DNA of 64,000 nucleotides from a virus. Its lineage: Duplodnaviria > Caudoviricetes. The notes below the pieces were generated by a model. That model did no database searches. It saw only the letters and a list, made by a program, of their open reading frames with translations, and was not told where the DNA came from. Shown piece after piece: positions 1 through 64,000 of the stretch. Position numbers and translations under genes: made by a program. Positions within the stretch are counted from its first letter, which is position 1; the number at the start of each line of letters is the position of its first letter. Where the stretch lies: positions 96,001 through 160,000 of IMG/VR virus record IMGVR_UViG_3300012983_000001. One strand, given 5' to 3'.

Positions 1-996
1 AACACCAAAGAATGTTGCACTTTGATTTTCACAGTACTTTTCTGCCATAGCTAAGAACTCTTCGATTTCAGTATAGTCGTAAGTATCGTCGGTTGTACTG
101 CGGTGTGCTTCGTATACTGTGCCGAAGATTTCAAAAGCTTTTTCTTGAGTCATCTCGGACAACGGACCCTTTTCGGCTTTATTAGTGAAGATACTGGAAA
201 TCGTATAGTCATTGATTTCACCACTGGAAGTAGTACTTTGGAATACTGGTTCGTATCTGATATCTTTGAATTGCAGGACACCAATGGCTTCGTCATATGG
301 ATTTCTCATAGAGCTAACAAATTGTTGTATATTACGACTACCGCCAGACGCTTCCAGAGTTGCATCGACTAATATATGTTTAGGCCAGAAGCTATCGTCG
401 TCTGCCGTTGGAGCCATCATCCAATCGTCAATCATGTTAGGTTGTACATAACGACCAAAGATTTCATAGTAATTTAATTCGTGCTCTAGTACTTCACGGT
501 CCAGTACTTCGATTGTGCTTTCATCTTTGGTTTTAGTTACTACGTAATCTACTGCGTCTAAGTACAGGTTACCAACATATCCTGTGCCGTCTGTGTATTC
601 AATCATCTTTGGAACTTCTGCTTTGTCGATAACCAAAACGTCTTTAGTGTCTTGAACATTTTTTATTTCGACATGCGCTTCTGGATACCAGTTAACGTAC
701 ATACGACCTAACTGTCCCTTGTATCCTTCTTCGTCTTCGTATAAAACAGACCCAGGAAACAAGTCATCGTCGTTGATTGCTTGATTGAACAAATATCTGT
801 ATGTTTCTTCTACACGATGGTCAATCGTGTTTCTTGGAGCTTCGGACGTTAAAACTTTCTCTGCGTCTGTTGCGGTTGGATTATAATAATACGCCAAATT
901 AACGGCGTTCTTCGGAACGCACTTGCCTATCCGAAGGGTTGGTTCCTTCGGATGGCCTGTAACGTTATTTCTAAAAGCTCTTGTTGCTTTAAACAT
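1..996 (-). CDS. Partial CDS (3' end runs off the window), probable virion/baseplate structural protein
   Basis: Absent from the ORF track because it is truncated. ATG at 996 follows an AGGTGGTG RBS directly after the 1890-aa gene stop. Reads MFKATRAFRNNVTGHPKEPTLRIGKCVPKNAVNLAYYYNP... and is in frame at base 1 (...EFLAMAEKYCENQSATFFGV). Confidence 0.75.
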   Translation of the reverse strand, partial: MFKATRAFRNNVTGHPKEPTLRIGKCVPKNAVNLAYYYNPTATDAEKVLTSEAPRNTIDHRVEETYRYLFNQAINDDDLFPGSVLYEDEEGYKGQLGRMYVNWYPEAHVEIKNVQDTKDVLVIDKAEVPKMIEYTDGTGYVGNLYLDAVDYVVTKTKDESTIEVLDREVLEHELNYYEIFGRYVQPNMIDDWMMAPTADDDSFWPKHILVDATLEASGGSRNIQQFVSSMRNPYDEAIGVLQFKDIRYEPVFQSTTSSGEINDYTISSIFTNKAEKGPLSEMTQEKAFEIFGTVYEAHRSTTDDTYDYTEIEEFLAMAEKYCENQSATFFGV

Positions 997-1007
997 GTTT
1001 ACACCAC

Positions 1008-4000
1008 CTATTCATTAATAATAGAAATGGACTGTTCGATAACTTTCTTGTCATCAGTCAATACTCGTGCTGTTAATTTATCGGTACACTTAATATATGC
1101 AGACTCATATACCAAATGTACAACGCCATTGATATCCGTTTCATAACTGTCACAAGTAAGTATACCATATTCACAGTCTATAGCAACATCTTTTGATACA
1201 ACAGGATTACCGTGTACATCAAGTACTTCGATTGCCACGTCAGTACTGTCATATCCTCCAGCTCGCAATCTTAATGGATTACAATGGATAATAATCTCGT
1301 ATGGTTCTGTGTGTTCGTCAGTCAGGTAAATGAAGCCTTTATAATCCGTTCTGTAAATCGGATTGAGGCTTAAATCTTGTGCAATAAACTTGTTGTTCAT
1401 TGTACTGGTCTCAAAGAATACCTTACATTTCTCTGGCACAGGAATGCCTTCACCTGGATGCAGGTAAATCGTTGTAGTATTATTTGGTCTGTCTATTACT
1501 GCAATAAAGCTGCGTACCAGACAGTATTCTACTTTAACGATATGACCTGGTTCGATGAAATCATTGAAGATAACTAAGTGATTAACTACTCTGTAGTAGT
1601 CTGTGTCTAATTCTTCGTCGTCAATGTATACCTTAAAGCGTGTATCATAACGATTGGTTTTTAATTCAAGATACTTAGTTAATTCTTCAATCGGATAACT
1701 ATCTTCCTGCACAAATGAAGTAGTATCGTGTAATTCAATATAAGAGTTACCCTCGGTATCTTCGACTGTGATTGGGCAGAATTGCTGAGGAGTACCGATG
1801 ATATTGATAACATCAAACTCACCAGTTATATCTGGCTCAACAAAGATATAAGGCGTATTCTTAATTACAATACTTACATCAACACTGGATTTTGCATTTA
1901 CAGGAGTAGATAAGTACGATACAGGATAACGTCCATTAAGACCAGCATTATAATCAATAGTAATGTCATCACTAGTACAGCGTATCTTTACGTATTCGAT
2001 TTCCTGTTCAGTGTATCCTTTATCCAGTACATCGGAACCGATTACATCAATAACTCTTTCGAATATTGTATGTGGGTTACCGTCTCGCGGAATAGTAAAT
2101 GCTTCTGTATTGATGAAGTTTGTTACTACATCGTAAGCCTTGAATTCACCTGTCATAGAAATGCCAGTTATATAAGGTAATAACTCTTTGGTTTGTAATG
2201 TCTGTGTCTTTTTGTGTAACCAGTATACCTTTTCACCATAAGGAATAACTATCTTATATCTGAAATATCTACCAGTAAATTCTTTACTTGGAGTTTCTGT
2301 AATGTCTGTCCATTTGATATTCTCAAGCAACAGATTATCGGCAGTATTCGAAGAATATCCGATATACAGACGAGCTCCTTGAGTATACTTTGTATCAAAC
2401 AAGTCAAGCGCTAATGTAGTTTCACAACCATAATCTATAACTTTAGACACATAGATGCCGTCACCTTTTTCTGGCCCTGCTATCATGTGGTCTGTAATGG
2501 TAACGATATTGATTGTGTTGGACTCATCCATATCGTCTTTCCAGTCCAGGTAACAACACATATAATCCTCTAAGAACATTTCATTCTGTTGTACCGACGC
2601 CTGTAAGATAAATTTTACTTGATAAGCACAACTTAATGGGACGTCTGGAATGGTATTGTTACTAAATGGAGTCCAATCGGACCACTTACCTTCTGCGGTA
2701 ACATAACTACGTACTTCCATTACCAATGAAGACACTCCATCTTCGAAGTAATAATCAACGTTCAATCGTCCTGCATCTGTTAATGTATTCGGGAACAGGA
2801 TAATTGGTGAGTAATATGTATGAGCTAAATATTCACGATAATATACGCCTTCGATGTGTGGTCGAATTGTTAATCCCTTATCGTCTATCCATTGGAATTT
2901 GGTTTCGTCTTGCAGTAATTCAGAGCGAGTATCTTTTGTAATAGAATAGGACTCTTCTTTGGCGGCCTTATGTCGCAGCTGCACATCAAAAGTTACATAA
3001 CCGTTAATGGTTTTGTAATTAGACTCTTCGTAAGTATCGAAGTTTGCTTGAACATCGAATTCACTATAAGCAAAATATTCGTGCTGGTTAAGATAGTAAT
3101 AACCGTTGTGAATACGTGGAGCCCATTGAGATGTTGCATTAACCACGCCCTTGAATGCTACACCAACTGTGGCAACGCCATCTTCGTTAAAAGTAATTTC
3201 TGTAGGATATCGCATCGCTAATACGTCTGCATTATCGGTGCTAACTTTGAGATAATAATTCTTATAGCGATTAACAGTAGACGGCATTGGTAATTCGTAT
3301 ATTTTTTCTGTGGTCTTATTATCTATTACTTCTTGATGCTCTACGTTAATGGTAGAAATCATGTCATGATACTCAACATCTTTATAGGTTAAGCTATCTG
3401 AGCTAAAGGTTACGTAATCTCCGTTAACCTGTGTAATACCGTCCTTATTGTTCCAAGGATTTTCCCACTTATAAGACACCAGTGCTGTATCTGGATAGAA
3501 TTCTGTAATCATGATGTAAATCTTAATGGTATCTTTATGGATTGTTGTTGGTATATTAAATTGTGGAGTATCTACGACAAGGTCATATCTGCCATCCTGA
3601 TTATCAGAACGATATCTGCCATTTACCATGCCATAAAATGTATTCATACCACGACCAGGTAATTCGTCATAGTATTCTTGACGCTTTTTCATAGGTTTTG
3701 CCATGAACCAAAGATAATCGTCAATATACCAACAGTTATCTGAACCGTGTTTCCATTGCATTTGAGTCCACTGATACAGGTTCTCTGTTAATGGCATATG
3801 CGCAGAACTTGTGGTTGCTAATGGGTCATCACCAAATATTTCAACATAGTTGTTCTTGTTAGTGATATAAACGTTCTTTGCATAGTACACACGCAGGAAC
3901 ACGATATTCGGATAATTACTGTTTGGATTGCATGTTGGCAATATCTCTTTGATAGGCGTTTTGGCATCAGGGTCTTCTAAGTTAAATCTGTAATTTAACA

Positions 4001-6680
4001 CAGGAGACTGATAATGTTCATCAATTGTAGCAATTAAGTCTTGTGTAATACCTTGTAAAATAACTTCATCGCCTTCTTTTGCTAAGCCAGAGTATCCCAC
4101 AAGCTCAATATCTTCGCCTTTTTCAATGAGCTTAATCATAGATGTTACTTTATCGGCTCTTCCTGTATATCTGCTATTTCGGTTTTTACGATTGCGCATT
4201 ACATCTCTGTATCCGCCAGATGCGCTTAATAAGATAACTGATGGTTGATTATATGCATTAAGTTCAGTTGTAACAAAATCCGTACCATCATATATAATAC
4301 CATCGGTATAACCGTCGATATAAACATAATTATCTCGTGAAACAAGATAGCAGTCGTCACCATAAGGATTGGTACCAACAGTATCAAGGTCTGTATAAAC
4401 ATTGACAGAACCATTTAAACCGTCTTCAAGGTCAGACTCATCAAAGTATCTACTAGTCATTACGTCTTCATCAGCATAATGATATGTATCTTTGATGTGC
4501 AGGTTTTGAATCAGATAATCACCATCTTCTGTAGTAATCGGTTGATTGTATCCTGCTTGCCACTCTGGACTATTCTGAGCAGCTTCCAAGAGTAAATCAT
4601 ATACACTAACATCAGACATAAGTTGTGTATGTGCTGGAATAATATCTTGTTTGTTTATAACGGCACGTTTTTCTTTTTGACTGAAGTATACGTCTGTAAC
4701 ATTTTCGCTAAATGTGAATGGACCAATAAGGTCTGTTTCAATTAAAACTGCCTTAACCGAATCCAGACTATAAGGCTGTTCTATGGTAACGACCTCAGAT
4801 TCGTGACCAGTCATGACATCTTCACCAGGGACCGTTCTAGTGAATTGTTTGATGTAATCTAAGAAAACCTTTTCAATTTCTTCTTTATCATTCCAGGTTA
4901 ATATTCCACCTTCAGATGCTACAGCTTCTTGACACGCAGCAATGTATTCTGCGTGATAACCAGATGGACCACCACTAGTGGAACGGTCTAAATAGTCTCC
5001 GCCACCATAATTAGAAATCAAACACGCAACTTTTTCACATATAGCAGGGTCTTTTAATGCGTTAGCATAGATTTTTAAGTCCTCTAAAAGACCTTGTTCA
5101 TTCCAGTACCAATTTGCCCCAGGGATTGGGTCTGTACCAGGCCATGGTTGGTTCCATCCGTTGTTGTTAATACCATCAAATTTATGATTAGGAAAACCGT
5201 CTGAGAAAAAGTATGTAACAAATTTACCTTCTTCATCGGAATTAACAATCGCTTGCTTTGCAGCATGTAATGCTCTACTCCAGTTTGTACTACCGCCATT
5301 AATATTCATTGCCTCTACAAGCGCTTTGGCTTTTTCTGCTGTGACAAACGATTGGCCATGTTCCCGAAAACAAAGGTCTGTTGCTTCTGCTGCAAATTCG
5401 ATAATACAATATTTTACTTGAGTGTCTCCTCTGTGTTCTTCTATTCTATCTATACAAGCATACACTGCATCTTTCATTACTTGTCTACCATCACCAAATG
5501 GCAGAGTGCGTAAAGAATTTGTTTTATCAAGCACAAAAACAACATTCAATGGATTACCATAGAATTCTTCAATGTCTTCACCCTTTTCCCATACTTCTTT
5601 CTGAGTGGTAATCTCAATAGTTTCTGTTTCTTCGATTTCTTTACGAAGGAAGATAGTAGCATACAACTTAGCATATACATCTACTGGTTGGGTACCATAC
5701 ATGTATTGACTAACTGTAATTTCTTCTCGCGGATACGCATCTACGCTAAAAGTAACTTCGCCTTCTTGGTCTTCTACTGTTTCTTCTGCTTCCAGACAGA
5801 TTTTATAGTTAAAGCCGACTTGGTCATAACGTTTTTCTCTTTCAACACGTCGGCCTGTGATTTCAAAATAGGTTTTAAACTTCTGATAGAAGTTAGCATC
5901 CATTTGCTTATAAACCTTCAGGTCGTTGCCGTCACCAATGCCAGAATGGAATGCTGGCAGGTTCTCTTCAATGATTTCTCTTTCAGTATCATCTGTAGTG
6001 AAATCATAGTTCTTTGGAGTATTATATTCTTCAAGAGAAACAGATGTGTTGACAGTTTCAGTCATGACTGTGACGCTTGCAGAAGGAGTGGATGTCTGTT
6101 CATCTGTATAGTTAATCAACCGTCTGGTATAAGGCGTGTTTGGCTCCAGCCCTGTTTCTGTATATGAAGTAGCACCGATAGGAAGCTGAGCAATGATTTT
6201 GCTCTGGTCCGCTTCGTTATATGGGTCGATAGCTTCTTCAATCAAATAATGAGCGTACTGCTCGTCCTCAGGCCATGACCAGATAATAGTTGTACTATCA
6301 TAGGCAACGCCAACTAAAGTAGGAGACTGTAACGCATCATGTTTTGGGTATACATAACATTTGATAATAGGCTTTAATGAGAAAGAATTATCGTCACCTT
6401 CGGATTCAAAGAACACATCGGTTCTATCTGTTAGTGAGACAATTTCAAACTCATCTACTTCGACAGAAGACTTATCAATGCCTAATGCAGTACAATAGGC
6501 ATTGACTTCATCTTCGAACATGTCAAGAATGTACACGCCTTTAGACAGAACATGATAATTATTATACAGTAAAGCATCAGTTGCTGGTGACACTTCTGCT
6601 TCAAATGTTTTATTGAATTTACTTGTGCTATCATCTGTTAAGTTAACGATAGTAACAACGATGTTATACTGAATTATCAT
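1008..6680 (-). CDS. Large baseplate/virion structural protein with FN3, vWA and C-terminal Ig-like domains (1890 aa)
   Basis: FN3-like TIIWSWP...TSYTETGLEPNTPYTRRL; vWA MIDAS-like VVFVLDKTNS...GGSTNWSRAL...YFFSDGFPN; Big_1-like VLDVHGNPV...TDINGVVHLVY; lies in the baseplate cluster. Confidence 0.7.
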   Translation of the reverse strand: MIIQYNIVVTIVNLTDDSTSKFNKTFEAEVSPATDALLYNNYHVLSKGVYILDMFEDEVNAYCTALGIDKSSVEVDEFEIVSLTDRTDVFFESEGDDNSFSLKPIIKCYVYPKHDALQSPTLVGVAYDSTTIIWSWPEDEQYAHYLIEEAIDPYNEADQSKIIAQLPIGATSYTETGLEPNTPYTRRLINYTDEQTSTPSASVTVMTETVNTSVSLEEYNTPKNYDFTTDDTEREIIEENLPAFHSGIGDGNDLKVYKQMDANFYQKFKTYFEITGRRVEREKRYDQVGFNYKICLEAEETVEDQEGEVTFSVDAYPREEITVSQYMYGTQPVDVYAKLYATIFLRKEIEETETIEITTQKEVWEKGEDIEEFYGNPLNVVFVLDKTNSLRTLPFGDGRQVMKDAVYACIDRIEEHRGDTQVKYCIIEFAAEATDLCFREHGQSFVTAEKAKALVEAMNINGGSTNWSRALHAAKQAIVNSDEEGKFVTYFFSDGFPNHKFDGINNNGWNQPWPGTDPIPGANWYWNEQGLLEDLKIYANALKDPAICEKVACLISNYGGGDYLDRSTSGGPSGYHAEYIAACQEAVASEGGILTWNDKEEIEKVFLDYIKQFTRTVPGEDVMTGHESEVVTIEQPYSLDSVKAVLIETDLIGPFTFSENVTDVYFSQKEKRAVINKQDIIPAHTQLMSDVSVYDLLLEAAQNSPEWQAGYNQPITTEDGDYLIQNLHIKDTYHYADEDVMTSRYFDESDLEDGLNGSVNVYTDLDTVGTNPYGDDCYLVSRDNYVYIDGYTDGIIYDGTDFVTTELNAYNQPSVILLSASGGYRDVMRNRKNRNSRYTGRADKVTSMIKLIEKGEDIELVGYSGLAKEGDEVILQGITQDLIATIDEHYQSPVLNYRFNLEDPDAKTPIKEILPTCNPNSNYPNIVFLRVYYAKNVYITNKNNYVEIFGDDPLATTSSAHMPLTENLYQWTQMQWKHGSDNCWYIDDYLWFMAKPMKKRQEYYDELPGRGMNTFYGMVNGRYRSDNQDGRYDLVVDTPQFNIPTTIHKDTIKIYIMITEFYPDTALVSYKWENPWNNKDGITQVNGDYVTFSSDSLTYKDVEYHDMISTINVEHQEVIDNKTTEKIYELPMPSTVNRYKNYYLKVSTDNADVLAMRYPTEITFNEDGVATVGVAFKGVVNATSQWAPRIHNGYYYLNQHEYFAYSEFDVQANFDTYEESNYKTINGYVTFDVQLRHKAAKEESYSITKDTRSELLQDETKFQWIDDKGLTIRPHIEGVYYREYLAHTYYSPIILFPNTLTDAGRLNVDYYFEDGVSSLVMEVRSYVTAEGKWSDWTPFSNNTIPDVPLSCAYQVKFILQASVQQNEMFLEDYMCCYLDWKDDMDESNTINIVTITDHMIAGPEKGDGIYVSKVIDYGCETTLALDLFDTKYTQGARLYIGYSSNTADNLLLENIKWTDITETPSKEFTGRYFRYKIVIPYGEKVYWLHKKTQTLQTKELLPYITGISMTGEFKAYDVVTNFINTEAFTIPRDGNPHTIFERVIDVIGSDVLDKGYTEQEIEYVKIRCTSDDITIDYNAGLNGRYPVSYLSTPVNAKSSVDVSIVIKNTPYIFVEPDITGEFDVINIIGTPQQFCPITVEDTEGNSYIELHDTTSFVQEDSYPIEELTKYLELKTNRYDTRFKVYIDDEELDTDYYRVVNHLVIFNDFIEPGHIVKVEYCLVRSFIAVIDRPNNTTTIYLHPGEGIPVPEKCKVFFETSTMNNKFIAQDLSLNPIYRTDYKGFIYLTDEHTEPYEIIIHCNPLRLRAGGYDSTDVAIEVLDVHGNPVVSKDVAIDCEYGILTCDSYETDINGVVHLVYESAYIKCTDKLTARVLTDDKKVIEQSISIINE

Positions 6681-6694
6681 TTTCTATCCCACCT

Positions 6695-7012
6695 TTAATT
6701 TACTGCGTAATTGCCATTTGTAGTAATGTAGTAACCGTTAGACAACTTATAGAACTTGCCAAATATAACGGTGTCGATTTCCTGTACGATTTCATAAGCA
6801 ACGCCGATAGGCATCTTGCCAACGATATACTTGGTTTCCATAGTCGGCATACTTCTAAAGGATGCGGCGCTTTTTGCAATAACAGTACGACGCTTAATTG
6901 GTTCTGGTTTTGCCTCGGTAACTTTTACTAGTTCAGGAGTTACGCCCTCTACCTTTACAGGAGCTACCACTTCCTCAAGATTAGTTGTTGTGGATGTTTG
7001 TTTCTTCGCCAT
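6695..7012 (-). CDS. Small protein with a C-terminal SH3-like domain
   Basis: Start moved to MAKKQ (ATG 7012, GAGGAGG RBS). C-terminal ASFRSMPTMETKYIVGKMPIGVAYEIV...FYKLSNGYYI resembles SH3b. Confidence 0.5.
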   Translation of the reverse strand: MAKKQTSTTTNLEEVVAPVKVEGVTPELVKVTEAKPEPIKRRTVIAKSAASFRSMPTMETKYIVGKMPIGVAYEIVQEIDTVIFGKFYKLSNGYYITTNGNYAVN

Positions 7013-8375
7013 TGTCTTCTTCCTCCTCATTATAGATTTTTGAGATATGAGCTTTCAACGTTGTTTCATTTATACATAACACTGTCCACTCAGTATCGTA
7101 TTGATTAGATAATCCTGATAACTTAGGGACAGTTACAATGTACGTTCCGTACTTTTGAAGCGCATTTACGGCTGTCAAAAAGTGGCTCCAATCTACAACC
7201 ATAACGTCTTCAAACTTCATGTAGTCTTCAAATACTTCGGTCAGGTCTTCTGTCTGATTATTGTATCTATTACTAATATACAATACTTTGAAGTCTAAGT
7301 CTACATAGTTTTTATATATTATTCCTTTTACGGGAAACTGTTGCTTGATTTTCTTAAACTCTATTGTATATGTAATAGTAAACCAGTTCCAGCCTTCTTT
7401 AGTTACATCATAAGAGTTAATTACACAATCTCGCCAGTTAAGCTTTATCCTATGACCACTAGGATATACTAGAAACACTACAACGTTGTTAGGGTCATAC
7501 GCATTGCCAACTTCGATTGGTAAACCTTCGTACCAAGCATTCAGCCATATTGTTTCATGTACCGTATAAGGTACTATCATAATGGCTTCCAACAATCTAT
7601 ATCCTATTCGGATATTACCTTCATTACCTTCAGTAACGACAGGTAAGTCTATAAAAAACCATTCATCTGACGTTAAGACTCTAGTTTCTGTAGTATCAAT
7701 CGCTATTAAAAACACACCTTCGGCTCTGACTTCTTCTGCAAAGATGCGGTCACCAAGAGTTTTAATTTCACCAATATAATTTGCTTCCAGTGAAAGCAGT
7801 TTAGGAATGCCGATAACAATAAACTCTAACGGCCACGAGGTTTTTGTCGCAGGGTCAATATAAACACCTGTTTTAAGATTTTCTCCAGTCTGTGTGATTT
7901 GACAGTATTCGAAAATACAATCCTGCGGGGATATATTTAATGTTGTACCATTACTCATTTCTGCCGTAATAAGCAAATCCTTTGGATTATATTCGTCTGT
8001 AATTTCAATATCCAGACCAGTATATATCGTTGTAATGCTAACGATAGAAGGCTGAAATGTAATTTCGTAATTGATACAGATTTCTTGAGTAACAACACCC
8101 TGAGTTGGGTCATTGATATCACGAGCATATGAGCCATATAGACTAATGACGCAAGGTCTTGAAATTGTCATAGCAATTATTCCACTTGCGTCACTATACT
8201 CTGTAATCAATGTTGTTAAGTCAGGCATCGTGCCATCGTATGTTATACCATATTGGATAGATAAGTTTTCGCCTTTACATTGTTCACCATTGTCATCATA
8301 GCCTCGGATAACAATAGTGAATACTTCTGTTTGGGTTAGCCATTTATCTACTGCTGGTGATATTACTAATGCCAT
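6981..8375 (-). CDS. Ig-like repeat structural protein (about three Big_3-like repeats, 464 aa)
   Basis: Three units of the type (I/L)xAxYxG..I.(V/L)G..(Y/F)....(L/V).V...; baseplate context. Confidence 0.55.
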   Translation of the reverse strand: MALVISPAVDKWLTQTEVFTIVIRGYDDNGEQCKGENLSIQYGITYDGTMPDLTTLITEYSDASGIIAMTISRPCVISLYGSYARDINDPTQGVVTQEICINYEITFQPSIVSITTIYTGLDIEITDEYNPKDLLITAEMSNGTTLNISPQDCIFEYCQITQTGENLKTGVYIDPATKTSWPLEFIVIGIPKLLSLEANYIGEIKTLGDRIFAEEVRAEGVFLIAIDTTETRVLTSDEWFFIDLPVVTEGNEGNIRIGYRLLEAIMIVPYTVHETIWLNAWYEGLPIEVGNAYDPNNVVVFLVYPSGHRIKLNWRDCVINSYDVTKEGWNWFTITYTIEFKKIKQQFPVKGIIYKNYVDLDFKVLYISNRYNNQTEDLTEVFEDYMKFEDVMVVDWSHFLTAVNALQKYGTYIVTVPKLSGLSNQYDTEWTVLCINETTLKAHISKIYNEEEEDNGEETNIHNN

Positions 8376-8379
8376 TTAA

Positions 8380-9489
8380 TCACCCCTTGTAATTCTTGAA
8401 TCCCTTAATAGAACCATCATAGAGATGAGGAATAAAACCTACACCTGAAACATTGGATTCATTCTGGTCCCAGTAATGTTCGTTCCAATGAAAGTGGTCC
8501 CAAAAGATAGGGGATTCAGAATTCAGAATATCAATGTATTGCTTTAATTTGCTCTTTGGTTTTCCTTCAACCGTAAAGAGTTCGTTATAAAGTTTGATGT
8601 CATCACGGTTATGAAGCTGATGCATTTCTAATCCGTATACATAGCTTATTTTACAGTTTTTACGGATTTTCTTATCGGTAAAACCTTTCAGCAATACTGT
8701 GCCAGCTGCTGTCAGGAATACTCTGGATTGGTCAATGTATTCACCGTCAACTGTAATAGAATTCAATACAATCATTGCATCTTCTAGTTCTAAATCTCTG
8801 TCTGGATTGGTCCAGATAATATTACGTCTGGTTGCCAGCTCACGTCCGATACCGTTAATAAGACCATCTCTGCTAGAGTTTGCTTTATTAGTGAATACAT
8901 CCATAATACGTTTCTTATATTCAATGTTAGGTTCTTCTGGTAATCGTGGACATGATACCAAAGCTCCAAGCTCATCGAAGAAATTCCATACTTGATGAGG
9001 AACAAGAGGACGAACATGTTCTGTTCCGTCTTTAAAGATAAGCTTGATTTTTCCATTATCGTTAATAGCATCGGCGTTAAATTTCTGTCTTACATAGATA
9101 ATATTACGCTTTTCGTCGGCATAGTAAAGCTCAAACGAATGCATATTAACATCACGAATACCATTCTGGTCAATACCAAAGAATTGTTTTAACGAATCAG
9201 CTTTGATAAGCGCAGTGTTATTTGCAAAGACAGATTGAAGTTCCGATACCTTCAGCGGCATCGGAACTATTGTCTTATAACAGAAATCGACTTGACTTAT
9301 GTCAGCTGTATTAATATAGCATTGACGGTAAGCATAGTCTATAACATATCTGGCATCATCTAATTCGAGACCACATATGTTTAAGAATCTTGCCCCGATA
9401 CTGTCCTCAGATTCTTTACGAATCTTGAACCAATGAGGCAATGCATTCAATATAGCATTTGTATGTCTAGCGAATGTTAAATCAGCCAT
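8380..9489 (-). CDS. Putative baseplate wedge subunit (369 aa)
   Basis: FDELGALVSCPRLPEEPNIEYKKRI...NSSRDGLINGIGREL matches the LDxxG..R..E.D..YR.RI signature of baseplate J/I-type wedge proteins. Confidence 0.55.
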   Translation of the reverse strand: MADLTFARHTNAILNALPHWFKIRKESEDSIGARFLNICGLELDDARYVIDYAYRQCYINTADISQVDFCYKTIVPMPLKVSELQSVFANNTALIKADSLKQFFGIDQNGIRDVNMHSFELYYADEKRNIIYVRQKFNADAINDNGKIKLIFKDGTEHVRPLVPHQVWNFFDELGALVSCPRLPEEPNIEYKKRIMDVFTNKANSSRDGLINGIGRELATRRNIIWTNPDRDLELEDAMIVLNSITVDGEYIDQSRVFLTAAGTVLLKGFTDKKIRKNCKISYVYGLEMHQLHNRDDIKLYNELFTVEGKPKSKLKQYIDILNSESPIFWDHFHWNEHYWDQNESNVSGVGFIPHLYDGSIKGFKNYKG

Positions 9490-9492
9490 ATA

Positions 9493-10044
9493 TTACGCCT
9501 CGCTTTCTTCTCCTGTTGTGATATCTGGAAGAACATTACCTAATGTGCTGGCAAGCAGCTTCTGATATTTTGCTATTAACTCAGTTATTGCAGTTTCTTT
9601 GGATGTAATAGTTGCCAAATGTGCGGCAATAGTTTCATTTTTCTTAGCGATTGTCGCCAGATGTTCTGTAATAGTAGCTTCTTTTTCAACAAGTGTTGTT
9701 CTAATAGAAGCAATCAATTGTTCTTTCTGAGCCAGCACTATTTCCATATGGCGAAGTCTTTCAATTTGATAATTTTCTTCATTGCCGATGAGAATAATTT
9801 TATATTGTTCTCCATCATCAACTGGTGGAGTTTTATAAGAGAAACCATCCCAAGATTCAGTCGATTCGTCATCAAGAACTTTTGTAATTACACTAGTATT
9901 ATTCATAAAGAGACTCTTAAGAGACACAAAATCTATTGCATCATAAGGAACCAAGATAACTGCTGTAAGAACATTAGTAGTTTCATCTCTTTCTGTGTAA
10001 GCATTATTTACTGCTAATTCAATTTCGTTTACGATTAAATACAT
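9493..10044 (-). CDS. Coiled-coil protein, possible tail-fibre chaperone
   Basis: Start moved to MYLIVN (10044, GAAAGGTG RBS). Follows the fibre gene; C-terminal 14-residue heptad repeats. Confidence 0.45.
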   Translation of the reverse strand: MYLIVNEIELAVNNAYTERDETTNVLTAVILVPYDAIDFVSLKSLFMNNTSVITKVLDDESTESWDGFSYKTPPVDDGEQYKIILIGNEENYQIERLRHMEIVLAQKEQLIASIRTTLVEKEATITEHLATIAKKNETIAAHLATITSKETAITELIAKYQKLLASTLGNVLPDITTGEESEA

Positions 10045-10061
10045 AAATTCACCTTTCCTTT

Positions 10062-11840
10062 CTATGCCAATGCTGTCCATGCACCGTCTTTGTAGATTTT
10101 AATTACCTTGTTTGCTGTGTCTACCCATACTGCTGTAGTATCTGTTGGAGCAGAGGTTGCTTGTACCACTTTTGCGGAGTTGCCGTCATGGTGGAGTGAG
10201 TAAGACGTTACTAAATCATTTTTTGTAAATACTGGATTATTAACACCTGTCATGCCCAAAAAACCAAGGTCAGTATCATCTCGAAAACCAATCCATGCTT
10301 TTCTACTACCGTTGTTACCCTTGACTACAAGTGGGTAATGGTCTTTACCATCTCCAATTACTCCACCGTTCTTTACCAAAGCATACTCGCCTACGTTGCC
10401 CTCATGGAGTAAATATCTTAAAGCGGAAGTAGCACCGTCTATATAAACTGGTTTATCCCAATAAAAGCCCAAATAGCCGAGTAAACCAGTTTTACTGTTA
10501 AAATTCACATAGCAACTTTCATCGGTAAGTGAATTTTTTATTCCGAAAGGGTGCGGTGTCTGTGCTTCTACAATTCCTCCACCACTCAAAGACAGATAAT
10601 GTAACGGATTGTTGTCTACCCATTCGGTATACATATTGGTGTTATATACTACGCAAGAATAAGAATGGTTACAGTGTGTCATTGATTTAACAGTTAAAAT
10701 ACCATATATTGCACTATATGTTGGATTAAATACCCGTTCCCATTCAATCATTACTCCAACCGCATCTTCAAAAGGCATGATGATATTATCGTTTTCAAAT
10801 GACGCAAACGTGTAAGTACCACTCGGATAATTAGATATTATCACTCTAATATCAGTAGGTGTGGTAATTGCACTGGTATCTAGTACTCTTCTATCGTTCT
10901 TGTTCTGATAATTCGCAAGTGCGGCAACAAGGTCATCTTGTGACACTAACACGTTCCAGCCACTCCATGTAACTCCAGAATAAGAATTAATTGCAACCCA
11001 ACCTTTAACTTCATGAAGTAATATAACCTCTATTGAAGTTTGATTACGCTTGGTAATAATTACAGAAGAGTAATACCATTCATTTCCAGAAGGTAAATCT
11101 TCACCAGCATAATTTTGGCCACTAAGCATGTAATAATACATACCTGTACCTAGTTCAATAGCTTTCTCTAAAATAGAGGTACTAATTGTATCGGTTGCCA
11201 TTGATTTTGCTTGTCCATTTTTAGGTAAGTAATTTTCTAAAGCACTTGCTTCTGCTTTGGAGTTTACACTAGTTTGTAAAGTATCTATTAAAGCTTTCAA
11301 AGCAACACCTTGAGCTGCGGACAAAGGCTTATCACTTACATTAGTAGTTAAATCATTAATAATGTCTGCTACATTGACCTTTGAAGTAGTAACAGACTCG
11401 ATAAGAGTCTTGTTGGCTTTAATATAAGCAACGATTTCACTTAATTGGTCCAATGTAGTGTCATCACTATCAGCTAAAGCATTCAGTCTATCACTAATAC
11501 CTGTAATTAAAGTTCTAATATCATTATGGGATGCTGTAGAGATGTTATGAGATGTAATCTGATTTGCCGCGGTACCACTTACGTCTGCTCCTATGTCAGC
11601 AGCGGATAATGTAATATCTGATGATAAAGCTTTATTGTTTACAGTTCTTGTGGTTGGCACTTTATCATTAAGAGCAATGTTCACTTCATCAATAGTGCTT
11701 GATAAATCTGATATAGCTTTAGCAACTTCTGCAAAAGTATCCATGCCCTCAGGAGCTTGTTCTTTTAAGCATAGAACTTCGTTCTCAATCGCCTTATGAT
11801 GCTCACGAAGTTTCTTACCGAGTTCTTTATAGTCAGTCAC
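10062..11840 (-). CDS. Tail fibre protein (592 aa)
   Basis: GTG start. Fibre motifs KVPTTRTVNNKALSSDITLSAADIGA, HNISTASHNDIR, DTTLDQLSEIVAYIK, PLSAAQGVALK, WSGW, YLSLSGG and APTDTTAVWVDT. Confidence 0.75.
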   Translation of the reverse strand: MTDYKELGKKLREHHKAIENEVLCLKEQAPEGMDTFAEVAKAISDLSSTIDEVNIALNDKVPTTRTVNNKALSSDITLSAADIGADVSGTAANQITSHNISTASHNDIRTLITGISDRLNALADSDDTTLDQLSEIVAYIKANKTLIESVTTSKVNVADIINDLTTNVSDKPLSAAQGVALKALIDTLQTSVNSKAEASALENYLPKNGQAKSMATDTISTSILEKAIELGTGMYYYMLSGQNYAGEDLPSGNEWYYSSVIITKRNQTSIEVILLHEVKGWVAINSYSGVTWSGWNVLVSQDDLVAALANYQNKNDRRVLDTSAITTPTDIRVIISNYPSGTYTFASFENDNIIMPFEDAVGVMIEWERVFNPTYSAIYGILTVKSMTHCNHSYSCVVYNTNMYTEWVDNNPLHYLSLSGGGIVEAQTPHPFGIKNSLTDESCYVNFNSKTGLLGYLGFYWDKPVYIDGATSALRYLLHEGNVGEYALVKNGGVIGDGKDHYPLVVKGNNGSRKAWIGFRDDTDLGFLGMTGVNNPVFTKNDLVTSYSLHHDGNSAKVVQATSAPTDTTAVWVDTANKVIKIYKDGAWTALA

Positions 11841-11843
11841 TTT

Positions 11844-12605
11844 TTATTCCTCCTCTACTTCGTATTTCACACAATGCTGTTGAAACAATTCGTTGTTGTC
11901 AAAAATCTTTTTAACTTCTTTCCGTATTCTTTCTGAGATTAAAGAAATAGCATTTGCGCCACCATATACGCCAGCTGTTGTTTTAGCGATATTAACTGGC
12001 ATATATGTTGATTGGTTAATATCGTCTTTAATACAATTAGTAATAGTGCTGGAATTAGTCACGATAGAAAATGCATTAGTATTATATAAGCAATTACGAA
12101 ATGTGCCTCTACCTGAACCTACACATCCTGTGATGCCTTTAGCGTTAAATGTACAGTTAATAAATGTCTTGTTCGAGATAAAATCATTTTGCGAATTATG
12201 TAAAAAGAAAAATACGTAATTTGGTTTTAGTCCATCTTTAGATACATTGAATATGCAGTTTTCAAAAGTGACTTTAGTTGCATCTGTCCAGTATGCCATA
12301 ACATATCTTGTAGTTGCATAAACTGGCATATCGTTTGCGCATTCAAATTTAATCTTAAGAAAATGTACTGGACCTTTAAAATTTAACATGTTACCTGGCT
12401 TGTGCAAATAAATAGTCGTATAAATACCTTTACCAACCCAGGTAATAGTTGTATTTGCTTTTGACATTAAATACATTGCTTCAATGTCATATTCTCCGTC
12501 TGATATGTAGATTACTGGATTAGTTGTATTAACTAATGCCAGAGCTTTTTCTATGGTGTCAACATCTGTATTCTTAGCTATGGTAATTGTTTGTGTGTAA
12601 CTCAT
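11844..12605 (-). CDS. Right-handed beta-helix (pectin-lyase-like) protein (253 aa)
   Basis: IYISDGEYDI...ITWVGKGIYTTIYL followed by repeated F.NC.FN rungs; located between baseplate J and the fibre gene. Confidence 0.55.
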   Translation of the reverse strand: MSYTQTITIAKNTDVDTIEKALALVNTTNPVIYISDGEYDIEAMYLMSKANTTITWVGKGIYTTIYLHKPGNMLNFKGPVHFLKIKFECANDMPVYATTRYVMAYWTDATKVTFENCIFNVSKDGLKPNYVFFFLHNSQNDFISNKTFINCTFNAKGITGCVGSGRGTFRNCLYNTNAFSIVTNSSTITNCIKDDINQSTYMPVNIAKTTAGVYGGANAISLISERIRKEVKKIFDNNELFQQHCVKYEVEEE

Positions 12606-12616
12606 AATATCACCTC

Positions 12617-13435
12617 TTATACAATTACGACATTATCAACGTCTTTGGATACAATAAATCTTTCAAACCATCTACAAGACTGATTTACATATAATGCTCG
12701 TTCACCGTTTATCTTAAATTGCACATTGGATTCCTGAATAATGTCAGGAGATACGTCCATAATAACTTGTGTAAGCTTATCAATAATAATATCTTCACCG
12801 ATGCTAAGATTAGATAAGTACTTACTTAATGCAAGCTGAACGTTATATCTAATCTCCTGTTTTTCAATGTCAGACAAAGTATCGTTTAAATGTAATCTTT
12901 GTTTAATAGACACGTATGTCAGTGTCGGACTAACTACATTATAGCGAATACCATATCCGTGAACATCCAATAGTTTCTTTCGTACTGTTTCTAAGATACC
13001 AGTAGAAGTAACATCTTCATCAGATAATATGATAACAGTAAAAGAACCTGCCCCCATAGAGTATGGCTTAAGGATAACATCCTTGACACCATCTACAGTT
13101 AACGCCGTTAAGCGAATAGCAGTTTCATTTGAAGTAGCCAACGTAAGACATTGATTCGTAATTCTGTATCGGTAATTATCATCTGTTTCCTCTTTAAGCC
13201 TTGTGCATTGTAACAGTACACCGATAGCATCTAATGCTGCGCCATCTGCTGTTGTTACGAAAGCTCTAATATGATTGACTGTAAGAGTATTATAGAGATT
13301 GGCAATATTTTTGTTGACAATGTTCATGAATAATTTTGCTATTGCACCAGGAGCAGTAGAAAATCCAATGGCTTGTAAATCACTGGTTGCTTCTGTTTTA
13401 AGTTCTTCAAAAGTCTTAGTATTTAATACTATCAA
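12617..13435 (-). CDS. Baseplate J/gp47-like wedge protein (272 aa)
   Basis: KTFEEL, TADGAALDAIG...ETDDNYRYRI, AIRLTALTVDGVKDV, GAGSFTV, LSIGEDII; TTG start. Confidence 0.85.
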   Translation of the reverse strand: MIVLNTKTFEELKTEATSDLQAIGFSTAPGAIAKLFMNIVNKNIANLYNTLTVNHIRAFVTTADGAALDAIGVLLQCTRLKEETDDNYRYRITNQCLTLATSNETAIRLTALTVDGVKDVILKPYSMGAGSFTVIILSDEDVTSTGILETVRKKLLDVHGYGIRYNVVSPTLTYVSIKQRLHLNDTLSDIEKQEIRYNVQLALSKYLSNLSIGEDIIIDKLTQVIMDVSPDIIQESNVQFKINGERALYVNQSCRWFERFIVSKDVDNVVIV

Positions 13436-13441
13436 CTAAAC

Positions 13442-13876
13442 TCACCTCCTTGGTTGCCATCCGAATCGTATAAAGACACCTTTCACTAAATCAAGTTCAG
13501 CAACAATCTCATAAGAGTATGTGTCTTCTGTTTCGGACTGATATAATTTGAGATATATAGAGTAAGTGATATTTGTATTGTTCTTGATTTCTGACTTAAT
13601 AAAGATATCGTTATCATCCCATAAGCCATCAAATACCAGAACATCAATAATTTTTAATTTGCCATATTCAGCAACTTCCTGCGTACACGGTCTGCCGATA
13701 ATCTCTTCTAAGTCTGCGCCGACTTCATCTACAAACCAGTTGTTTGCAATAGACTTAATACGATTATAGGCTAACTGAATACGGAAGTCATCATCTTGAG
13801 TGGCTTGTATGTCATGTGTGAATTTATCTACGATGATTTCACCATCTGTTGTTAATCTAAAATCAAATCCTGTCAT
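13442..13876 (-). CDS. gp25/GPW-like baseplate wedge or sheath initiator (144 aa)
   Basis: DFRLTTDGEI...IQLAYNRIKS..NNWF...VGADLEEIIG; sits directly upstream of baseplate J. Confidence 0.7.
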   Translation of the reverse strand: MTGFDFRLTTDGEIIVDKFTHDIQATQDDDFRIQLAYNRIKSIANNWFVDEVGADLEEIIGRPCTQEVAEYGKLKIIDVLVFDGLWDDNDIFIKSEIKNNTNITYSIYLKLYQSETEDTYSYEIVAELDLVKGVFIRFGWQPRR

Positions 13877-13887
13877 TATTAAGCCCC

Positions 13888-15594
13888 CTATTTTTCTTTG
13901 TTATATAAATCTATATCAAATGCATATTCGATATCCCAGCTAATAGTAGAGTTTTCACTAATACAATGGTCATGACCAGGTGTGACTGCATAGAATTGAA
14001 TCTGTCTTACATCATCAGATACAGTGAAGTTCTTAGTAATCTTATTCTCACTGGAACCAAAGTTGCCACTGAAAGCAGTAATCACTTTATTATTTCCATT
14101 GGAGTCATATAGTGTAAAATCTACTCTATCTGAGCTGTTACTATGTCCACTACCAACTTTCACTTTCAGTGTTACTTTTGAGATATAACAGCCTTTGATT
14201 TTATCGCTAATGTCACTTGTGAATGCACCATCTTCACCGACGATTTCAAATGTACCAGTACCTGCAAATGCTCCATCAGAACCATAGATAATACTGGTTC
14301 CTGCACATGAATTACTCAAGCCTTTTTCATCAGTAGTGGTAGCCATAAATACATAAATACTAGGTTGCTTATATATTACATTATATACCGTTTCAGAAAG
14401 TTTTGTCAATTCAACATCGGATGCATTTTCAGATACACATTGTAATGTTGTTGTTACCATACCAGCCTCTGGGTCTACACCTGGAGTGATGGTAATATTG
14501 CCAGTTTCTGTACCTGTAGATGTAACAATGCGACCATTATTGTTATAAGTAAATGTCATCGTAGGAGCAGTAGGTATTTGGTTTTCATGCCATACCGCAT
14601 ACAAGATAGCAACCTTGCCTTTGCCAGCAAGATTAGTATTAACTGCTTCACCAGGTTTATATGTGGCGGTAGTAGCGGTGTGACTTGCGCTCCAGCCCAT
14701 AAAATCCATAACTGCATTTGGATGAGACGGAATGGTATTGATAATGTTAAATGCTTCATCATATTTGATTTCTTGTTTATAAGCAATATGCTTTTCTAAG
14801 TTAACAACATAGACAATATTGTAAAAATCGCTCTCGGCTTTTAAGCTACCAGCAACGCCGAAAATAGTTACTCCCTCTCGAATATTAGACGATATCAAAT
14901 CTTCATCGCCTTCAATTGTCACCTTGCTTAAAAGATAATCCTGGTCTGGTTCAACTATTATTTGTCGTGCTGAAGGTGTAACTGTTTTTTCTTGTGTGTC
15001 AGCTTCAAGGTCACCTGTTACACCAAAGATAGTAACTCCTTTCTTAATGTTCTCTGGAATCAAGTCTTCATCACCTTCGATAAATACTCTACTTAACAGG
15101 TAATCGTCATTATCGGGTGTAACTACTACCATTTTAGCAGAAGGCGTTCCAGTCTTCTCCTGTATTTTAGGGTCCTTTAATTCACCAGTAACGCCAAAGA
15201 TAGTCACACCTTCTTTGATGTTACCTGGTGTTAAGTTTGCATCGCCTTCAATAAAAACCCTACTCAATACATGATTATCGTCTGGTTCTATAATAGTTAG
15301 ATGCTGAGCAGGAAAACCTGTTTTTTCTTGAGTCTGGATTCTAACATTACCTTTATTGTGCCAGCCTTCTGTAACGTCAATTGTTGCACATTCTTCGCAA
15401 AGAATAGCGTCTACACTTATGGCCTCGTCGGTAGTGTTAACAACCTTGATTTTATCAATGAAGTCTGGTAATTGACTAACGGTCATGCTAGATTGTTCTG
15501 GTAATCCAATCGCTTTGTATTTACTGTTAATGGATTTTAGGGCCTTATCTAAATAGCCCTTTACTAATCTTAATTCACTAGACAGTGTTCCCAT
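13888..15594 (-). CDS. Repeat-containing virion appendage protein with an InlB B-repeat-like domain (568 aa)
   Basis: Three QEKTxxP...PDxxxxLSxVxIEGDxxLxxxNI(K/R)xGVTIFGVxGxL repeats, then FMGWSAS...YKPGE...LYAVW. Confidence 0.6.
   Translation of the reverse strand: MGTLSSELRLVKGYLDKALKSINSKYKAIGLPEQSSMTVSQLPDFIDKIKVVNTTDEAISVDAILCEECATIDVTEGWHNKGNVRIQTQEKTGFPAQHLTIIEPDDNHVLSRVFIEGDANLTPGNIKEGVTIFGVTGELKDPKIQEKTGTPSAKMVVVTPDNDDYLLSRVFIEGDEDLIPENIKKGVTIFGVTGDLEADTQEKTVTPSARQIIVEPDQDYLLSKVTIEGDEDLISSNIREGVTIFGVAGSLKAESDFYNIVYVVNLEKHIAYKQEIKYDEAFNIINTIPSHPNAVMDFMGWSASHTATTATYKPGEAVNTNLAGKGKVAILYAVWHENQIPTAPTMTFTYNNNGRIVTSTGTETGNITITPGVDPEAGMVTTTLQCVSENASDVELTKLSETVYNVIYKQPSIYVFMATTTDEKGLSNSCAGTSIIYGSDGAFAGTGTFEIVGEDGAFTSDISDKIKGCYISKVTLKVKVGSGHSNSSDRVDFTLYDSNGNNKVITAFSGNFGSSENKITKNFTVSDDVRQIQFYAVTPGHDHCISENSTISWDIEYAFDIDLYNKEK
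14842..15335 (-). repeat. Three tandem ~55-codon intragenic repeats
   Basis: QEKT...GVTIFGV(T/A)G(E/D/S)L unit occurs three times in the 568-aa ORF. Confidence 0.85.
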
Positions 15595-16607
15595 TACTCT
15601 ACCTCCAATATTCCTCTTGCTTCGAATAATTCCTTATCGAAATCTTCACTGATACTTACTAATGTATTATATACATTGTTTAAGTCTTCTGGTGTCAATG
15701 TATTTTGGTTAACATCATCATAATAGTCTTGCTTGAATGTAAGATATCCCTTAATCTTTGATTGTAAAGCTAAAAATCTTATATCATCTCCAGTGGTTTT
15801 CGATGTATATTCAATACAAAGCTTAAGTTCTTCTACCTGGTCATCTATCTTTTTAAACAAATCAATAATGGAGTTAATTTTCATGATATCGCCAATATTG
15901 ATATTATCTTTCTCAGGCTCTTTAATCATGAAGTCTTTTAAGGACACTCCATTGAACCAAAAGTCTAATCCATAGAATTCAATCGTCTTGTTACAAGGAC
16001 AGATACGGATACCAATATTATTTGATACAAATATGTCGATATCGCCGTTTTCCTTAAGTTTAACTGTTGATTTTGTATCAAGATTGGTCATACCCTGTTC
16101 CGATGGTTTGTATTTGTTCAGAGCGTTTAAAAGCTCATGAACATACTTAGTAACATCAATATTTGTATAATCACCAAGGTCATTCTTATATTTTGCTGGG
16201 TTATTGTTCGTGCTATCAATCCAGCTTTCTATCATAGGAATAATAACAGGTTTATCTTGATGTAAAATACTTGTGTCGATTAAATACGCTCCTTGGTCTC
16301 CATTGGTCTTGTTACTATAATTACTACCTATCATACCAGTAATAAGTGGTGAATAAATATTATTATTGATAAAAGTGATACTACAGGACTGGCCTGGATG
16401 AAAGCCAGCCCCTGTAAGACCACCCAATGTATTGGCAATCGGTACGTTATCTCGATATAATATTCCTTCACCATTAGGATTTAAGTAACGAATTTTAGCA
16501 GTATTACTTGTGTAATGATATTCAATGATAGTTGCTGTGGCATCATTGAACTGCTGTGCATTATTTTCTTGTATTTGTTTATTCAGCGTATCTTTAATAA
16601 TACCCAT
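15594..16607 (-). CDS. Putative baseplate spike/gpV-like protein (337 aa)
   Basis: N-terminal OB-like segment (NVPIANTLGG...PGQSCSITF) and beta-rich STVKLKENGDIDIFV; follows the hub gene. Confidence 0.55.
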   Translation of the reverse strand: MGIIKDTLNKQIQENNAQQFNDATATIIEYHYTSNTAKIRYLNPNGEGILYRDNVPIANTLGGLTGAGFHPGQSCSITFINNNIYSPLITGMIGSNYSNKTNGDQGAYLIDTSILHQDKPVIIPMIESWIDSTNNNPAKYKNDLGDYTNIDVTKYVHELLNALNKYKPSEQGMTNLDTKSTVKLKENGDIDIFVSNNIGIRICPCNKTIEFYGLDFWFNGVSLKDFMIKEPEKDNINIGDIMKINSIIDLFKKIDDQVEELKLCIEYTSKTTGDDIRFLALQSKIKGYLTFKQDYYDDVNQNTLTPEDLNNVYNTLVSISEDFDKELFEARGILEVE

Positions 16608-16618
16608 AACTTCACTCC

Positions 16619-19600
16619 TTAATCATTGAAATCTGGTTGTTCTCCACCTGTATTCTGAGAGGTTGGCATTTGTTTGATAAGCAAGATATTTTCACCATTT
16701 TTAGTACCAGATACAAATGGATATCCATCCCACCATAATGGCAACAGAACGCATACGTTTCGGTTATCGAACCAGTCAAATACATCTTCTAATAATGCAT
16801 CAATTACACAGGTAACAGCAAACCATGCAAGGGTACCAAGACCAGCACTGGATAAACCAAGTACAGCACCGCCTGTCTTAATAGCTTTCCATGTCTTTGT
16901 AATGCCCTTTGCACTTTTATATACTGTCTTTGCAGTCTTAAATGCATCTGCGGCTGTACTAACAAATTTCTTTGCTTTGACCAAATTTTTAAGGTTCTTA
17001 GCAAATTTAAAACTTGTGTATGCAAGCACGCCTGCTTGAGCAAGTTCTACAACAGAAAACGCACCGTTAACTATGTTGGCTGTCGAGTCACGTTTTTGAT
17101 TGTTATTGATAGCGCTTGTTAACTTGTCTCGCATAATTTCAAATTCTGAGAACAAGTTAAGATATTGCTCATAATTATTACGTAGCGTTCTACGTGTCTC
17201 TATATAACTAGAGAAACAATTTAGTATTCCCAGTAAGCTTTGGCATACCTGAATCATGCCACTACGGTCTTCGGTATGGAAGCCTATCATACCCAATGTC
17301 AGTGATGTTGTAAAACCTGTATTGAGACTAAAACTATGTGTAACTTCGCGCACTATTGCAAGACCATATACATCAGCAAAACTATCGTGAATCATTACAT
17401 AGTCGTGTGCTTTAATGCCTGGACATCCTGTTAAAATTAACTGTCCTTGATATTGCTGTTGCCATCCATACAGTAAATTGCTAACACCAACACGTCTTGC
17501 TGCATCTTCACCTAAACTATAAAATGTTACTTCATAGATTAAATCTGGACCCAAAGCATCTTGTACAAGTGGACTGTCAATGATTTGTGTTTTTTGATAT
17601 GCAAAATCAATCGTATCATCACTATGAATAGTTGGTGTAGAAACAACCTTGCCACCTCTGGTATACATTACCTTGGTATTTGTATTACTGAATTTCGAAG
17701 TAACTTTAACTTGATTGTCAATAATATTTGTACAATCCAATAAATGCACCTGTGCTGCGGACTTGCATTCTTCATATACTATTCCGTTTAGGTAATTATA
17801 TCTGTATTTCTCCATCCAAAATGGTAAGCCGAAATACAAACGTGAATCAAACTGATGATAAGATGGTTTTACAATAAACTCTGGTATCTGCTGTGTACTA
17901 ACCTGAAATACATCCCATGGCGTCATATTGTATTTGTTGAAGACAAAGTTCTGCTCATGGTCGTAACCAAAGTCACTGCTATATATATAGTGTTCTCCGT
18001 TATAAGATGCTTTATAAATATTCTTCATGATATCGTATTGTTCTTGTACGCCATTCCAGAAATCTGCTAAAGATACATTTCCATCAATAAGCACTCCTGT
18101 TAATGCACCAATACCAGCACCTAATAAACCACCTAAAACAACACCAATACCTGTACCAAGTGCTGTACCAACTACAGGTACAACACTTCCGATTGCAGCA
18201 CCAATAGCGCCGCCCCACTTCATACCAATAGTTGCACCACCAACGATACCACCAGCTGCGGCAATACAAATTACTAATAATCCCTTCTGATTAAAGTACA
18301 ATCCAAAATGCTCGATACCATAAGCCGAACCTTCAAATGTATCTTCCGCAAGATAATGACACCACGATTCTCGTTTAGCCATGACTTCAGCAATGATATT
18401 ACTTGCTTCCTGGTCTTCTCCTAAGCCAAACAGTCCAAGTAAGCCATTATTTGTGTCTTTTTCTTTTGCAGAGGTAACATGTTGAATAAGCTCATGCCCA
18501 TCAGATGTAACGACAATAGTAATTTGGTCACCTAATGCAACATCACTAACATGACCATTCATGACTGGGGCCAGTCCAAGAGGGTCAGAGCCATAACCAA
18601 TTCTAAGATGCACACGAGCTCCTTCACGTAATTTTGCATGACTGTAAATTACTTGTTGTAACTTAATGAGCTTATCAGTTAGTTTTGGACCAAGACCAAG
18701 CAATAAACCAGTTGCTTTGTAAAACTTACGTACCCATTCTGCATAACCTTCGTCGTTTGCAATACTATAATCGTTTAAACCTCCTTGGGTTCTGTCAAGA
18801 TTATGATATGAATTAGTTACTGTTAATGTTGCTGTTTCTGTTGGCATATCGTTTGTACCATGTACAGCAATATCGACAACAGAGCGATGTACATAATAAT
18901 TCGTCCATAATTTTCTACCGTCATACCATTGTGCATTATCATCAAGAATACAGAATAGATATGTCGGAAAAGCACGCACTAGCCTACCGCGTGCAGAATA
19001 CTGATATTCGTCACAAAACATTGTGTTACAAATGTTTAAGCCGTCATTTAGATATTCCATGGCATTTGTTTTGTTCGTTTCATTATTCCATGGAGCCCAA
19101 TTGTCGTCATAAATCATTGCCTCTGTTTTTGCCAATACAGGTTCTGCAAAACGTTTGATATCTTTAATAGTTTTTGCATTATGTAATAAAGTATATGCTT
19201 CTTTCAGTTCATTACTAGATGCCGTTCCTATATTTGGGTCACTAATAATACTATACTTAATATTTGAACCTGCTGATTCTGCTCCCCAGAATACATGAAT
19301 GCCAGCTTCACCAATTCTATCATATACCTCGTCTCGTTGAGCAATAGTAATAGCTGCATTATTAGCATCTGGCGTTAGGAAATACCAGATTTGTGCATCA
19401 TTCCAGTGCTTCTTTCCTTTAGTAAATACCTCTCTAACAATGTCTGCAACGGAATGCTCAACTACACCTTGGTAATTGGTTTTAAATTGTCCTTCGCCGT
19501 TTAAGATATTGGACAGACCGCCAAATTTCTTTTCTGGGTGAGTAAGTCTATCATAAATTACCTGCGCAACAGCTCGTTGCGCATCTTCATCTTCACCAAG

Positions 19601-22396
19601 AGTTTCTGCTGCAACAACCTTACAAATAGCTTCGAACTCTGATGTAGTTAATGTGTACTGTGACACTACCGATGAAGAATCTGAGAAGAACAATGTTTTT
19701 TCTTTGTTTCGTCTATTTATAAGTCCCTGCTTAGCATAACTTGCAGTTCCCCAATACAATGGTAAATTGTTACCGATATCTTCAATCGTTTTACTAACAA
19801 CCAAAAGAGAGTCTGCGTTTTTATTGTGGAACCCTCTATTATAGAAATACGATGTTAATGCTAATACTTGATTATTAGTGAAATCACTAGTGTTCCAACC
19901 GTATTGCTCTAATTTAGATAACGTCTTTGGAATCATTGACTCTAATTCCAATGTCAAATAATGTTCTGCATCTTCTTTAGACATTGTCATGCCAGATGTA
20001 ATTTTAACATCTTGAGTTCCATCAAAATAGGTATTATGGAAGCCATATCCAATATCTATACCACCATCTCTTGGTTCCGCTGTGCCTAAAAATCCCTCCC
20101 AGTCCTTCACCATGTCAACAAAATCTTGTGTAACATGGAAACCTGTAGTATTGGTAGCGGATGACGCTTTTGATGTTTTAATGAATGCTTTTGGTCTAAA
20201 ACATCGTCCGTTCTTAAAATACTGTGTATCTTTCTTAACGCCACCAATAGGATATGGACTACTGTTTGCTGCATGAACAATAGAATTATTTCCTTCATAC
20301 ACAACAGTATGTGTTAAATCACTATTGCAAAGGACGTCGCCACGTTGCATTTGGTTCCATGGGACTTCAATGAAGTGTTGCGAACTAGGAATTGTATCTA
20401 CTGTCAATCTGCCTTCATCTTTTGGCATTGCGCCTATTTTCTGTAACAGATAAGTTACAAAACCAGAGCAATCAAAACATAAGCCTTTTGCATCAGATAC
20501 TTCACCTTCTGCACCCCACTTATAGGTATGTCCAATAAAACTATTGGCGCAAGTAATAAATGCTTCAATTAAGTCTGTTGCGTAAGTTTCTCCATTATAA
20601 TTAGGAGTATGAATGACTTCTCGTGTTTTACTGTATGACTTCATGTGTTTTGGTTGGTAACCATAATATGTGTCATTACCTTCTTCAAGTTCACTTAAAT
20701 AGAATGATAAGTAAGAACAAGAATAGAATACATAGAAATCAGGGTCAACATAAATATCATACTCCAACTTACTTGTGTCAATGTCATCTGTATATGCTAT
20801 ACCGTGGCTAACATTCTTTACAGAGATATTATTACCTGGATGGCTTCCATGTAACATACCCATTGGATTTTTTGGATACTTTGTATAAGGTAATTTAGTT
20901 AAGTTATTTTTCTTTCTAAAGTCAATACAATTACGAATAAATGCATCAACTTCATTGTATGTAGGCAAATGTAAGTCAGGATAAACTTCCATAGAAGTTC
21001 TAATCTTCCATTCTGCATAGTTGTCTTGTTTAATTTTAATCTCCAATCCCTGTATGCTTTGTTCGATAGTTTGATTTGAATATCTTTCGTCATCACCGCC
21101 ATGCACATGGTCAGGATTAAAATCATTGTCGTCACAATCTTCACAGTCGAACGGTCTGAACCCATGCAGTTGTTCTCGTGAAGACTGTGCAATATCATAC
21201 GCGATACAGTTCATTTGTACGTTATATAATCCAGGAAAACCTGGAACCGTATTTGTAACTACGGAATCAATTAACACGAACAATGAACCAGTAAAAGAAA
21301 CTAATTCAGATTCCAATTTAACAAAACCTACGGAATGTACTTTGGCATTATTTCTTATCAACAAATCATTTGATATTTGACATTGTTCTAATGCTTGTAC
21401 GACGCTATAGTCAGTTGTTTCCATAGTAATGCTGTAGATAGTATCCATGCCACCAATGTATTGGATAGTTGGACTGGAAATATCAGATAGCTGAATATTG
21501 GTTAAAATGTTGGAATAACCGCACTGAAATGCTGTAATAACTACATCTGATTCAGCACTATCTAACCATGTGATGTAATTGGAGTCTTCTTCTGTCACTT
21601 TGTATTCATCACAGATAATAGAGAGCATATTAGATTCTGTTGCTTTTTCTGAGTTAAAAACAGCATCACTCAAAACACTAATCTTGAATCTATTATGTTC
21701 GCTATTAGCAGGTAAGCTTTGTAACTTTTTGTAAACATGTGTTTCTGTTAAAAATCTTTGATAATAAAATCTAAATAAATCCCAGTCAATCATGTATTTA
21801 AAACATACATCTGGCATTTCCAGATATGGATACATATTGACTTCCTGCAATGTAATTTGAGCTGTCATTGCGTTCGGAAAGCCTTGCATAGTAGACATGG
21901 TAATAGACTGTAAAGCGACAGTAAAAATACCGTACATACCATTAACTAGTTCGTTCGAAATTGGTAAAAACGGTGTACATTTAAACTGCGCCAATAATTG
22001 TCTTAAGCCGTCTACATAATAAGTCCCTTCTGGACCAGGTACTGCATAACCATTCAGTTGTTCTAATCCATTAAATACAAGGTCTATCAGAATAGTACGT
22101 TTGTGATGACCTGCTTTCATTTTCTGGGTATTCTCCTGTCTCAGAGTAACAAGACTCTGAGACGTTGATTCGGAGCTTACCATTATAAATTCAGGAGGTA
22201 TCATGAAATACGTATCACCTATCTGAAGATTGTATTCATCATACATATATCTGTGAGGATATAATACATTGTCCAGCGCATCCAATGGTTCAATGCGTCG
22301 CTCGTCTTTAATTCTGGAAAACTTATCAATCATTTGTAATCCAGTGACGGTATCTTCAATACTTATCAAGTCTGCATTGTTATACTTGATTCCCAT
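16619..22396 (-). CDS. Baseplate hub / tail-associated lysin with NlpC/P60, GH24 lysozyme-like and SleB-like domains (1925 aa)
   Basis: NlpC/P60 YKWGAEG..FDCSGFV...GDVL...HTVVY...IVHA; lysozyme KDWEGF...IGYGFH...ALTSYFYNRG...GLINRRNKEKTLF; Hydrolase_2 VVAAETLGE...AVAQVIYDR...QF...HVFW; hub-like GQLILTGCPGIKAHDYV..D...VREVTHSFS..TGFTTS. Confidence 0.85.
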   Translation of the reverse strand: MGIKYNNADLISIEDTVTGLQMIDKFSRIKDERRIEPLDALDNVLYPHRYMYDEYNLQIGDTYFMIPPEFIMVSSESTSQSLVTLRQENTQKMKAGHHKRTILIDLVFNGLEQLNGYAVPGPEGTYYVDGLRQLLAQFKCTPFLPISNELVNGMYGIFTVALQSITMSTMQGFPNAMTAQITLQEVNMYPYLEMPDVCFKYMIDWDLFRFYYQRFLTETHVYKKLQSLPANSEHNRFKISVLSDAVFNSEKATESNMLSIICDEYKVTEEDSNYITWLDSAESDVVITAFQCGYSNILTNIQLSDISSPTIQYIGGMDTIYSITMETTDYSVVQALEQCQISNDLLIRNNAKVHSVGFVKLESELVSFTGSLFVLIDSVVTNTVPGFPGLYNVQMNCIAYDIAQSSREQLHGFRPFDCEDCDDNDFNPDHVHGGDDERYSNQTIEQSIQGLEIKIKQDNYAEWKIRTSMEVYPDLHLPTYNEVDAFIRNCIDFRKKNNLTKLPYTKYPKNPMGMLHGSHPGNNISVKNVSHGIAYTDDIDTSKLEYDIYVDPDFYVFYSCSYLSFYLSELEEGNDTYYGYQPKHMKSYSKTREVIHTPNYNGETYATDLIEAFITCANSFIGHTYKWGAEGEVSDAKGLCFDCSGFVTYLLQKIGAMPKDEGRLTVDTIPSSQHFIEVPWNQMQRGDVLCNSDLTHTVVYEGNNSIVHAANSSPYPIGGVKKDTQYFKNGRCFRPKAFIKTSKASSATNTTGFHVTQDFVDMVKDWEGFLGTAEPRDGGIDIGYGFHNTYFDGTQDVKITSGMTMSKEDAEHYLTLELESMIPKTLSKLEQYGWNTSDFTNNQVLALTSYFYNRGFHNKNADSLLVVSKTIEDIGNNLPLYWGTASYAKQGLINRRNKEKTLFFSDSSSVVSQYTLTTSEFEAICKVVAAETLGEDEDAQRAVAQVIYDRLTHPEKKFGGLSNILNGEGQFKTNYQGVVEHSVADIVREVFTKGKKHWNDAQIWYFLTPDANNAAITIAQRDEVYDRIGEAGIHVFWGAESAGSNIKYSIISDPNIGTASSNELKEAYTLLHNAKTIKDIKRFAEPVLAKTEAMIYDDNWAPWNNETNKTNAMEYLNDGLNICNTMFCDEYQYSARGRLVRAFPTYLFCILDDNAQWYDGRKLWTNYYVHRSVVDIAVHGTNDMPTETATLTVTNSYHNLDRTQGGLNDYSIANDEGYAEWVRKFYKATGLLLGLGPKLTDKLIKLQQVIYSHAKLREGARVHLRIGYGSDPLGLAPVMNGHVSDVALGDQITIVVTSDGHELIQHVTSAKEKDTNNGLLGLFGLGEDQEASNIIAEVMAKRESWCHYLAEDTFEGSAYGIEHFGLYFNQKGLLVICIAAAGGIVGGATIGMKWGGAIGAAIGSVVPVVGTALGTGIGVVLGGLLGAGIGALTGVLIDGNVSLADFWNGVQEQYDIMKNIYKASYNGEHYIYSSDFGYDHEQNFVFNKYNMTPWDVFQVSTQQIPEFIVKPSYHQFDSRLYFGLPFWMEKYRYNYLNGIVYEECKSAAQVHLLDCTNIIDNQVKVTSKFSNTNTKVMYTRGGKVVSTPTIHSDDTIDFAYQKTQIIDSPLVQDALGPDLIYEVTFYSLGEDAARRVGVSNLLYGWQQQYQGQLILTGCPGIKAHDYVMIHDSFADVYGLAIVREVTHSFSLNTGFTTSLTLGMIGFHTEDRSGMIQVCQSLLGILNCFSSYIETRRTLRNNYEQYLNLFSEFEIMRDKLTSAINNNQKRDSTANIVNGAFSVVELAQAGVLAYTSFKFAKNLKNLVKAKKFVSTAADAFKTAKTVYKSAKGITKTWKAIKTGGAVLGLSSAGLGTLAWFAVTCVIDALLEDVFDWFDNRNVCVLLPLWWDGYPFVSGTKNGENILLIKQMPTSQNTGGEQPDFND

Positions 22397-22410
22397 AATA
22401 CCTCCTATTT

Positions 22411-25400
22411 CTACATAAGTTCTGCAAACTTATTAGCAAGCCAGTTATCTGTTACACCACTAGTGTCAGCCTGACTATATACTGATGTATTGCCACCACC
22501 AGACATACCGATAAGCTTTGCATTATTCATGTCGTTAATATAATTTTGTGTTTTAGCTGAAACGTTGAAGTTAAAACCAGATGCTCTATCATGATACACT
22601 GTCGCTTTTTTAGACATCGGAGCCTGTTGTGGTCTAGGGCTTCGTGTTTCTGGCTGATTGTTATTATTGTTTCTTGCTGGTGTTAATGGTGATTGAGCTT
22701 TGTCATTATGTAATAAATTATTTGCAACGCCTAACGCAGCCATAGAAGCAACAGCAATACCAATAGTTTTCTTTGGCATTTTACCGAAAGCATCTTTGGT
22801 ACTTTGCCAGAACTGTCCAGAAACAGTTTTCTTTTTAACGTGTCTTTCTGCGGCACGTTTAACTGCTTCTTGTACTTGTTCTGGAGTGCGGGTTTCTAAT
22901 GCGTCATGTACTGCACCAATAGCTTTTTTGTGTTCCGCAATTAAGTCATTGACTAATGGTGTGTTTTTCAATCCGCTATGAGCTGATGTTTGTGCAACAG
23001 GACGATAATTTGATAACGCATTTAACGTATTTGTTAATGCATATGCTTCGGTATGGCTCATTGTCTTAATAGATTTTTGAGCTTCTATACCAGCCTGCTG
23101 TATCTCTTGAATATCAGTCATTACCAGAGAATCGAAACGTTTACCAATGAAATCACCAAAGCCTACAATAGAATCATCAGAAGGTTGTTTCCATCCAAAG
23201 AATGCATCCATCTGCGCTTCTGATTGAAATAATGCATAAATGTCTTGTTGTGTTTTTTTGATAACTGGCTGGTTCTCTGCCTTTAACTTTGTAATAATCT
23301 CATCAGCTCGTTGCATGGAATTATCAACAATGTCTTGTAATGACTTAAGTTCATCATCAGAAACGCCTTGATGACGTAAGCCATCTAATTCCACTTGTAC
23401 GTTAGCAAAACTGCCTTCAATGTTTCTTCGCTCTTCTATTATATCATAGGTGTTCTTCTTTAAAAAGTCTAAAGTTTCTTGATATGTTTTTTTATCGAAA
23501 AAATCCATTAACTGTGCTTCGGATGCATAACGTTCAAGGTTTTCTTCACTACCGAAACGTTGAATTAATTCCTTACGAAGAATTGTATCATATTCTTCGT
23601 CAAAGATAAATCCCCTTTCTTCGTCTCTACTTCTCGGATTGTCTGCAATCTGTTTATTGATTGATTTAATCAATTCTCCAGCGGACGATGGGTCTTTTCT
23701 GGTATCAAAGAAACCTTTGCTTACAGCATAATCATATGTCTGAGCTAATCTGTTAATGTTTGCATAGATAACTGGAGTGGTACGGCCCGCAGTTTTACTA
23801 CCAATAAGAAGCTGATTTACTCCCTGCCATGCAGAACCATATTTAGCTAAACCATTTCTTGTTTCTCCAATTTTCTTAAACGACTGAGGTAATTCAGTAA
23901 GCACCTTGCCTTCATCATCTAATAAGACACTATTAAGTGTTTTTTCGAATTTACGTTTTGTTAATCCACTTGATGTTCTTTCCTGTAATGATATAGACTC
24001 CATGTAGTCTTGAATATTAACACCATGGGATAATACGCTTTCAAACGTTCTTTTGGTACTAAAAGGCTTACCGATTTCTTTACCTGTTGATAAATCTATT
24101 TCGACGAAACGGTTATTGCCTTTATAGATATAGCTTTTATCTTGCCATCTATCAAGAGTGCCAATATCAAAATAAATATCGTTAACGGTATATGGGTCTT
24201 TTGGAGCACTGAAGGAATTAGCAAAGATATCAAGTACATTGTAAAAACCTGTACCAACATATCGTTCGGATAACTTATCAAGACCTTGTTTATTCAGTTC
24301 TTCAATAGTATGGTAAATAGATTCATCCAGAGACCCATGAAGCAACCTGTCGGCGTAATATTTATGGAAATCTGGAATTTCTTTTTGTACATCCAACAGT
24401 CTACGCAATGTTCTTAAATTCTCCAGGTTTGCTGTTTTCTGACCTGCATCTTTTGCTGACTGTATTGCACGATTGAAATCTTCCAGAGTACTATTGACAA
24501 CTAAACGTGCCATGTCATCTAACTCTCTATCAGATGCTTTAAACAATCCAGAATTGACCGCTTCAAGTATATTACGAATACCCTTCATATTGCTTTCTGG
24601 AGAATGCTTACTGTTACCAAATAACAGCGACATACCTGTAGAATAACGTGTTGTTTTTGCAATTCTTAAACCGTCATCTGCGTGCTTTACGTCGATACTC
24701 TTCTGCTCTGTTTCACTAAAGAAACCACCAGCTTTAGAAAGCATATTACTCAAACTTACATAAGTATCATTAAGTAATTGTTTTTGAGATAACGCTAATT
24801 TTGGGTCGGTCATTGCAGTAAGCAATGCATTTCTCATAGTGTAGTTTGGAGTAGAAATACTACCAATGTTCTTTTTACGGAAACGAGATGCAATAGAAGC
24901 AATAATCGAGTCTTCATCTGTCATGGTATTAAACTTCATGTGTACAAATGTATCATGCATTTGCTTTGATGTTTCCGCAGCAAAGATTTGAGCATCGCTA
25001 AGATTATCAATAGAGGATACACGAATGCTGTTATCTTTAGCCCATGCCATAATAGCACTTTCATACTCTTTAGGTTTCATTTTTTTAAGCATTGCTGCAT
25101 ATTGTCTGGTACTTGCATTTGGGTCATCTGAACCAAAAAGACCAATATCATTAACAAGCTCTGCTAATAAAGAACGAGACTCTCGTGCCGCAAAACGATT
25201 ATAAATTTCAGTAGCAGTATCAAAAACTTGCGTTCCATTAATCTTTGTATCTGTTCTGATGATACTCATACCGTCTGTCAGTATAGACAAGAATTGTTTA
25301 TCGCCATCGAAGTCAACATTATTTAAGGACGAGAATACAGCACTAGAACCACGTACTTGTGTACCAGTTAAAGTAGTATCAAGAATTACTCTTGTCATAG

Positions 25401-28400
25401 CTTGGCTTCGGAATGTTGGATAACGAGTAATTTCACCGAAAGTACCAACTTCAGAAAGATACATTGTGCCGATTTCTTCATCGAACACTTTAAGAATACT
25501 ACCTTGTTCGCTATTAATAATAGCTTGATTCAATGCTTTAATGTCTAATCCGCCAGGTGTTTGGCCATATCGTCTAGCTACAAAATCATTTAACTGACCT
25601 GTAATGGATTTCTTGGAATCAATGTGCAATCCTTCAATGTTCAGTGCATTTAATTTTCTAGCTATTGTTGTTTTACGACCAGCAAATTTGTGATGATATT
25701 CTTTGATACGTTCAAACTTATAGTTCCCAGTTTCCCAGTCGCTGTACGCTTGTAATCCTACGGCACCAACACTAATGCCTTGACGCTCAAAGGCTTCTTT
25801 ACTTATGGCAACAGCTAAACCATATTGCTTTTTGCCATCTATCATGACTTCAGCGGCCTTACGAAGATTGTCGTTACTACTTAAGGACATCAGTTCTGAA
25901 TAATAACTATCATCTTCTAGTATACGTTTTGAAATCTTTGACAGCTCTTTTTTAAGTGGCGCATATACTTCATCTTCTAATTCTTTAATGACTGCTTTAT
26001 TGTCAGGATTGATTTTAAGAATGCGTTCTAATCTATCTTTACGCTTCTTTAAAGCCTTAAGCTCAGGTGTCATCATTGCTTTAACTAAAGGAGATGCTTC
26101 ATCCTGTGCAAGTAATTCTTGAGACGTTGGCATGATATATTGCTGGAATGCTTTATAAACGTCTCCTTGCTTATCCAAGAAACCGAGTTGCTTAGATAAA
26201 CTAGTCATTGTGGAAGAATATGCTGCACTTAAAGCTTGTTTTATACCACCCTGTTTTGTGTATCTACTAGGGTTTGTTGTAATGTCAATTAATTGATTTA
26301 CGAAGTGTGAAACTGTACTTTGTTGACTCTGGAAGTATGTCTTGTCGGTTGCGCCAGTAAATACAGTCTGAATCGGAATCATTACGCCTTTAAAGTCACG
26401 ATATCCGAATTTATCTTTAACGGAAAACGAAACGTCGTTTAGGTCAATAAAGATACTATATGATTTATTATCAAGGTTTACACCAGACTTACGAGCGGCT
26501 TTCTTTAAGAAATCACTAGGCTTGCCATCTACGAAGAAAATAGAATTACGTAATTCCTTAGTAGTCATACCGCCTTTTAAACGGCTCGATTCATCAATTA
26601 AGTCGTTAATGTTAATATTAACAATATTCTTACCTTCAGCGCCGTATTTTTCTGGATTGTAATAATACATCAGTGATTCAACAATGCCTTTAGCGCTACG
26701 CTGAATTTCTGATTTACCATTTAATAAATGTATTCTATTTGCATTTTTCTGTTGACCGTATACATTGATGTATTGCTGTAAGTCTGTCTGGTCATTTTGA
26801 GCCAATCCAGTTCCTTGTGCATTATAATGTTCAGAGTAATATCTTAAGGTATCTGCCCATTCATTGTCGATTGGGTCTATGCCATCACCGCCCATTTGCA
26901 TACCACGAGTACGAATACCTTGTTCAATTCTTTGGTCATATACCATTCTGGTACCCATGTGTTCATTCATACTTTGTCTTTGAATACGAGCATTATACGT
27001 GCCAGTGGCATACATTTCTTCAATTTCTTCTACGATTGATTCGTTGATACTTGTGGATAAGATGGTATTATTCTTAATCTGGTCATATAACGTCTCAATA
27101 GCATAGCTAAAATTGTGAGCGTCGCTACTTGATGAAATAATATGTCCATCAATAAACTGAAACTTGTTTATGCCACGGAATGCTGGATTAGCTTCAGTAA
27201 TCATTCTATTCAAATGATTAACTAATGCTTGTCCCTGACCACGTTCTGTATACTGAGAAGTAATAGTATTCCATAAGGAATGGGTAGAAACAATATTACC
27301 ATGCTTCTCAAGGCCAAGATTTGCCATTACCACAGCGCCATCAGATACTTTTGCAAATAAGCTATTAGCAACACGTAATGCTTTTTGGCTGTCTGTAATG
27401 CCAGTGTACTCCATAAACTTTGTCATGTTTATACTGTGTACAGTACCTTTTTCTGCACCGTTAATCATGATTTTTGTATCAGCAATATCGCCATGTAATG
27501 GAATTACACTACTAGAACCCCAATCAAAGAATTCATCAATGTTTTCGCGTGTAAATACTGTATCAGGACCGTCATAGTAAATAAGCGTGTCATCTGGCGT
27601 TATTGCAATAGGAGTATCTCGTGTTACTACAGTTCCGTCGTGCGCTAAACGAGCAAGCATACTTTTACTACGCGCTTCGTCGACAATATCTTTGTCGAAC
27701 ATAATCTTTTTACCATCTTTAGCTTGGAATAATTCTTGTTCATTTAAACCAGGCGCAATGAATATCTTACCCTCATGTAAAGACATGAATTCTTGTTCAA
27801 AATATTCAACAGCTTTACCGTAACGAGATTCTGAAATGCCCAACTGTTTTGCCATTGCGACGTCTTCTTCAAGTTCTTGATAACGCATGATTAAATCGTA
27901 ATCATTGATTTGCTTTACTCTTGCAATCATTGAACGTTCTCTTAATGCGTAATCTTCTCCATCTATTGGCTGATATCCAGATGCCGCTAATGCCATTTTA
28001 TCTTTGTATTCTTTTTCTGTAATAACGTTAGTACCAACACGTAATGCATGTTCTTCAAAGCCGATGAATTTTTTCATATCGAATCTGCTTGGTGAGAACC
28101 ACATGCTATTATTTTGCTGATGATAAGTAGGTCTTAATGTACTGTATAAACTTGCCGCATCGTTGTAGTCGCCAGGACGTACATATGAAACAATGCCTTT
28201 TTCACTTGCAGATTCTGATAATACTTGGTTAATACCTTTGGTTTGAATTTTCTTTAATGCCTCACCTACGGACTGGTGGAAGGTATGAGTCGTATCTCGT
28301 TCTACGGTTTCAGTAATAATATCAAAAATGTTCTTATCAAATTCTGGTCCAGAGATAATGCCCTGTAAAGAAATATCACTAGCGACAGTACCAGTAAACA

Positions 28401-31400
28401 ATCGTTTCATGAAGAATTCTTTAAACTCAGTATTATTAGCAACTCGCATTAAGTATTCGGTTGCATGGCGTCCTTCTGTAATCGCTAAACCAGATGCTTT
28501 ACCGAATGCTTCAACAACTTTTTGTGCGGTATTCAGGTTATCTGCTGAATCAATAGCTACAGCGGCCTTGAAGATAGAATACAATCCTTCACTCACTTTT
28601 GCTTCATACGCCTGAATAAAATCACTTGGCGTGAATTCTGCAATACGACGTACAACTTTTTTGCCATCTACTTCAGTAATGTAGCCTCTATAAGATGCGG
28701 AGGCAGATAAATCATCCAAATATCTATTTTGAGCACGACGTACAGCATCTGTTGCTGCTCTGTATTCTCCATGTAACGTATGTTCAATAGCATGGCCATT
28801 TGCCATTCTAATGGTAGATAAGAATCCATACTCACCACTATTATAGTATGCCGCAAGTGTTCCATCACTAAAATCACGAACTTGTAATTCTGGAATGATA
28901 ATCTTTTCCATTGAACCAGTGTGTCCTTGTGTGATGGTACGTAATGTACCTTCGCTTAACTGGTATTCGTTAATTTTAGGTATCTCAATAAATGATGCAT
29001 AATCACTGATAGATTCTGCACCAACAACTGCACTATGATACTGTTCTGGGTCCAATAAAGTATAACGATTAGTAAAGTCAAATTTACCATCCATAAGAGC
29101 AGTATAAAATCTATTCATGTCCTGTTCTCTGGTCATAAACAGATATGCATTACCGTCTTCTGGTTGCGCAATAAATGCACGCAAACCCTGGTCAAGATAG
29201 TTGTTAATGGCATAACTAGTTGGCTCGCCATTGCTTGTTGTCTTATTGAATAATTCTATAAGTAACTTAGCTTCATCACTATTTGGAGCAATGTTAAGTT
29301 TAGAAGCAATGGTGTTCATGTGATTTTCAAATGCTTCTCGATTTGCATAACGACTGCTAACATAGAAAGTTTCTGGTCTCTCAGCGATTGCATCACGAAT
29401 AATGTCTTGCATATCGGTTTTTGATGCCTCATAGACTTCACTTAGTTTCAGCGTCTTTTTACCTCTTGGTTTCTTGTATTGAATAATTGCGTCACTTTCA
29501 AGGTCCACACCTAACAAATGCATGTTTTTACGTTTGCCACTTGCTGCAAAAACATTATCAATACTTTGAGTTGCACTTGTATATTTGTCCATATATCCAG
29601 ATATTGCATAACCGAGGTCTTGCGAAATGCTATACAATTCATCCGCAGGCAAAGAGGTCATTTGTTGATAAGCTCGTTGGAATGCCTCTTCGTCAAGTAT
29701 GCCGCGTTTATTAAGGTCTGTTAAAATAGTCTGCGCTTCGCTAATATCAAGACCTTGAAAGATTCTATTGATATCATATGTTATTGTATTTGCACTGTAA
29801 CCATTGATTCTGCGAATACTACCATCTGGCATTTCCACATCAATACCAAGAGCGTCAGACATTACTGCATATGATTCTTTAGCTGAATATCTTTCGTATT
29901 TGTTATCAAGATAAGCCATTGCTTGTGTGTATGCTCTCTGTACATCAATAGTTTTATCCATGTTGTTTGCATTACCATGCGTGGCTTGTACTGTTTCAAC
30001 GATTTGACGAAGTAATGGTCTTTCATTTTGAAGCTTATCATACATACCCACGAAAGCCTGGGCCTGATAATGACTTCTAATTGGTACAGGACTAGGGTTT
30101 TCTGCATTGTAATGTGTTTCAACATATCGCATTAACTCTCTAGCGGATTCACTAGTTGGCTTAATATCAAAACGTTCTTCAGCAGGTAGACTATCTAAAT
30201 CATCCATGAATTTTAAGTATTGTTGTAACGTTTCAAAACCATAGATATTGTCTTTACCATCTAAACCAACATTAACTGGGTCAATTAACTTACTAAATTC
30301 TCTACGACCAAAATCTCTATAATGAAATGCTTGTTGTTTTATCGCATCACCAGAAGTTACTTGTGCGCTAGTAAAAATACTTGAGTTATGCACTAATGTT
30401 TCTAATGCTTCTGTTTCAGAACCATACACTAAAGAGACCTTAGTAGTTCCATCGTCTACAAGGTTATCAAGCGTTAAAACATATTTGGTTTCGCCATCCA
30501 GCTCTACATAATGAGAATGTTCTTTATCAATGGTCCAATATTCATTTGTAAAAGAATAATTAGGCACAGGACTACCGTCAATAATGGCCATGTCTTGCGC
30601 ATGTTTGTGCTGTAAAGAGCCTCTATGAATTAAAAATATACTATCGTCAATGGTACTTTGAGATTTATATGAATCTGCAAAATCTTGTAATTGCTTAGTA
30701 CCATCCAGGACTTCTTGCATACGAATATCCAATAAGCGTCCTTCATTATCAACATCGGCATCACCTCGATGTATCTGTGACGCATTAATGCGTGTTACTC
30801 GTAATTGTTCATCTACAGAAGCACCTGCTCTAGTACCATATGTATTTTCAAAATATGAATTCACTGACTGCGAATTACTAGCTGCCAATGCTCTTGCTGA
30901 ATAGATAACGTCTAATATACTACCTCTAACAGAAGCGATTTCACTTGCATCAACACCTAATACTTTTGCTGTATTTACGAGTGCGTCTATATCAAATTGA
31001 CTATTTGCACCAAAAAGTACAGCGTTATCGTCATGAATAGCATCAGTAATTTCACCAATCAACATCGGTAATAGTTCATTTGGCTTTGCAACTTGATATG
31101 CATTATGTAAATTTTTGATACCTGCCCTAAATGCTGTGGCTGTACGAGTTTCTGCTGATAATTCACCAGCTACTTTAAAAGTTCTGCCATCAACTACTTC
31201 ATTACGGATAGCATCGCGACCACTATACATGCTTATACGTTTTAACGTAGTTTGCTCTGCATTATCACGCTCATTAAGACCATCCCAGCCAACTTTTTCA
31301 AACTTGTCAACTAAGCTTAATAAATAATCTCTTTGGGCATCATTAATACCAAAAATATACGAACGACCTGTGCGTGTTACATTACCACTATTATCATAAA

Positions 31401-31815
31401 TACGTGTACCAATCGCAAGCTCAGTTATACCAAACTGAGCTGCGTCTGTACCAGGTTTAGTAATATTACCAAATGTTTCTAAGTCGAAACCTAATGCACG
31501 TCCGCCATTTTGACGAATCTGTGCAAATTTTTGCCATTCATCCATTGCATCAAGGGTTTGCAAAACAGCCTTGTTGTCCCTGGAATCAAGCATTCTAAAT
31601 AAACCATCTAGTGGGAAAGAAGAAGGTTGTTTAGAATGGTTCCATATTTGATTAAAGTTTGCTTCAAGACGTTCAGTACGGGCATTCCAGAAATCATCGT
31701 ATGTACCATTACCTTGTTCTACCCATTCGTTCGAAGTAAGACCATTAATTTTAAATACATTGTTTTGTCTTGCCCATATATCATGTAATCTAAAATTAAA
31801 TCCATAGACGTCCAT
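22411..31815 (-). CDS. Giant protein at the tape-measure locus: N-terminal DEDDh exonuclease plus single-chain two-barrel RNA polymerase (putative virion RNAP), 3134 aa
   Basis: GFDLETFG (D111/E113), GANSQFD (D275), HRGDAD (H349/D354); LHEGKIF (E1348); TKIMINGAEKGTV (K1448/K1456); TRYPTF (R2131); NVDFDGD (D2168/D2170/D2172); C-terminal hydrophobic IGIAVASMAALGVA. Confidence 0.8.
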   Translation of the reverse strand: MDVYGFNFRLHDIWARQNNVFKINGLTSNEWVEQGNGTYDDFWNARTERLEANFNQIWNHSKQPSSFPLDGLFRMLDSRDNKAVLQTLDAMDEWQKFAQIRQNGGRALGFDLETFGNITKPGTDAAQFGITELAIGTRIYDNSGNVTRTGRSYIFGINDAQRDYLLSLVDKFEKVGWDGLNERDNAEQTTLKRISMYSGRDAIRNEVVDGRTFKVAGELSAETRTATAFRAGIKNLHNAYQVAKPNELLPMLIGEITDAIHDDNAVLFGANSQFDIDALVNTAKVLGVDASEIASVRGSILDVIYSARALAASNSQSVNSYFENTYGTRAGASVDEQLRVTRINASQIHRGDADVDNEGRLLDIRMQEVLDGTKQLQDFADSYKSQSTIDDSIFLIHRGSLQHKHAQDMAIIDGSPVPNYSFTNEYWTIDKEHSHYVELDGETKYVLTLDNLVDDGTTKVSLVYGSETEALETLVHNSSIFTSAQVTSGDAIKQQAFHYRDFGRREFSKLIDPVNVGLDGKDNIYGFETLQQYLKFMDDLDSLPAEERFDIKPTSESARELMRYVETHYNAENPSPVPIRSHYQAQAFVGMYDKLQNERPLLRQIVETVQATHGNANNMDKTIDVQRAYTQAMAYLDNKYERYSAKESYAVMSDALGIDVEMPDGSIRRINGYSANTITYDINRIFQGLDISEAQTILTDLNKRGILDEEAFQRAYQQMTSLPADELYSISQDLGYAISGYMDKYTSATQSIDNVFAASGKRKNMHLLGVDLESDAIIQYKKPRGKKTLKLSEVYEASKTDMQDIIRDAIAERPETFYVSSRYANREAFENHMNTIASKLNIAPNSDEAKLLIELFNKTTSNGEPTSYAINNYLDQGLRAFIAQPEDGNAYLFMTREQDMNRFYTALMDGKFDFTNRYTLLDPEQYHSAVVGAESISDYASFIEIPKINEYQLSEGTLRTITQGHTGSMEKIIIPELQVRDFSDGTLAAYYNSGEYGFLSTIRMANGHAIEHTLHGEYRAATDAVRRAQNRYLDDLSASASYRGYITEVDGKKVVRRIAEFTPSDFIQAYEAKVSEGLYSIFKAAVAIDSADNLNTAQKVVEAFGKASGLAITEGRHATEYLMRVANNTEFKEFFMKRLFTGTVASDISLQGIISGPEFDKNIFDIITETVERDTTHTFHQSVGEALKKIQTKGINQVLSESASEKGIVSYVRPGDYNDAASLYSTLRPTYHQQNNSMWFSPSRFDMKKFIGFEEHALRVGTNVITEKEYKDKMALAASGYQPIDGEDYALRERSMIARVKQINDYDLIMRYQELEEDVAMAKQLGISESRYGKAVEYFEQEFMSLHEGKIFIAPGLNEQELFQAKDGKKIMFDKDIVDEARSKSMLARLAHDGTVVTRDTPIAITPDDTLIYYDGPDTVFTRENIDEFFDWGSSSVIPLHGDIADTKIMINGAEKGTVHSINMTKFMEYTGITDSQKALRVANSLFAKVSDGAVVMANLGLEKHGNIVSTHSLWNTITSQYTERGQGQALVNHLNRMITEANPAFRGINKFQFIDGHIISSSSDAHNFSYAIETLYDQIKNNTILSTSINESIVEEIEEMYATGTYNARIQRQSMNEHMGTRMVYDQRIEQGIRTRGMQMGGDGIDPIDNEWADTLRYYSEHYNAQGTGLAQNDQTDLQQYINVYGQQKNANRIHLLNGKSEIQRSAKGIVESLMYYYNPEKYGAEGKNIVNININDLIDESSRLKGGMTTKELRNSIFFVDGKPSDFLKKAARKSGVNLDNKSYSIFIDLNDVSFSVKDKFGYRDFKGVMIPIQTVFTGATDKTYFQSQQSTVSHFVNQLIDITTNPSRYTKQGGIKQALSAAYSSTMTSLSKQLGFLDKQGDVYKAFQQYIMPTSQELLAQDEASPLVKAMMTPELKALKKRKDRLERILKINPDNKAVIKELEDEVYAPLKKELSKISKRILEDDSYYSELMSLSSNDNLRKAAEVMIDGKKQYGLAVAISKEAFERQGISVGAVGLQAYSDWETGNYKFERIKEYHHKFAGRKTTIARKLNALNIEGLHIDSKKSITGQLNDFVARRYGQTPGGLDIKALNQAIINSEQGSILKVFDEEIGTMYLSEVGTFGEITRYPTFRSQAMTRVILDTTLTGTQVRGSSAVFSSLNNVDFDGDKQFLSILTDGMSIIRTDTKINGTQVFDTATEIYNRFAARESRSLLAELVNDIGLFGSDDPNASTRQYAAMLKKMKPKEYESAIMAWAKDNSIRVSSIDNLSDAQIFAAETSKQMHDTFVHMKFNTMTDEDSIIASIASRFRKKNIGSISTPNYTMRNALLTAMTDPKLALSQKQLLNDTYVSLSNMLSKAGGFFSETEQKSIDVKHADDGLRIAKTTRYSTGMSLLFGNSKHSPESNMKGIRNILEAVNSGLFKASDRELDDMARLVVNSTLEDFNRAIQSAKDAGQKTANLENLRTLRRLLDVQKEIPDFHKYYADRLLHGSLDESIYHTIEELNKQGLDKLSERYVGTGFYNVLDIFANSFSAPKDPYTVNDIYFDIGTLDRWQDKSYIYKGNNRFVEIDLSTGKEIGKPFSTKRTFESVLSHGVNIQDYMESISLQERTSSGLTKRKFEKTLNSVLLDDEGKVLTELPQSFKKIGETRNGLAKYGSAWQGVNQLLIGSKTAGRTTPVIYANINRLAQTYDYAVSKGFFDTRKDPSSAGELIKSINKQIADNPRSRDEERGFIFDEEYDTILRKELIQRFGSEENLERYASEAQLMDFFDKKTYQETLDFLKKNTYDIIEERRNIEGSFANVQVELDGLRHQGVSDDELKSLQDIVDNSMQRADEIITKLKAENQPVIKKTQQDIYALFQSEAQMDAFFGWKQPSDDSIVGFGDFIGKRFDSLVMTDIQEIQQAGIEAQKSIKTMSHTEAYALTNTLNALSNYRPVAQTSAHSGLKNTPLVNDLIAEHKKAIGAVHDALETRTPEQVQEAVKRAAERHVKKKTVSGQFWQSTKDAFGKMPKKTIGIAVASMAALGVANNLLHNDKAQSPLTPARNNNNNQPETRSPRPQQAPMSKKATVYHDRASGFNFNVSAKTQNYINDMNNAKLIGMSGGGNTSVYSQADTSGVTDNWLANKFAELM

Positions 31816-31833
31816 TCTAAATTCCCTCCTGTT

Positions 31834-34800
31834 TTATATATCTAATCCTGCTATCTGCTGTGATACATCATTACGAGCATCTCTTTGAATATACAAGGAT
31901 GTTTTAGTGCCATATGAAGACTGCATAAAACTTGTTTGTATATCGTTATAACCAGCCCTACCAAGAATCTGATTGAGTCTAATCTGTACTTGTCGAGGAT
32001 TATTGGTTGCATTTATCATAGGGATTGGGATGTTTACTGCATCAGCTTGTTCCTCATCGCTTTCCCAAATGTCAAACTCACCAGGGTCAAGATTATTTTG
32101 ATGTACTAATTTTACTTTAACGTCTTCAATATTAGTAGCTTCATTCCATCCTATCCATGAAGCATCTGGTAATCCGTGCGTCTGGAAGTATTCCTGTAAG
32201 CTAGGTTTTTTATCTACTGGCATTCCCCATGCAGACTGTAAAGCTCTTCGTAAATAACTAGGAGCAATACGTAATATCTTTTGTTTCTCTTCCTCAGGAG
32301 CATCCATAAAGTGCTTAAAATACTGTCGTTCTTTCTTTGGAAGAGCACTCATGATATTTACTAAGGAGTCACCAGGTTCATAACCATACATGGTTTTGTC
32401 CGCTGCTTGTTTATATTCAATGGCACGCATAGCATTTAATGGAAGTTTTGTTACTTTACGTTGGCTTTGTAACTCACTAAGCTCTTGATTGATTGCTCGA
32501 ATTGTTTCTTGCTTGGTCATTGATTGCTCAACATACTTTGGTTCTCCATACTTAAAATTATACCTGTCTCTATGTTTGAAATCAAGCTTAACTTTTCGTT
32601 TGAAATCAATAAGTTCCCGTTGCCTTAATGAATTAGTTACACCTTGAGCTTCATGAGATTTCATAAAACGTTCTACATCAAAGTTATTTTCCCTTTTAGC
32701 TTTGGTTTTATATTGCTCATATAGACGCATATTTTTTACGTACTTTAATACATCTACATATTCATTGAGCTTTTCTTGCTCACGTCTACGTTTTGGACGC
32801 CAATCTCGTTCTTTATCAGAGCCAGCGGCAAAGGCAATCTTTCCAATAGCTGGAAGACTTGCACCTACTGTAGCACCTACAATTTTACCAAATGCAGTTT
32901 TGCCAAATAAACTTCCGATAAAACCTCCCATAAGAATACCGCCAAGTCCAAGAAATCTATTGTTTGCGATATTTTCTTCAACGTGTGGAATTAACATGTC
33001 TCTTACTGGATTATTCCATGACTGAAAATCTTTGCCGTATACTTCACGTTTACGATATTGCTCATATGGCGAACGCACTTGCATAAATTTACTACCAATG
33101 AACGGGATGCTACCAACAATATCATGAGTTACAGTTTCCATAGCAGAACCAAATGCAATCTCTCCTTGTGAATATCTGGCACGTATGCCCGCTGGAGAAT
33201 TATCGTCTTCTTTTTCTTTTGCATGACCTTGCTCTAATAATACTCTATTAACATTCTTTCCTTTAGAATGAACAACAGCACGAATAGACCGCGTGGAATC
33301 TTTAGAATATTTATTGCGCTCATCTGCATCATAAGAAATACGAATTTTAGCACCAGGTTTTACATAACTACGTATTGCTTGACGAGCTGCTTCATTCTTG
33401 GTACGTTTATCATCATACATTTCGCTTTCTGATGCAGATACGTTAATTCCAGCAAATTTAATTGCGTGACGTTTACCGTATTCTTTAGTAATAATTGTAT
33501 TGTTGTCGATAATTTTTGCAACAGTAACAGTTTCGGATTTAAGATTTGACGTTTTGAACTTATACGGATACACACGTAATGGTTCTTTCTGTTGAGTAAC
33601 TCTATCTCGAATCTGTGATACTTCTTCTTGCTCTTCGGTAGATAGCTTTTCCATACTTAACTGTGCAGAAACATCTCTGAATTCTTGTGAATACGGAGCA
33701 ACATCAGCAAGAATTCTAAATCTATCTAATGTACTATATAACTCACCACGACCAAGTTTGCCAGTTTCAATAGCATCTCTGATAGTCTGACGAGCACCAT
33801 ATACATTATTCAAAGTAGTTTCTAATTCTTTCTGACTGTAATCAAAACCAACAGTATACGTATTCATTGGGTTTTCTTTATCTACATAATGAATGTATCC
33901 TTTTGGTGTTCCTGTTGCCCACAAGTAGTAATTTGTTTGACGCATGTGATGTGTCAAAGGCTTTTCTGCCTTACGTATTTCTTCAAGCTTTTTAGCTGAT
34001 GTAGATTTAATATCTACGATTGCTGTTCCAGTTGGAGATGTAACGTCATGTACTTTAGCATCGTACCAGCCAACAATGCCATTACGTTTATCTTCTATTT
34101 TGCCTTCTACATCAATAGCAAGTCCTGACTGTAACCATGATTGCTGAATTTCTTTATGAATACGATTACCAGTATCAAGTGTTTCTTGCTCAAAAGCACT
34201 TTTATATTTATCGGCTTTAAGCATGTGCTTGATAATGTAATCTTGTTCATATCCGATAGAAGAAGAGCCAATATTAAAATCCATTAAGCCTTTGATACCA
34301 TGTAATCTTTCGTATCCCTCACCAGGTAATCTTTCTTCACCATTATCTATTTTAGAGTAAGGGTCGCCGTGCTTAAAATCTGTAAAGTAATTGGAACCAG
34401 GCATCCATGAAGGCATGGTATTTCTAATTGGATTGATGTATTCGACATTATTATTTCGTTTAGGAACAAAACGACGTGTAATTTCAGATAATCCTCCGCC
34501 TAAACCACCAAGATTAGCTTCCCAGAAATCATTATTGACACTGTATGCATACCCTGAATTTTCAATTACTCTTGCATTTTGATTAGCTTCGCCTGTAATA
34601 AAATTTTGCACTGCAAAACCTTTAAGACCTGCAATGTCAGCCAGCCAGTTGTATTGCTCGCCCATGCCATATACAAACGCATTATCAATAGATGGATTGT
34701 CATTACCAACAGGAATACCAGGTCCCATAAAATCATTGATTTCTACTTGCTGATTGGTGCCAAGAATTTTATTGATACTGTACATTTGTAAGTCTTGGTT

Positions 34801-37800
34801 AACATTATATAAGTTCATTTCGTCAGGAACGTCAACTACATTCAATGCACCAGAAGGAGTAGAGTACACTTCATAAGGATTATCGTATCTATCATAGGTG
34901 CGCACTGGCAATATACTTCTTTGTTGAAAAGTAATACCTGCTTTGTCTATAAAGGATTTTGATGTAATCTGCTTAGCATGATAAGCAGATGTTGTTAATG
35001 CATTCTGGTATATTGCATTGGAAACCGCTGTCTTTTGTTGCATTGTATTAAACGTATTGATATCCAATGCAGAATTATCCATACGTCCCGTAGTTAATAA
35101 TGGACTTGGTAACTCATCTAATGGATTGATTTGTAATCCGTTATTCCAGTATTCATGATGCATTCTTCTTGGCGGACTAATCACAGTACCAATAGTAGAG
35201 CTAAATGCTGGACCAATAATTGGTATATTTTGTCCTACAGGAGCAGTCTGTAAATACGGCCTATCGTGATAATGTTTCTTATCATAATGATTACGGTCAA
35301 AGATAAAATAGTTTAACGGAGCCAACGGATTTACAGGATTAGGATACCATGTATTATTGTAATACTCTTGACGAGAGCCCCATTTGGAATCACTGAATTC
35401 TACATCTGCCTCTACACGACGATAAATATTTGGCCTGAAATACATGATTTTACCACCAGTCCATGGTGTATTACCAGAGCCCCAATATCGTCCCTTACGT
35501 ACAGGGTCATATCCATTTTCAATGTATTCTCGTCGCTCTTCTGCTGTTTGAGTCAAACCAAGTCCGTAATCATGGATACCTAATTGGTCTGCGCCAGGTA
35601 CCATTTCTCCAAGAAACTTAAAGACATCAGTAGCCCCCACTAAGTCCATGGCATTATGAGCACCAACATCTATTGGCCTTACAACATTACGCATGAGATA
35701 TTTACTAATATTGTCACGATTACCTGTTTCGTCTCCACCACCAAAAAACGGTTCTGATAAATAGTTAATAACACCAGGTATCTGTGTTAATGCAAATACA
35801 GGTAATGCTCTTTTAAGAAGCAAATTACCAGCTAATGCCATTGATGAGTTTTTGCTATCTATGCTAAGACCTAATAACTTTGAAGCACCACCTAAACCTT
35901 CTGATAACTGATTAAATACTGTCCACAATATACCAGACCGTTCGGTAAAAAATTCGCTCATAACATCGTCGCCATCTGGAACTTTAGTACGTCCTGCAAC
36001 AAATTGCCTTACAAACCCTTGCAGCTCATACAGTGCATCTTCTGTATTGTTACTCTTAAAAGAGTTATATGCATTTCTTAATTTAAAGCCCTCTTTAGTT
36101 GTGGTATACATTCTAGGGATTTTACCATTATCCATGGTCCCTGCAAAGCCAGTACCAAATGCGCTTTTATACGTACCAGGTTCAATAGCTCTTATCATTT
36201 CTTCCATGTCATTATATTCGAAACCTGTTGTTTGAAATAATGGCCTGTCTGTTATCCATGAGATTGCTCTGTCTGTGATATTGTCTATACTTGTTGCTGT
36301 ATCAAGCGTTTGTCTCGCATCACTAGCTTCTGGATGAAATTCTTGATATCCCATATCAAGCATGTTACCAATACGATGTTTAGCTTTTTGAAACGTAGAC
36401 AATTCGCCGTAACCGTGTTCACGTAAATACTCAACGTATTCTTCAGTTGTTTGTTTGACAGGCTCACCCATACTTAATCCTGCCATTTGTCTTGACGCAT
36501 TTGTTAATGGAGTCAAGCCATAGTGTTCGTCAGCATAAGTAATGTCATGTAATTTCAAACCAGATGCGATTTCTTGTAGCTTACCTTCTCCATCTGTTAC
36601 AAAAGCATTGCCATTGATAACTGCTACTGATTTATCTTGAAACTCTTCACCAAAAGTTTCGGCCAACCAATCACCGATTCTTTTCTGACCGCCAATTCTT
36701 GTAATGTTTGGGTCATATTGACCACTACTAATTAAGCCCATGAGAGGCTTAACTCTACCTGCTTTATCAAATCCTAAAAGTGTTTTAAATGGATTGAATT
36801 GCACTAGTGGCAACTTAAAATCATTTGCTAAAGAATGTTGGAAGCCAACAATATTCTCTTTAGTCATTCTGTAGTCAAGTATACGACCAGCTTCGTCAAT
36901 ACGCATGTCGTTATCTATGATAATATTTCTCCAGTCTTGTTGCCATGCACTAGCATTTCTTGGTCCATATCCATGGAAACCTTCATTAAAGAAATCGGTA
37001 ACTTCGTTCAATAATGCATCATATTTATTATCTACAATGTCGCTTCTGCGCACAAGACGCCGTATACCATCCTGTTGAACAACATCTGCAACATCGCCTA
37101 ATGTCAAACGTTTATATCCAGATTCACGCAATTCTTGTACTACTTGACGTTCGGAAAGAGTCATAAAGCGCATAAATTCCTCCATGGCTTTATGGGTATA
37201 AACAACTCTATCACTGCTTGCAAATTTCTCTAAATGCTTCTCTAAATTAGCCATTTCTTGCATACGATAATGCAGTTCAGTATTACGGGTGTTCTGTCGT
37301 ATTTTTTGCAGACCAGCCTGGTTTTCTTGTATCATACGATGCAACAGTTGCATATCTTGCACTGTGCCATTCATGAGCTCTCTAACGTTGTGGAAGTTCG
37401 TTAAACGAGCACTTGACATGCTCATTGCATCTTGATAGATATCATAAAATAAACTAGTGTCTCTCTGTCTAAATAAACTTAGAGCAGGCGCATTATGTCT
37501 CTGTACCTTAGAACGATTTAGCTGTTCTGGTGTTAAGTGCTTTAATTGTGACCATTGCTTAATTGTAGACATAGCGACAGCTGCTCTATCTGTACCTTCG
37601 CGTGCGACAGTATCAGCAAGCTCTAAGAGTGGTTTCATAATTGGTTTTAGAATACCACTCTTATATAAACCATATCCACCTAAGGCCGCCAAACCAAGAC
37701 CTATTGTATTATACAAAACACCATTATCACTAGTGTCTTGATAATCCTGATAAGTCTGATTAGTCTCTCCTATTGTTCTTTGCTCTAATCTGTTGTCTAA

Positions 37801-37806
37801 TGACAC
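31834..37806 (-). CDS. Giant tape-measure-like/ejected protein with PD-(D/E)XK nuclease and SNase-like domains (1990 aa)
   Basis: GTG start with GAGGTGG RBS; directly follows the tail chaperones. GNRIHKEIQ...E...GWYDA...IVDIKST...QTNYY; VAKIIDNNT...FAGIN...NVNRVLLEQGHA; N- and C-terminal Gly-rich hydrophobic segments. Confidence 0.75.
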   Translation of the reverse strand: MSLDNRLEQRTIGETNQTYQDYQDTSDNGVLYNTIGLGLAALGGYGLYKSGILKPIMKPLLELADTVAREGTDRAAVAMSTIKQWSQLKHLTPEQLNRSKVQRHNAPALSLFRQRDTSLFYDIYQDAMSMSSARLTNFHNVRELMNGTVQDMQLLHRMIQENQAGLQKIRQNTRNTELHYRMQEMANLEKHLEKFASSDRVVYTHKAMEEFMRFMTLSERQVVQELRESGYKRLTLGDVADVVQQDGIRRLVRRSDIVDNKYDALLNEVTDFFNEGFHGYGPRNASAWQQDWRNIIIDNDMRIDEAGRILDYRMTKENIVGFQHSLANDFKLPLVQFNPFKTLLGFDKAGRVKPLMGLISSGQYDPNITRIGGQKRIGDWLAETFGEEFQDKSVAVINGNAFVTDGEGKLQEIASGLKLHDITYADEHYGLTPLTNASRQMAGLSMGEPVKQTTEEYVEYLREHGYGELSTFQKAKHRIGNMLDMGYQEFHPEASDARQTLDTATSIDNITDRAISWITDRPLFQTTGFEYNDMEEMIRAIEPGTYKSAFGTGFAGTMDNGKIPRMYTTTKEGFKLRNAYNSFKSNNTEDALYELQGFVRQFVAGRTKVPDGDDVMSEFFTERSGILWTVFNQLSEGLGGASKLLGLSIDSKNSSMALAGNLLLKRALPVFALTQIPGVINYLSEPFFGGGDETGNRDNISKYLMRNVVRPIDVGAHNAMDLVGATDVFKFLGEMVPGADQLGIHDYGLGLTQTAEERREYIENGYDPVRKGRYWGSGNTPWTGGKIMYFRPNIYRRVEADVEFSDSKWGSRQEYYNNTWYPNPVNPLAPLNYFIFDRNHYDKKHYHDRPYLQTAPVGQNIPIIGPAFSSTIGTVISPPRRMHHEYWNNGLQINPLDELPSPLLTTGRMDNSALDINTFNTMQQKTAVSNAIYQNALTTSAYHAKQITSKSFIDKAGITFQQRSILPVRTYDRYDNPYEVYSTPSGALNVVDVPDEMNLYNVNQDLQMYSINKILGTNQQVEINDFMGPGIPVGNDNPSIDNAFVYGMGEQYNWLADIAGLKGFAVQNFITGEANQNARVIENSGYAYSVNNDFWEANLGGLGGGLSEITRRFVPKRNNNVEYINPIRNTMPSWMPGSNYFTDFKHGDPYSKIDNGEERLPGEGYERLHGIKGLMDFNIGSSSIGYEQDYIIKHMLKADKYKSAFEQETLDTGNRIHKEIQQSWLQSGLAIDVEGKIEDKRNGIVGWYDAKVHDVTSPTGTAIVDIKSTSAKKLEEIRKAEKPLTHHMRQTNYYLWATGTPKGYIHYVDKENPMNTYTVGFDYSQKELETTLNNVYGARQTIRDAIETGKLGRGELYSTLDRFRILADVAPYSQEFRDVSAQLSMEKLSTEEQEEVSQIRDRVTQQKEPLRVYPYKFKTSNLKSETVTVAKIIDNNTIITKEYGKRHAIKFAGINVSASESEMYDDKRTKNEAARQAIRSYVKPGAKIRISYDADERNKYSKDSTRSIRAVVHSKGKNVNRVLLEQGHAKEKEDDNSPAGIRARYSQGEIAFGSAMETVTHDIVGSIPFIGSKFMQVRSPYEQYRKREVYGKDFQSWNNPVRDMLIPHVEENIANNRFLGLGGILMGGFIGSLFGKTAFGKIVGATVGASLPAIGKIAFAAGSDKERDWRPKRRREQEKLNEYVDVLKYVKNMRLYEQYKTKAKRENNFDVERFMKSHEAQGVTNSLRQRELIDFKRKVKLDFKHRDRYNFKYGEPKYVEQSMTKQETIRAINQELSELQSQRKVTKLPLNAMRAIEYKQAADKTMYGYEPGDSLVNIMSALPKKERQYFKHFMDAPEEEKQKILRIAPSYLRRALQSAWGMPVDKKPSLQEYFQTHGLPDASWIGWNEATNIEDVKVKLVHQNNLDPGEFDIWESDEEQADAVNIPIPMINATNNPRQVQIRLNQILGRAGYNDIQTSFMQSSYGTKTSLYIQRDARNDVSQQIAGLDI

Positions 37807-38488
37807 TTAATACCACCTCATCTTTCCAGTGTGTTCCACCAATCAACGGGAAGTCTAATACTTCTTTTTTGAAGAGCTGTTGTAGTTCATCTGAGAAGTA
37901 ATACATTGGGTCAATGCCATTGTTCTGTAATTCTTTAATAAATTCTTGATTTTCAGAATGGATTTGTTCCATTTCTTGCATATACTCTTCAGTCTGGTCC
38001 TGAATATGCCAGTCAAAGCCTTTTAACTCAGCAACCTTTTCTGCTCGTACAGTCATGTGCATAAGCTTGCTCCATGTCCACTCTTCCATTTCTTCGTAAG
38101 TGTATTCTGGTATAAATGCTTTAATCAAATCCATGCATTGAATTTCAAGATTCGTATATTCTTTCATCTGCCTGTATTCTGCAAGTACATCTTGAATATT
38201 TTTAAGGCCAGAAGTAGTTTCTATGACATCAGCTATGTATTCATTCAAACCAGCAAAACCACTAGTTTCGAATTCATAGTCTTCTGGATAGACACAACAT
38301 GTATTACAGATTGCGTCTTCAATATCCATTTGTGATGCGCAACTTTTAAGTATATATTTATACTCTTTGCGCGTTAACGTTCTAAATACAAAGTCCGTAT
38401 CTAAAAAGCGGACATAAATAATCTTATGTCCGCTGTAAAGGTCTTTGTAGTAATTTAGTAATGCAACATCTACTTTATTATCAGCCAT
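37760..38488 (-). CDS. Tail assembly chaperone-like protein B (242 aa)
   Basis: FVFRTLTRKEYK...ICNTCCVYP..Y.F....G....ADVI...SG; paralogue of 38501-39052; lies between the tube genes and the giant proteins. Confidence 0.65.
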   Translation of the reverse strand: MADNKVDVALLNYYKDLYSGHKIIYVRFLDTDFVFRTLTRKEYKYILKSCASQMDIEDAICNTCCVYPEDYEFETSGFAGLNEYIADVIETTSGLKNIQDVLAEYRQMKEYTNLEIQCMDLIKAFIPEYTYEEMEEWTWSKLMHMTVRAEKVAELKGFDWHIQDQTEEYMQEMEQIHSENQEFIKELQNNGIDPMYYFSDELQQLFKKEVLDFPLIGGTHWKDEVVLSVIRQQIRAKNNRRD

Positions 38489-38500
38489 GACAAGTTCCTC

Positions 38501-39052
38501 CTAAAGCACCTCTATGCCATATTCTTTTGTAAAGCCTGAGTTTTCCATGATGATTTGTGCCAGAGTACTAGGATAGCCACTATCTTCTGCTGCCATCTTC
38601 TTGAAATCGTAATTGTATGGCCACAATACACATGTATGACAGATAATTTCTTCTCGGTATAAAGCATCAATGTTTTCAATGGCGACGATTTGTTTGTACT
38701 CAAATCTGTTTAATGTTCTAAAAACAAAATGTCTATCTAAAATCTGAGTATGGAAGACTTTTTCTTTGGTGTATTGTTTCTTCCATAAGTCTACCTGGGA
38801 AATACCAGGGCCTCCTTCAAACAGTGGCGTATCATTTGGGTCAATGAAATATGTTTCTTCTGGCTCAGGCTCATGCTGTATTGCATACTCCTGTGTTTGT
38901 GCTTGAGGTTCATAAGAAACTTCAGGATAATCATTGTCCATCTCTGCTCTCATTTCTGCGTAAATGTCCTCCGTTTGACCTGCCTGTTTCTGTTGAGTTT
39001 CTAACTTTAGTTTTGCTGCGTTCATTAAATCGTTAATGTTGTGGTCTTCCAT
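38501..39052 (-). CDS. Tail assembly chaperone-like protein A (183 aa)
   Basis: VDLWKKQY...FVFRTLNRFEYKQI...ICHTCVLWP..YDF....GYPSTLAQIIMENSGF; acidic N-terminus. Confidence 0.65.
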   Translation of the reverse strand: MEDHNINDLMNAAKLKLETQQKQAGQTEDIYAEMRAEMDNDYPEVSYEPQAQTQEYAIQHEPEPEETYFIDPNDTPLFEGGPGISQVDLWKKQYTKEKVFHTQILDRHFVFRTLNRFEYKQIVAIENIDALYREEIICHTCVLWPYNYDFKKMAAEDSGYPSTLAQIIMENSGFTKEYGIEVL

Positions 39053-39068
39053 GGTATTTCCCTCCTGG

Positions 39069-39437
39069 TTACATTAAATTTTGTGTGGTGTCTTTAATCA
39101 TTTCACTGATATCTTGCATTAAGGATTCAACCTGTTGCTTTTTCTCAGCGATTTCTTCTTCTGAAGCTTGTTTCTTTTGCAACGTTAGCAATTCTTTTTC
39201 ACGCTTAGTCTTTTCTTCTTCAACATGCTCAACCTTAGCCATTGTCAAATAGAAGCCAGCGTAAATACCTGCGAATCCAAACGCTGAAATAATTAGCTGT
39301 GGTAACGCTTCATAGTTACCTGTATCGTGCATTTCTTTCATGGTGTATAAAGTAATAATGGATATAAAAGCAAAAGCAATCAGGCCGATAAGTTTAGACA
39401 TTGCCATAAAACGAAATTTAGGTCTTGTCTTTTTCAT
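39069..39437 (-). CDS. Small membrane protein with two TM segments, holin-like (122 aa)
   Basis: Basic N-terminus; hydrophobic LIGLIAFAFISIITLY and LIISAFGFAGIYAGFYL; charged coiled-coil tail. Confidence 0.5.
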   Translation of the reverse strand: MKKTRPKFRFMAMSKLIGLIAFAFISIITLYTMKEMHDTGNYEALPQLIISAFGFAGIYAGFYLTMAKVEHVEEEKTKREKELLTLQKKQASEEEIAEKKQQVESLMQDISEMIKDTTQNLM

Positions 39438-39466
39438 ATTATATCACCCTTTCTTGATATTTTCCA

Positions 39467-40222
39467 CTATCTACTACCGCCACCACTACCTCCGCCAGAA
39501 TAGCCACTGCCTCCTGTTACTGAAGATGCGCCGCCACCACCTTCATAACGTGAAGATGCAGATATATCATACGAAGGTTTATATGATGATGCTTTTGGCT
39601 TGATGAATGAAAAATCATATTTAATATCAGATGGGGTAGTTAATTCATTAGCACCTGTATATTTCATAACATCGCTAATTTCGTCTGACTCAACAACGTC
39701 TTGCGCAATAAATTCGTAAATTTCTGATACTGGATTACCAGAAGTATCGACTTCTACAGATACACTACGCATAAAGACGTTTTTAATAGTTTTAGTAATA
39801 GATTTATTGCCAAATACAATCTTGATATCTTTATGATTTTTACGATGCACTTTAAAGTTTCGGTCATCAAAGAAGGCATTGTAGTGAGGTGATTCAGTCA
39901 AATCATCAATAGTAGGGTCTTCTTGTTCATCACCATCACTTTCTATTGCATCCTGTAGACGACTAGTATAAAGTATCATAGATTGCCATACTGATGTAGT
40001 TAAAATACCAGTAACAGGTAAGCCCATCATTGCTTGAAATTGCGCTACGCCGTCTGCTACGGTTTCATCATATGTTCCTGTGGGTTTTACGTTAATGTAA
40101 CACTTATCAAGCATATCGCATACTTGATACACAAAAGTACCTGAAATTGCTGTATCGGCACTATTATATGCTAACTCATTGAGCTCATAATTTGTAAGCT
40201 CAGCAATAGATTGCGCTGTCAT
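39467..40222 (-). CDS. Peptidoglycan-binding domain plus C-terminal half of a tail-tube-like fold (251 aa)
   Basis: PGBD TGTYDETVADGVAQFQAMMGLPVTGILTTSVW; DIKIVFG...TIKNVF...GNPVSEIYEFIAQDV parallels the tube C-terminus; Gly/Ser tail. Confidence 0.6.
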   Translation of the reverse strand: MTAQSIAELTNYELNELAYNSADTAISGTFVYQVCDMLDKCYINVKPTGTYDETVADGVAQFQAMMGLPVTGILTTSVWQSMILYTSRLQDAIESDGDEQEDPTIDDLTESPHYNAFFDDRNFKVHRKNHKDIKIVFGNKSITKTIKNVFMRSVSVEVDTSGNPVSEIYEFIAQDVVESDEISDVMKYTGANELTTPSDIKYDFSFIKPKASSYKPSYDISASSRYEGGGGASSVTGGSGYSGGGSGGGSR

Positions 40223-41007
40223 TGCCCTATTTGCACCTCCTTTTCATTAACATATCCTTCCCAACCATCGTTAGCTGTACGTACATACAGCCAGCCATCG
40301 TCGTATTTGTCATAAAGAATATAAATGTCTTGTGTTTCTAAAATAGTACGATATCCTGCGCTTTCCATGGGTGCAGTACGTAATTTAGTATTTTTGTATA
40401 TGCGACCAACTCGTAAATTTGTTTCATTTAACGCTTTGTCGATTTCGTACTTAGTAGATTCGGTTAATTTACCATTAGCCTCTACTCCATGGTCTTTTTG
40501 GAATTGTTTAATGACTTGAACTAATGTAGCAATAGGGGAGTTAGTATCTAATTGGTATCCAAGTAACATAAGCTTCTGACGATAACGAAATGTTTCATCG
40601 TCTTCGTTAATTGTATCTTCTACTTGCTGACCGATGTTTCCTGTAATCCAATCAACTGCATCCATGAGAGTTTGCTGATTGTCATTATAACTTTCTAGTG
40701 TTGAATGTTTACTGCGTTCAATAATTGTTTCCATTGGCGTTTGTGCTTCTGGATTCTTGATTGGCACTTTAAATGTGCCTGTAACGATACGGTTACCAAT
40801 CGCGACATCATCAAAAGTACGAGAAGCATATCCGTAAACTGGCTTTAATTGCTCTTGAATGGTATAACTTATGTACGCAATTTCGGATTGCTCCATGTCG
40901 TCCATGTAAATCTTCGTGTCGGTACTGGAGTAATACTCTTCCATAAAGAGATTTTCTTCTGTTTGCTCAATGCGAGGTATATATCTATGTGTCATTGAGG
41001 TAGCCAT
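40219..41007 (-). CDS. N-terminal half of a tail-tube-like fold plus PGBD and SH3b (262 aa)
   Basis: YYSSTD...ISYTIQEQLKPVYGYASRTFDDVAIGNRIVTGTF resembles the tube N-half; IKQFQKDHGVEANGKL (PGBD); DGWLYVRT...EGYV (SH3). Confidence 0.65.
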   Translation of the reverse strand: MATSMTHRYIPRIEQTEENLFMEEYYSSTDTKIYMDDMEQSEIAYISYTIQEQLKPVYGYASRTFDDVAIGNRIVTGTFKVPIKNPEAQTPMETIIERSKHSTLESYNDNQQTLMDAVDWITGNIGQQVEDTINEDDETFRYRQKLMLLGYQLDTNSPIATLVQVIKQFQKDHGVEANGKLTESTKYEIDKALNETNLRVGRIYKNTKLRTAPMESAGYRTILETQDIYILYDKYDDGWLYVRTANDGWEGYVNEKEVQIGQ

Positions 41008-41011
41008 TTCA

Positions 41012-42694
41012 TCACTCCTTTATCATTATCGTCCACTTGTACGATTTTTTGTTGTATGGATACAAAATATAATCTATACGATATGGCGCTTTACCATGTT
41101 TTGGATTATATACAAAAGCATTGTTAAACTCATCCAAAGACATTGTTGTATGGTCTTTAATGATGGTATTCTTAGTATACACTTCGCTGGTATTGTTGTC
41201 GTAAGTACAGATAAGGGTTGCTTTAACATTTAAGTAGTTGTTACATGACATAATGGCATTAAAGTTGATTATCTGTTTAAAAACTTGACTAAGCTCCATT
41301 TCGTATATTCCTGGTGGAGTATCGAACTCAATTACAAAGTTATCATTTGACATCTGAATGGAGTTGTTACCAGAAAGCATATGCAATAATACCCATGTAT
41401 TATAATCGACGATACCTGTTGCTGTATATCCATTTTCAAGCTGCAATTGCATGATTTTCTTTTTGGTTTCAGCATCATATGTACCAGTAATATTATTGAA
41501 ATCAGGATAGATAGTTGATAATGCAGATTGTATTAATGTTACATAAGCATCAGAAGCTCCATAATCTATAGTAGGAAATTCTATTACATTACCAGCATAA
41601 TAGGAGCTATATACATCTGTTTCTATAACATATCCTGTGTCAGTTTCGTACCAACGGCCATCATCAGTAACAATAAAATCGTGAATATTGATATGTTCGC
41701 GATATTCTTTGGTATCTACTATATCAGAATGTAGAGAAGTATTTCTGTACACCATTGCACCATGTTTATTGACTACAACAGCAAGCTTTACTGGCACTTC
41801 CTGTACTTGATTTTTTAATGCATTATAAAGCTTGTCGTCTACAACTCCATCAATGGTGTCGCCAATTAATGATTGATATCTACGCACTGCTTCATCTGTT
41901 TGGCTGTCAAATACGCCGTTAATTTCTAAAGTAAACAGCCTTGTCTGATTTAATAACGTTTGAATTTCTGCAACGTCATTACCCATCATTAGTCTAGTTG
42001 TAGACTGATACAATACACGAGATAAGCTATATACTTTCTTCTGAGGAGCCTTAGCTTCAAGCTCTTTTAAAGTTTGTTTTCTTTCGAGCTCAATAGCCTC
42101 TTCAAGAGTAATGTTACTTGACTCCAATACATAAACACGTTTTGTATATTTATCATACTTACTATTAGAGCTATCTTTTACTGTTGCTTTAGCTTTTTTA
42201 TCCCATGCCTTAAAATTTGATATATCGCGTGCAACAAAGCTGAATACATTCTCTGTAAATAAGTCTTCGACAGAGATTGTTTGTGCCTCATCTGTAAAGT
42301 CAATACCGTAGATATACATGGAAACCGCATTACCATATTCGTTGGCAGATACAATCATAATATCAAACAACGGTAATTCGTCGACCTTTAGGTCCTTAAA
42401 GCCTTGTAACCAATCTAATTGGGACTGTAATTCTTTAAGCCAATGTTGGTTAATAAGAGTAAAAACCATGGTCCCTGCAAATATACGGGAACCTCGTGTT
42501 ACACCATTGATATTGGTTCTGCCTATGTTAATAACAGGCTTTTTGTTTCTGTACATAGAGTAGCTAATTGTTGTAAGAGAACCAATGACAACGGGAGAAG
42601 ACCCTGGCATCATAATAAAAGCCAAGGTATCTGTACCAGAGAAAGACTTATAAAACTTCGAGATATGATTACCTAAATTCAATTCTGTGTCCAA
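41012..42694 (-). CDS. Tail-tube paralogue fused to two PGBDs and an SH3-like domain (560 aa)
   Basis: TTG start with GAAAGGAGAG RBS. SFSGTD...IGSLTTISYS..R.K.PV...G......TRGSRIFAGTMVF...LPLFDI aligns with the tube gene; GNDVAEIQTLL..NGVFD..T..AV..YQ...DGVVD and a second PGBD. Confidence 0.75.
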   Translation of the reverse strand: MDTELNLGNHISKFYKSFSGTDTLAFIMMPGSSPVVIGSLTTISYSMYRNKKPVINIGRTNINGVTRGSRIFAGTMVFTLINQHWLKELQSQLDWLQGFKDLKVDELPLFDIMIVSANEYGNAVSMYIYGIDFTDEAQTISVEDLFTENVFSFVARDISNFKAWDKKAKATVKDSSNSKYDKYTKRVYVLESSNITLEEAIELERKQTLKELEAKAPQKKVYSLSRVLYQSTTRLMMGNDVAEIQTLLNQTRLFTLEINGVFDSQTDEAVRRYQSLIGDTIDGVVDDKLYNALKNQVQEVPVKLAVVVNKHGAMVYRNTSLHSDIVDTKEYREHINIHDFIVTDDGRWYETDTGYVIETDVYSSYYAGNVIEFPTIDYGASDAYVTLIQSALSTIYPDFNNITGTYDAETKKKIMQLQLENGYTATGIVDYNTWVLLHMLSGNNSIQMSNDNFVIEFDTPPGIYEMELSQVFKQIINFNAIMSCNNYLNVKATLICTYDNNTSEVYTKNTIIKDHTTMSLDEFNNAFVYNPKHGKAPYRIDYILYPYNKKSYKWTIMIKE

Positions 42695-42726
42695 GATGAT
42701 TCTCTCCTTTCACATTATTCAAATAA

Positions 42727-42755
42727 ATTATAGCATATACAACAAAATGAGCCAA
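42727..42755 (-). promoter_or_regulatory. sigmaA-type promoter: -35 TTGGCT, 17-nt spacer, extended -10 TG-C-TATAAT
   Basis: Minus strand TTGGCT CATTTTGTTGTATATGC TATAAT, about 30 nt upstream of the 560-aa start. Confidence 0.6.
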
Positions 42756-42791
42756 GCCCTTTTTTTGACTTGACTCACTTTGTTTATGCTA
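42731..42791 (-). terminator. Probable intrinsic terminator after the tail tube gene
   Basis: Minus strand AACAAAGTGAGTCAAG-loop-CTTGGCTCATTTTGTT (16-bp stem with G:U pairs), U-rich 3' arm, outer TAGCATA/TATGCTA extension. Confidence 0.6.
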
Positions 42792-42816
42792 AAAATCTGA
42801 TTTGATTGAATTAGCA

Positions 42817-43701
42817 CTATGCGTTATAAGACGGACCGCCAAAAACGTTTGCTGTATTAACCTGCTTAGAAGCAGATGTAGGAGCAACGCCTCTGAGATT
42901 ACCAGCGTCATCACGAGTGTAAACACCACGGATGAGTGGACTCAGTCTACGAGCAATCCATGTTACCTGACGAGCCATTACTACTGTATCAACAGAAGCA
43001 CCAGAGCTCTCATTCAGGATATCAACATCGTAAATCTTCTGGAATGCGGTATGGCCGTATTCAGAAGCGAATGTTAATGTAACATCGAATGGCGGTAAGG
43101 TGTCAGCATAGATTACGTTCTCACCACGAATCGGAGCGAAACCTGCTGGAACGAAAATCTTGTCACCGTCCTGATTCCAATCTTCTACGAAACCAGTCTG
43201 CTGGTTAATGATTGGGCTGTTGTTAGAACCTTCAGTGGACTGAGCGCTGATTGCGTTGGTGTAATCACCAGAAGCAGTAGCGCCGAAAGAGAAACCGTAA
43301 CCAGCTCTCTTAGCTGTATCATCTTCTGCAAGAGCAGCCTGAGATACTGTTGCATTCCACTTAATCATATCCAGAGCGTTTGTGAAGTCTTCAGACATAG
43401 ACGGAACATTGTTAGCAGCTGCGGTAAACATAGCGGATGGAGCGATGTCGTCCCATACGGTCTGTAATGCAGATACTAATGCGTCATGGTCAAATACTGC
43501 AAATACCATGGAACCAGCGATGCCACGCTTACCTCTGGAGAAAGAACGTGCATCAGGAGAACCACATGTAAATACAGGTGCCTTATCTCTTTGTACTGCC
43601 CATGAAATCTGCTGAAGTTCGCCAATTACTTTATTAGCAAATGTAGCAACTAAGTCAGCACCAGAGAAACTTGTTAAGGTTTGGATAGTTGGACTTGCCA
43701 T
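42817..43701 (-). CDS. Major tail tube protein (294 aa)
   Basis: Follows the sheath gene. SFSGADLVATF..IGELQQISW...DKAPV..GS...SFSRGKRGIAGSMVF...LPPFDVTLTFASEYG; strong AAGGAGG RBS; highly-expressed-type codon bias. Confidence 0.85.
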   Translation of the reverse strand: MASPTIQTLTSFSGADLVATFANKVIGELQQISWAVQRDKAPVFTCGSPDARSFSRGKRGIAGSMVFAVFDHDALVSALQTVWDDIAPSAMFTAAANNVPSMSEDFTNALDMIKWNATVSQAALAEDDTAKRAGYGFSFGATASGDYTNAISAQSTEGSNNSPIINQQTGFVEDWNQDGDKIFVPAGFAPIRGENVIYADTLPPFDVTLTFASEYGHTAFQKIYDVDILNESSGASVDTVVMARQVTWIARRLSPLIRGVYTRDDAGNLRGVAPTSASKQVNTANVFGGPSYNA

Positions 43702-43729
43702 AATATTTTCCTCCTTGTTTTCTTTATTT

Positions 43730-43755
43730 AGGTAGGGACATTGCTGTCCCTACCT
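43730..43755 (-). promoter_or_regulatory. Perfect 11-bp hairpin with GCAA (GNRA) tetraloop between sheath and tube genes
   Basis: Minus strand AGGTAGGGACA-GCAA-TGTCCCTACCT followed by an A-rich tract and the tube RBS; no U tract. Confidence 0.7.
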
Positions 43756-43767
43756 GAGATTATTCAA

Positions 43768-46185
43768 TTAGGCAGCAGCTCTGAGAGCAACTACTGTAGT
43801 AATCTTACGTAATTCCTGAGGACATACAAGAGTTAATGCGATAGAGCATTCACCCAGGATAACCTGCTGAACGGTAGCGTTGATTTCGAATTCGTAATGA
43901 AGGATTTCACCCTGTTCCATCAGGTAGCTTAATCTCTTAGAAATCAGAGCAGACAAAGCATTTCTCTGTTCTACGGTGTTCGGCTCACCCAGGAATGGGT
44001 CGGATACTTCACGAATCTGGTCAACCACGTCAGTTACTACCTTAACGGTAGATAATCTTGCATAGTCAGAACCAGGAGCGCCTGCGGTACAACCGTCTAC
44101 TACGAACGGAACAGAAGATGCTGTTGCAGTACCTTCGTTCTTAAGCTTGAAGACAACCATACGATTACCAGTTAACTCATTCATCTGCTTGTTGGAGAGC
44201 TTGTACTTCATGCCCTTAACACCAGGAAGAGCCTTGTTGGTAGGAGCGGATTCTGGCCTGAGACTTGCATTTAATGCTGCATATGCAATAGCTGGGGAAC
44301 CGTAGTATGTACCGAGAGTATCGGAAGCTACAACTGGTTCTGGACCAACTACAACAGATGTGTACCAGCCTAAATCCATCTTGTTACCTTCAGTGTCTAC
44401 GATGTCGTTACCTTCAGCATCCTTCATGTAGTGAATGTTATTGTACTGAAGTAACTTCTCAACATGCTTCTGGATACCAACAAGAGTAGTGTTGGAGTTC
44501 GGCTTAACATCAATGAAACCGTGAGTCATCTTTGTTCTGTAAGTTAATACCGCACAAAGAAGAGCTAATTCATAATGGAAGCTGCTGAGTGGATTTACAG
44601 TCTGCTTGGAGTCTGCATATACACCAGCTGGGTAGATGTAGTCAACATTGTAGTTTTCGAGAATCTGATATGCACCCTGCTCAATTAAGTAGCCCTGAGC
44701 GTCTCTCTTACCAGATAATGCTTCGAAAAGCTGGTTAGCGTTTACTACAACACCGTCATCGCCACCTTCGCTAAGAGTGCCGTTGAATACAGGGTAATCT
44801 GCTGTTGTATCTTCTTCATCGTCAGTAACGATTTCAAATACATTATTCAACGCATAATTAGCTAACGCCTGCTTTAAGTGGCCAACAGTCGGACACTCGA
44901 AAGAAGTGAAGTAGAACGGAAGGTCCGCATTAGAGAATCTCTTGGATTCTGGCTTTGTGAAGGTGAACTGTCTACCGATATTACCGTTTGCATCAGCAAT
45001 CTGAGTAATAGTTACAGAAGCTTCCTTGTAAAGAGAACCACCGTAGATAGCACGAACAATCATGCTCTTGTTGGTAGTATTTACCTGCTCGTAATTGTAA
45101 GCAAATGTAAACTTGTCATTTACATTGAAGCTACCAGCAGTTAAGGTAAGAGTCTTACCAGATACGCTGTAGTCAGCTGTATCAGCTGGAGTACCGTTTA
45201 CAGTTAATACTGCGGAACCAGCAATCGGAGCGTAAGGTAATGCAATTACCTGGTCAGCGTCAGTCAGAGTCCAGGATTCTGTCTCATCAACTAACTCGTA
45301 AATATAGTATTCTGTGGTAATCTCTACGCCATCAACGATAGCTCCACCAGCTAACCATGTTAATACACCGTTGTTAATAGTATAATCGGTACCCTCAACA
45401 AGCTCAGTACCATCAGCAAGAGTAGCTTTAAAGCCATCGGTCACTGGGAATAAACCAGTTTTGTCAATGTACTGACCAAAGGTATCCTTTGGAGTTGCAT
45501 ATACGAACTGGTTCTGAGCAGCATCAGCCAAGGTAACAGGACCCTGAGCAATGAATGCAGCGGCATCAGGAACGTTTGTGGTTGTACCCTTATCAGCAGT
45601 GTCAATGTTCTTGTACTGATAGGAAGCATAGATTGTGCTACCCTTAGTAACTACGTTTGCACCGATATTGAAAGTAGCTTCATATTCGGTATAACCGCTT
45701 GCTACAACAGGAGTACCAGTACCGTTCGGGCCAGTGGTCAGAACGAGAGAACCTGCAACTACAGGAACGTTTGCCAGCGTCTTACCGCTAACAGCTGCGT
45801 TACCTTCGATTGCACCAGAAATAGGTGTTGCAACAATTGTTTCTACGCTAGTTGTAGTTGCTTTTGCGATTTCAGTGTAAGCCTGGGAGCCAGTAACTCT
45901 CATACATCTTACATCAGTGAAACCGTTTCTGAACGCCTGCTTAGCGTACTTGGTAAGAGTTGCACCGTTAGGGTATCCATGTTCGTTAACTTCTGTACCG
46001 AATAACTGACTAACGGTTGTTGCGTCAATCTGTACAGGTTCGTTGATAGGACCATCGAATGCGGTACCTAAGATGAGCAGACTCTTACCAGTGGCAGCAG
46101 TGTCATTGGTAGTCAACTTTAATCCGCCATCCTTAAACTCCACAAGATGTCCAGGCAAATTTGGATATAAATTTGTAACAGCCAT
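43768..46185 (-). CDS. Major contractile tail sheath protein (805 aa)
   Basis: YPNLPG, LLILGTAFDGPINEPV, VRCMRV, LSEGGDDG, APTNKALPG, VVDGCT...SDYARLSTVKV...FLGEPN..R.AL...L..PQELRKI; internal beta-sandwich insertions. Confidence 0.9.
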   Translation of the reverse strand: MAVTNLYPNLPGHLVEFKDGGLKLTTNDTAATGKSLLILGTAFDGPINEPVQIDATTVSQLFGTEVNEHGYPNGATLTKYAKQAFRNGFTDVRCMRVTGSQAYTEIAKATTTSVETIVATPISGAIEGNAAVSGKTLANVPVVAGSLVLTTGPNGTGTPVVASGYTEYEATFNIGANVVTKGSTIYASYQYKNIDTADKGTTTNVPDAAAFIAQGPVTLADAAQNQFVYATPKDTFGQYIDKTGLFPVTDGFKATLADGTELVEGTDYTINNGVLTWLAGGAIVDGVEITTEYYIYELVDETESWTLTDADQVIALPYAPIAGSAVLTVNGTPADTADYSVSGKTLTLTAGSFNVNDKFTFAYNYEQVNTTNKSMIVRAIYGGSLYKEASVTITQIADANGNIGRQFTFTKPESKRFSNADLPFYFTSFECPTVGHLKQALANYALNNVFEIVTDDEEDTTADYPVFNGTLSEGGDDGVVVNANQLFEALSGKRDAQGYLIEQGAYQILENYNVDYIYPAGVYADSKQTVNPLSSFHYELALLCAVLTYRTKMTHGFIDVKPNSNTTLVGIQKHVEKLLQYNNIHYMKDAEGNDIVDTEGNKMDLGWYTSVVVGPEPVVASDTLGTYYGSPAIAYAALNASLRPESAPTNKALPGVKGMKYKLSNKQMNELTGNRMVVFKLKNEGTATASSVPFVVDGCTAGAPGSDYARLSTVKVVTDVVDQIREVSDPFLGEPNTVEQRNALSALISKRLSYLMEQGEILHYEFEINATVQQVILGECSIALTLVCPQELRKITTVVALRAAA

Positions 46186-46213
46186 TTTAATTTCCTCCTT
46201 TTTATTATTGGAC

Positions 46214-47062
46214 TTAGAAATTGTAAGTTATTCCGTTGTCACCATCAAAGAAATCTAATTCAATCGGGTCAGAATTTTTTGACGAGTTGTTAATCAACGT
46301 CTTAACTTTGTCGGTGCTGAGTTGATTTGCACCGATTTCAGCATTGATGCTGTTGATAAGGCTTTGACGTACTGGAGTAATACTTTCGAGCCTTATATAA
46401 TAATATATACAACGCATTGGGGTCGATTCGTCGTAATTAAGCGAACATTTTGGTGATACTTCTTGTTGAAAAAAGATTTCACTAATACCTTGTCGCTTTA
46501 AGTAACCAGTATACACAGAAAGAAGGTTTTCAAATTTCTTCTGTATTTGTCTGGCCTCTTTATTGGTTCTGCCATAGATATTAAATTCGACATTACAATC
46601 ATACCATTGACGGTAAATCAGAAAAGCATCGCCAGTTTCATTACCGTTGGCATCAGTCTCATTAACAATATCAGTTAACTTAGGTTTTAAACCACCCATG
46701 TCTTCTGCTTTGTCTCTTGAGTTTATCTCGATTGTAATCTGTGGCATGACGATTTGGTCACTGTTTTCTCCTTTCTTAAGGTCAGGAGACAGCTCACCCC
46801 AGCCAGCACCCCAGGCGGCATTACACAATCTCTTGAGAATGTCGGCTAACTGTTCAATATCGTCTATATTATCGTCTGCAACATGTCGTAGTGTCTGTAT
46901 GTTATACTCTCTACTTGAAACTGTTTCAAGAGTATGAATGTGAGCCGCTTTCTTGGACTCATAGACATTATTGGTATTGCTCGGCTGAAGAACCGTAGAT
47001 TTTTCTTCAGGAGTTTTACCAAAATAATCAGCATATGCTTTTGCCAGTAATTCATTGTCCAT
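46214..47062 (-). CDS. Tail terminator/completion-like protein
   Basis: Start moved to MDNELL (47062, GAGGAGG RBS). YRQWYDCNVEFNIYGRTNKEA...FENLL..YTGYLKRQG..EIFF..E; directly upstream of the sheath gene. Confidence 0.55.
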   Translation of the reverse strand: MDNELLAKAYADYFGKTPEEKSTVLQPSNTNNVYESKKAAHIHTLETVSSREYNIQTLRHVADDNIDDIEQLADILKRLCNAAWGAGWGELSPDLKKGENSDQIVMPQITIEINSRDKAEDMGGLKPKLTDIVNETDANGNETGDAFLIYRQWYDCNVEFNIYGRTNKEARQIQKKFENLLSVYTGYLKRQGISEIFFQQEVSPKCSLNYDESTPMRCIYYYIRLESITPVRQSLINSINAEIGANQLSTDKVKTLINNSSKNSDPIELDFFDGDNGITYNF

Positions 47063-47063
47063 G

Positions 47064-48659
47064 TTAATCCTCCTCTGCAAACTCTACATTTATTACAGAA
47101 CATAATTGCACGGCTTTCACCATGTAACATGTTGTCAGACTTAAATATACTTTGATTTCGCCTTGACTATAATACGGAACGATTCTAAAATCATATGCTG
47201 TAATAATATCATAAGCAAATAATTGTTCCAGTATTTGCTGTAAGTCATTGGCTACAATATCATCTTCAACAAGTTCTACCATATTGTATCCTATGTAGTA
47301 TTGGAAAAGTTTGTTGATGTACGACATACACATTTGTATCATGCGTACATTACAATATAGTTTGAAATTTTCATGCGAAGGTGATGCGGTAATGCCATCA
47401 TATACAACAGGCGTGTTATATAATGGACTTTGTCGGAAAGTAACAATACCAGTATCCGCCAAATCCTTAAGGACTTCTTCTGAAAACTCATGGTGTAGAC
47501 TAATTGTATCGGATATTGGAATGTTTGTAGTACCACTAGTAACAACTGTATTAGCACACAATGCTGCATATGCTAAGTATCCATTATCTATAATGGTTCC
47601 TCTGTTATATCGAATATCACCGCCTACAACAGATATCAGAAATGCATAGAATGGATTAGAACAACACGCTAGGTTATATTCGTAACATGCCTTGTACATT
47701 TCAGCAATATCGTCTGCTTCAAACAGATATTGACTCCAATACTTATAGCTTGAATTATAACCTATAATTCCAGTAGTTACCATACCAAAATTCATCTGGC
47801 GAATACAGAATTGTAATAACTGGTCCATAAAGGATAGTTTTTTGCCAGATGGGTCTTCAGATAAGTAATCTTTAGTGGACTGATAATACTTTTTGTTATA
47901 CTGATATTGTGTTCCTTCAGAATCATCAGGATAGATATCATCCATGAATGCATCAATTGGAATAACGATATCAATGTCATGTGACTCAAGAATATCATAC
48001 GTCTGATTCAGGCAGTTGTAAAGTAAATTTTTCGAATAGTTTAATCCACATTGCCCGCCATACATATAGATATCTGTAGGATTACACGCAAAAAATGCAT
48101 GTTTTGTTGGAGTAGCTGCATCTACATAGTAGTATGCGTATATATGACTACGCTTTTGTCTGGTATCCTGATTGATTGCAGCTGCTAATTTATCCATTGT
48201 CGGATAATCGCTGTACTTATATTCCAGCTTTCCTAAGCCTAAATCTTTTGGAAAGATAATGGTTATCTTGTCGATATCTATCAGAATTTCCACTTCATTG
48301 AAGATTTCATTACTTTGAGATGCCACAAGCATGAAACCATTCTCGATAATCTCGCCATCCTGAATGTTTATATTCAGATATGCACTGGAATGTTCACCAG
48401 TTGTTTTAACTAAATAAACGAGATTATCTTTACTTGTGTATTTCAAAGCATGAAACGCATCTATTAGGGTACCATGTTTACCGAATTTATTGTAAAGACC
48501 AACGGTTGATTTAATCAACACAGGTTCATTTGTTGGTCCAAATTCAGCGGAGCCCAATAAGTATATATGCTTACCATGAAGTGTATCTTGTAGTATGGAT
48601 GAGATTAAGCTTTGGCGGTATGCCTTTAATTCTTGAGTAGTTTGCTCGGCCATATACAT
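47064..48659 (-). CDS. Second, divergent tail sheath-like protein (531 aa)
   Basis: YLLGSAEFGPTNEPVLI, MYGGQCG, YDILESHDIDIVIP, GYLAYAAL..N....GTTN, VVYDGITA..., all colinear with the 805-aa sheath. Confidence 0.75.
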   Translation of the reverse strand: MYMAEQTTQELKAYRQSLISSILQDTLHGKHIYLLGSAEFGPTNEPVLIKSTVGLYNKFGKHGTLIDAFHALKYTSKDNLVYLVKTTGEHSSAYLNINIQDGEIIENGFMLVASQSNEIFNEVEILIDIDKITIIFPKDLGLGKLEYKYSDYPTMDKLAAAINQDTRQKRSHIYAYYYVDAATPTKHAFFACNPTDIYMYGGQCGLNYSKNLLYNCLNQTYDILESHDIDIVIPIDAFMDDIYPDDSEGTQYQYNKKYYQSTKDYLSEDPSGKKLSFMDQLLQFCIRQMNFGMVTTGIIGYNSSYKYWSQYLFEADDIAEMYKACYEYNLACCSNPFYAFLISVVGGDIRYNRGTIIDNGYLAYAALCANTVVTSGTTNIPISDTISLHHEFSEEVLKDLADTGIVTFRQSPLYNTPVVYDGITASPSHENFKLYCNVRMIQMCMSYINKLFQYYIGYNMVELVEDDIVANDLQQILEQLFAYDIITAYDFRIVPYYSQGEIKVYLSLTTCYMVKAVQLCSVINVEFAEED

Positions 48660-49222
48660 TTACCTCCCTTCAGTAATTGAGAAACTGCTTTTCTAGGTAA
48701 TGAAGATAAGATGTTTGTAAATGGTCTGACTAGGTCAGTACGGCTATCAATTAAACAGCCGTTAAGCTCTACTCTACCCTTGTCTCCACGCATTTCGTAA
48801 ACATTTGTTATTTCTAACACTTGTAAAACATCCACAGGATAGCCTTGCTTATCCCAAGTAACTTTCAAAATCATGTCGCGTTCTTTTGGGTTGTATTGGT
48901 GACGGATATAATATATTTCATTTTTCTGGTTTGTGACGCCAGTTGGATTCGTTGTGATGGAGTTTTCTGAAGAGTAAGCACTATTAGAACTTTCGATTGC
49001 TCTAAGTTTCTGAATGCTGGCAAAATGTCCCGTTCCCATACATAATTTACAATTAGGGTCACCAGTCTTATTCAGGTCATCAAAGCAAGTGCATCTAACA
49101 AACTTACAGTTACGAATATACAAGACGTTGATGCCAAACTCATCTGTAAGAAGTTCAGCATCATGTCTAAGGTTAATCTCAACATTTTTCATTTCCAAGG
49201 TTTTGTCTGTAAACTTATACAT
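48626..49222 (-). CDS. Putative head-closure/neck protein with a Cys4 motif (198 aa)
   Basis: RCTCFD...GDPNCKLCMGTG; PKERDMIL...RGDKGRVE; positioned between the adaptor-like and sheath genes. Confidence 0.55.
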   Translation of the reverse strand: MYKFTDKTLEMKNVEINLRHDAELLTDEFGINVLYIRNCKFVRCTCFDDLNKTGDPNCKLCMGTGHFASIQKLRAIESSNSAYSSENSITTNPTGVTNQKNEIYYIRHQYNPKERDMILKVTWDKQGYPVDVLQVLEITNVYEMRGDKGRVELNGCLIDSRTDLVRPFTNILSSLPRKAVSQLLKGGKCIWPSKLLKN

Positions 49223-50100
49223 TAGAAATTAGTCTCCCTTGCCCAGTCTTCGTAACTATAGTTATTGATAGCTTTTACGCCAGATGCAACGATATTGATA
49301 CCTCTGATAGTGTTATCAGCTTCCTGGAACTGGTCTTTAAGACCATCAAGAAGATTATCAATATACGGTAACTTAGTGCTCTTCTCTATAGAGATATCTC
49401 CAATTTCTTTACGAACAGAACCATATCGGTATGAGATACCGTAATACCGAGCCATTATCAGGGCGATTTCTGTTTTATATCGAACCCAATTCTTTACGGC
49501 ACGATTCGGAGTCGTATAGTTTCCATCACCATCTACTTCATAAGTAACGTTTTCTACTGCTTCGTCTGCGTTAGCTAATTCATCAATCAATTCTATTACT
49601 TCAACGCTGTTTCTGTAAATCATTGAATTGATATATTCTTCGGTAAAGCCTTCAATGAATTCACCGATATCCTCCCATACTTTCTTCGAGGATACAAACA
49701 GAGGAGATAACTTTGACACGAATGACCATTTAAAGATATCTTTACCGATACATATCTGGACTTCGTATTTATTATTACCCTTCAGTCGTTTTACGGTGCC
49801 ATATTTCTTATATAAGGCATTTGGCTTATCTGCCTTACCAGAAGATACAATTTCAAGATTGATTTTCTGTGAAGCAACGTTACTGATAACAGAAACAATA
49901 TCTCCTTCGTTTAATGGGCTATGAAAGATTACCTTACCAGTATCTTGTACAGTAAGGTAATCTTCATCTTCTCCAAGTGTTTGAAGCATCCCATTAACGA
50001 AAATAGATATAGTGTCATTGATGAAAGGTTTTTCGACATTGAAAACCTGCTGTCCTTGTGTAGCAGTAAATTTTTCATTCACCGAATACTTTCTCATCAT
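49222..50100 (-). CDS. Putative head-tail adaptor/neck protein
   Basis: N-terminal FTATQGQQVF...IFVNGMLQ..G.DY module; C-terminal AVKNWVRYK...RKEIGDISIEKS resembles adaptor proteins. ATG 50100 has a GTAGGTG RBS. Confidence 0.5.
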   Translation of the reverse strand: MMRKYSVNEKFTATQGQQVFNVEKPFINDTISIFVNGMLQTLGEDEDYLTVQDTGKVIFHSPLNEGDIVSVISNVASQKINLEIVSSGKADKPNALYKKYGTVKRLKGNNKYEVQICIGKDIFKWSFVSKLSPLFVSSKKVWEDIGEFIEGFTEEYINSMIYRNSVEVIELIDELANADEAVENVTYEVDGDGNYTTPNRAVKNWVRYKTEIALIMARYYGISYRYGSVRKEIGDISIEKSTKLPYIDNLLDGLKDQFQEADNTIRGINIVASGVKAINNYSYEDWARETNF

Positions 50101-50113
50101 TTTCACCTACTTT

Positions 50114-50425
50114 TTATTCCTGGTTTAACTGAGTATGTAATCCTGTTAATTCAGGATGCAATCTTTCGGTCATAATCATTGTATGCTCGATATTGCTGAT
50201 TTTTTTAGAATGCGCTGCAATAATCTCATCCTGCTCGCTATTATGGTCCCAAAGTCTTTTATGACTTTTTTCATTATCTTGTTCGATACGATTAATGGCA
50301 TCACGTAACACATCTACTGAGTTATTTAACTTAGTGATGCTAGTGTTAAGTTTCATCATTGGACCAGTAATAGCAATAACGAAGGTAACTAAAGCAGCGA
50401 TACCTAAGAAGATTTCCCATGTCAT
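50114..50425 (-). CDS. Holin/XhlA-like single-TM coiled-coil protein (103 aa)
   Basis: MTWEIFLGIAALVTFVIAITGP hydrophobic helix followed by coiled coil KLNTSITKLNNSV...H...I...E. Confidence 0.55.
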   Translation of the reverse strand: MTWEIFLGIAALVTFVIAITGPMMKLNTSITKLNNSVDVLRDAINRIEQDNEKSHKRLWDHNSEQDEIIAAHSKKISNIEHTMIMTERLHPELTGLHTQLNQE

Positions 50426-50440
50426 AGCCTATTCCTCCTA

Positions 50441-51235
50441 TTATTGTGCTGTGCCATCATCTATGGCATATGTAACTACTGTTTCTAATGCGTCCTTGAT
50501 AGCCTCATCCACTGCTGGTAATACAGAGTTAATGATGTAATTAACTAATGCTTCTTCTGTTACTAATTTTGTAGCAGAAGGAGCTGTGCCACCTTCGGTG
50601 GTTCCGTCGCCATCATTAATGGATGTAGCTTTGTCAATATACACGCCACCATTAGTCTCATCGACTTTAATAGATTCCTCTCCTGCTTTGATTTTCAGTT
50701 CTCCAGAAATCTTATTGTCAGCAGAGATAGACATCTTGATGGAATTCGTGTCTTGGGTGGTATATACATTCTGTAAATAATTCTTCAGAGAGATGAAGTA
50801 ATAGCTTTCGCCACCAGCTTCATTGTCCGTATCTGCTGTAAATAACAGACCAACTTCGCCTGCGGTTACACCCTCTGGTTTAGTAATCGCACTGTTGGTT
50901 AAATCATCAGCTGTCAGTGTATGGCTTTCTACTTTTCTAAAGAACGATGTAGACAATACAGAAGATACATTGCCGACTTTGTCTGCTACATAATCAACGA
51001 TTGCCTTTGTGCTTGCAACCGATGTATTGTCAGCCGTAAATCCTTCAGCAAGCATATCAGTTACGATATTGCTAAGAACATTGTCGTCATCAGTAGCATC
51101 AAAAAGCTTTACAGAGCCGAGATAACCAACGCCAGTATTTAGCAAATAGAAAGTCATCGGGTCTTTAGTTACAACGGCATCGTACTGTGCTTGTGGGTCT
51201 GCGCTTGTAAACAATTTGAACTTAAAAGCTGCCAT
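50441..51235 (-). CDS. Virion structural/fibre-associated protein
   Basis: Start moved to MAAFK (51235, AAGGAGG RBS); motifs ASTKAIVDYV and LVTEEALVNYI typical of fibre shaft proteins. Confidence 0.45.
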   Translation of the reverse strand: MAAFKFKLFTSADPQAQYDAVVTKDPMTFYLLNTGVGYLGSVKLFDATDDDNVLSNIVTDMLAEGFTADNTSVASTKAIVDYVADKVGNVSSVLSTSFFRKVESHTLTADDLTNSAITKPEGVTAGEVGLLFTADTDNEAGGESYYFISLKNYLQNVYTTQDTNSIKMSISADNKISGELKIKAGEESIKVDETNGGVYIDKATSINDGDGTTEGGTAPSATKLVTEEALVNYIINSVLPAVDEAIKDALETVVTYAIDDGTAQ

Positions 51236-51263
51236 AGTTTTGCCCTCCTTTTTATTTTTAGTG

Positions 51264-51303
51264 TATAGCATACCGAAGCTTATTAGTACTTCGGTATGCT
51301 ATA
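51264..51303. promoter_or_regulatory. Perfect 15-bp intergenic inverted repeat
   Basis: TATAGCATACCGAAG-10 nt-CTTCGGTATGCTATA between the 270-aa stop and the RBS of the next gene. Confidence 0.75.
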
Positions 51304-51312
51304 TTATTGTGA

Positions 51313-52125
51313 TTATACGTTTTTAATAACAGAATAAGCATCACCTGTATTCTGTACAGTGTAACCATCAGCAACATAGTTAACAGGGTTATTTTCTGTA
51401 CCGTTATCATCAGTAGTTGCACCAGAAGGGTCGAACTGATAGAAAGTACCACCCTTGACGGTGATGGTACCGCCAACAGTATTATTGACATTTAAAGTCC
51501 AGCGAGGAGTCTGGCAGGTAAAAGTACCGCCGTTGATAGTTGCAGAACCACCTTTGACGTAAATCAGGTCATAGTGGTCATGTTCACCTGCACCTACGTT
51601 GGTAAAATTACCACCATTGATGATAACATTACCGCCATTGACGAAAACACCGATACTCCAGTCATTATTACCAACGCTATTAACAATACTATTCTCGTCA
51701 CCATTGATGGTTAGAGTACCTGCGGTAACCCAGAATACACCGTTACCATCGGTATCTTCAGGCATTGCAATATTCATGCCGTTTAGGTCAATGGTCAAGT
51801 CTTTTGTAATCTCGATTGCAGTCTTTAAAGTAACATCGCTCAACAGAGTAATAGTCTGACCTTCAGTTGCAGCAGCAACTGCCCCTTCGAGAGTGGAATA
51901 AGATTGCTCACCAATCTTTACTTGGATTTCGCCAAGCTCAACTAAAGTATCTTCAATAGCCTGTTGAACTTCTGCATCTGTTACTAAAGCCTCACCACTA
52001 ATTTGCCTACCATTAAAGAGCAGTATACCATCTTCGCTTTCGCTTAACTTATCCAAGACAGCTTTGTTAGGAAAATATCCCTGAAGTACGCCTACAATGT
52101 ATGTTTGTAATTGATTTAATGTCAT
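51313..52125 (-). CDS. Beta-helix (pectin-lyase-like) virion protein (270 aa)
   Basis: YSTLEGAVAAA...TITLLSDV...LTIDLNG, repeated INGGxF rungs, YQFDPS; N-terminal NKAVLDKLSE module. Confidence 0.6.
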   Translation of the reverse strand: MTLNQLQTYIVGVLQGYFPNKAVLDKLSESEDGILLFNGRQISGEALVTDAEVQQAIEDTLVELGEIQVKIGEQSYSTLEGAVAAATEGQTITLLSDVTLKTAIEITKDLTIDLNGMNIAMPEDTDGNGVFWVTAGTLTINGDENSIVNSVGNNDWSIGVFVNGGNVIINGGNFTNVGAGEHDHYDLIYVKGGSATINGGTFTCQTPRWTLNVNNTVGGTITVKGGTFYQFDPSGATTDDNGTENNPVNYVADGYTVQNTGDAYSVIKNV

Positions 52126-52128
52126 GGT

Positions 52129-52731
52129 TTATCCCTCCTTTTTTAATAAAATGTTTAAGGTATCAGTAATTGCTTGTTGTATTTCTATATCTGTAACTAC
52201 AGGAAATACAGGAATTCCTTTATAGTTTAACAGCCCATCTGTATCAGATAAGTCATTGAGTACTAATAAATTTTCATGTTCATGACTATCTGTTTTAAGT
52301 AAATAGTCCTTAAGTAATTCTTCAACTTCGGTCTTTAGTATGTATTGTTCAAGATTTACTCTTGTGTTGCCGATAAGTTCCCATTGACCATCAAGATACA
52401 TGTATTCTTCATAGTAATTCTTATCTATTGGGTCAACTGCAAGAAAATATATACATGCTGTTTTGATATCTTCAGTAGGCAATTCAGTGACTTTAATAAT
52501 TTGCAATGAAGTAGATGCATTAAATAACTCTTTTGCATATTGCTTAGCATTATCTAGTATAGCGTTCCATGTATCTTTGTCTTCTTGAGTAACGTGAATT
52601 ACAAGATTACTAGTATGGTCATTTAAGTTGTTACCGCCAGTACTTTCTATCAAGGCCTTCACTTCATCTATTTTACCAAGCAGAATAAGATTATTTAGAT
52701 ACAATGCATCCTTAAGGTTTTGCAGGGTCAC
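52129..52731 (-). CDS. Fibre-module protein
   Basis: Probable GTG start at 52731 (GGGAGGTG RBS). HTSNLVIHVTQEDKDTWN, LPTEDI...YEEYMYLDGQWELIG, HEHENLLVLNDLS. Confidence 0.5.
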   Translation of the reverse strand: MTLQNLKDALYLNNLILLGKIDEVKALIESTGGNNLNDHTSNLVIHVTQEDKDTWNAILDNAKQYAKELFNASTSLQIIKVTELPTEDIKTACIYFLAVDPIDKNYYEEYMYLDGQWELIGNTRVNLEQYILKTEVEELLKDYLLKTDSHEHENLLVLNDLSDTDGLLNYKGIPVFPVVTDIEIQQAITDTLNILLKKEG

Positions 52732-53110
52732 TTGTATCACCTCCCGTATTGTCTTCATCGCCTCCGTCATACTCAGGGTCTATTTCTAACCACAATTCGT
52801 GTATCATTACAGTAATCTGAGTTTTCGTGTATTCCTGAGAAACAGTTACGTCATTAAATACCAAAACATTGTTGATATAGTCGAACTTTGAAAGCAAATC
52901 ATATTGTTTTTGACTTAACATCGTTACGTTACTTACATATAAGCCATCTGTTTCTAAGGTTACAGCGTTATTGTCTTTCTTCGATACGGAAGGAAATACA
53001 GGGGTGTCCTTATAATATAATATACCGCCAACATCAGAAAGCTTGTCTATTACATCAAAGTTTTCATGAAAATGTAGCTGTATTAAACTTCCTGGGCTGT
53101 TATTATTCAT
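52712..53110 (-). CDS. Small fibre-module protein
   Basis: HFHENFDVIDKLSDVGGILYY and SKKDNNAVTLETDGLYV modules shared with neighbours. Confidence 0.5.
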   Translation of the reverse strand: MNNNSPGSLIQLHFHENFDVIDKLSDVGGILYYKDTPVFPSVSKKDNNAVTLETDGLYVSNVTMLSQKQYDLLSKFDYINNVLVFNDVTVSQEYTKTQITVMIHELWLEIDPEYDGGDEDNTGGDTSDPAKP

Positions 53111-54299
53111 TACTATCGTCACCCTTCCTTATTCCTGTAATTCGATAGACACACACGTTATGATAGTAGTTTATCCATATCTTGTTTTCGTGCATCCTAA
53201 TCTTTGAATTAGATACGAGAATACCATATCCGTATTCTAACATGTAGTCTATGCCTTTCTCGTAAAGAAGATTGAGTACATCAGTATCAATGACTGCTGT
53301 TTTTGCACACCCTGGCGTATCTTGAGGGTCATTTGGTTTATAGTAATATTCTACCAGAAGTATGTTGTAATTGTCTATAAAATCTTTTAATTCATACACG
53401 CCTGAATCAGTTAACTCGTAATCTAAAAGATTTATCTTTGCAAATGCCGATGATATCTGCATTGTTTTGATTTCGTCTGTATAGTCACGCACATAAAGCT
53501 GGCCGTTAATCAATTGTGCTGCGTTTTTGTCTTGACTAGACACTCCAATGTCATGAATATTAGCGCCGTCATAAAGCAATTCACCATTTTCATTTTCAGT
53601 AAACTTATCAATAACAGATTGGTTATCATGAACATGGCTATTATCTATAGCATCTTGCGCATCTGTTTTAAGTACATAATGATTTAATATGGTATTGGTA
53701 ACGCCAAGCTTAATCCATTGTCCCATGATATACATGTTCATAGTACATGGACAACCTTCAGGACACTCTGGGTCATTATCAAGTAAGTATATAGTTGTTT
53801 CAGAAATATCATCTTCTTCAGGTAATGTAGACACAGGACGTATTTCCAGAATTTTTAACTTCTGAATTTCATCTAATGTAAACACTTTGGCATCTGCCAG
53901 CATTTGATTCCACGTATCTTTATCTAATTGTGTTACATGAATTTCATTATCATTTGTATGGTCTGTATGCTGCTGAATTTCTGTTGAGTAATCTGTGACA
54001 AATATACCATCAGGTAATTGTTGTATTGCATTATCTGCTTGTGCAGACACACGACATAAGAGATGTGTATCATAATAGATATTACCTTGGTCATCAGCAG
54101 TAATTTTGTTCAAGATTGCCTTAATGGTAGCATCAACATGTACGTCTGTATTATTCATGTGCGCATTCAAGTCATTGGTGTAATCTTTTACATATAAACC
54201 ATCACTAAGCATCTGGAAGGCATTATCAGCTTGTGCAGACAATCTGAAGATACCATTCAGTATGTAGATTAAATCGTCTTTCGTTAACGCTTTCTGCAT
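53103..54299 (-). CDS. Fibre-module protein
   Basis: Start moved to MQKAL (54299). S(A/S)QxxNAxQxxxxxxxVxDY repeated three times; IHVTQLDKDTWN; HVHDNQSVIDKF. Confidence 0.55.
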   Translation of the reverse strand: MQKALTKDDLIYILNGIFRLSAQADNAFQMLSDGLYVKDYTNDLNAHMNNTDVHVDATIKAILNKITADDQGNIYYDTHLLCRVSAQADNAIQQLPDGIFVTDYSTEIQQHTDHTNDNEIHVTQLDKDTWNQMLADAKVFTLDEIQKLKILEIRPVSTLPEEDDISETTIYLLDNDPECPEGCPCTMNMYIMGQWIKLGVTNTILNHYVLKTDAQDAIDNSHVHDNQSVIDKFTENENGELLYDGANIHDIGVSSQDKNAAQLINGQLYVRDYTDEIKTMQISSAFAKINLLDYELTDSGVYELKDFIDNYNILLVEYYYKPNDPQDTPGCAKTAVIDTDVLNLLYEKGIDYMLEYGYGILVSNSKIRMHENKIWINYYHNVCVYRITGIRKGDDSNE

Positions 54300-54310
54300 A
54301 TCACTTCCTC

Positions 54311-54832
54311 CTACCAAATGTTTTGTATAATCTCATCAAGCTCTTCCTGTGTATATGGCTGAAAATCAGTTTGTGTAGACTCTTCTTCTTGCTTCAAACG
54401 ATAACCACGCTGTATGTCGACACGTAATCCGTCTGGCATTTGTACTGCAATCTGTTTGTGTATCATATTTGGAGCCATACTAACTAATTTACCTGGTATA
54501 AGCTCAGACAAATATAATGGCGTATCGACATCGAATTTAAGCCTATCAGTTAATATATATCCTGAAGTGATAAACTTACAAGTGTGATTATCAATAACAG
54601 ATGATATTACTCCGCAGACTTCTGATTCCATGGTGTTAATTGCCAGAGCTTTCTCAAAAGTTTGCTTTTGTATATTATAATATATCACATCGCCAACTTG
54701 AAATCCATGGTTTTCTTGTTGAATTGTAACATCTTTATCTATATGCTCATACACTCCAAGGAATTCCAAATCATGAATGTCGTGACCATAAGGCACTTCT
54801 AATATCAATGAATTATTCTTTGTTTTTACCAT
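54311..54832 (-). CDS. Virion protein with a QxxHG...LYLS..PG module (173 aa)
   Basis: QENHGFQVGDVIYY...KALA...V.G.IS.V.D...TSG...PLYLSELIPGKL; C-terminal PYTQEELDEII. Confidence 0.5.
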   Translation of the reverse strand: MVKTKNNSLILEVPYGHDIHDLEFLGVYEHIDKDVTIQQENHGFQVGDVIYYNIQKQTFEKALAINTMESEVCGVISSVIDNHTCKFITSGYILTDRLKFDVDTPLYLSELIPGKLVSMAPNMIHKQIAVQMPDGLRVDIQRGYRLKQEEESTQTDFQPYTQEELDEIIQNIW

Positions 54833-56253
54833 TACATCACCCCAGTCACTGTTTGTGCAATAATATCATCAAGCTCTTGCTTTGTGTATTTCTCAAAGTC
54901 ATCTTGATATGTCGAGTACGGTGCCAATTTAGAACCAGTAGAACCTTGCTCAATTCTAATAAGAATTCTGTTGTTGGTATAAACAGCCACTGGTACATAT
55001 ACCATTGAAGTAATCTCTTGATATTGAACTAAAGCTCCAGGAGTAGTATCTGATAAGTATAATATTGTTGTATCTTTACAGTCTAATGTGGTCCATGGTA
55101 TTGCGCCTGTAGTTACAAGAGTAAAAGTGTCTTTATCATATACATCAGCTATAATACCAACTGGTGGGTTGAAATCCGTAACAATAGCAATCGCTCTTTC
55201 ATACTTGCCATCGGACGTTAAACAGACAACATCATGTTTGTGCAATCCGTGATTTTCTTGTACTACATCTTCTGGCGTCAGTAATTTATCGGGCGTAACA
55301 TTTAAGTAATCAAAACGAAATACCGTTCGTCCAAATATATCTCTGTCTATATTAGTATTCTTTTTGTTTTCCTGAAAGACAGCTTCAATTGTTATATCAT
55401 AACCAGGAGAAGTAATATTTAGCACTTCGTTATATGCTTGATATTGTAAATCGTAATCTTGACATGCCCACTCTTGAAATAATTTCAATGCGTTGTATGG
55501 TTTCTGTAATTCGATTCTAACAGGATATCGTGTACATGCACGATATAACTGTGTATCAAACGAATTCTTTACAGTGATTTCGTATACATCACTAATACGT
55601 TCAATAGTAGCATAGCCATCAATACGGTCTGTATCACTGCCTTCTTGTGTAAATGCATCGTATAGACACGGATTACAGAATCCAGAACCACCACCTGCAT
55701 TAAATGAAGTGGAATCCGAACTGTATCCACCATACCATCCGCCACCGCCAGCAGGCTTATTATCAACACCATTTTGTCCTTGACCAAAAGCATATCCTTT
55801 GGATTGAGTTGCTCTTCTGTTACCGCGTCGCTCTGGTCCAGCCTCTAATCCGCCACCATGACCATAGTTTTCTGGATTTGTTTTTCCTGCACCACCGCCA
55901 CCACCTGCAACTAAAAGAACATCAAGTTCATGTTCAGAATATCCTGACAATGTACCATGATTACTAATGGCAATATGTGTAGCTCCACCACCACCATTAT
56001 TATTTGGACTACTTCCACCACCATTATATCCATTGGTAGGGTCTGACGATGGACCGCCAGCCTTACCAACGCATACATATAACGTGACATTATGCTGAGC
56101 TAAATAAAATCCTTCGCTATAACCACCATTGGACCGAGAATATGGATTATTGCCATTATTCGTACCGCCTTTGGCTCCATAGCAAGTTATTTTATATAAC
56201 CCAGCAGTTAAATGGATTTCTTGTACTTGATTCATATAATTGAACTCATACAT
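54832..56253 (-). CDS. Glycine-rich-domain virion protein
   Basis: Start moved to MYEFNY (56253). YKITCYGAKGG...GGYSEG...LYVCVG..GG...GYNGGG...GGGATHI...LLVAGGGGGAG...GGGGWYGG is a Gly_rich-type domain; C-terminal QENHG module. Confidence 0.7.
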   Translation of the reverse strand: MYEFNYMNQVQEIHLTAGLYKITCYGAKGGTNNGNNPYSRSNGGYSEGFYLAQHNVTLYVCVGKAGGPSSDPTNGYNGGGSSPNNNGGGGATHIAISNHGTLSGYSEHELDVLLVAGGGGGAGKTNPENYGHGGGLEAGPERRGNRRATQSKGYAFGQGQNGVDNKPAGGGGWYGGYSSDSTSFNAGGGSGFCNPCLYDAFTQEGSDTDRIDGYATIERISDVYEITVKNSFDTQLYRACTRYPVRIELQKPYNALKLFQEWACQDYDLQYQAYNEVLNITSPGYDITIEAVFQENKKNTNIDRDIFGRTVFRFDYLNVTPDKLLTPEDVVQENHGLHKHDVVCLTSDGKYERAIAIVTDFNPPVGIIADVYDKDTFTLVTTGAIPWTTLDCKDTTILYLSDTTPGALVQYQEITSMVYVPVAVYTNNRILIRIEQGSTGSKLAPYSTYQDDFEKYTKQELDDIIAQTVTGVM

Positions 56254-56262
56254 GAATATCAC

Positions 56263-57537
56263 CTACAGTTTTAATAAGAATGAAAAGTCATAATAAAGCT
56301 GCCAATATGTTGTGTTATATGCTAAATTAGACCAGTTAGCAATGGTATCTCTCATATAGCTACCCATGCACCAATATTGCTCTCCATTGATTTCATAGTT
56401 AGCGTTCCATTTTTGCAATCCAGACGGTGCGTAATATACATTATCAAAATCAATAAAACCATTGATACATATTGGTTTGGTTAACAGAGTGTTATCTGAC
56501 CTTGCAAGACTATATAAACCAAAGCAATATGGCTTTGTTGTAGCGTATAGATTAGAAAATAAACAATATGGGTTGATATTTATAGCACCTGTAATGTCTT
56601 TACCACCAGGATAAAATAAATCATATAGTGGCTCAATATGGTGACCAAAATAAGTAAATGCATTTAAGTTCGGCCACTGGCTTGCCTCGTTTGTATGGGA
56701 TTTTTCTCCTTCATTTAAGTTTCCGTTTACTACATGTGTAATAGCATCTAAAGAAATAGTATTAAAATTATACCATCTTGAATTTACTGCACCACCTAAT
56801 GTCGTAAAAACAACGTTTTTTTGATTGATATCTTGTCCTTGCATAACAAATAATAATGGTATTTCATTACCATTCCAGTTTTCATAGCTAATGTGTAAGA
56901 AATTTGTATTGTATCGTATTTTAATAGTATAAATGTATTGTAATTTATTTTGTGTTGTAATAGAAGAATATGCGCCCTTACTAAAACTACGTATGGAACT
57001 CATTTTAGAAGTAGTATTTGATTGTATATTTGTTTGATTATTGTAACCATAACTAGGACTACTCCACATCGTAATGTGCATACTAATACTACGATTACAG
57101 CTCCATCCTGGTGTAACAATTTTACCTTTACGATACACTACAGGAATCGACAGGCCACATTGAATATTAGTCGATGCTCCTGATGCTGCATTATCAAATA
57201 AGTTTAATGCTCTTATGTAAAAAGTAGTATCAAAAATTGTAAATGAAAAATTACTATCTTCAAATTGAATAGATAAAATTTTATCATCTAAGGCGCTAAG
57301 TATTTGCTTAAGGTCTTGATAAAATATACTAGTACCTTCTGTATGCAAAAAGATGTTTGTAAATGTACCCCAACCGCTAGTGTTTACATATCCTGCTACA
57401 TGCGTAATTTTAGCAATACTTTTTAATGTACCTGTATTGTCTTCTACTGCATACTCAGGATAATTCAGGACACTGGGAGTATCCAATAATGTATAACTAT
57501 CTGCTGTATGGTTATAAGTTTTTTGAATAAATGGCAT
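56263..57537 (-). CDS. Hypothetical Asn/Tyr/Ser-rich protein, possible receptor-binding protein (424 aa)
   Basis: Long ORF, visibly AT-rich, with no motif shared with neighbours. Confidence 0.45.
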   Translation of the reverse strand: MPFIQKTYNHTADSYTLLDTPSVLNYPEYAVEDNTGTLKSIAKITHVAGYVNTSGWGTFTNIFLHTEGTSIFYQDLKQILSALDDKILSIQFEDSNFSFTIFDTTFYIRALNLFDNAASGASTNIQCGLSIPVVYRKGKIVTPGWSCNRSISMHITMWSSPSYGYNNQTNIQSNTTSKMSSIRSFSKGAYSSITTQNKLQYIYTIKIRYNTNFLHISYENWNGNEIPLLFVMQGQDINQKNVVFTTLGGAVNSRWYNFNTISLDAITHVVNGNLNEGEKSHTNEASQWPNLNAFTYFGHHIEPLYDLFYPGGKDITGAININPYCLFSNLYATTKPYCFGLYSLARSDNTLLTKPICINGFIDFDNVYYAPSGLQKWNANYEINGEQYWCMGSYMRDTIANWSNLAYNTTYWQLYYDFSFLLKL

Positions 57538-57540
57538 CTC

Positions 57541-57918
57541 TTATTCCTCCTCTACTAATGTAATGGTATTACCTTTAGAGAAGACATGGTTAATATCCAC
57601 ATCAAACTCATCGCCTTTATATAATGTAATTGGTTCACGATGATACTCATCATTGATTGGTACAAATGTAAGTTTTCCCATATAGTTAAATACATGATGA
57701 GGGTCAACAGCAAATTGTTTAGTACTAATGATTTCTTCTATCGTTGTATCTGATATACTACCAGAAATTGCACCACCTTCGGTCCTGAGGCGACGAATTA
57801 ATGCACCATAATCTCTTAGAACGTATTTTGACATTACAAAACCTTTTTCGTCTAACGCATCTTCAATGTCTTGAACAGAAGTTAATGCAGCTAAGACTTT
57901 CTTTGGTAATGGCATCAT
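57541..57918 (-). CDS. Hypothetical protein (125 aa)
   Basis: Translationally coupled ORF (TAATG overlap) in the structural operon. Confidence 0.55.
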   Translation of the reverse strand: MMPLPKKVLAALTSVQDIEDALDEKGFVMSKYVLRDYGALIRRLRTEGGAISGSISDTTIEEIISTKQFAVDPHHVFNYMGKLTFVPINDEYHREPITLYKGDEFDVDINHVFSKGNTITLVEEE

Positions 57919-59801
57919 TATTCAATCACCTCACGATTCAATATATCAAATACTCTGGATAATTCAGAAATTTCTTGTCGTAACAGAGCATTTTGTGCTT
58001 TCAGTTCTTCGAAGGAACCTGTACCAGATGCATCAATATCAAAGGCACGTATAAAGAGATTTAATCCCTCAGGAACATGTTTCTGTGCATATAACGTTGC
58101 TGTATTGATAAACTGCACTACATTATCTGTTACTAATATATGTTGTGCCTTGAATTCATCTGATAAGATAGCCAGTAAGTCTTCTACAAAGGTTAATTTA
58201 TAATCTATGCCTTCTGCAATGCGGATATAACCATCAGAACGTACATTATAAGCGTTGGCTGATATCTTAAAGTCACCAAGAGCAATGCTACGATTGTATT
58301 CAACACCTCGTTCGATACTAATGATAAGACCAAGATTTTCCACAGGATACCCTACTGCCTTAGACATATCAGGTTGTATTTGTACTACTCCGCCTGGAGT
58401 TGTTTCTGCTAAATACAAAGGCATACCTTGTGTATAGCCATTGGCTTCAGTAAAAATATCAGTTGCAAAGAATCCTGTCCACCTGTATTCGAATGTATCG
58501 GTATCAAATACTCTTGATACAATACCAATAACATTAATGCTTAAGTCATCTATTGCCAACGCTTTTTGATAACCTTTATCATGATGGTAGTAAATAAACT
58601 CTCCGACGCTAAGACCGTGTTGTGCTTGTGTTACGATATGTGCATTACCACGGTCTGTAATGTAATAACCATCTGGTAGCTTTTCTAAATAATTACCAGC
58701 TTCTGCTGATATATTAAATTGCTCGCTCCAATAACCATCTGGCTTCAATACAATACCATTGTTTTCTTCTTGAGACAGTGGTACTTCTACAAATTGACCA
58801 TCGTAATATATTTGATTATCTGCAATACTTAGTTTGTCCAAGAAGTCCTTGTTAGCATGACTATGAGCACTAACAAGTTTCTGACGTAAATTCGCTTCTA
58901 AGTCACGTTCTTCAATGGTAACTTCGTGATGGTCACACACAATCGGAGTAACAGTCATTGTGGGAGCTCCATTACCTTTAATGATTGCATAGCACGGTTC
59001 GCCAAAATAAGTCTGGAAGTCTGTCATTTTTGGACAGGTAATGGCAAAATGCTCATATCTACCACCATCAGTACCGCCATACCAGGTTTGTACTTTAGCA
59101 ATTTTACCTGCAATTTTCTGACCTGTGTTAAGAAATACTGTTTCAGTATTAAACATTGATGTCCATGAACCGCCACCACTAGTTTGAGAACCAATTTTAA
59201 TATAAGCAACACGCTTACCGCTTTTTGTGTAGATATCGCATAGAACATTAGCTTCTCCAGTATAAGTACCAGCTTTTTGCCATCCAGTGCCATTACCACC
59301 AGTGGTCCATCCAGCCGTAGCACTAAAGGCATACATACCACTGATATCATACTTATAGAAATAGCTTCTAATGGTTTCTATAGCCCCTAATGTTTTATTT
59401 GCCTGTAATACAGCAGGAACGAATCTGAAATCAATGGCATCAGCTAAATGAGCAATAGCAGCGTATTTGTTATCTGCTTGTTTCCATGTAGGATAATCAA
59501 GTAATACTTCTGTCAATTCTTCTTTGGTAAAGTATGTATCTATAACCGCAACCATATCTAAGACTTCTTGTATTCTCTTATTGGTTTCGTCGACAAATGC
59601 AGTTAATAGCTTACTTAACTCATAATCTGTATCTTCCAATAAGTTTAATACTTCCTGAAGGCCAGTAATAGCGTAAATGGGATGCTGGTTCATTAGGTCT
59701 TTATTGATAAGTTCATCGTGGTCACTGGCCATGCCACCAGAGCCAGAGCCGCCAGAGCCAGGATTCATGCCATGATTATATCTGACTAATCTCACTCCCA
59801 T
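57918..59801 (-). CDS. Fibre/appendage-like virion protein (627 aa)
   Basis: DHDELINKD..NQHPIYAITGL, HSHANKDFLDKLS, SxExxNxxxxxPDGY twice, QAQHGLSVG...PLYLA..PG module. Confidence 0.55.
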   Translation of the reverse strand: MGVRLVRYNHGMNPGSGGSGSGGMASDHDELINKDLMNQHPIYAITGLQEVLNLLEDTDYELSKLLTAFVDETNKRIQEVLDMVAVIDTYFTKEELTEVLLDYPTWKQADNKYAAIAHLADAIDFRFVPAVLQANKTLGAIETIRSYFYKYDISGMYAFSATAGWTTGGNGTGWQKAGTYTGEANVLCDIYTKSGKRVAYIKIGSQTSGGGSWTSMFNTETVFLNTGQKIAGKIAKVQTWYGGTDGGRYEHFAITCPKMTDFQTYFGEPCYAIIKGNGAPTMTVTPIVCDHHEVTIEERDLEANLRQKLVSAHSHANKDFLDKLSIADNQIYYDGQFVEVPLSQEENNGIVLKPDGYWSEQFNISAEAGNYLEKLPDGYYITDRGNAHIVTQAQHGLSVGEFIYYHHDKGYQKALAIDDLSINVIGIVSRVFDTDTFEYRWTGFFATDIFTEANGYTQGMPLYLAETTPGGVVQIQPDMSKAVGYPVENLGLIISIERGVEYNRSIALGDFKISANAYNVRSDGYIRIAEGIDYKLTFVEDLLAILSDEFKAQHILVTDNVVQFINTATLYAQKHVPEGLNLFIRAFDIDASGTGSFEELKAQNALLRQEISELSRVFDILNREVIE

Positions 59802-59817
59802 AACTATTTCTCACCTT

Positions 59818-61122
59818 CTATTCTATAATAATTTTAAACCTGTAATCGTTTGCAGTCATATAAAAATCTTGTATTGGCTTATCTGTTAGCTTGATAAATA
59901 TACTACGCCCTTCTGATGGTTCAATGGCGTCTATTACCACTTCTTTATCGTAGACAAGCTCATCTTCTTTTCTCTCTTCGTTATATAAGGCAACAGAAAC
60001 TTCTTCTTCGCCTTCATAATATTCGGAATATTTAATGACCTTAATTTTAACATCATGAATAGTATATTCTTCCTTGTTGTAAACATCAAGTTGTATCTTG
60101 TAAGCACCACGATAGAATGTACCCAAATCGTACAATTCCAATGGACTTAACTCAGTATTGTCAATAAACAATCTGATGTCTCTTTCAAGAGTAAAACCAT
60201 CACCACCGTACACGGTAGTTCCAAGGTCATATACACCAATAGCATTGTCATACTGCCATCGAGGATAAATCCTCATTTTAGCATTTCTAATGGGTGCTGG
60301 TAACGTTGTTGTATTGATTAAACATCGTTTATTGGAACGGTTAATCATGTGCATATACTGAATACTATCAGTTCTCATTAACACAGCACCGTTCTCATCA
60401 AGAATTTCCATTTCATGCGTTCTGTCGATACCATCAAAAGTAATATACTTACTCTTGTATAATGCAAAAGATTTAAAATAGCAATGACTGTTCTTGAGAA
60501 CATTGGCATTTCTTGTACCATACACGAAAAAGCCAATTACTCCAGCATCATCAAATTTTACATTGCCAATATCAATCCATGTAATGCCATCCTGACTTGC
60601 GCTGAACATATACTTGTACTTAATTTTGGTAAACTTGATATATGGATATCTTACATCGACAAACTTAATATCAGGGTCCGTACTAATGTTTGTTGCATCT
60701 GGATTATCAGCAGTTATAGTGCCATCATCCATGCTCCAAAGCACATAACGCTCATCCAGAAGTTTGTCTACCATACCTTCTACATCAGCATATACATCTT
60801 CTGAATTTGTCATTGCCGAGTCTCCTGTGGCAATATATGATTGACATTCAGCGTATTCTTTAGTATTGGACATTATAAGTACTCCTGCAATGTCTTCCAT
60901 TGCCGCAGGGACATGGTCTAAATGAACAATGCAGGAATACTCATCTACACTTGGCTCAACTATGGTATATGTCGTGTATCGCCCATGATGCTTTATCTGT
61001 AGGCCATTATCTCCAAATGATAAGCAATTAGCGTCAGATGGAGATAATGTCCACAGTAACGTCTGTTCCGAGAAGTCGTCATAGAAAAACAGTCCATCAC
61101 TTGTTTTATTAAGTTTTGCCAT
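59818..61122 (-). CDS. Concanavalin-A/beta-sandwich-type virion protein (434 aa)
   Basis: GLFFYDDFS...W.LSP...AGVLI...YIKFTK....YMFSASQDGITWIDIG...IGFF resembles ConA/GH43 C-terminal sandwiches. Confidence 0.45.
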   Translation of the reverse strand: MAKLNKTSDGLFFYDDFSEQTLLWTLSPSDANCLSFGDNGLQIKHHGRYTTYTIVEPSVDEYSCIVHLDHVPAAMEDIAGVLIMSNTKEYAECQSYIATGDSAMTNSEDVYADVEGMVDKLLDERYVLWSMDDGTITADNPDATNISTDPDIKFVDVRYPYIKFTKIKYKYMFSASQDGITWIDIGNVKFDDAGVIGFFVYGTRNANVLKNSHCYFKSFALYKSKYITFDGIDRTHEMEILDENGAVLMRTDSIQYMHMINRSNKRCLINTTTLPAPIRNAKMRIYPRWQYDNAIGVYDLGTTVYGGDGFTLERDIRLFIDNTELSPLELYDLGTFYRGAYKIQLDVYNKEEYTIHDVKIKVIKYSEYYEGEEEVSVALYNEERKEDELVYDKEVVIDAIEPSEGRSIFIKLTDKPIQDFYMTANDYRFKIIIE

Positions 61123-61135
61123 AGTTAATCACCTA

Positions 61136-61822
61136 CTATACAATATCAATATACTGGTCAAGCGGAACTATCTTTCCGATTTTAACAGCATCCTTTCCAA
61201 GCAGATTTGCTAATTCCTTAGCTTTTGCCATTGCAGAATTTAACGATGCATGAGTAGAATACAAGAACCAAGGGTCCAGCTGAAGACGCTTCATTCTGTC
61301 ATAGTACAGATACGGAGTTTGTTTAGATTGATTTGCAGGGTCTCCATTACGGTCCACAATATCACTCTCGGCATAAGCCATACCGTCATAAATAAACACC
61401 ATATCATACTTAGGATTGTTTGCAGATGTTTCTTCCGTAATAATTTCATAGTTATCCAGGTCAATTTGTGCCTGTTTCTTTCGTAATATACCATTGACAT
61501 CGTTATAGAAAGAATTTTCTGGCTCAATGATACAGTTTTCAACAGACATTTTATCTTTACTAGTCTTATCTTGCATTTCTTCGTATCTTTGGCCGATATT
61601 ATAAACCTTCAGTTCTGGAACACTTAAGTTAATGACTTTGGTTTTACCGCTGACAATATCCGCTTTTAAAGCAAGATATTCAGCTTCGTTTGCAGCGTAA
61701 TCTGCCTCAAGTTTTGTTTTTTCTTCGGCACCAATCCATTCGATATTCGTATGGTTGGTCAATGCACGGTTAACGGTTTCATTAAGATATCTACAAAATA
61801 TCTGATATTGTGTAACAGCCAT
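61136..61822 (-). CDS. Hypothetical protein, paralogue of 61834-62823 (228 aa)
   Basis: Shares N-terminal TQYQIxCRYxNET, central NPKxxMxFxYDG and C-terminal PWF...SLxxAxxKAxxL...G...VK..KxVPxDQ blocks. Confidence 0.65.
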   Translation of the reverse strand: MAVTQYQIFCRYLNETVNRALTNHTNIEWIGAEEKTKLEADYAANEAEYLALKADIVSGKTKVINLSVPELKVYNIGQRYEEMQDKTSKDKMSVENCIIEPENSFYNDVNGILRKKQAQIDLDNYEIITEETSANNPKYDMVFIYDGMAYAESDIVDRNGDPANQSKQTPYLYYDRMKRLQLDPWFLYSTHASLNSAMAKAKELANLLGKDAVKIGKIVPLDQYIDIV

Positions 61823-61833
61823 GTCATTACCTC

Positions 61834-62823
61834 CTATTTAATCTTTACGAACTGGTCAAATGGAACAACCTTGATAAGCTTAACATTTTCAAGGCCAATC
61901 TTTTCAACTAAAAGTCTAGCCTTAATTAAAGCTGCTTCCAGAGAACCAACTGTAGTGTTAACAAACCATGGACTTAACTTGATACGTGTGTATGTATCTT
62001 TAATAAGATACGGGGCTTCGTTTATTTCTTCGTAATGACCAGGTACTGTTTTACGTGCAATATCTTCCTTGGTAATATTAACACTTTCGTATAAATGCGT
62101 TTGTGTACGAGACCCCCATGTTTCTCTACCATTTGGCAACATAAGCTTATCCATTGGATTGTTGCCAATTGCTACTGGACCATCATAATATGTAAACATG
62201 ATGCCACCATAACTTGAATCAATTGGCTCATCGACTACGGTATAATCTTCCCAGCTAAGTTTGCTTTCTTTTGCCTGGAATATATCTAAAGCTTCGTCAA
62301 TAAGAGCTTGGATGCGTTCTTCAGAATAATATCTATTCTTTTCTTTACCCTTATCGGCTTTACTAAGGTCTCGAATATATGTATCTTTAAAATGTTTTTG
62401 AATAGAGTGTGATTTACAAACAACAATCCCACCATCTTCTGGTGTAGTACGCTCAAGAGTAGTAAAATCTTTAGAATAATCCCCAAGGTTTCCGATTTTA
62501 CTACGGTCAAGACTCTGCCAATCTTTTACTACATAGCCTTCTGCTTCTGGATACCATTTCTTATGTCTAATTTTCTTTGTTCCATCATAAGCAAAAATCA
62601 TGTTGTTCTTAGGATTCTCACTGCTGTTACCAAAGGAAATCAGTTCTTGCTGTTCGTCAATCGCATCTGATTTCTCGATTTCATTACCAGCAAAGAGCTT
62701 ATGATATGGGTCAGTATAGAATTCACACACTGGCTCATAATCATAGTGCAAATCATTGGTAACTGGAGTATTAGTAGTTTCATTGATGTATCTGCAAAGA
62801 ATTTGATATTGTGTTGCAGCCAT
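61834..62823 (-). CDS. Hypothetical protein, paralogue of 61136-61822 (329 aa)
   Basis: Same three conserved blocks with different inserts; AAGGAAGG RBS. Confidence 0.65.
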   Translation of the reverse strand: MAATQYQILCRYINETTNTPVTNDLHYDYEPVCEFYTDPYHKLFAGNEIEKSDAIDEQQELISFGNSSENPKNNMIFAYDGTKKIRHKKWYPEAEGYVVKDWQSLDRSKIGNLGDYSKDFTTLERTTPEDGGIVVCKSHSIQKHFKDTYIRDLSKADKGKEKNRYYSEERIQALIDEALDIFQAKESKLSWEDYTVVDEPIDSSYGGIMFTYYDGPVAIGNNPMDKLMLPNGRETWGSRTQTHLYESVNITKEDIARKTVPGHYEEINEAPYLIKDTYTRIKLSPWFVNTTVGSLEAALIKARLLVEKIGLENVKLIKVVPFDQFVKIK

Positions 62824-62842
62824 TGTTACATCCTTCCTTTCT

Positions 62843-64000
62843 TTAGGTTTCTTTAATGGTTAATCGCTTACCTTTTGATTTGTCTTGGTGATGGAGGTCC
62901 CAATATTCTTGTAATCGCTTATAGATTTCTCCAATACCTAAGTTACCTTTTCTAAGCATCTCATATATAGTTGCTCGGTCTTCATACAAGTTTGCATACT
63001 CAATCATCTTTCTTGCGATGTCATTCAATGGTTTATTGCCTGCTTTCAGAACAGGGTCAAAATCAATAGAAAGATTTTTGAACGTACAGTTCGGTACTTT
63101 AATATTACCGATGTAGAAGAAAGCATTCAAGTTGTGTTCTTTTGGTTTTTCTATTCTTACTATATTGGGCTCGCCAGTATAAGGTAACTCATACATTAAG
63201 TTTAATGTTGACCGTGAAACTGTATCAACGAGTGCATCGTTTATATATATATTAACCGAACCTATCGTATTTGACAATGAAAAAGTGAATGAACTATTCT
63301 TTTTATTCTTAATTTCGAAAGTTACAGACGCTTCTCTTTGTCCAATTAACTCAGGTTTATTACGAATAACTCCAAGTTTGCCGTCAACATACATAGTTGC
63401 ATCGGGGTCGTTAAGATTATTTGGTATCAAACATTCGCCAGTTGTAAGCTTTGATTCTAGTGTATCATATTCGTAAGAAATAATATACTGTGAATTTTGA
63501 ATAATACTTGTTTCGCCATACCATCGAATCAGCTTAAACACTCTTAGTGCTTGTTCCAGCTGGTCCAATGAGAAGTATTCCATAATCCAAGCATACATAT
63601 ATTCCATCATTAACTTTACCGACTGCATCATTGTCATTGTACCAAACTCAAAGATTTTGCTTTGCCATAAACGATAGAACTTCAAAAATATCGTATGCAT
63701 AACACTAGTTTCGATACCATAGAATTGTTCTATCTTTATAGCACTGTCGTCATAGTTAACTGCAATGTCGGCATGTTTTGACGTTAAAGGGTGCCTAATT
63801 GGGAACTTTGCTATAAACGTATGGTCGTCAATAACCTTAACAGGGTTACGTGGCCTCATGGTTTGTCTATTAAAGATAATGTCTTCGAATTGTTCATAGC
63901 GAGTATCGTTTTCTGGTAATAACAATTCATCAATACCAAAGACATTACCAGGGAACGGGTCTGGTGTTTCATATACCCAAGCCCAATTGCCAAAGTCATC
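62843..64000 (-). CDS. Partial CDS (5' end outside the window), probable virion structural protein
   Basis: The frame stays open upstream of the track's TTG at 63925 to the window edge (DDFGNWAWVYETPDPFPGNVFGIDELLLPEND...). Confidence 0.7.
   Translation of the reverse strand, partial: DDFGNWAWVYETPDPFPGNVFGIDELLLPENDTRYEQFEDIIFNRQTMRPRNPVKVIDDHTFIAKFPIRHPLTSKHADIAVNYDDSAIKIEQFYGIETSVMHTIFLKFYRLWQSKIFEFGTMTMMQSVKLMMEYMYAWIMEYFSLDQLEQALRVFKLIRWYGETSIIQNSQYIISYEYDTLESKLTTGECLIPNNLNDPDATMYVDGKLGVIRNKPELIGQREASVTFEIKNKKNSSFTFSLSNTIGSVNIYINDALVDTVSRSTLNLMYELPYTGEPNIVRIEKPKEHNLNAFFYIGNIKVPNCTFKNLSIDFDPVLKAGNKPLNDIARKMIEYANLYEDRATIYEMLRKGNLGIGEIYKRLQEYWDLHHQDKSKGKRLTIKET

Follow-up and report, generated by a model that had tools for sequence, protein, structure and literature searches.

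The window, that is the whole stretch of 64,000 nucleotides that was analysed, is part of the 208-kb genome of a gut phage, a jumbo myovirus with a contractile tail that is related to Bacillus phage 0305phi8-36. The tape-measure slot of its tail module is occupied by an ORF encoding a protein of 3134 amino acids (P0001; Table 1). The 1990-aa upstream neighbour is homologous to the virion protein gp145 of 0305phi8-36 (BLASTP, 39% identity over 748 aa, E 7e-153), and the 1925-aa downstream neighbour is a homologue of gp147, which is a T4 gp27-like hub in that phage (PMC2147016). The location of the P0001 gene between the tail chaperonins and the hub, as given in the preliminary description of this DNA, is confirmed by the homology and domains of its neighbours, and the slot from the chaperone genes to the baseplate hub also holds the 1990-aa gene. 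The order of chaperonins, gp145 homologue, P0001, hub/lysin and a gpV-like spike is the same as in 0305phi8-36.

Table 1. Genes of the tail module and features of P0001, with positions in the window.
Feature	Positions	Strand	Basis or remark
P0001, 3134-aa ORF at the tape-measure position	22411..31815	-	ORF list and translation
Two tail chaperonin genes, 242 and 183 aa	37760..39052	-	homologous to 0305phi8-36 ORF143/144; PHROGs 29368/29362
1990-aa upstream neighbour, homologue of 0305phi8-36 virion protein gp145	31834..37806	-	BLASTP
1925-aa downstream hub/tail-lysin protein	16619..22396	-	NlpC/P60, phage lysozyme and Hydrolase_2 domains
DEDDh-type 3'-5' exonuclease-like domain, aa ~80-400 (D111, E113, D275, H349, D354)	30616..31578	-	conservation
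beta/Rpb2-like module, aa 1290-1634, first double-psi barrel	26914..27948	-	structural match
Acidic pair E1348-G1349, candidate counterpart of beta E813/D814	27769..27774	-	at least one acidic residue in 53/53
K1448 ... E1455-K1456 motif, counterpart of beta K1065/K1073	27448..27474	-	invariant, n=53
Region between the barrel modules, aa 1635-1974, mainly helical with small sheets	25894..26913	-
beta'/Rpb1-like module, aa 1975-2450, second barrel and helical region	24466..25893	-
TRYPTF, aa 2130-2135 (R2131, P2133), counterpart of beta' NRAPTLH	25411..25428	-	conservation and spacing
NVDFDGD, aa 2166-2172, metal-binding Asp triad D2168/D2170/D2172	25300..25320	-	invariant, n=70
Helical motifs RKxNIGxISTPN (aa 2313-2324) and EQKxIDxKH (aa 2370-2378)	24682..24879	-	conserved
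C-terminal module, aa 2990-3134	22414..22848	-	conserved across the family

P0001 belongs to a family of about 84 homologue clusters (at 50% identity), nearly all with a length of 3100-3650 aa, and two relatives, with 76% and 29% identity, have the same neighbours in the same order. Searches by sequence against Pfam, PHROGs and PDB gave no match for P0001, and among the Pfam RNA polymerase (RNAP) models no family was found at E <= 1. The comparison with RNA_pol_Rpb1_2 that the preliminary description had suggested gave no support: PF00623 had no match across the whole phage genome, whereas all 14 control genomes were positive.

The similarity to RNAPs was found by structure and by motif conservation. 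A structural search with an AlphaFold2 model of residues 1975-2450 (pLDDT 88) matched exclusively the largest (beta'/Rpb1-type) subunits of multisubunit RNAPs. The barrel in this module carries the DxDxD triad that is typical of the beta'-type barrel in the two-barrel superfamily. Translation places NVDFDGD and TRYPTF where they had been reported earlier, with R2131 37 residues ahead of D2168. The corresponding distance in E. coli beta' (R425 to D460) is 35 residues, and this value and the other E. coli reference points quoted earlier (beta K1065 and K1073 8 apart, beta NFED at 811-814) agree with the MG1655 sequence. D2168, D2170, D2172 and P2133 are present in all 70 homologues, which go down to about 20% identity, R2131 and G2171 in 69 and F2135 in 67. 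A comparison of the module with E. coli beta' using hhalign returned a single alignment, in which the NADFDGD segment (458-464) is in register (E 0.0036). The structural alignments extend past the active-site domain of Rpb1 to Rpb1 residues ~1100-1400. Within the helical motifs that follow the barrel, G2318, S2321, E2370, Q2371, I2374 and K2377 are invariant (n=70) and H2378 is found in 57 of 70 sequences; the two motifs are candidate bridge-helix and trigger-loop-type elements.

Residues 1290-1634 match the second-largest (beta/Rpb2-type) subunits around the barrel region in the structural search. The segment TKIMINGAEKGTV (aa 1447-1459, positions 27439-27477) contains the two lysines K1448 and K1456, 8 residues apart as in GDKMAGRHGNKG of E. 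coli beta and, as described before, well ahead of the Asp triad (720 residues from K1448 to D2168). K1448, E1455 and K1456 are conserved in 53 of 53 homologues. P0001 thus also has the other hallmark of the two-barrel superfamily, a second barrel with two conserved basic residues. The preliminary description had further pointed to E1348 in LHEGKIF (aa 1346-1352, positions 27760-27780) as an ED-type motif. All 53 sequences have an acidic residue in at least one of the positions 1348 and 1349, but E1348 itself is variable: the pair is EG in 31 sequences, ED in 10, QD in four, DD and GD in two each, and otherwise ND, AD, KD or ES. With E. coli beta, hhalign gave a single weak alignment that places the acidic-pair segment on NFED 811-831 (E 0.24), and the distance from the acidic pair to the lysines is about 100 residues in P0001 versus about 250 in E. 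coli beta.

Short motifs can arise by chance in proteins of 3000 residues, and the region is not recognised by sequence libraries. That coincidence alone would explain the motifs, as random occurrences in a large tail protein of low information content, is nevertheless extremely improbable, because the catalytic residues are kept in 70 and 53 homologues, at identities down to about 20%. A chance origin is also contradicted by the order and spacing of the motifs, which are those expected, and by two independent structural matches, each with the corresponding RNAP subunit; these matches bear out the order of a beta-like followed by a beta'-like module. The only other ORF of at least 300 aa in the genome with such a motif is a separate RdRP-like gene (DHDGD). 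The prediction for at least residues 1290-2450 is a globular alpha/beta fold; a tape measure is typically a long, extended helical protein that determines the length of the tail. The first, shallower model, which covered the whole core, reached a pTM of 0.57, with a pLDDT below 50 around the DFDGD loop. Sequence conservation and the predicted fold, on which the preliminary description had proposed to reject the RNAP reading, instead support the view that the two predicted barrels belong to a single RNAP core, and on this basis P0001 holds a complete and conserved single-chain form of the cell-type core, which is probably catalytically active.

Inactive relics of enzymes usually lose their catalytic residues. 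In the P0001 family all of these residues are invariant in 53-70 sequences, which makes it improbable that the region descends from an RNAP but has lost its activity and is retained solely for a structural role in a tape measure or ejection protein, even if the protein in this slot has diverged very fast among these phages and DxDxD is missing from its 0305phi8-36 counterpart (PMC2147016).

The polymerase-like core is flanked by two further modules. The N-terminal domain contains, in order, the ExoI D-x-E, ExoII D and ExoIII H-x4-D motifs of DEDDh (DnaQ-like) exonucleases. Among 19 homologues, D111, E113, H349 and D354 do not vary, and the conservation of D275 is 90% or higher. A language-model feature search linked this domain to RNase_H_2 and PolB-exonuclease clusters at 0.86-0.88, which we take as a lead only. 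The C-terminal module consists of a Gly/Ala-rich hydrophobic segment (3018-3035), an N/Q/P-rich linker and a conserved end (...NWLANKFAELM), a layout that is common to P0001, gp146 of 0305phi8-36 and gp034 of the cultured Bacillus phage vB_BauM_KLEB27-3. KLEB27-3 gp034, which is annotated as 'structural protein', is a distant homologue of P0001 (A3 profile match, E 3e-9 to 3e-10) with NRYPT...DYDGD, and its N-terminus aligns with that of P0001 with an hhalign probability of 86% in an alignment that takes in the DxE and H-x4-D motifs.

In 0305phi8-36 the slot between gp145 and gp147 is occupied by gp146, the assigned tape measure of that phage (PMC2147016), and according to database records mass spectrometry detected both gp145 and gp146 in virions. 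The similarity of gp146 (2537 aa) to P0001 is weak and lies in the last ~27 residues, with no detectable similarity elsewhere; the hhalign score for the tail end was 22.9, compared with 12.4 ± 2.6 for 100 shuffles, none of which scored as high, and 8.8-12.0 for five control proteins. P0001 has the motifs of both RNAP barrels, whereas gp146 lacks DxDxD, and the virion evidence therefore transfers weakly to P0001. Based on the synteny, the weak C-terminal likeness to gp146 and the precedent of Thermus phage P23-45, we infer that P0001 is packaged in the virion and injected. An active RNAP could alternatively be made late together with the structural proteins and work inside the infected cell, in late transcription or a packaging-linked process, instead of being delivered with the DNA. 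In line with such a role, gp146, the only positional counterpart verified by mass spectrometry, has no RNAP motifs, and the folded core of ~130 kDa is too big for the lumen of the tail tube. We regard this alternative as unlikely, as in all relatives examined tail-internal and hub genes lie on either side of the P0001 gene, and as P0001 shares its C-terminal module with gp146 and has a homologue annotated as structural in KLEB27-3. Moreover, it would be odd for a soluble late polymerase to be part of a 3134-aa chain that ends in a hydrophobic module, and the genome already encodes a stand-alone polymerase (P0097).

P0097 is a separately encoded YonO/RdRP-like polymerase (PF05183, E 5.6e-20) and resembles SPbeta YonO and orf99 of 0305phi8-36, which are single-chain two-barrel polymerases of Bacillus phages. 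P0001, in contrast, has no match to PF05183 and its structural neighbours are of the multisubunit type, and hhalign of its A3 profile against P0097 found nothing. Best structural neighbours for both modules are bacterial beta/beta', Rpb2/Rpb1, vaccinia Rpo132/Rpo147 and ASFV proteins. P0001 shares catalytic motifs and spacings with these multisubunit enzymes but is one polypeptide, with the beta part first and the beta' part second, and is much reduced.

A close parallel is gp96 of Thermus phage P23-45 (PMC10770324), a single-chain two-barrel RNAP with a DFDGD triad within a giant protein in the tape-measure slot, in a phage which likewise encodes a second, stand-alone polymerase. Among known RNAPs, gp96 alone shows marginal profile similarity to the P0001 family: hhalign returned a single alignment of the beta'-like module with gp96, over 124 columns around RxP...DFDGD (DFDGD at 779-783; probability 51%, E 1.5e-4), and the beta-like module gave nothing significant. 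P23-45 differs in being a siphovirus, and in gp96 the RNAP lies within the N-terminal ~1200 residues of a total of 5002 and is followed by a metallopeptidase, whereas P0001 belongs to a contractile tail, has the RNAP in a central position (1290-2450 of 3134) after an exonuclease-like domain, and shows no peptidase. Also, the two polymerases of P23-45 are paralogous, unlike P0097 and the P0001 core. The crAss-like phage phi14:2 (bioRxiv 10.1101/2020.03.07.982082) has a single-chain two-barrel RNAP, gp66, which is itself packaged in the virion, and its three giant adjacent virion genes g065-g067 resemble the 1990/3134/1925-aa trio described here. However, phi14:2 is podovirus-like, the motif in gp66 is DFDID, and neither P0001 module gave a significant hhalign alignment with the single gp66 sequence. 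Contractile-tailed jumbo myoviruses such as phiKZ and Bacillus phage AR9 also deliver virion RNAPs (PMC7598289), two-barrel enzymes that are carried in the particle and used in early transcription. These consist of several beta/beta'-like subunits encoded outside the tape-measure slot, whereas the RNAP of P0001 is one continuous chain joined to modules of a tail protein. What is new in P0001 is the single-chain form within the tape-measure slot of a contractile-tailed jumbo phage.

Since a complete RNAP core lies within a protein at the tape-measure position, the phage probably injects its own transcription enzyme. We consider it reasonably probable that P0001 is a multidomain tail-internal protein that is ejected, with residues ~1290-2450 as a single-chain two-barrel RNAP that is delivered by the tail and transcribes the first phage genes. 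In the proposed mechanism, the beta-like barrel would provide K1448, K1456 and the acidic residue at 1348/1349, the beta'-like barrel would provide R2131 and the Mg-binding triad, and the helical region after the second barrel would represent later parts of beta'/Rpb1. The exonuclease-like domain and the hydrophobic C-terminal tail module would flank this core. P0001 may be anchored in the tail via the C-terminal module, exit through the tube upon contraction and refold in or at the host membrane, where the first phage genes would be transcribed without host RNAP. P0097 may take over transcription later, as in P23-45. A phage-specific promoter motif was looked for and not found.

The main role of P0001 may also be other than gene expression: a membrane-anchored motor that draws in the 208-kb genome by transcription, primer synthesis, or RNA-templated synthesis with exonuclease trimming. 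The fusion of a polymerase to a hydrophobic C-terminal segment and an exonuclease-like domain would suit such functions, polymerase-assisted injection was raised for this phage lineage by Hardies et al. (PMC2147016), transcription coupled to DNA translocation was proposed for gp96 by Chaban et al. (PMC10770324), and two-barrel enzymes include RNA-dependent and DNA polymerases (PMC7824862, PMC9508822). We consider this unlikely, with slightly less weight than late synthesis without delivery. The structural neighbours, which speak against it, are DNA-dependent multisubunit RNAPs and not of the QDE-1/RdRP type. The motor and transcription roles are compatible with each other. One tentative possibility, which we find doubtful but less so than either of these alternatives, is that the polymerase is tethered to the envelope by its C-terminal module and transcribes the emerging DNA, acting both as pre-early transcriptase and as motor for the genome, while the DEDDh exonuclease acts on nascent RNA or host nucleic acids. 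If so, P0001 would be the first RNAP covalently joined to a DnaQ-type exonuclease.

To our knowledge, virion-carried single-chain two-barrel RNAPs have been characterised in two phage groups only, crAss-like podoviruses and the Thermus siphovirus P23-45. The P0001 family of contractile-tailed jumbo phages related to 0305phi8-36 would add a third lineage with no relationship in sequence to the other two, and suggests that the arming of a tail-internal protein with a transcription enzyme arose, or was retained, repeatedly. It offers a minimal beta-beta' fusion core for studies of RNAP evolution, and KLEB27-3 gp034 is a homologue in a cultured phage in which direct testing is possible. In this phage lineage, the label 'tape measure' appears to conceal enzymes.

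The four motifs from which the preliminary description derived its claim of a single-polypeptide two-barrel RNA polymerase (RNAP), probably packaged in the virion and injected, were all found where that description had placed them, within the open reading frame of P0001, the protein in the tape-measure slot of the tail locus (see table). The E. coli MG1655 reference geometry was checked against the sequences and is correct: R425 precedes D460 of beta' by 35 residues, K1065 and K1073 of beta are 8 residues apart, and NFED occupies beta 811-814. The window is included in a complete IMG/VR virus record of 208,433 bp with a GC content of 36.9% and strong Shine-Dalgarno sites, the source DNA of which was seen in animal gut metagenomes of one study, with small shares elsewhere; no RNA sequencing run is listed as carrying it. 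A 9-mer count of upstream regions returned Shine-Dalgarno sequences only and no promoter motif.

Features of the tail locus and of related polymerase genes (nucleotide positions refer to the window unless a record is named)
Feature	Nucleotides	Strand	Residues	Remarks
P0001 ORF	22411..31815	-	3134 aa	contains all motifs; gp146 slot in 0305phi8-36
Exonuclease-like domain of P0001	30616-31578	-	aa ~80-400	D111, E113, D275, H349, D354
LHEGKIF			P0001 aa 1346-1352	
TKIMINGAEKGTV			P0001 aa 1447-1459	K1448 to K1456, 8 residues
TRYPTF			P0001 aa 2130-2135	R2131 lies 37 residues ahead of D2168
NVDFDGD			P0001 aa 2166-2172	
Lysin/hub protein	16619-22396	-	1925 aa	counterpart gp147
Neighbouring protein	31834-37806	-	1990 aa	counterpart gp145 (39% identity, E 7e-153), found in virions by MS
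Overlap of 1990-aa gene start with chaperonin gene	37760-37806			47 nt; ORF144/145 of 0305phi8-36 overlap likewise
Chaperonins			183 and 242 aa	counterpart ORF143/144
gpV-like protein			337 aa	counterpart ORF148/149
Two tail-tube paralogues	41012-43701	-		match phrog_9206
P0097, RdRP/YonO-like two-barrel polymerase	G000:C1:193154-197011 (L004:655-4512)	+	1285 aa	outside window; PF05183, E 5.6e-20
KLEB27-3 gp034	L010:30784-38088		2434 aa	distant P0001 homologue
MTATph1 equivalent-slot gene	L009:30512-37868			CDS0027, transposase CDS0028, CDS0029-0031

Scans of P0001, whole and in parts, against Pfam and PHROGs yielded no meaningful family, searches of PDB sequences by phmmer and profile hmmsearch brought up nothing relevant, and tblastn and megablast against the GenBank phage collection gave no match even at E 10. 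Despite these blank libraries P0001 is not an orphan. A word-indexed search identified 18 homologues of 3105-3453 aa (76-28% identity), and an exhaustive profile search identified 84 representative clusters, nearly all of 3100-3650 aa and none of them a known polymerase. Deep alignments, with identities down to about 20%, were built for a beta'/Rpb1-like module (A3, aa 1975-2450, 70 sequences) and a beta/Rpb2-like module (A4, aa 1290-1634, 53 sequences). Conservation of DFDGD and of the two lysines, on which the earlier claim hinged, was borne out: the Asp triad D2168, D2170 and D2172 is invariant in A3, together with P2133, G2318, S2321, E2370, Q2371, I2374 and K2377 (R2131 and G2171 are each present in 69/70), and K1448 and K1456 are invariant in A4, as are E1455, H1505 and R1629. 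The proposed acidic position held in part: at least one acidic residue is found at 1348/1349 in 53/53 sequences, but E1348 itself varies.

Profile comparison with known polymerases was performed with hhalign, which returned a single alignment each for E. coli beta', E. coli beta and gp96 of Thermus phage P23-45. The segment of A3 ending in NVDFDGD aligned to beta' 442-469 (E 0.0036), and LHEGK... of A4 aligned weakly to NFED 811-831 of beta (E 0.24). Against gp96 residues 1-1200, A3 aligned over 124 columns including RxP and DFDGD 779-783 (probability 51%, E 1.5e-4), and A4 gave nothing significant. Nothing significant was obtained with A3 or A4 against gp66 of crAss-like phage phi14:2, or with A3 against P0097, the separate polymerase of the same genome. 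The A3 profile had no match in the genomes of Bacillus phages 0305phi8-36 and WH1, Moorella phage MTATph1 and Acinetobacter phage ME3.

Structure prediction combined with Foldseek, as had been proposed, showed that the beta'-like module resembles RNAP largest subunits. The AlphaFold2 model of this module (70 sequences) reached pLDDT 88.3 and pTM 0.81, and about 47 of its 50 best Foldseek rows were the largest RNAP subunit from bacteria, poxviruses, plastids or phiKZ, with individual E-values of only 0.1-0.9. Among the matches listed in an ESM Atlas shape search, all belonged to beta'/A'/Rpb1 families (TM 0.43-0.49, 282-327 of 476 residues aligned). The model of aa 1290-2450 (19 sequences) had pLDDT 72 with low confidence at the DFDGD loop, and Foldseek on this whole-core model (1161 residues) returned nothing significant; the structural signal came only via VIA-align and via the single-module model. 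The structural scores are each middling taken singly; the modules are identified as RNAP because each matches its corresponding subunit only and the motifs agree. Very probably, P0001 aa 1290-2450 (~130 kDa) form, in a single chain, the two-barrel core of a multisubunit-type RNAP, and this core is likely to be an active enzyme, judging from the strict invariance of every catalytic residue. In BFVD the best viral neighbours of the module were A0A7R7G2L5 (E 0.007) and, in second place, a giant protein from the Acinetobacter jumbo phage vB_AbaM_ME3 (E 0.033), although the A3 sequence profile had no match in that phage. Other jumbo myoviruses may harbour similarly hidden polymerases.

Among the genes around the locus PHROGs recognised a baseplate wedge, chaperonin-like genes, tube paralogues and sheath genes in two paralogous copies. 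Of the isolated phages, Bacillus phage 0305phi8-36 is the closest relative (sheath identity 37%) and shows exact synteny with the locus, bearing out the position of P0001 between chaperonins and hub; the order is also kept in relatives with identities of 76% and 29%. Gp146 of 0305phi8-36 was assigned as tape measure from its length by Hardies et al., who noted that its last ~60 residues alone are conserved with prophage relatives (PMC2147016). It has no DxDxD, and neither BLASTP nor full-length hhalign found similarity between gp146 and P0001 or its family. The C-termini of P0001 and gp146 share a layout, consisting of a hydrophobic segment rich in Gly/Ala, a linker rich in P/Q/N, ...N-V-x-x-x-A-K... 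and a final ...WL..(K/Q)F.... In the comparison with gp146 the family profile aligned the last 27 residues at a score of 22.9, a value reached by none of 100 shuffles (12.4 +/- 2.6), and five control C-termini scored 8.8-12.0.

The 1990-aa neighbour, split into gp031 and gp033 in Bacillus phage KLEB27-3, is hydrophobic and rich in Gly in stretches around aa 1618-1664 and weakly matches DUF3854 at aa 1447-1530; it may be the protein that actually sets the tail length, or a partner of the polymerase. The hub protein carries three distinct peptidoglycan hydrolase domains (NlpC/P60, lysozyme and Hydrolase_2), and four of its segments (aa 1371-1432 and 1851-1869) are rich in Gly and strongly hydrophobic. 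Phrog_9206 is labelled 'major head protein', as is the ORF140/141 product in the 0305phi8-36 RefSeq record, though the notes of that record say tail tube; one tail-tube paralogue has endolysin-like/PG-binding repeats.

The homologue in the cultured phage vB_BauM_KLEB27-3, gp034, is annotated only as 'structural protein', with a baseplate protein gene directly downstream. It matched the A3 profile (E 3e-9 to 3e-10) and contains NRYPT...DYDGD at ~1933, K-x9-K-N-G at ~1297 and the C-terminal tail of the P0001 family (...NWLQQKF...). Its N-terminal 640 residues aligned to the family (hhalign probability 86%, E 5.5e-6) over a region that covers the DxE/H-x4-D exonuclease motifs. In P0001 these motifs form a DEDDh exonuclease D-E-D-H-D pattern, which is kept across the family and in gp034, N-terminal to the polymerase; a feature search of the P0001 N-terminus gave RNase_H_2/PolB-exonuclease clusters, a lead only.

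P0097 has DHDGD at about aa 704 and an N-terminal Rho_N/SAP-like motif. Its gene lies early in a plus-strand block that runs divergently to the structural block from ~186 kb, and its counterpart in 0305phi8-36 is orf99 (PMC2147016; PMC7824862). P0097 is likely the non-virion polymerase of the phage. Both the tail-slot RNAP module and a PF05183-type polymerase are present in this genome; in KLEB27-3 the former is present and the latter was not detected, in 0305phi8-36 the former is absent and the latter present, and in MTATph1 neither was detected. The two are independent modules within the lineage. The equivalent-slot gene of MTATph1 is seemingly broken by a transposase.

It is reasonably probable that the whole scenario holds, with P0001 carried in the virion and ejected, given where its gene lies, how its C-terminus is weakly linked to an MS-verified virion protein, and the precedents of P23-45 (PMC10770324) and crAss-like phages (bioRxiv 10.1101/2020.03.07.982082). 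Literature searches found the P0001 family nowhere described. In contractile-tailed jumbo phages virion RNAPs are known solely as multisubunit enzymes (PMC7598289). Since single-chain virion RNAPs are known just from crAss-like phages and a Thermus siphovirus, where the enzyme is fused to the tape measure, the P0001 family is new in sequence, in its domain architecture (exonuclease, RNAP, tail module) and in the morphotype that carries it; in KLEB27-3 it has a cultured member that is open to experiments.

Follow-up and report, generated by a model that had tools for sequence, protein, structure and literature searches.

A giant tape-measure-slot protein with predicted exonuclease and RNA polymerase modules, and its nuclease-bearing companion, in a contractile-tailed jumbo phage of the 0305phi8-36 lineage

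The window analysed here comprises 64,000 nucleotides (positions 96,001 to 160,000 of IMG/VR record IMGVR_UViG_3300012983_000001) and is part of the complete 208-kb genome of a jumbo myophage that belongs to the 0305phi8-36 lineage. Two adjacent giant genes are encoded on its minus strand, one for a conserved protein of 1990 aa (P0002; 31834-37806, with a GTG start codon) and one for a protein of 3134 aa (P0001; 22411-31815). They are placed between a pair of G/GT-like tail assembly chaperone genes and the gene of a baseplate hub protein of the T4 gp27 family, and upstream of both lie the genes for two tube paralogues (41012-42694 and 42817-43701) and the sheath (43768-46185). The ORF calls and the nature of the neighbours confirm the initial annotation, which had reported two adjacent giant ORFs in the slot between chaperones and hub. 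The same gene order is present in Bacillus phage 0305phi8-36 (gp143/gp144, gp145, the annotated "tape measure" gp146 and the hub gp147), and the synteny from chaperones to hub also extends to three other cultured phages and to three remote relatives from metagenomes. Both giant genes occur together with the hub gene in every relative examined, so the co-occurrence on which the initial annotation had staked its proposal holds. A crAss-like podovirus, which had been suspected as the source from the giant DFDGD-containing protein, was dropped because sheath, tube and baseplate J genes are present, and a 123-bp "direct terminal repeat" considered as the genome end was rejected, as it resembles an assembly overlap instead.

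The first chaperone of the pair (183 aa; 38501-39052, minus strand) takes the position of gp143 and matches phrog_29362 (E 2e-37), and the second (242 aa; 37760-38488, minus strand) takes that of gp144 and matches phrog_29368 (E 1e-30). The two are paralogous, the C-terminal half of the first corresponding to the N-terminal half of the second, as indicated by cross-hits of residues 91-172 of the 183-aa protein to the N-terminus of phrog_29368 and of the N-terminus of the 242-aa protein to phrog_29362. The same arrangement of gp143 and gp144 has been read as a split G/GT chaperone by Hardies et al. (PMC2147016). The second chaperone gene overlaps the start of the P0002 gene by 47 nt. Downstream of the giants, the 1925-aa hub protein P0003 (16619-22396, minus strand) matches phrog_20474 (E 2e-252) and gp147 (BLASTP E 1e-65), whose assignment as hub was taken from PMC2147016; in addition, it contains NlpC/P60, lysozyme and Hydrolase_2 domains (Pfam) and glycine-zipper membrane segments.

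P0002 shares 39% identity with gp145 over residues 662-1985 (tblastn) and has 197 homologues in the database searched, of which the intein-free full-length members measure 1972-2104 aa; BLAST mapping locates inteins of some homologues at residues 779/780 and 1151. Its core (residues 660-1170; 34297-35829, minus strand) is very highly conserved, with dozens of invariant residues, and matches no known fold: an atlas search with residues 650-1180 returned only unnamed viral clusters scoring below 0.9, Pfam gave no useful match at E values up to 10, and residues 1040-1163 were modelled by AF2 with a pLDDT of about 35. The core is followed by a PD-(D/E)XK nuclease domain of the lambda-Exo/RecE/Cas4 type (residues 1169-1409; 33580-34302, minus strand) with intact motifs. 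In an alignment of 15 metagenomic homologues and gp145 of 0305phi8-36, the motif G-x-Y-D1249 is invariant, as are residues I1266, K1267, N1292 and Y1293; within the (D/E)-I-K motif, D1265 is kept in more than 90% of the sequences and replaced by E in one homologue, and Q1290 and Y1294 are near-invariant (>90%). The domain is matched by phrog_1706 (E 3e-10) and phrog_434 (E 4e-5), and its model (pLDDT about 90) yields Foldseek matches with E values from 2.7e-7 to 1e-5 at a probability of 1.00, among them LHK-Exo (2.7e-7), Cas4 SSO0001 (2e-6) and lambda exonuclease (3e-6). Motifs, PHROG matches and fold thus concur with the PD-(D/E)XK module proposed earlier.

The adjoining domain of P0002 (residues 1421-1539; 33190-33546, minus strand) adopts a predicted staphylococcal nuclease (OB) fold, as indicated by Foldseek (E 1.3e-6, TM 0.66) and by a profile match to the PDB (E 0.009 over SNase residues 4-111). 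The catalytic and calcium-binding residues are not kept: D21 corresponds to the invariant N1436, D40 to N, H, R or T, and R35 to K, while the equivalent of E43 is A in this phage and E in distant members. Because the metal-binding residues are lost, the domain is probably inactive as judged from its sequence, and it probably serves in binding nucleic acid. The SNase-like module of the initial annotation therefore stands as a fold but not as an active nuclease, and of the three nuclease-type domains claimed for the two giants, two are plausibly active, the third having no counterpart of D21 or D40 in any family member. Further downstream, P0002 contains a Gly/Ala-rich, glycine-zipper-like hydrophobic segment (residues 1618-1665; 32812-32955, minus strand; Kyte-Doolittle window 1.54) with invariant G1631, G1635, G1640 and G1644 and faint matches to Gly-zipper families of Pfam. 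It is located 330 aa from the C-terminus, and a weaker segment is present near the N-terminus at about residues 30-56.

The motifs of P0001 were scored for invariance across 24 homologues of 23-71% identity. A putative DEDDh (DnaQ-like) 3'-5' exonuclease domain occupies residues 100-360 approximately (30736-31518, minus strand), where the motifs ExoI (D111-x-E113), ExoII (N271-x3-D275) and ExoIII (H349-x4-D354) follow in the proper order and are invariant in all 24 homologues. All three recur in the homologues from phage Edson and from Moorella, and ExoI and ExoII in that from phage KLEB27-3. Matches to DEDD families are weak and were given by single members each (Rv2179c-like, 0.0013; CAF1, 0.016; RNase_T, 0.064), and further weak leads to exonucleases came from a PDB match (E 0.29) and from atlas scores of 0.86-0.87; it is the invariance of the catalytic motif residues that upholds the DEDDh assignment.

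A single-chain two-barrel RNA polymerase core is predicted for residues 1380-2420 of P0001 (24556-27678, minus strand). Its beta-like double-psi barrel (27406-27618, minus strand), inside the range aligned with QDE-1, contains the invariant residues K1448, E1455 and K1456, the two lysines being spaced by 8 residues in all 24 homologues. The beta'-like double-psi barrel (25261-25458, minus strand) contains R2131-Y-P2133 and, about 35 residues downstream of this R-x-P element, the DxDGD-type metal-binding motif DFDGD (residues 2168-2172; nt 25300-25314), with R2131, P2133, D2168, D2170, G2171 and D2172 invariant across the same homologues. The model of the core (about 1000 aa, pTM 0.72) shows the overall fold of two-barrel polymerases, and its closest structural neighbours among the matches listed are QDE-1 and RDR2. 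Neither gp96 of phage P23-45 nor gp66 of the crAss-like phages appears among these listed matches, from which nothing firm follows for a model of this size. A second, free QDE-1-like polymerase, homologous to ORF099 of 0305phi8-36, is encoded about 65 kb away in the same genome, and hhalign finds no relationship between it and the polymerase region of P0001. The RNA polymerase module recognized in the initial annotation is thus backed by both motif invariance and structural matches, and P0001 is a chain in the tape-measure slot that carries an exonuclease and a cell-type RNA polymerase, whose activities are predicted from conserved motifs and models.

The P0001 family consists of 56 clusters at 50% identity; its full-length members measure about 3100-4200 aa, and the few entries that are shorter (210-2730 aa) are probably fragments. 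Searches with P0001 in Pfam, PHROGs and the PDB (phmmer and profile) and by tblastn against 50,697 phage records came back empty, and the family is closed at the level of sequence comparison. Homologues with the polymerase motif are present in the Bacillus phages Edson (GAKEdson_0920) and KLEB27-3 (gp034; HMM E 2e-18, with the motif ADYDGD), the latter being labelled "structural protein" in its record, which does not state the basis. When homologues on the same contig are compared, those of P0001 show 29% identity, whereas P0002 reaches 73% and the hub 62%; a much faster divergence than that of the neighbours has been remarked to be typical of tape measures (PMC2147016).

At its C-terminal end, P0001 contains a hydrophobic, Gly/Ala-rich predicted membrane segment (residues 3017-3035; 22711-22767, minus strand; Kyte-Doolittle 1.6), with A3027, G3029 and H3036 invariant. 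The Gly/Ala-rich segments that had been placed near a terminus of both giants are therefore found at such a position in P0001, about 100 aa from the end, and only loosely so in P0002. The segment is followed by a tail of residues 3040-3134 (22414-22698, minus strand), which is conserved better than any other part of P0001 and ends in D-N-W-L-x-N-K-F-A-E-L, with a column conservation of 0.61-0.76 versus about 0.4 elsewhere. The ending W-(L/M)-x3-F recurs in gp146 and in the Edson, KLEB27-3 and Moorella proteins, and a segment analogous to that at 3017-3035 is also found in gp146. At the sequence level, P0001 shares with gp146 only this membrane segment and the W-L-x3-F tail, in addition to the exonuclease motifs; with hhalign, only the C-terminal 115 residues of the family align to gp146 (E 0.011, low probability). 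The conserved tail would presumably dock in the baseplate hub; co-folding of P0001 residues 3040-3134 with the gp27-like region of P0003 (residues 1120-1710) gave a score of 0.00, which counts neither for nor against binding.

The position between chaperones and hub by which tape measures are recognized is filled jointly by P0002 and P0001, because the slot holds two genes. As stated in the initial annotation, the 3134-aa gene lies in the tape-measure slot, its position being that of gp146, the annotated tape measure of 0305phi8-36, which was assigned as such by correlation with tail length (PMC2147016). A scan of the genome ORFs of at least 600 aa, except two of 622 and 638 aa, revealed no tape-measure-like ORF elsewhere, the sole and marginal match to a tape measure family being that of the hub to phrog_167 (E 1.5e-05). 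P0001 and P0002 themselves match no tape measure family in Pfam or PHROGs, and self-BLAST shows no internal repeats in either, as had been noted before; since tape measures are often unrecognizable by sequence, both observations weigh weakly. The initial annotation goes too far in letting the pair replace a conventional tape measure: one of the two proteins is probably the tape measure itself, and the data do not say which. The polymerase is not essential to the slot, because gp146 contains the exonuclease motifs and lacks DxDxD.

The closest precedent is gp96 of the Thermus phage P23-45, a tape measure that has an active two-barrel virion polymerase at its N-terminus and is paired with a non-virion polymerase in a division of labour (Chaban et al., Nat Commun 2024, PMC10770324). 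Like P0001, gp96 is a giant protein in the tape-measure slot with a two-barrel polymerase containing DFDGD upstream of membrane segments, and P23-45, like the phage studied here, encodes its second two-barrel polymerase elsewhere. The differences are that P23-45, as a siphovirus, has a non-contractile tail, whereas the tail of this phage is contractile as judged from its genes; that the polymerase of gp96 is N-terminal (DFDGD at 779 of 5002 residues) and that of P0001 central (2168 of 3134); that gp96 contains a metallopeptidase domain and no exonuclease, in contrast to the N-terminal DEDDh exonuclease of P0001; and that only P0001 is accompanied by a second giant nuclease protein. No sequence similarity between P0001 and gp96 was detected. 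An experimental precedent therefore exists for the proposed fusion of a virion-delivered polymerase to a tape measure, and the claim that the locus may represent an undescribed system is not retained, because the principle has been established with P23-45.

From gene order, domain identities, motif conservation and co-occurrence, which are directly observed, and from the annotation of gp145 and gp146 as detected in 0305phi8-36 virions by mass spectrometry, we infer that P0001 and P0002 are virion components of this phage, together with their location in the lumen, the identity of the ruler, the enzyme activities and the order of events. The explanation we favour, and regard as somewhat better than even as a whole, is that P0001 is an ejected polymerase and exonuclease of the tape-measure slot with P0002 as its nuclease companion. 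P0001 would be part of the virion and pass out through the tail during infection with its own enzymes aboard, arranged in the order of N-terminal DEDDh exonuclease, central polymerase of the QDE-1/YonO class, membrane segment and conserved C-terminal tail. Once folded, a polymerase core of about 1000 aa is too wide for the lumen of a tail tube, and storage there therefore needs an unfolded or extended state. By analogy to gp96 of P23-45, P0001 may lie partly unfolded in the lumen and, upon ejection, refold at a channel in the membrane and transcribe the earliest genes of the phage, which probably would include that of the second, free QDE-1-like polymerase. The much more conserved P0002 would contribute its lambda-Exo/Cas4-type nuclease, the dead SNase fold and the glycine-rich membrane segments. 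An early-promoter motif common to the upstream regions of the genome was not found, k-mer counts over 61 such regions yielding the Shine-Dalgarno sequence only.

A more far-reaching version, which we consider doubtful, treats both giants as one ejected machine that threads through the lumen, inserts into the membrane and couples genome entry, end processing and first transcription. One of the giants would be the ruler, the glycine-rich segments of both would insert into the host membrane, and the lambda-Exo-type nuclease and the DEDDh exonuclease would trim the entering end and expose a single-stranded template for the QDE-1-like polymerase; an exonuclease-bearing tape measure would then be ancestral to the 0305phi8-36 clade and the polymerase a later insertion. 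Such cooperation in nicking, resecting and transcribing, as well as the anchoring of the giants in the membrane, is conjectured from their domain content.

The roles of the two giants may also be distributed differently, with P0002 and the gp145 family as the real tape measure and P0001 as a separate ejected pilot protein in the head or tail tip, a reading we take to be possible, if rather unlikely. Giant virion polymerases of N4 and the crAss-like phages are indeed stored as ejected pilot-type proteins, and the globular polymerase model of P0001 would suit packaging in the head better than a 4-nm lumen. It is P0002, not P0001, that directly follows the chaperones, with the 47-nt overlap, and its length is nearly constant (1972-2104 aa, against 3105-3644 aa for P0001 homologues); both observations speak against P0001 as the ruler and are the reason why P0002 could be the true one. 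P0002 also contains glycine-zipper hydrophobic segments, as many tape measures do, and a part that resists confident folding despite extreme conservation, and Hardies et al. accepted chaperones "one gene removed" from their tape-measure candidate (PMC2147016). Against this distribution, P0002 would be unusually conserved for a tape measure (72-83% identity versus 26-71% for P0001) and has well-folded enzyme domains itself, the clade-wide C-terminal membrane segment and tail reside on P0001 in common with gp146, and P23-45 shows that a polymerase can belong to a tape measure.

It is less probable still that the cassette serves end processing or attack on the host instead of early transcription, be it by end resection for recombination or circularisation, RNA synthesis on single-stranded DNA as by QDE-1, priming, or degradation of host or defence nucleic acids. 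Such roles would agree with QDE-1 and RDR2, which copy single-stranded templates, as the closest structural neighbours among the matches listed, with the company of a nuclease fold of the 5'-3' resecting type and a 3'-5' exonuclease, and with the retention of the exonuclease in gp146 and the Moorella protein, both of which lack the polymerase. To our knowledge, however, all characterised phage virion polymerases (N4, phiKZ/AR9, crAss-like phages and P23-45) transcribe early genes, and although the genome already encodes a separate polymerase for transcription, P23-45 likewise has two that divide the labour. Very improbable, finally, is that the giants are not delivered at all, acting as tail scaffolds during assembly or as non-virion enzymes encoded in the tail module. 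The unexplained label of KLEB27-3 gp034 leaves room for this, but the mass spectrometric detection of gp145 and gp146 in virions, the fixed position from chaperones to hub in all relatives examined, and the terminal membrane segments and conserved C-terminal tail, which fit ejected tail proteins, argue for delivery.

The favoured explanation of an ejected polymerase and exonuclease may also be viewed against other known systems. Phage 0305phi8-36 (Thomas et al., 2007; Hardies et al., 2007, PMC2147016) has the identical gene order, with gp145 related to P0002 (39% identity) and gp147 to the hub, and its gp146 resembles P0001 in slot, exonuclease motifs, C-terminal membrane segment and W-L-x3-F tail, but contains no DxDxD and does not detectably resemble the polymerase region. 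The comparative paper of Hardies et al. (2007; PMC2147016) makes no mention of enzymes in gp145 or gp146. The polymerases of the QDE-1, plant RDR2 and YonO class and ORF099 are free enzymes of about 800-1400 aa, while that of P0001 is embedded in a tail protein of 3134 aa and shows no detected relationship to them at the sequence level. N4 gp50, which has a T7-like fold, and the two-barrel enzyme gp66 of the crAss-like phage phi14:2 are proteins of 2000-3500 aa that are ejected with the DNA and start early transcription, and P0001 would be similar to them in its giant size and its proposed ejection and early transcription. Unlike this phage, N4 and the crAss-like phages are podoviruses which have no tape measure and store the polymerase in the head, and the fold of the N4 enzyme differs; we know of no fused DEDDh exonuclease in either N4 gp50 or phi14:2 gp66. 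Lambda exonuclease, RecE and Cas4 agree with residues 1169-1409 of P0002 in fold and in the motifs G-x-x-D, (D/E)-x-K and Q-x3-Y, but are small stand-alone enzymes, produced either by the host or once infection has occurred, in contrast to a domain embedded in a 1990-aa protein with a homologue among virion components.

Tape-measure-fused virion polymerases have so far been described in just one group of Thermus siphoviruses, and the locus probably extends this way of delivery to a second lineage, including cultured Bacillus phages. New features are the contractile tail, the unrelated sequence family, the added exonuclease and the nuclease-bearing partner, suggesting that the same solution arose in an unrelated family in contractile-tailed jumbo phages. 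It would explain how transcription starts in phages like 0305phi8-36, assigns predicted functions to three proteins that, in such genomes, are among the largest of those labelled "virion structural" or "hypothetical", and makes the putative DEDDh exonuclease the module that tape-measure-slot proteins of the clade have in common. With homologues at hand in Edson and KLEB27-3, two Bacillus phages in culture, the idea lends itself to direct testing. When genome contigs were searched with a profile of the P0002 alignment, matches, too few to name a host, were obtained in two Acidobacteriaceae MAG contigs only.

The window, in which every long ORF lies on the minus strand, contains a contractile-tail module as judged from PHROG and Pfam scans. 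It consists of two sheath-like genes (47064-48659 and 43768-46185), two tube paralogues (42817-43701 and 41012-42694, the latter matching the tube families phrog_9206/34314 at its N-terminus), a pair of small paralogous genes (38501-39052 and 37760-38488), three giant genes coding for proteins of 1990, 3134 and 1925 amino acids, and then baseplate genes, including one for a Baseplate_J protein. Because sheath, tube and baseplate genes are all present, the phage should be regarded as a myovirus; a crAss-like podovirus, as suspected from the giant DFDGD protein, is ruled out by the same module. The G+C content of the sheath and tube genes (42001-46000) is 0.41-0.44, compared to 0.33-0.39 in the remaining window. 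The tube paralogue at 41012-42694 is fused to repeated endolysin-type cell-wall-binding modules, and relatives carry PG_binding_1 or Amidase_3 domains at this position.

The initial annotation placed the two largest proteins, P0002 (1990 aa, 31834-37806, minus strand) and P0001 (3134 aa, 22411-31815, minus strand), in the slot of the tape measure, which is correct because the window reproduces the gene order of Bacillus phage 0305phi8-36. This phage is annotated with the "tail chaperonins" gp143/gp144, gp145, the "hypothetical tape measure protein" gp146 and gp147, and both gp145 and gp146 are listed as virion proteins identified by mass spectrometry. The gp143/gp144 pair has been described as a split form of lambda G/GT, and gp147 has been shown to represent an enlarged hub of the T4 gp27 type (Hardies et al., PMC2147016). 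Each of the two small paralogous genes of the window also matches the PHROG family of the other, in the same C-terminal/N-terminal manner as gp143/gp144, P0002 is 39% identical to gp145, and the 1925-aa hub (16619-22396, minus strand) aligns with gp147 at E 1e-65. P0002 also matches giant proteins of the Bacillus phages Edson, WH1 and KLEB27-3 and of Moorella phage MTATph1. The proposed co-occurrence of both giant genes is borne out in three metagenomic relatives, Edson, KLEB27-3 and MTATph1, which share the order of chaperone pair, ~2000-aa protein, slot protein and hub (~1950-2320 aa). The order is retained in the metagenomic relatives even though their P0001 homologues are only 23-25% identical, and the slot proteins measure ~3150-3590 aa there versus 2430-2540 aa in the Bacillus phages. 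In MTATph1, it is kept in a transposase-disrupted form: the slot gene is apparently split by a transposase insertion (L003, the MTATph1 locus, 17870-25226), with the exonuclease motifs on CDS0027 and the membrane segment and W-W-x3-I tail on CDS0031.

P0001 does not match anything in Pfam, PHROG, PDB sequences or a phage tblastn search, and exhaustive searches delimit a closed family (34 homologues close to it in length; 56 clusters at the 50% identity level), whose full-length members comprise 3100-4200 aa, the few shorter entries probably being fragments, and occur on contigs of up to ~223 kb. Three sets of residues are invariant over 24 members of 23-71% identity. D111-x-E113, N271-x3-D275 and H349-x4-D354 form a DEDDh signature, and the putative exonuclease is assigned from these motifs, with weak family matches. 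K1448 and E1455-K1456 provide a lysine pair eight residues apart, resembling the beta-subunit barrel of cellular polymerases. R2131-Y-P2133, followed 35 residues on by D2168-F-D-G-D2172, mirrors the beta' motif of these enzymes, NRxPxLHR...NADFDGD. Residues 1380-2420 are modelled with confidence by AlphaFold2 (pLDDT 81, pTM 0.72), and the top 50 Foldseek matches in the PDB come without exception from bacterial RNA polymerases, nearly always from the beta' chain, although they are weak (best E 2e-3). A profile of the P0001 family further detects two proteins of cultured phages, GAKEdson_0920 of Edson (2515 aa, E 8e-10) and gp034 of KLEB27-3 (2434 aa, E 2e-18), the latter annotated as "structural protein"; in each, the N-terminal region, beta' barrel and tail match in colinear order. 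N-R-Y-P-T...A-D-(Y/H)-D-G-D occurs in both; all three DEDDh motifs are present at the N-terminus of GAKEdson_0920, and at least ExoI and ExoII at that of gp034. DxDxD is absent from gp146 and the Moorella slot protein, yet DEDDh-like motifs are present in both (all three in the Moorella protein, ExoI and an H-x4-D in gp146). Since slot proteins devoid of DxDxD keep these motifs, the exonuclease appears to be the module common to the slot protein across the clade, with the polymerase occurring only in some branches.

Conservation in P0001 peaks not in the enzyme domains but in the last 130 residues (column conservation 0.61-0.76 versus ~0.4 elsewhere), where a predicted membrane segment (residues 3017-3035) precedes a tail with the ending D-N-W-L-x-N-K-F-A-E-L. 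Edson, KLEB27-3 and Moorella have slot proteins that likewise end in W-(L/M)-x3-F. Tape measures usually diverge rapidly, and on contigs of 209-218 kb, identity to the window's proteins is 25-31% for the slot protein versus 50-73% for its two neighbours, divergence thus differing three-fold from one gene to the next; the values for a 211,039-bp contig are 73% for P0002, 29% for P0001 and 62% for the hub. Only the C-terminal module of membrane segment and tail aligns between P0001 and gp146 (BLAST, hhalign), echoing the comparison of gp146 with its prophage counterparts, of which only the last 60 residues are alignable (Hardies et al., PMC2147016). In line with the initial note, neither giant protein shows internal repeats. 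The scanned ORFs of at least 600 aa (two of 622 and 638 aa not included) gave no match to a tape-measure family except the weak one of the hub to phrog_167. P0002 rather than P0001 could serve as the ruler, given that it directly follows the chaperones and shows a tighter length distribution than P0001.

An assignment of P0001 as a virion polymerase occupying the tape-measure slot has a precedent in Thermus phage P23-45, whose 5002-aa tape measure gp96 includes a virion polymerase of the two-barrel type that is active and carries DFDGD; this enzyme transcribes pre-early genes, including that of a second, non-virion polymerase, and is proposed to be extended in the tail channel and to work at the tape-measure pore (Chaban et al., PMC10770324). 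Like P23-45, the phage studied here encodes a second polymerase candidate, a free two-barrel protein of 1285 aa with R-S-P...D-H-D-G-D, located outside the window (positions 193154-197011 of the whole record, plus strand; locus L019). It carries a small Arc/zinc-ribbon-like domain at its N-terminus and is 27% identical to ORF099 of 0305phi8-36 ("hypothetical DNA-directed RNA polymerase"), which both Hardies et al. (PMC2147016) and Iyer et al. noted as a polymerase of the QDE-1 family. Its gene belongs to a plus-strand block diverging from the structural genes near 186 kb; k-mer counts over 61 upstream regions of the genome did not reveal a shared early promoter. A virion polymerase in the tape-measure slot of a contractile-tailed jumbo phage is therefore the best-supported reading of P0001. 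P23-45 differs in having no counterpart of the added exonuclease or of the nuclease-bearing companion protein. No mention of the P0001 family occurs in the accessible part of the survey that supplements Chaban et al., nor in the other literature searched. The observation of two giant proteins with polymerase and nuclease-type modules stands, apart from a correction to the SNase-like module, whereas its interpretation is supported only in part. The designation as an undescribed system does not hold, because the principle is known from P23-45 and the locus varies this theme rather than representing a new kind. The locus is amenable to experiments, as cultured Bacillus phages carry homologues.

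The companion protein P0002 belongs to a strongly conserved family (197 matches) of nearly fixed length, and a model of residues 1040-1600 contains two confident domains. Residues 1169-1409 form a PD-(D/E)XK-type domain related to LHK-Exo alkaline exonuclease, Cas4 SSO0001 and lambda exonuclease (Foldseek, E 2.7e-7 to 1e-5) and to CRISPR/Cas-associated (E 3e-10) and RecE-like (E 4e-5) PHROGs, with intact motifs G-x-Y-D1249, D1265-I-K1267 and Q1290-x2-Y-Y. Residues 1421-1539 adopt a staphylococcal nuclease fold (Foldseek E 1.3e-6, TM 0.66; profile E 0.009), which had been counted as a further nuclease. The equivalent of D21 is N and that of D40 is N, H, R or T across the family, and that of E43 is A in this phage, suggesting that the domain is probably an inactive, nucleic-acid-binding OB fold. 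The core at residues 660-1170 is extremely conserved, yet matches nothing in Pfam or an atlas search; its only modelled part, residues 1040-1163, folds poorly. Inteins usually occupy critical sites of essential proteins, and several homologues (P0101, P0136, P0196, P0202 and P0203) contain one or two each (LAGLIDADG/Intein_splicing Pfam matches), placed precisely at residues 779/780 and 1151 (~35467-35472 and ~34351-34356 in the window). Their insertion within the invariant motifs G-S-G-N/T and D-P-Y/S (split at the slash) marks the core as functionally critical. A glycine-rich hydrophobic stretch follows at residues 1618-1665. Two contigs binned with Acidobacteriaceae MAGs (L027, L028) encode a fragment of the nuclease region with 51-54% identity; they could represent phage sequences either grouped with those of a host or assigned to the wrong bin.

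The window covers bases 96001-160000 of a source record of 208,433 bp that is rated complete in IMG/VR. The "direct terminal repeat" of this record, an exact overlap of 123 bp, is probably an artefact of assembly circularisation rather than a physical terminal redundancy. The ribosome-binding sites are strong (A-A-G-G-A-G-G), like those of Bacillota hosts. Besides a gp27/gpD-like region, the hub contains domains of the NlpC/P60, phage lysozyme and Hydrolase_2 types, and its weak match to tape-measure PHROG 167 coincides with a glycine-zipper membrane insertion (residues 1372-1437). A fourth giant gene (1008-6680, minus strand, 1890 aa) matches the virion structural families phrog_32678 and phrog_21285.
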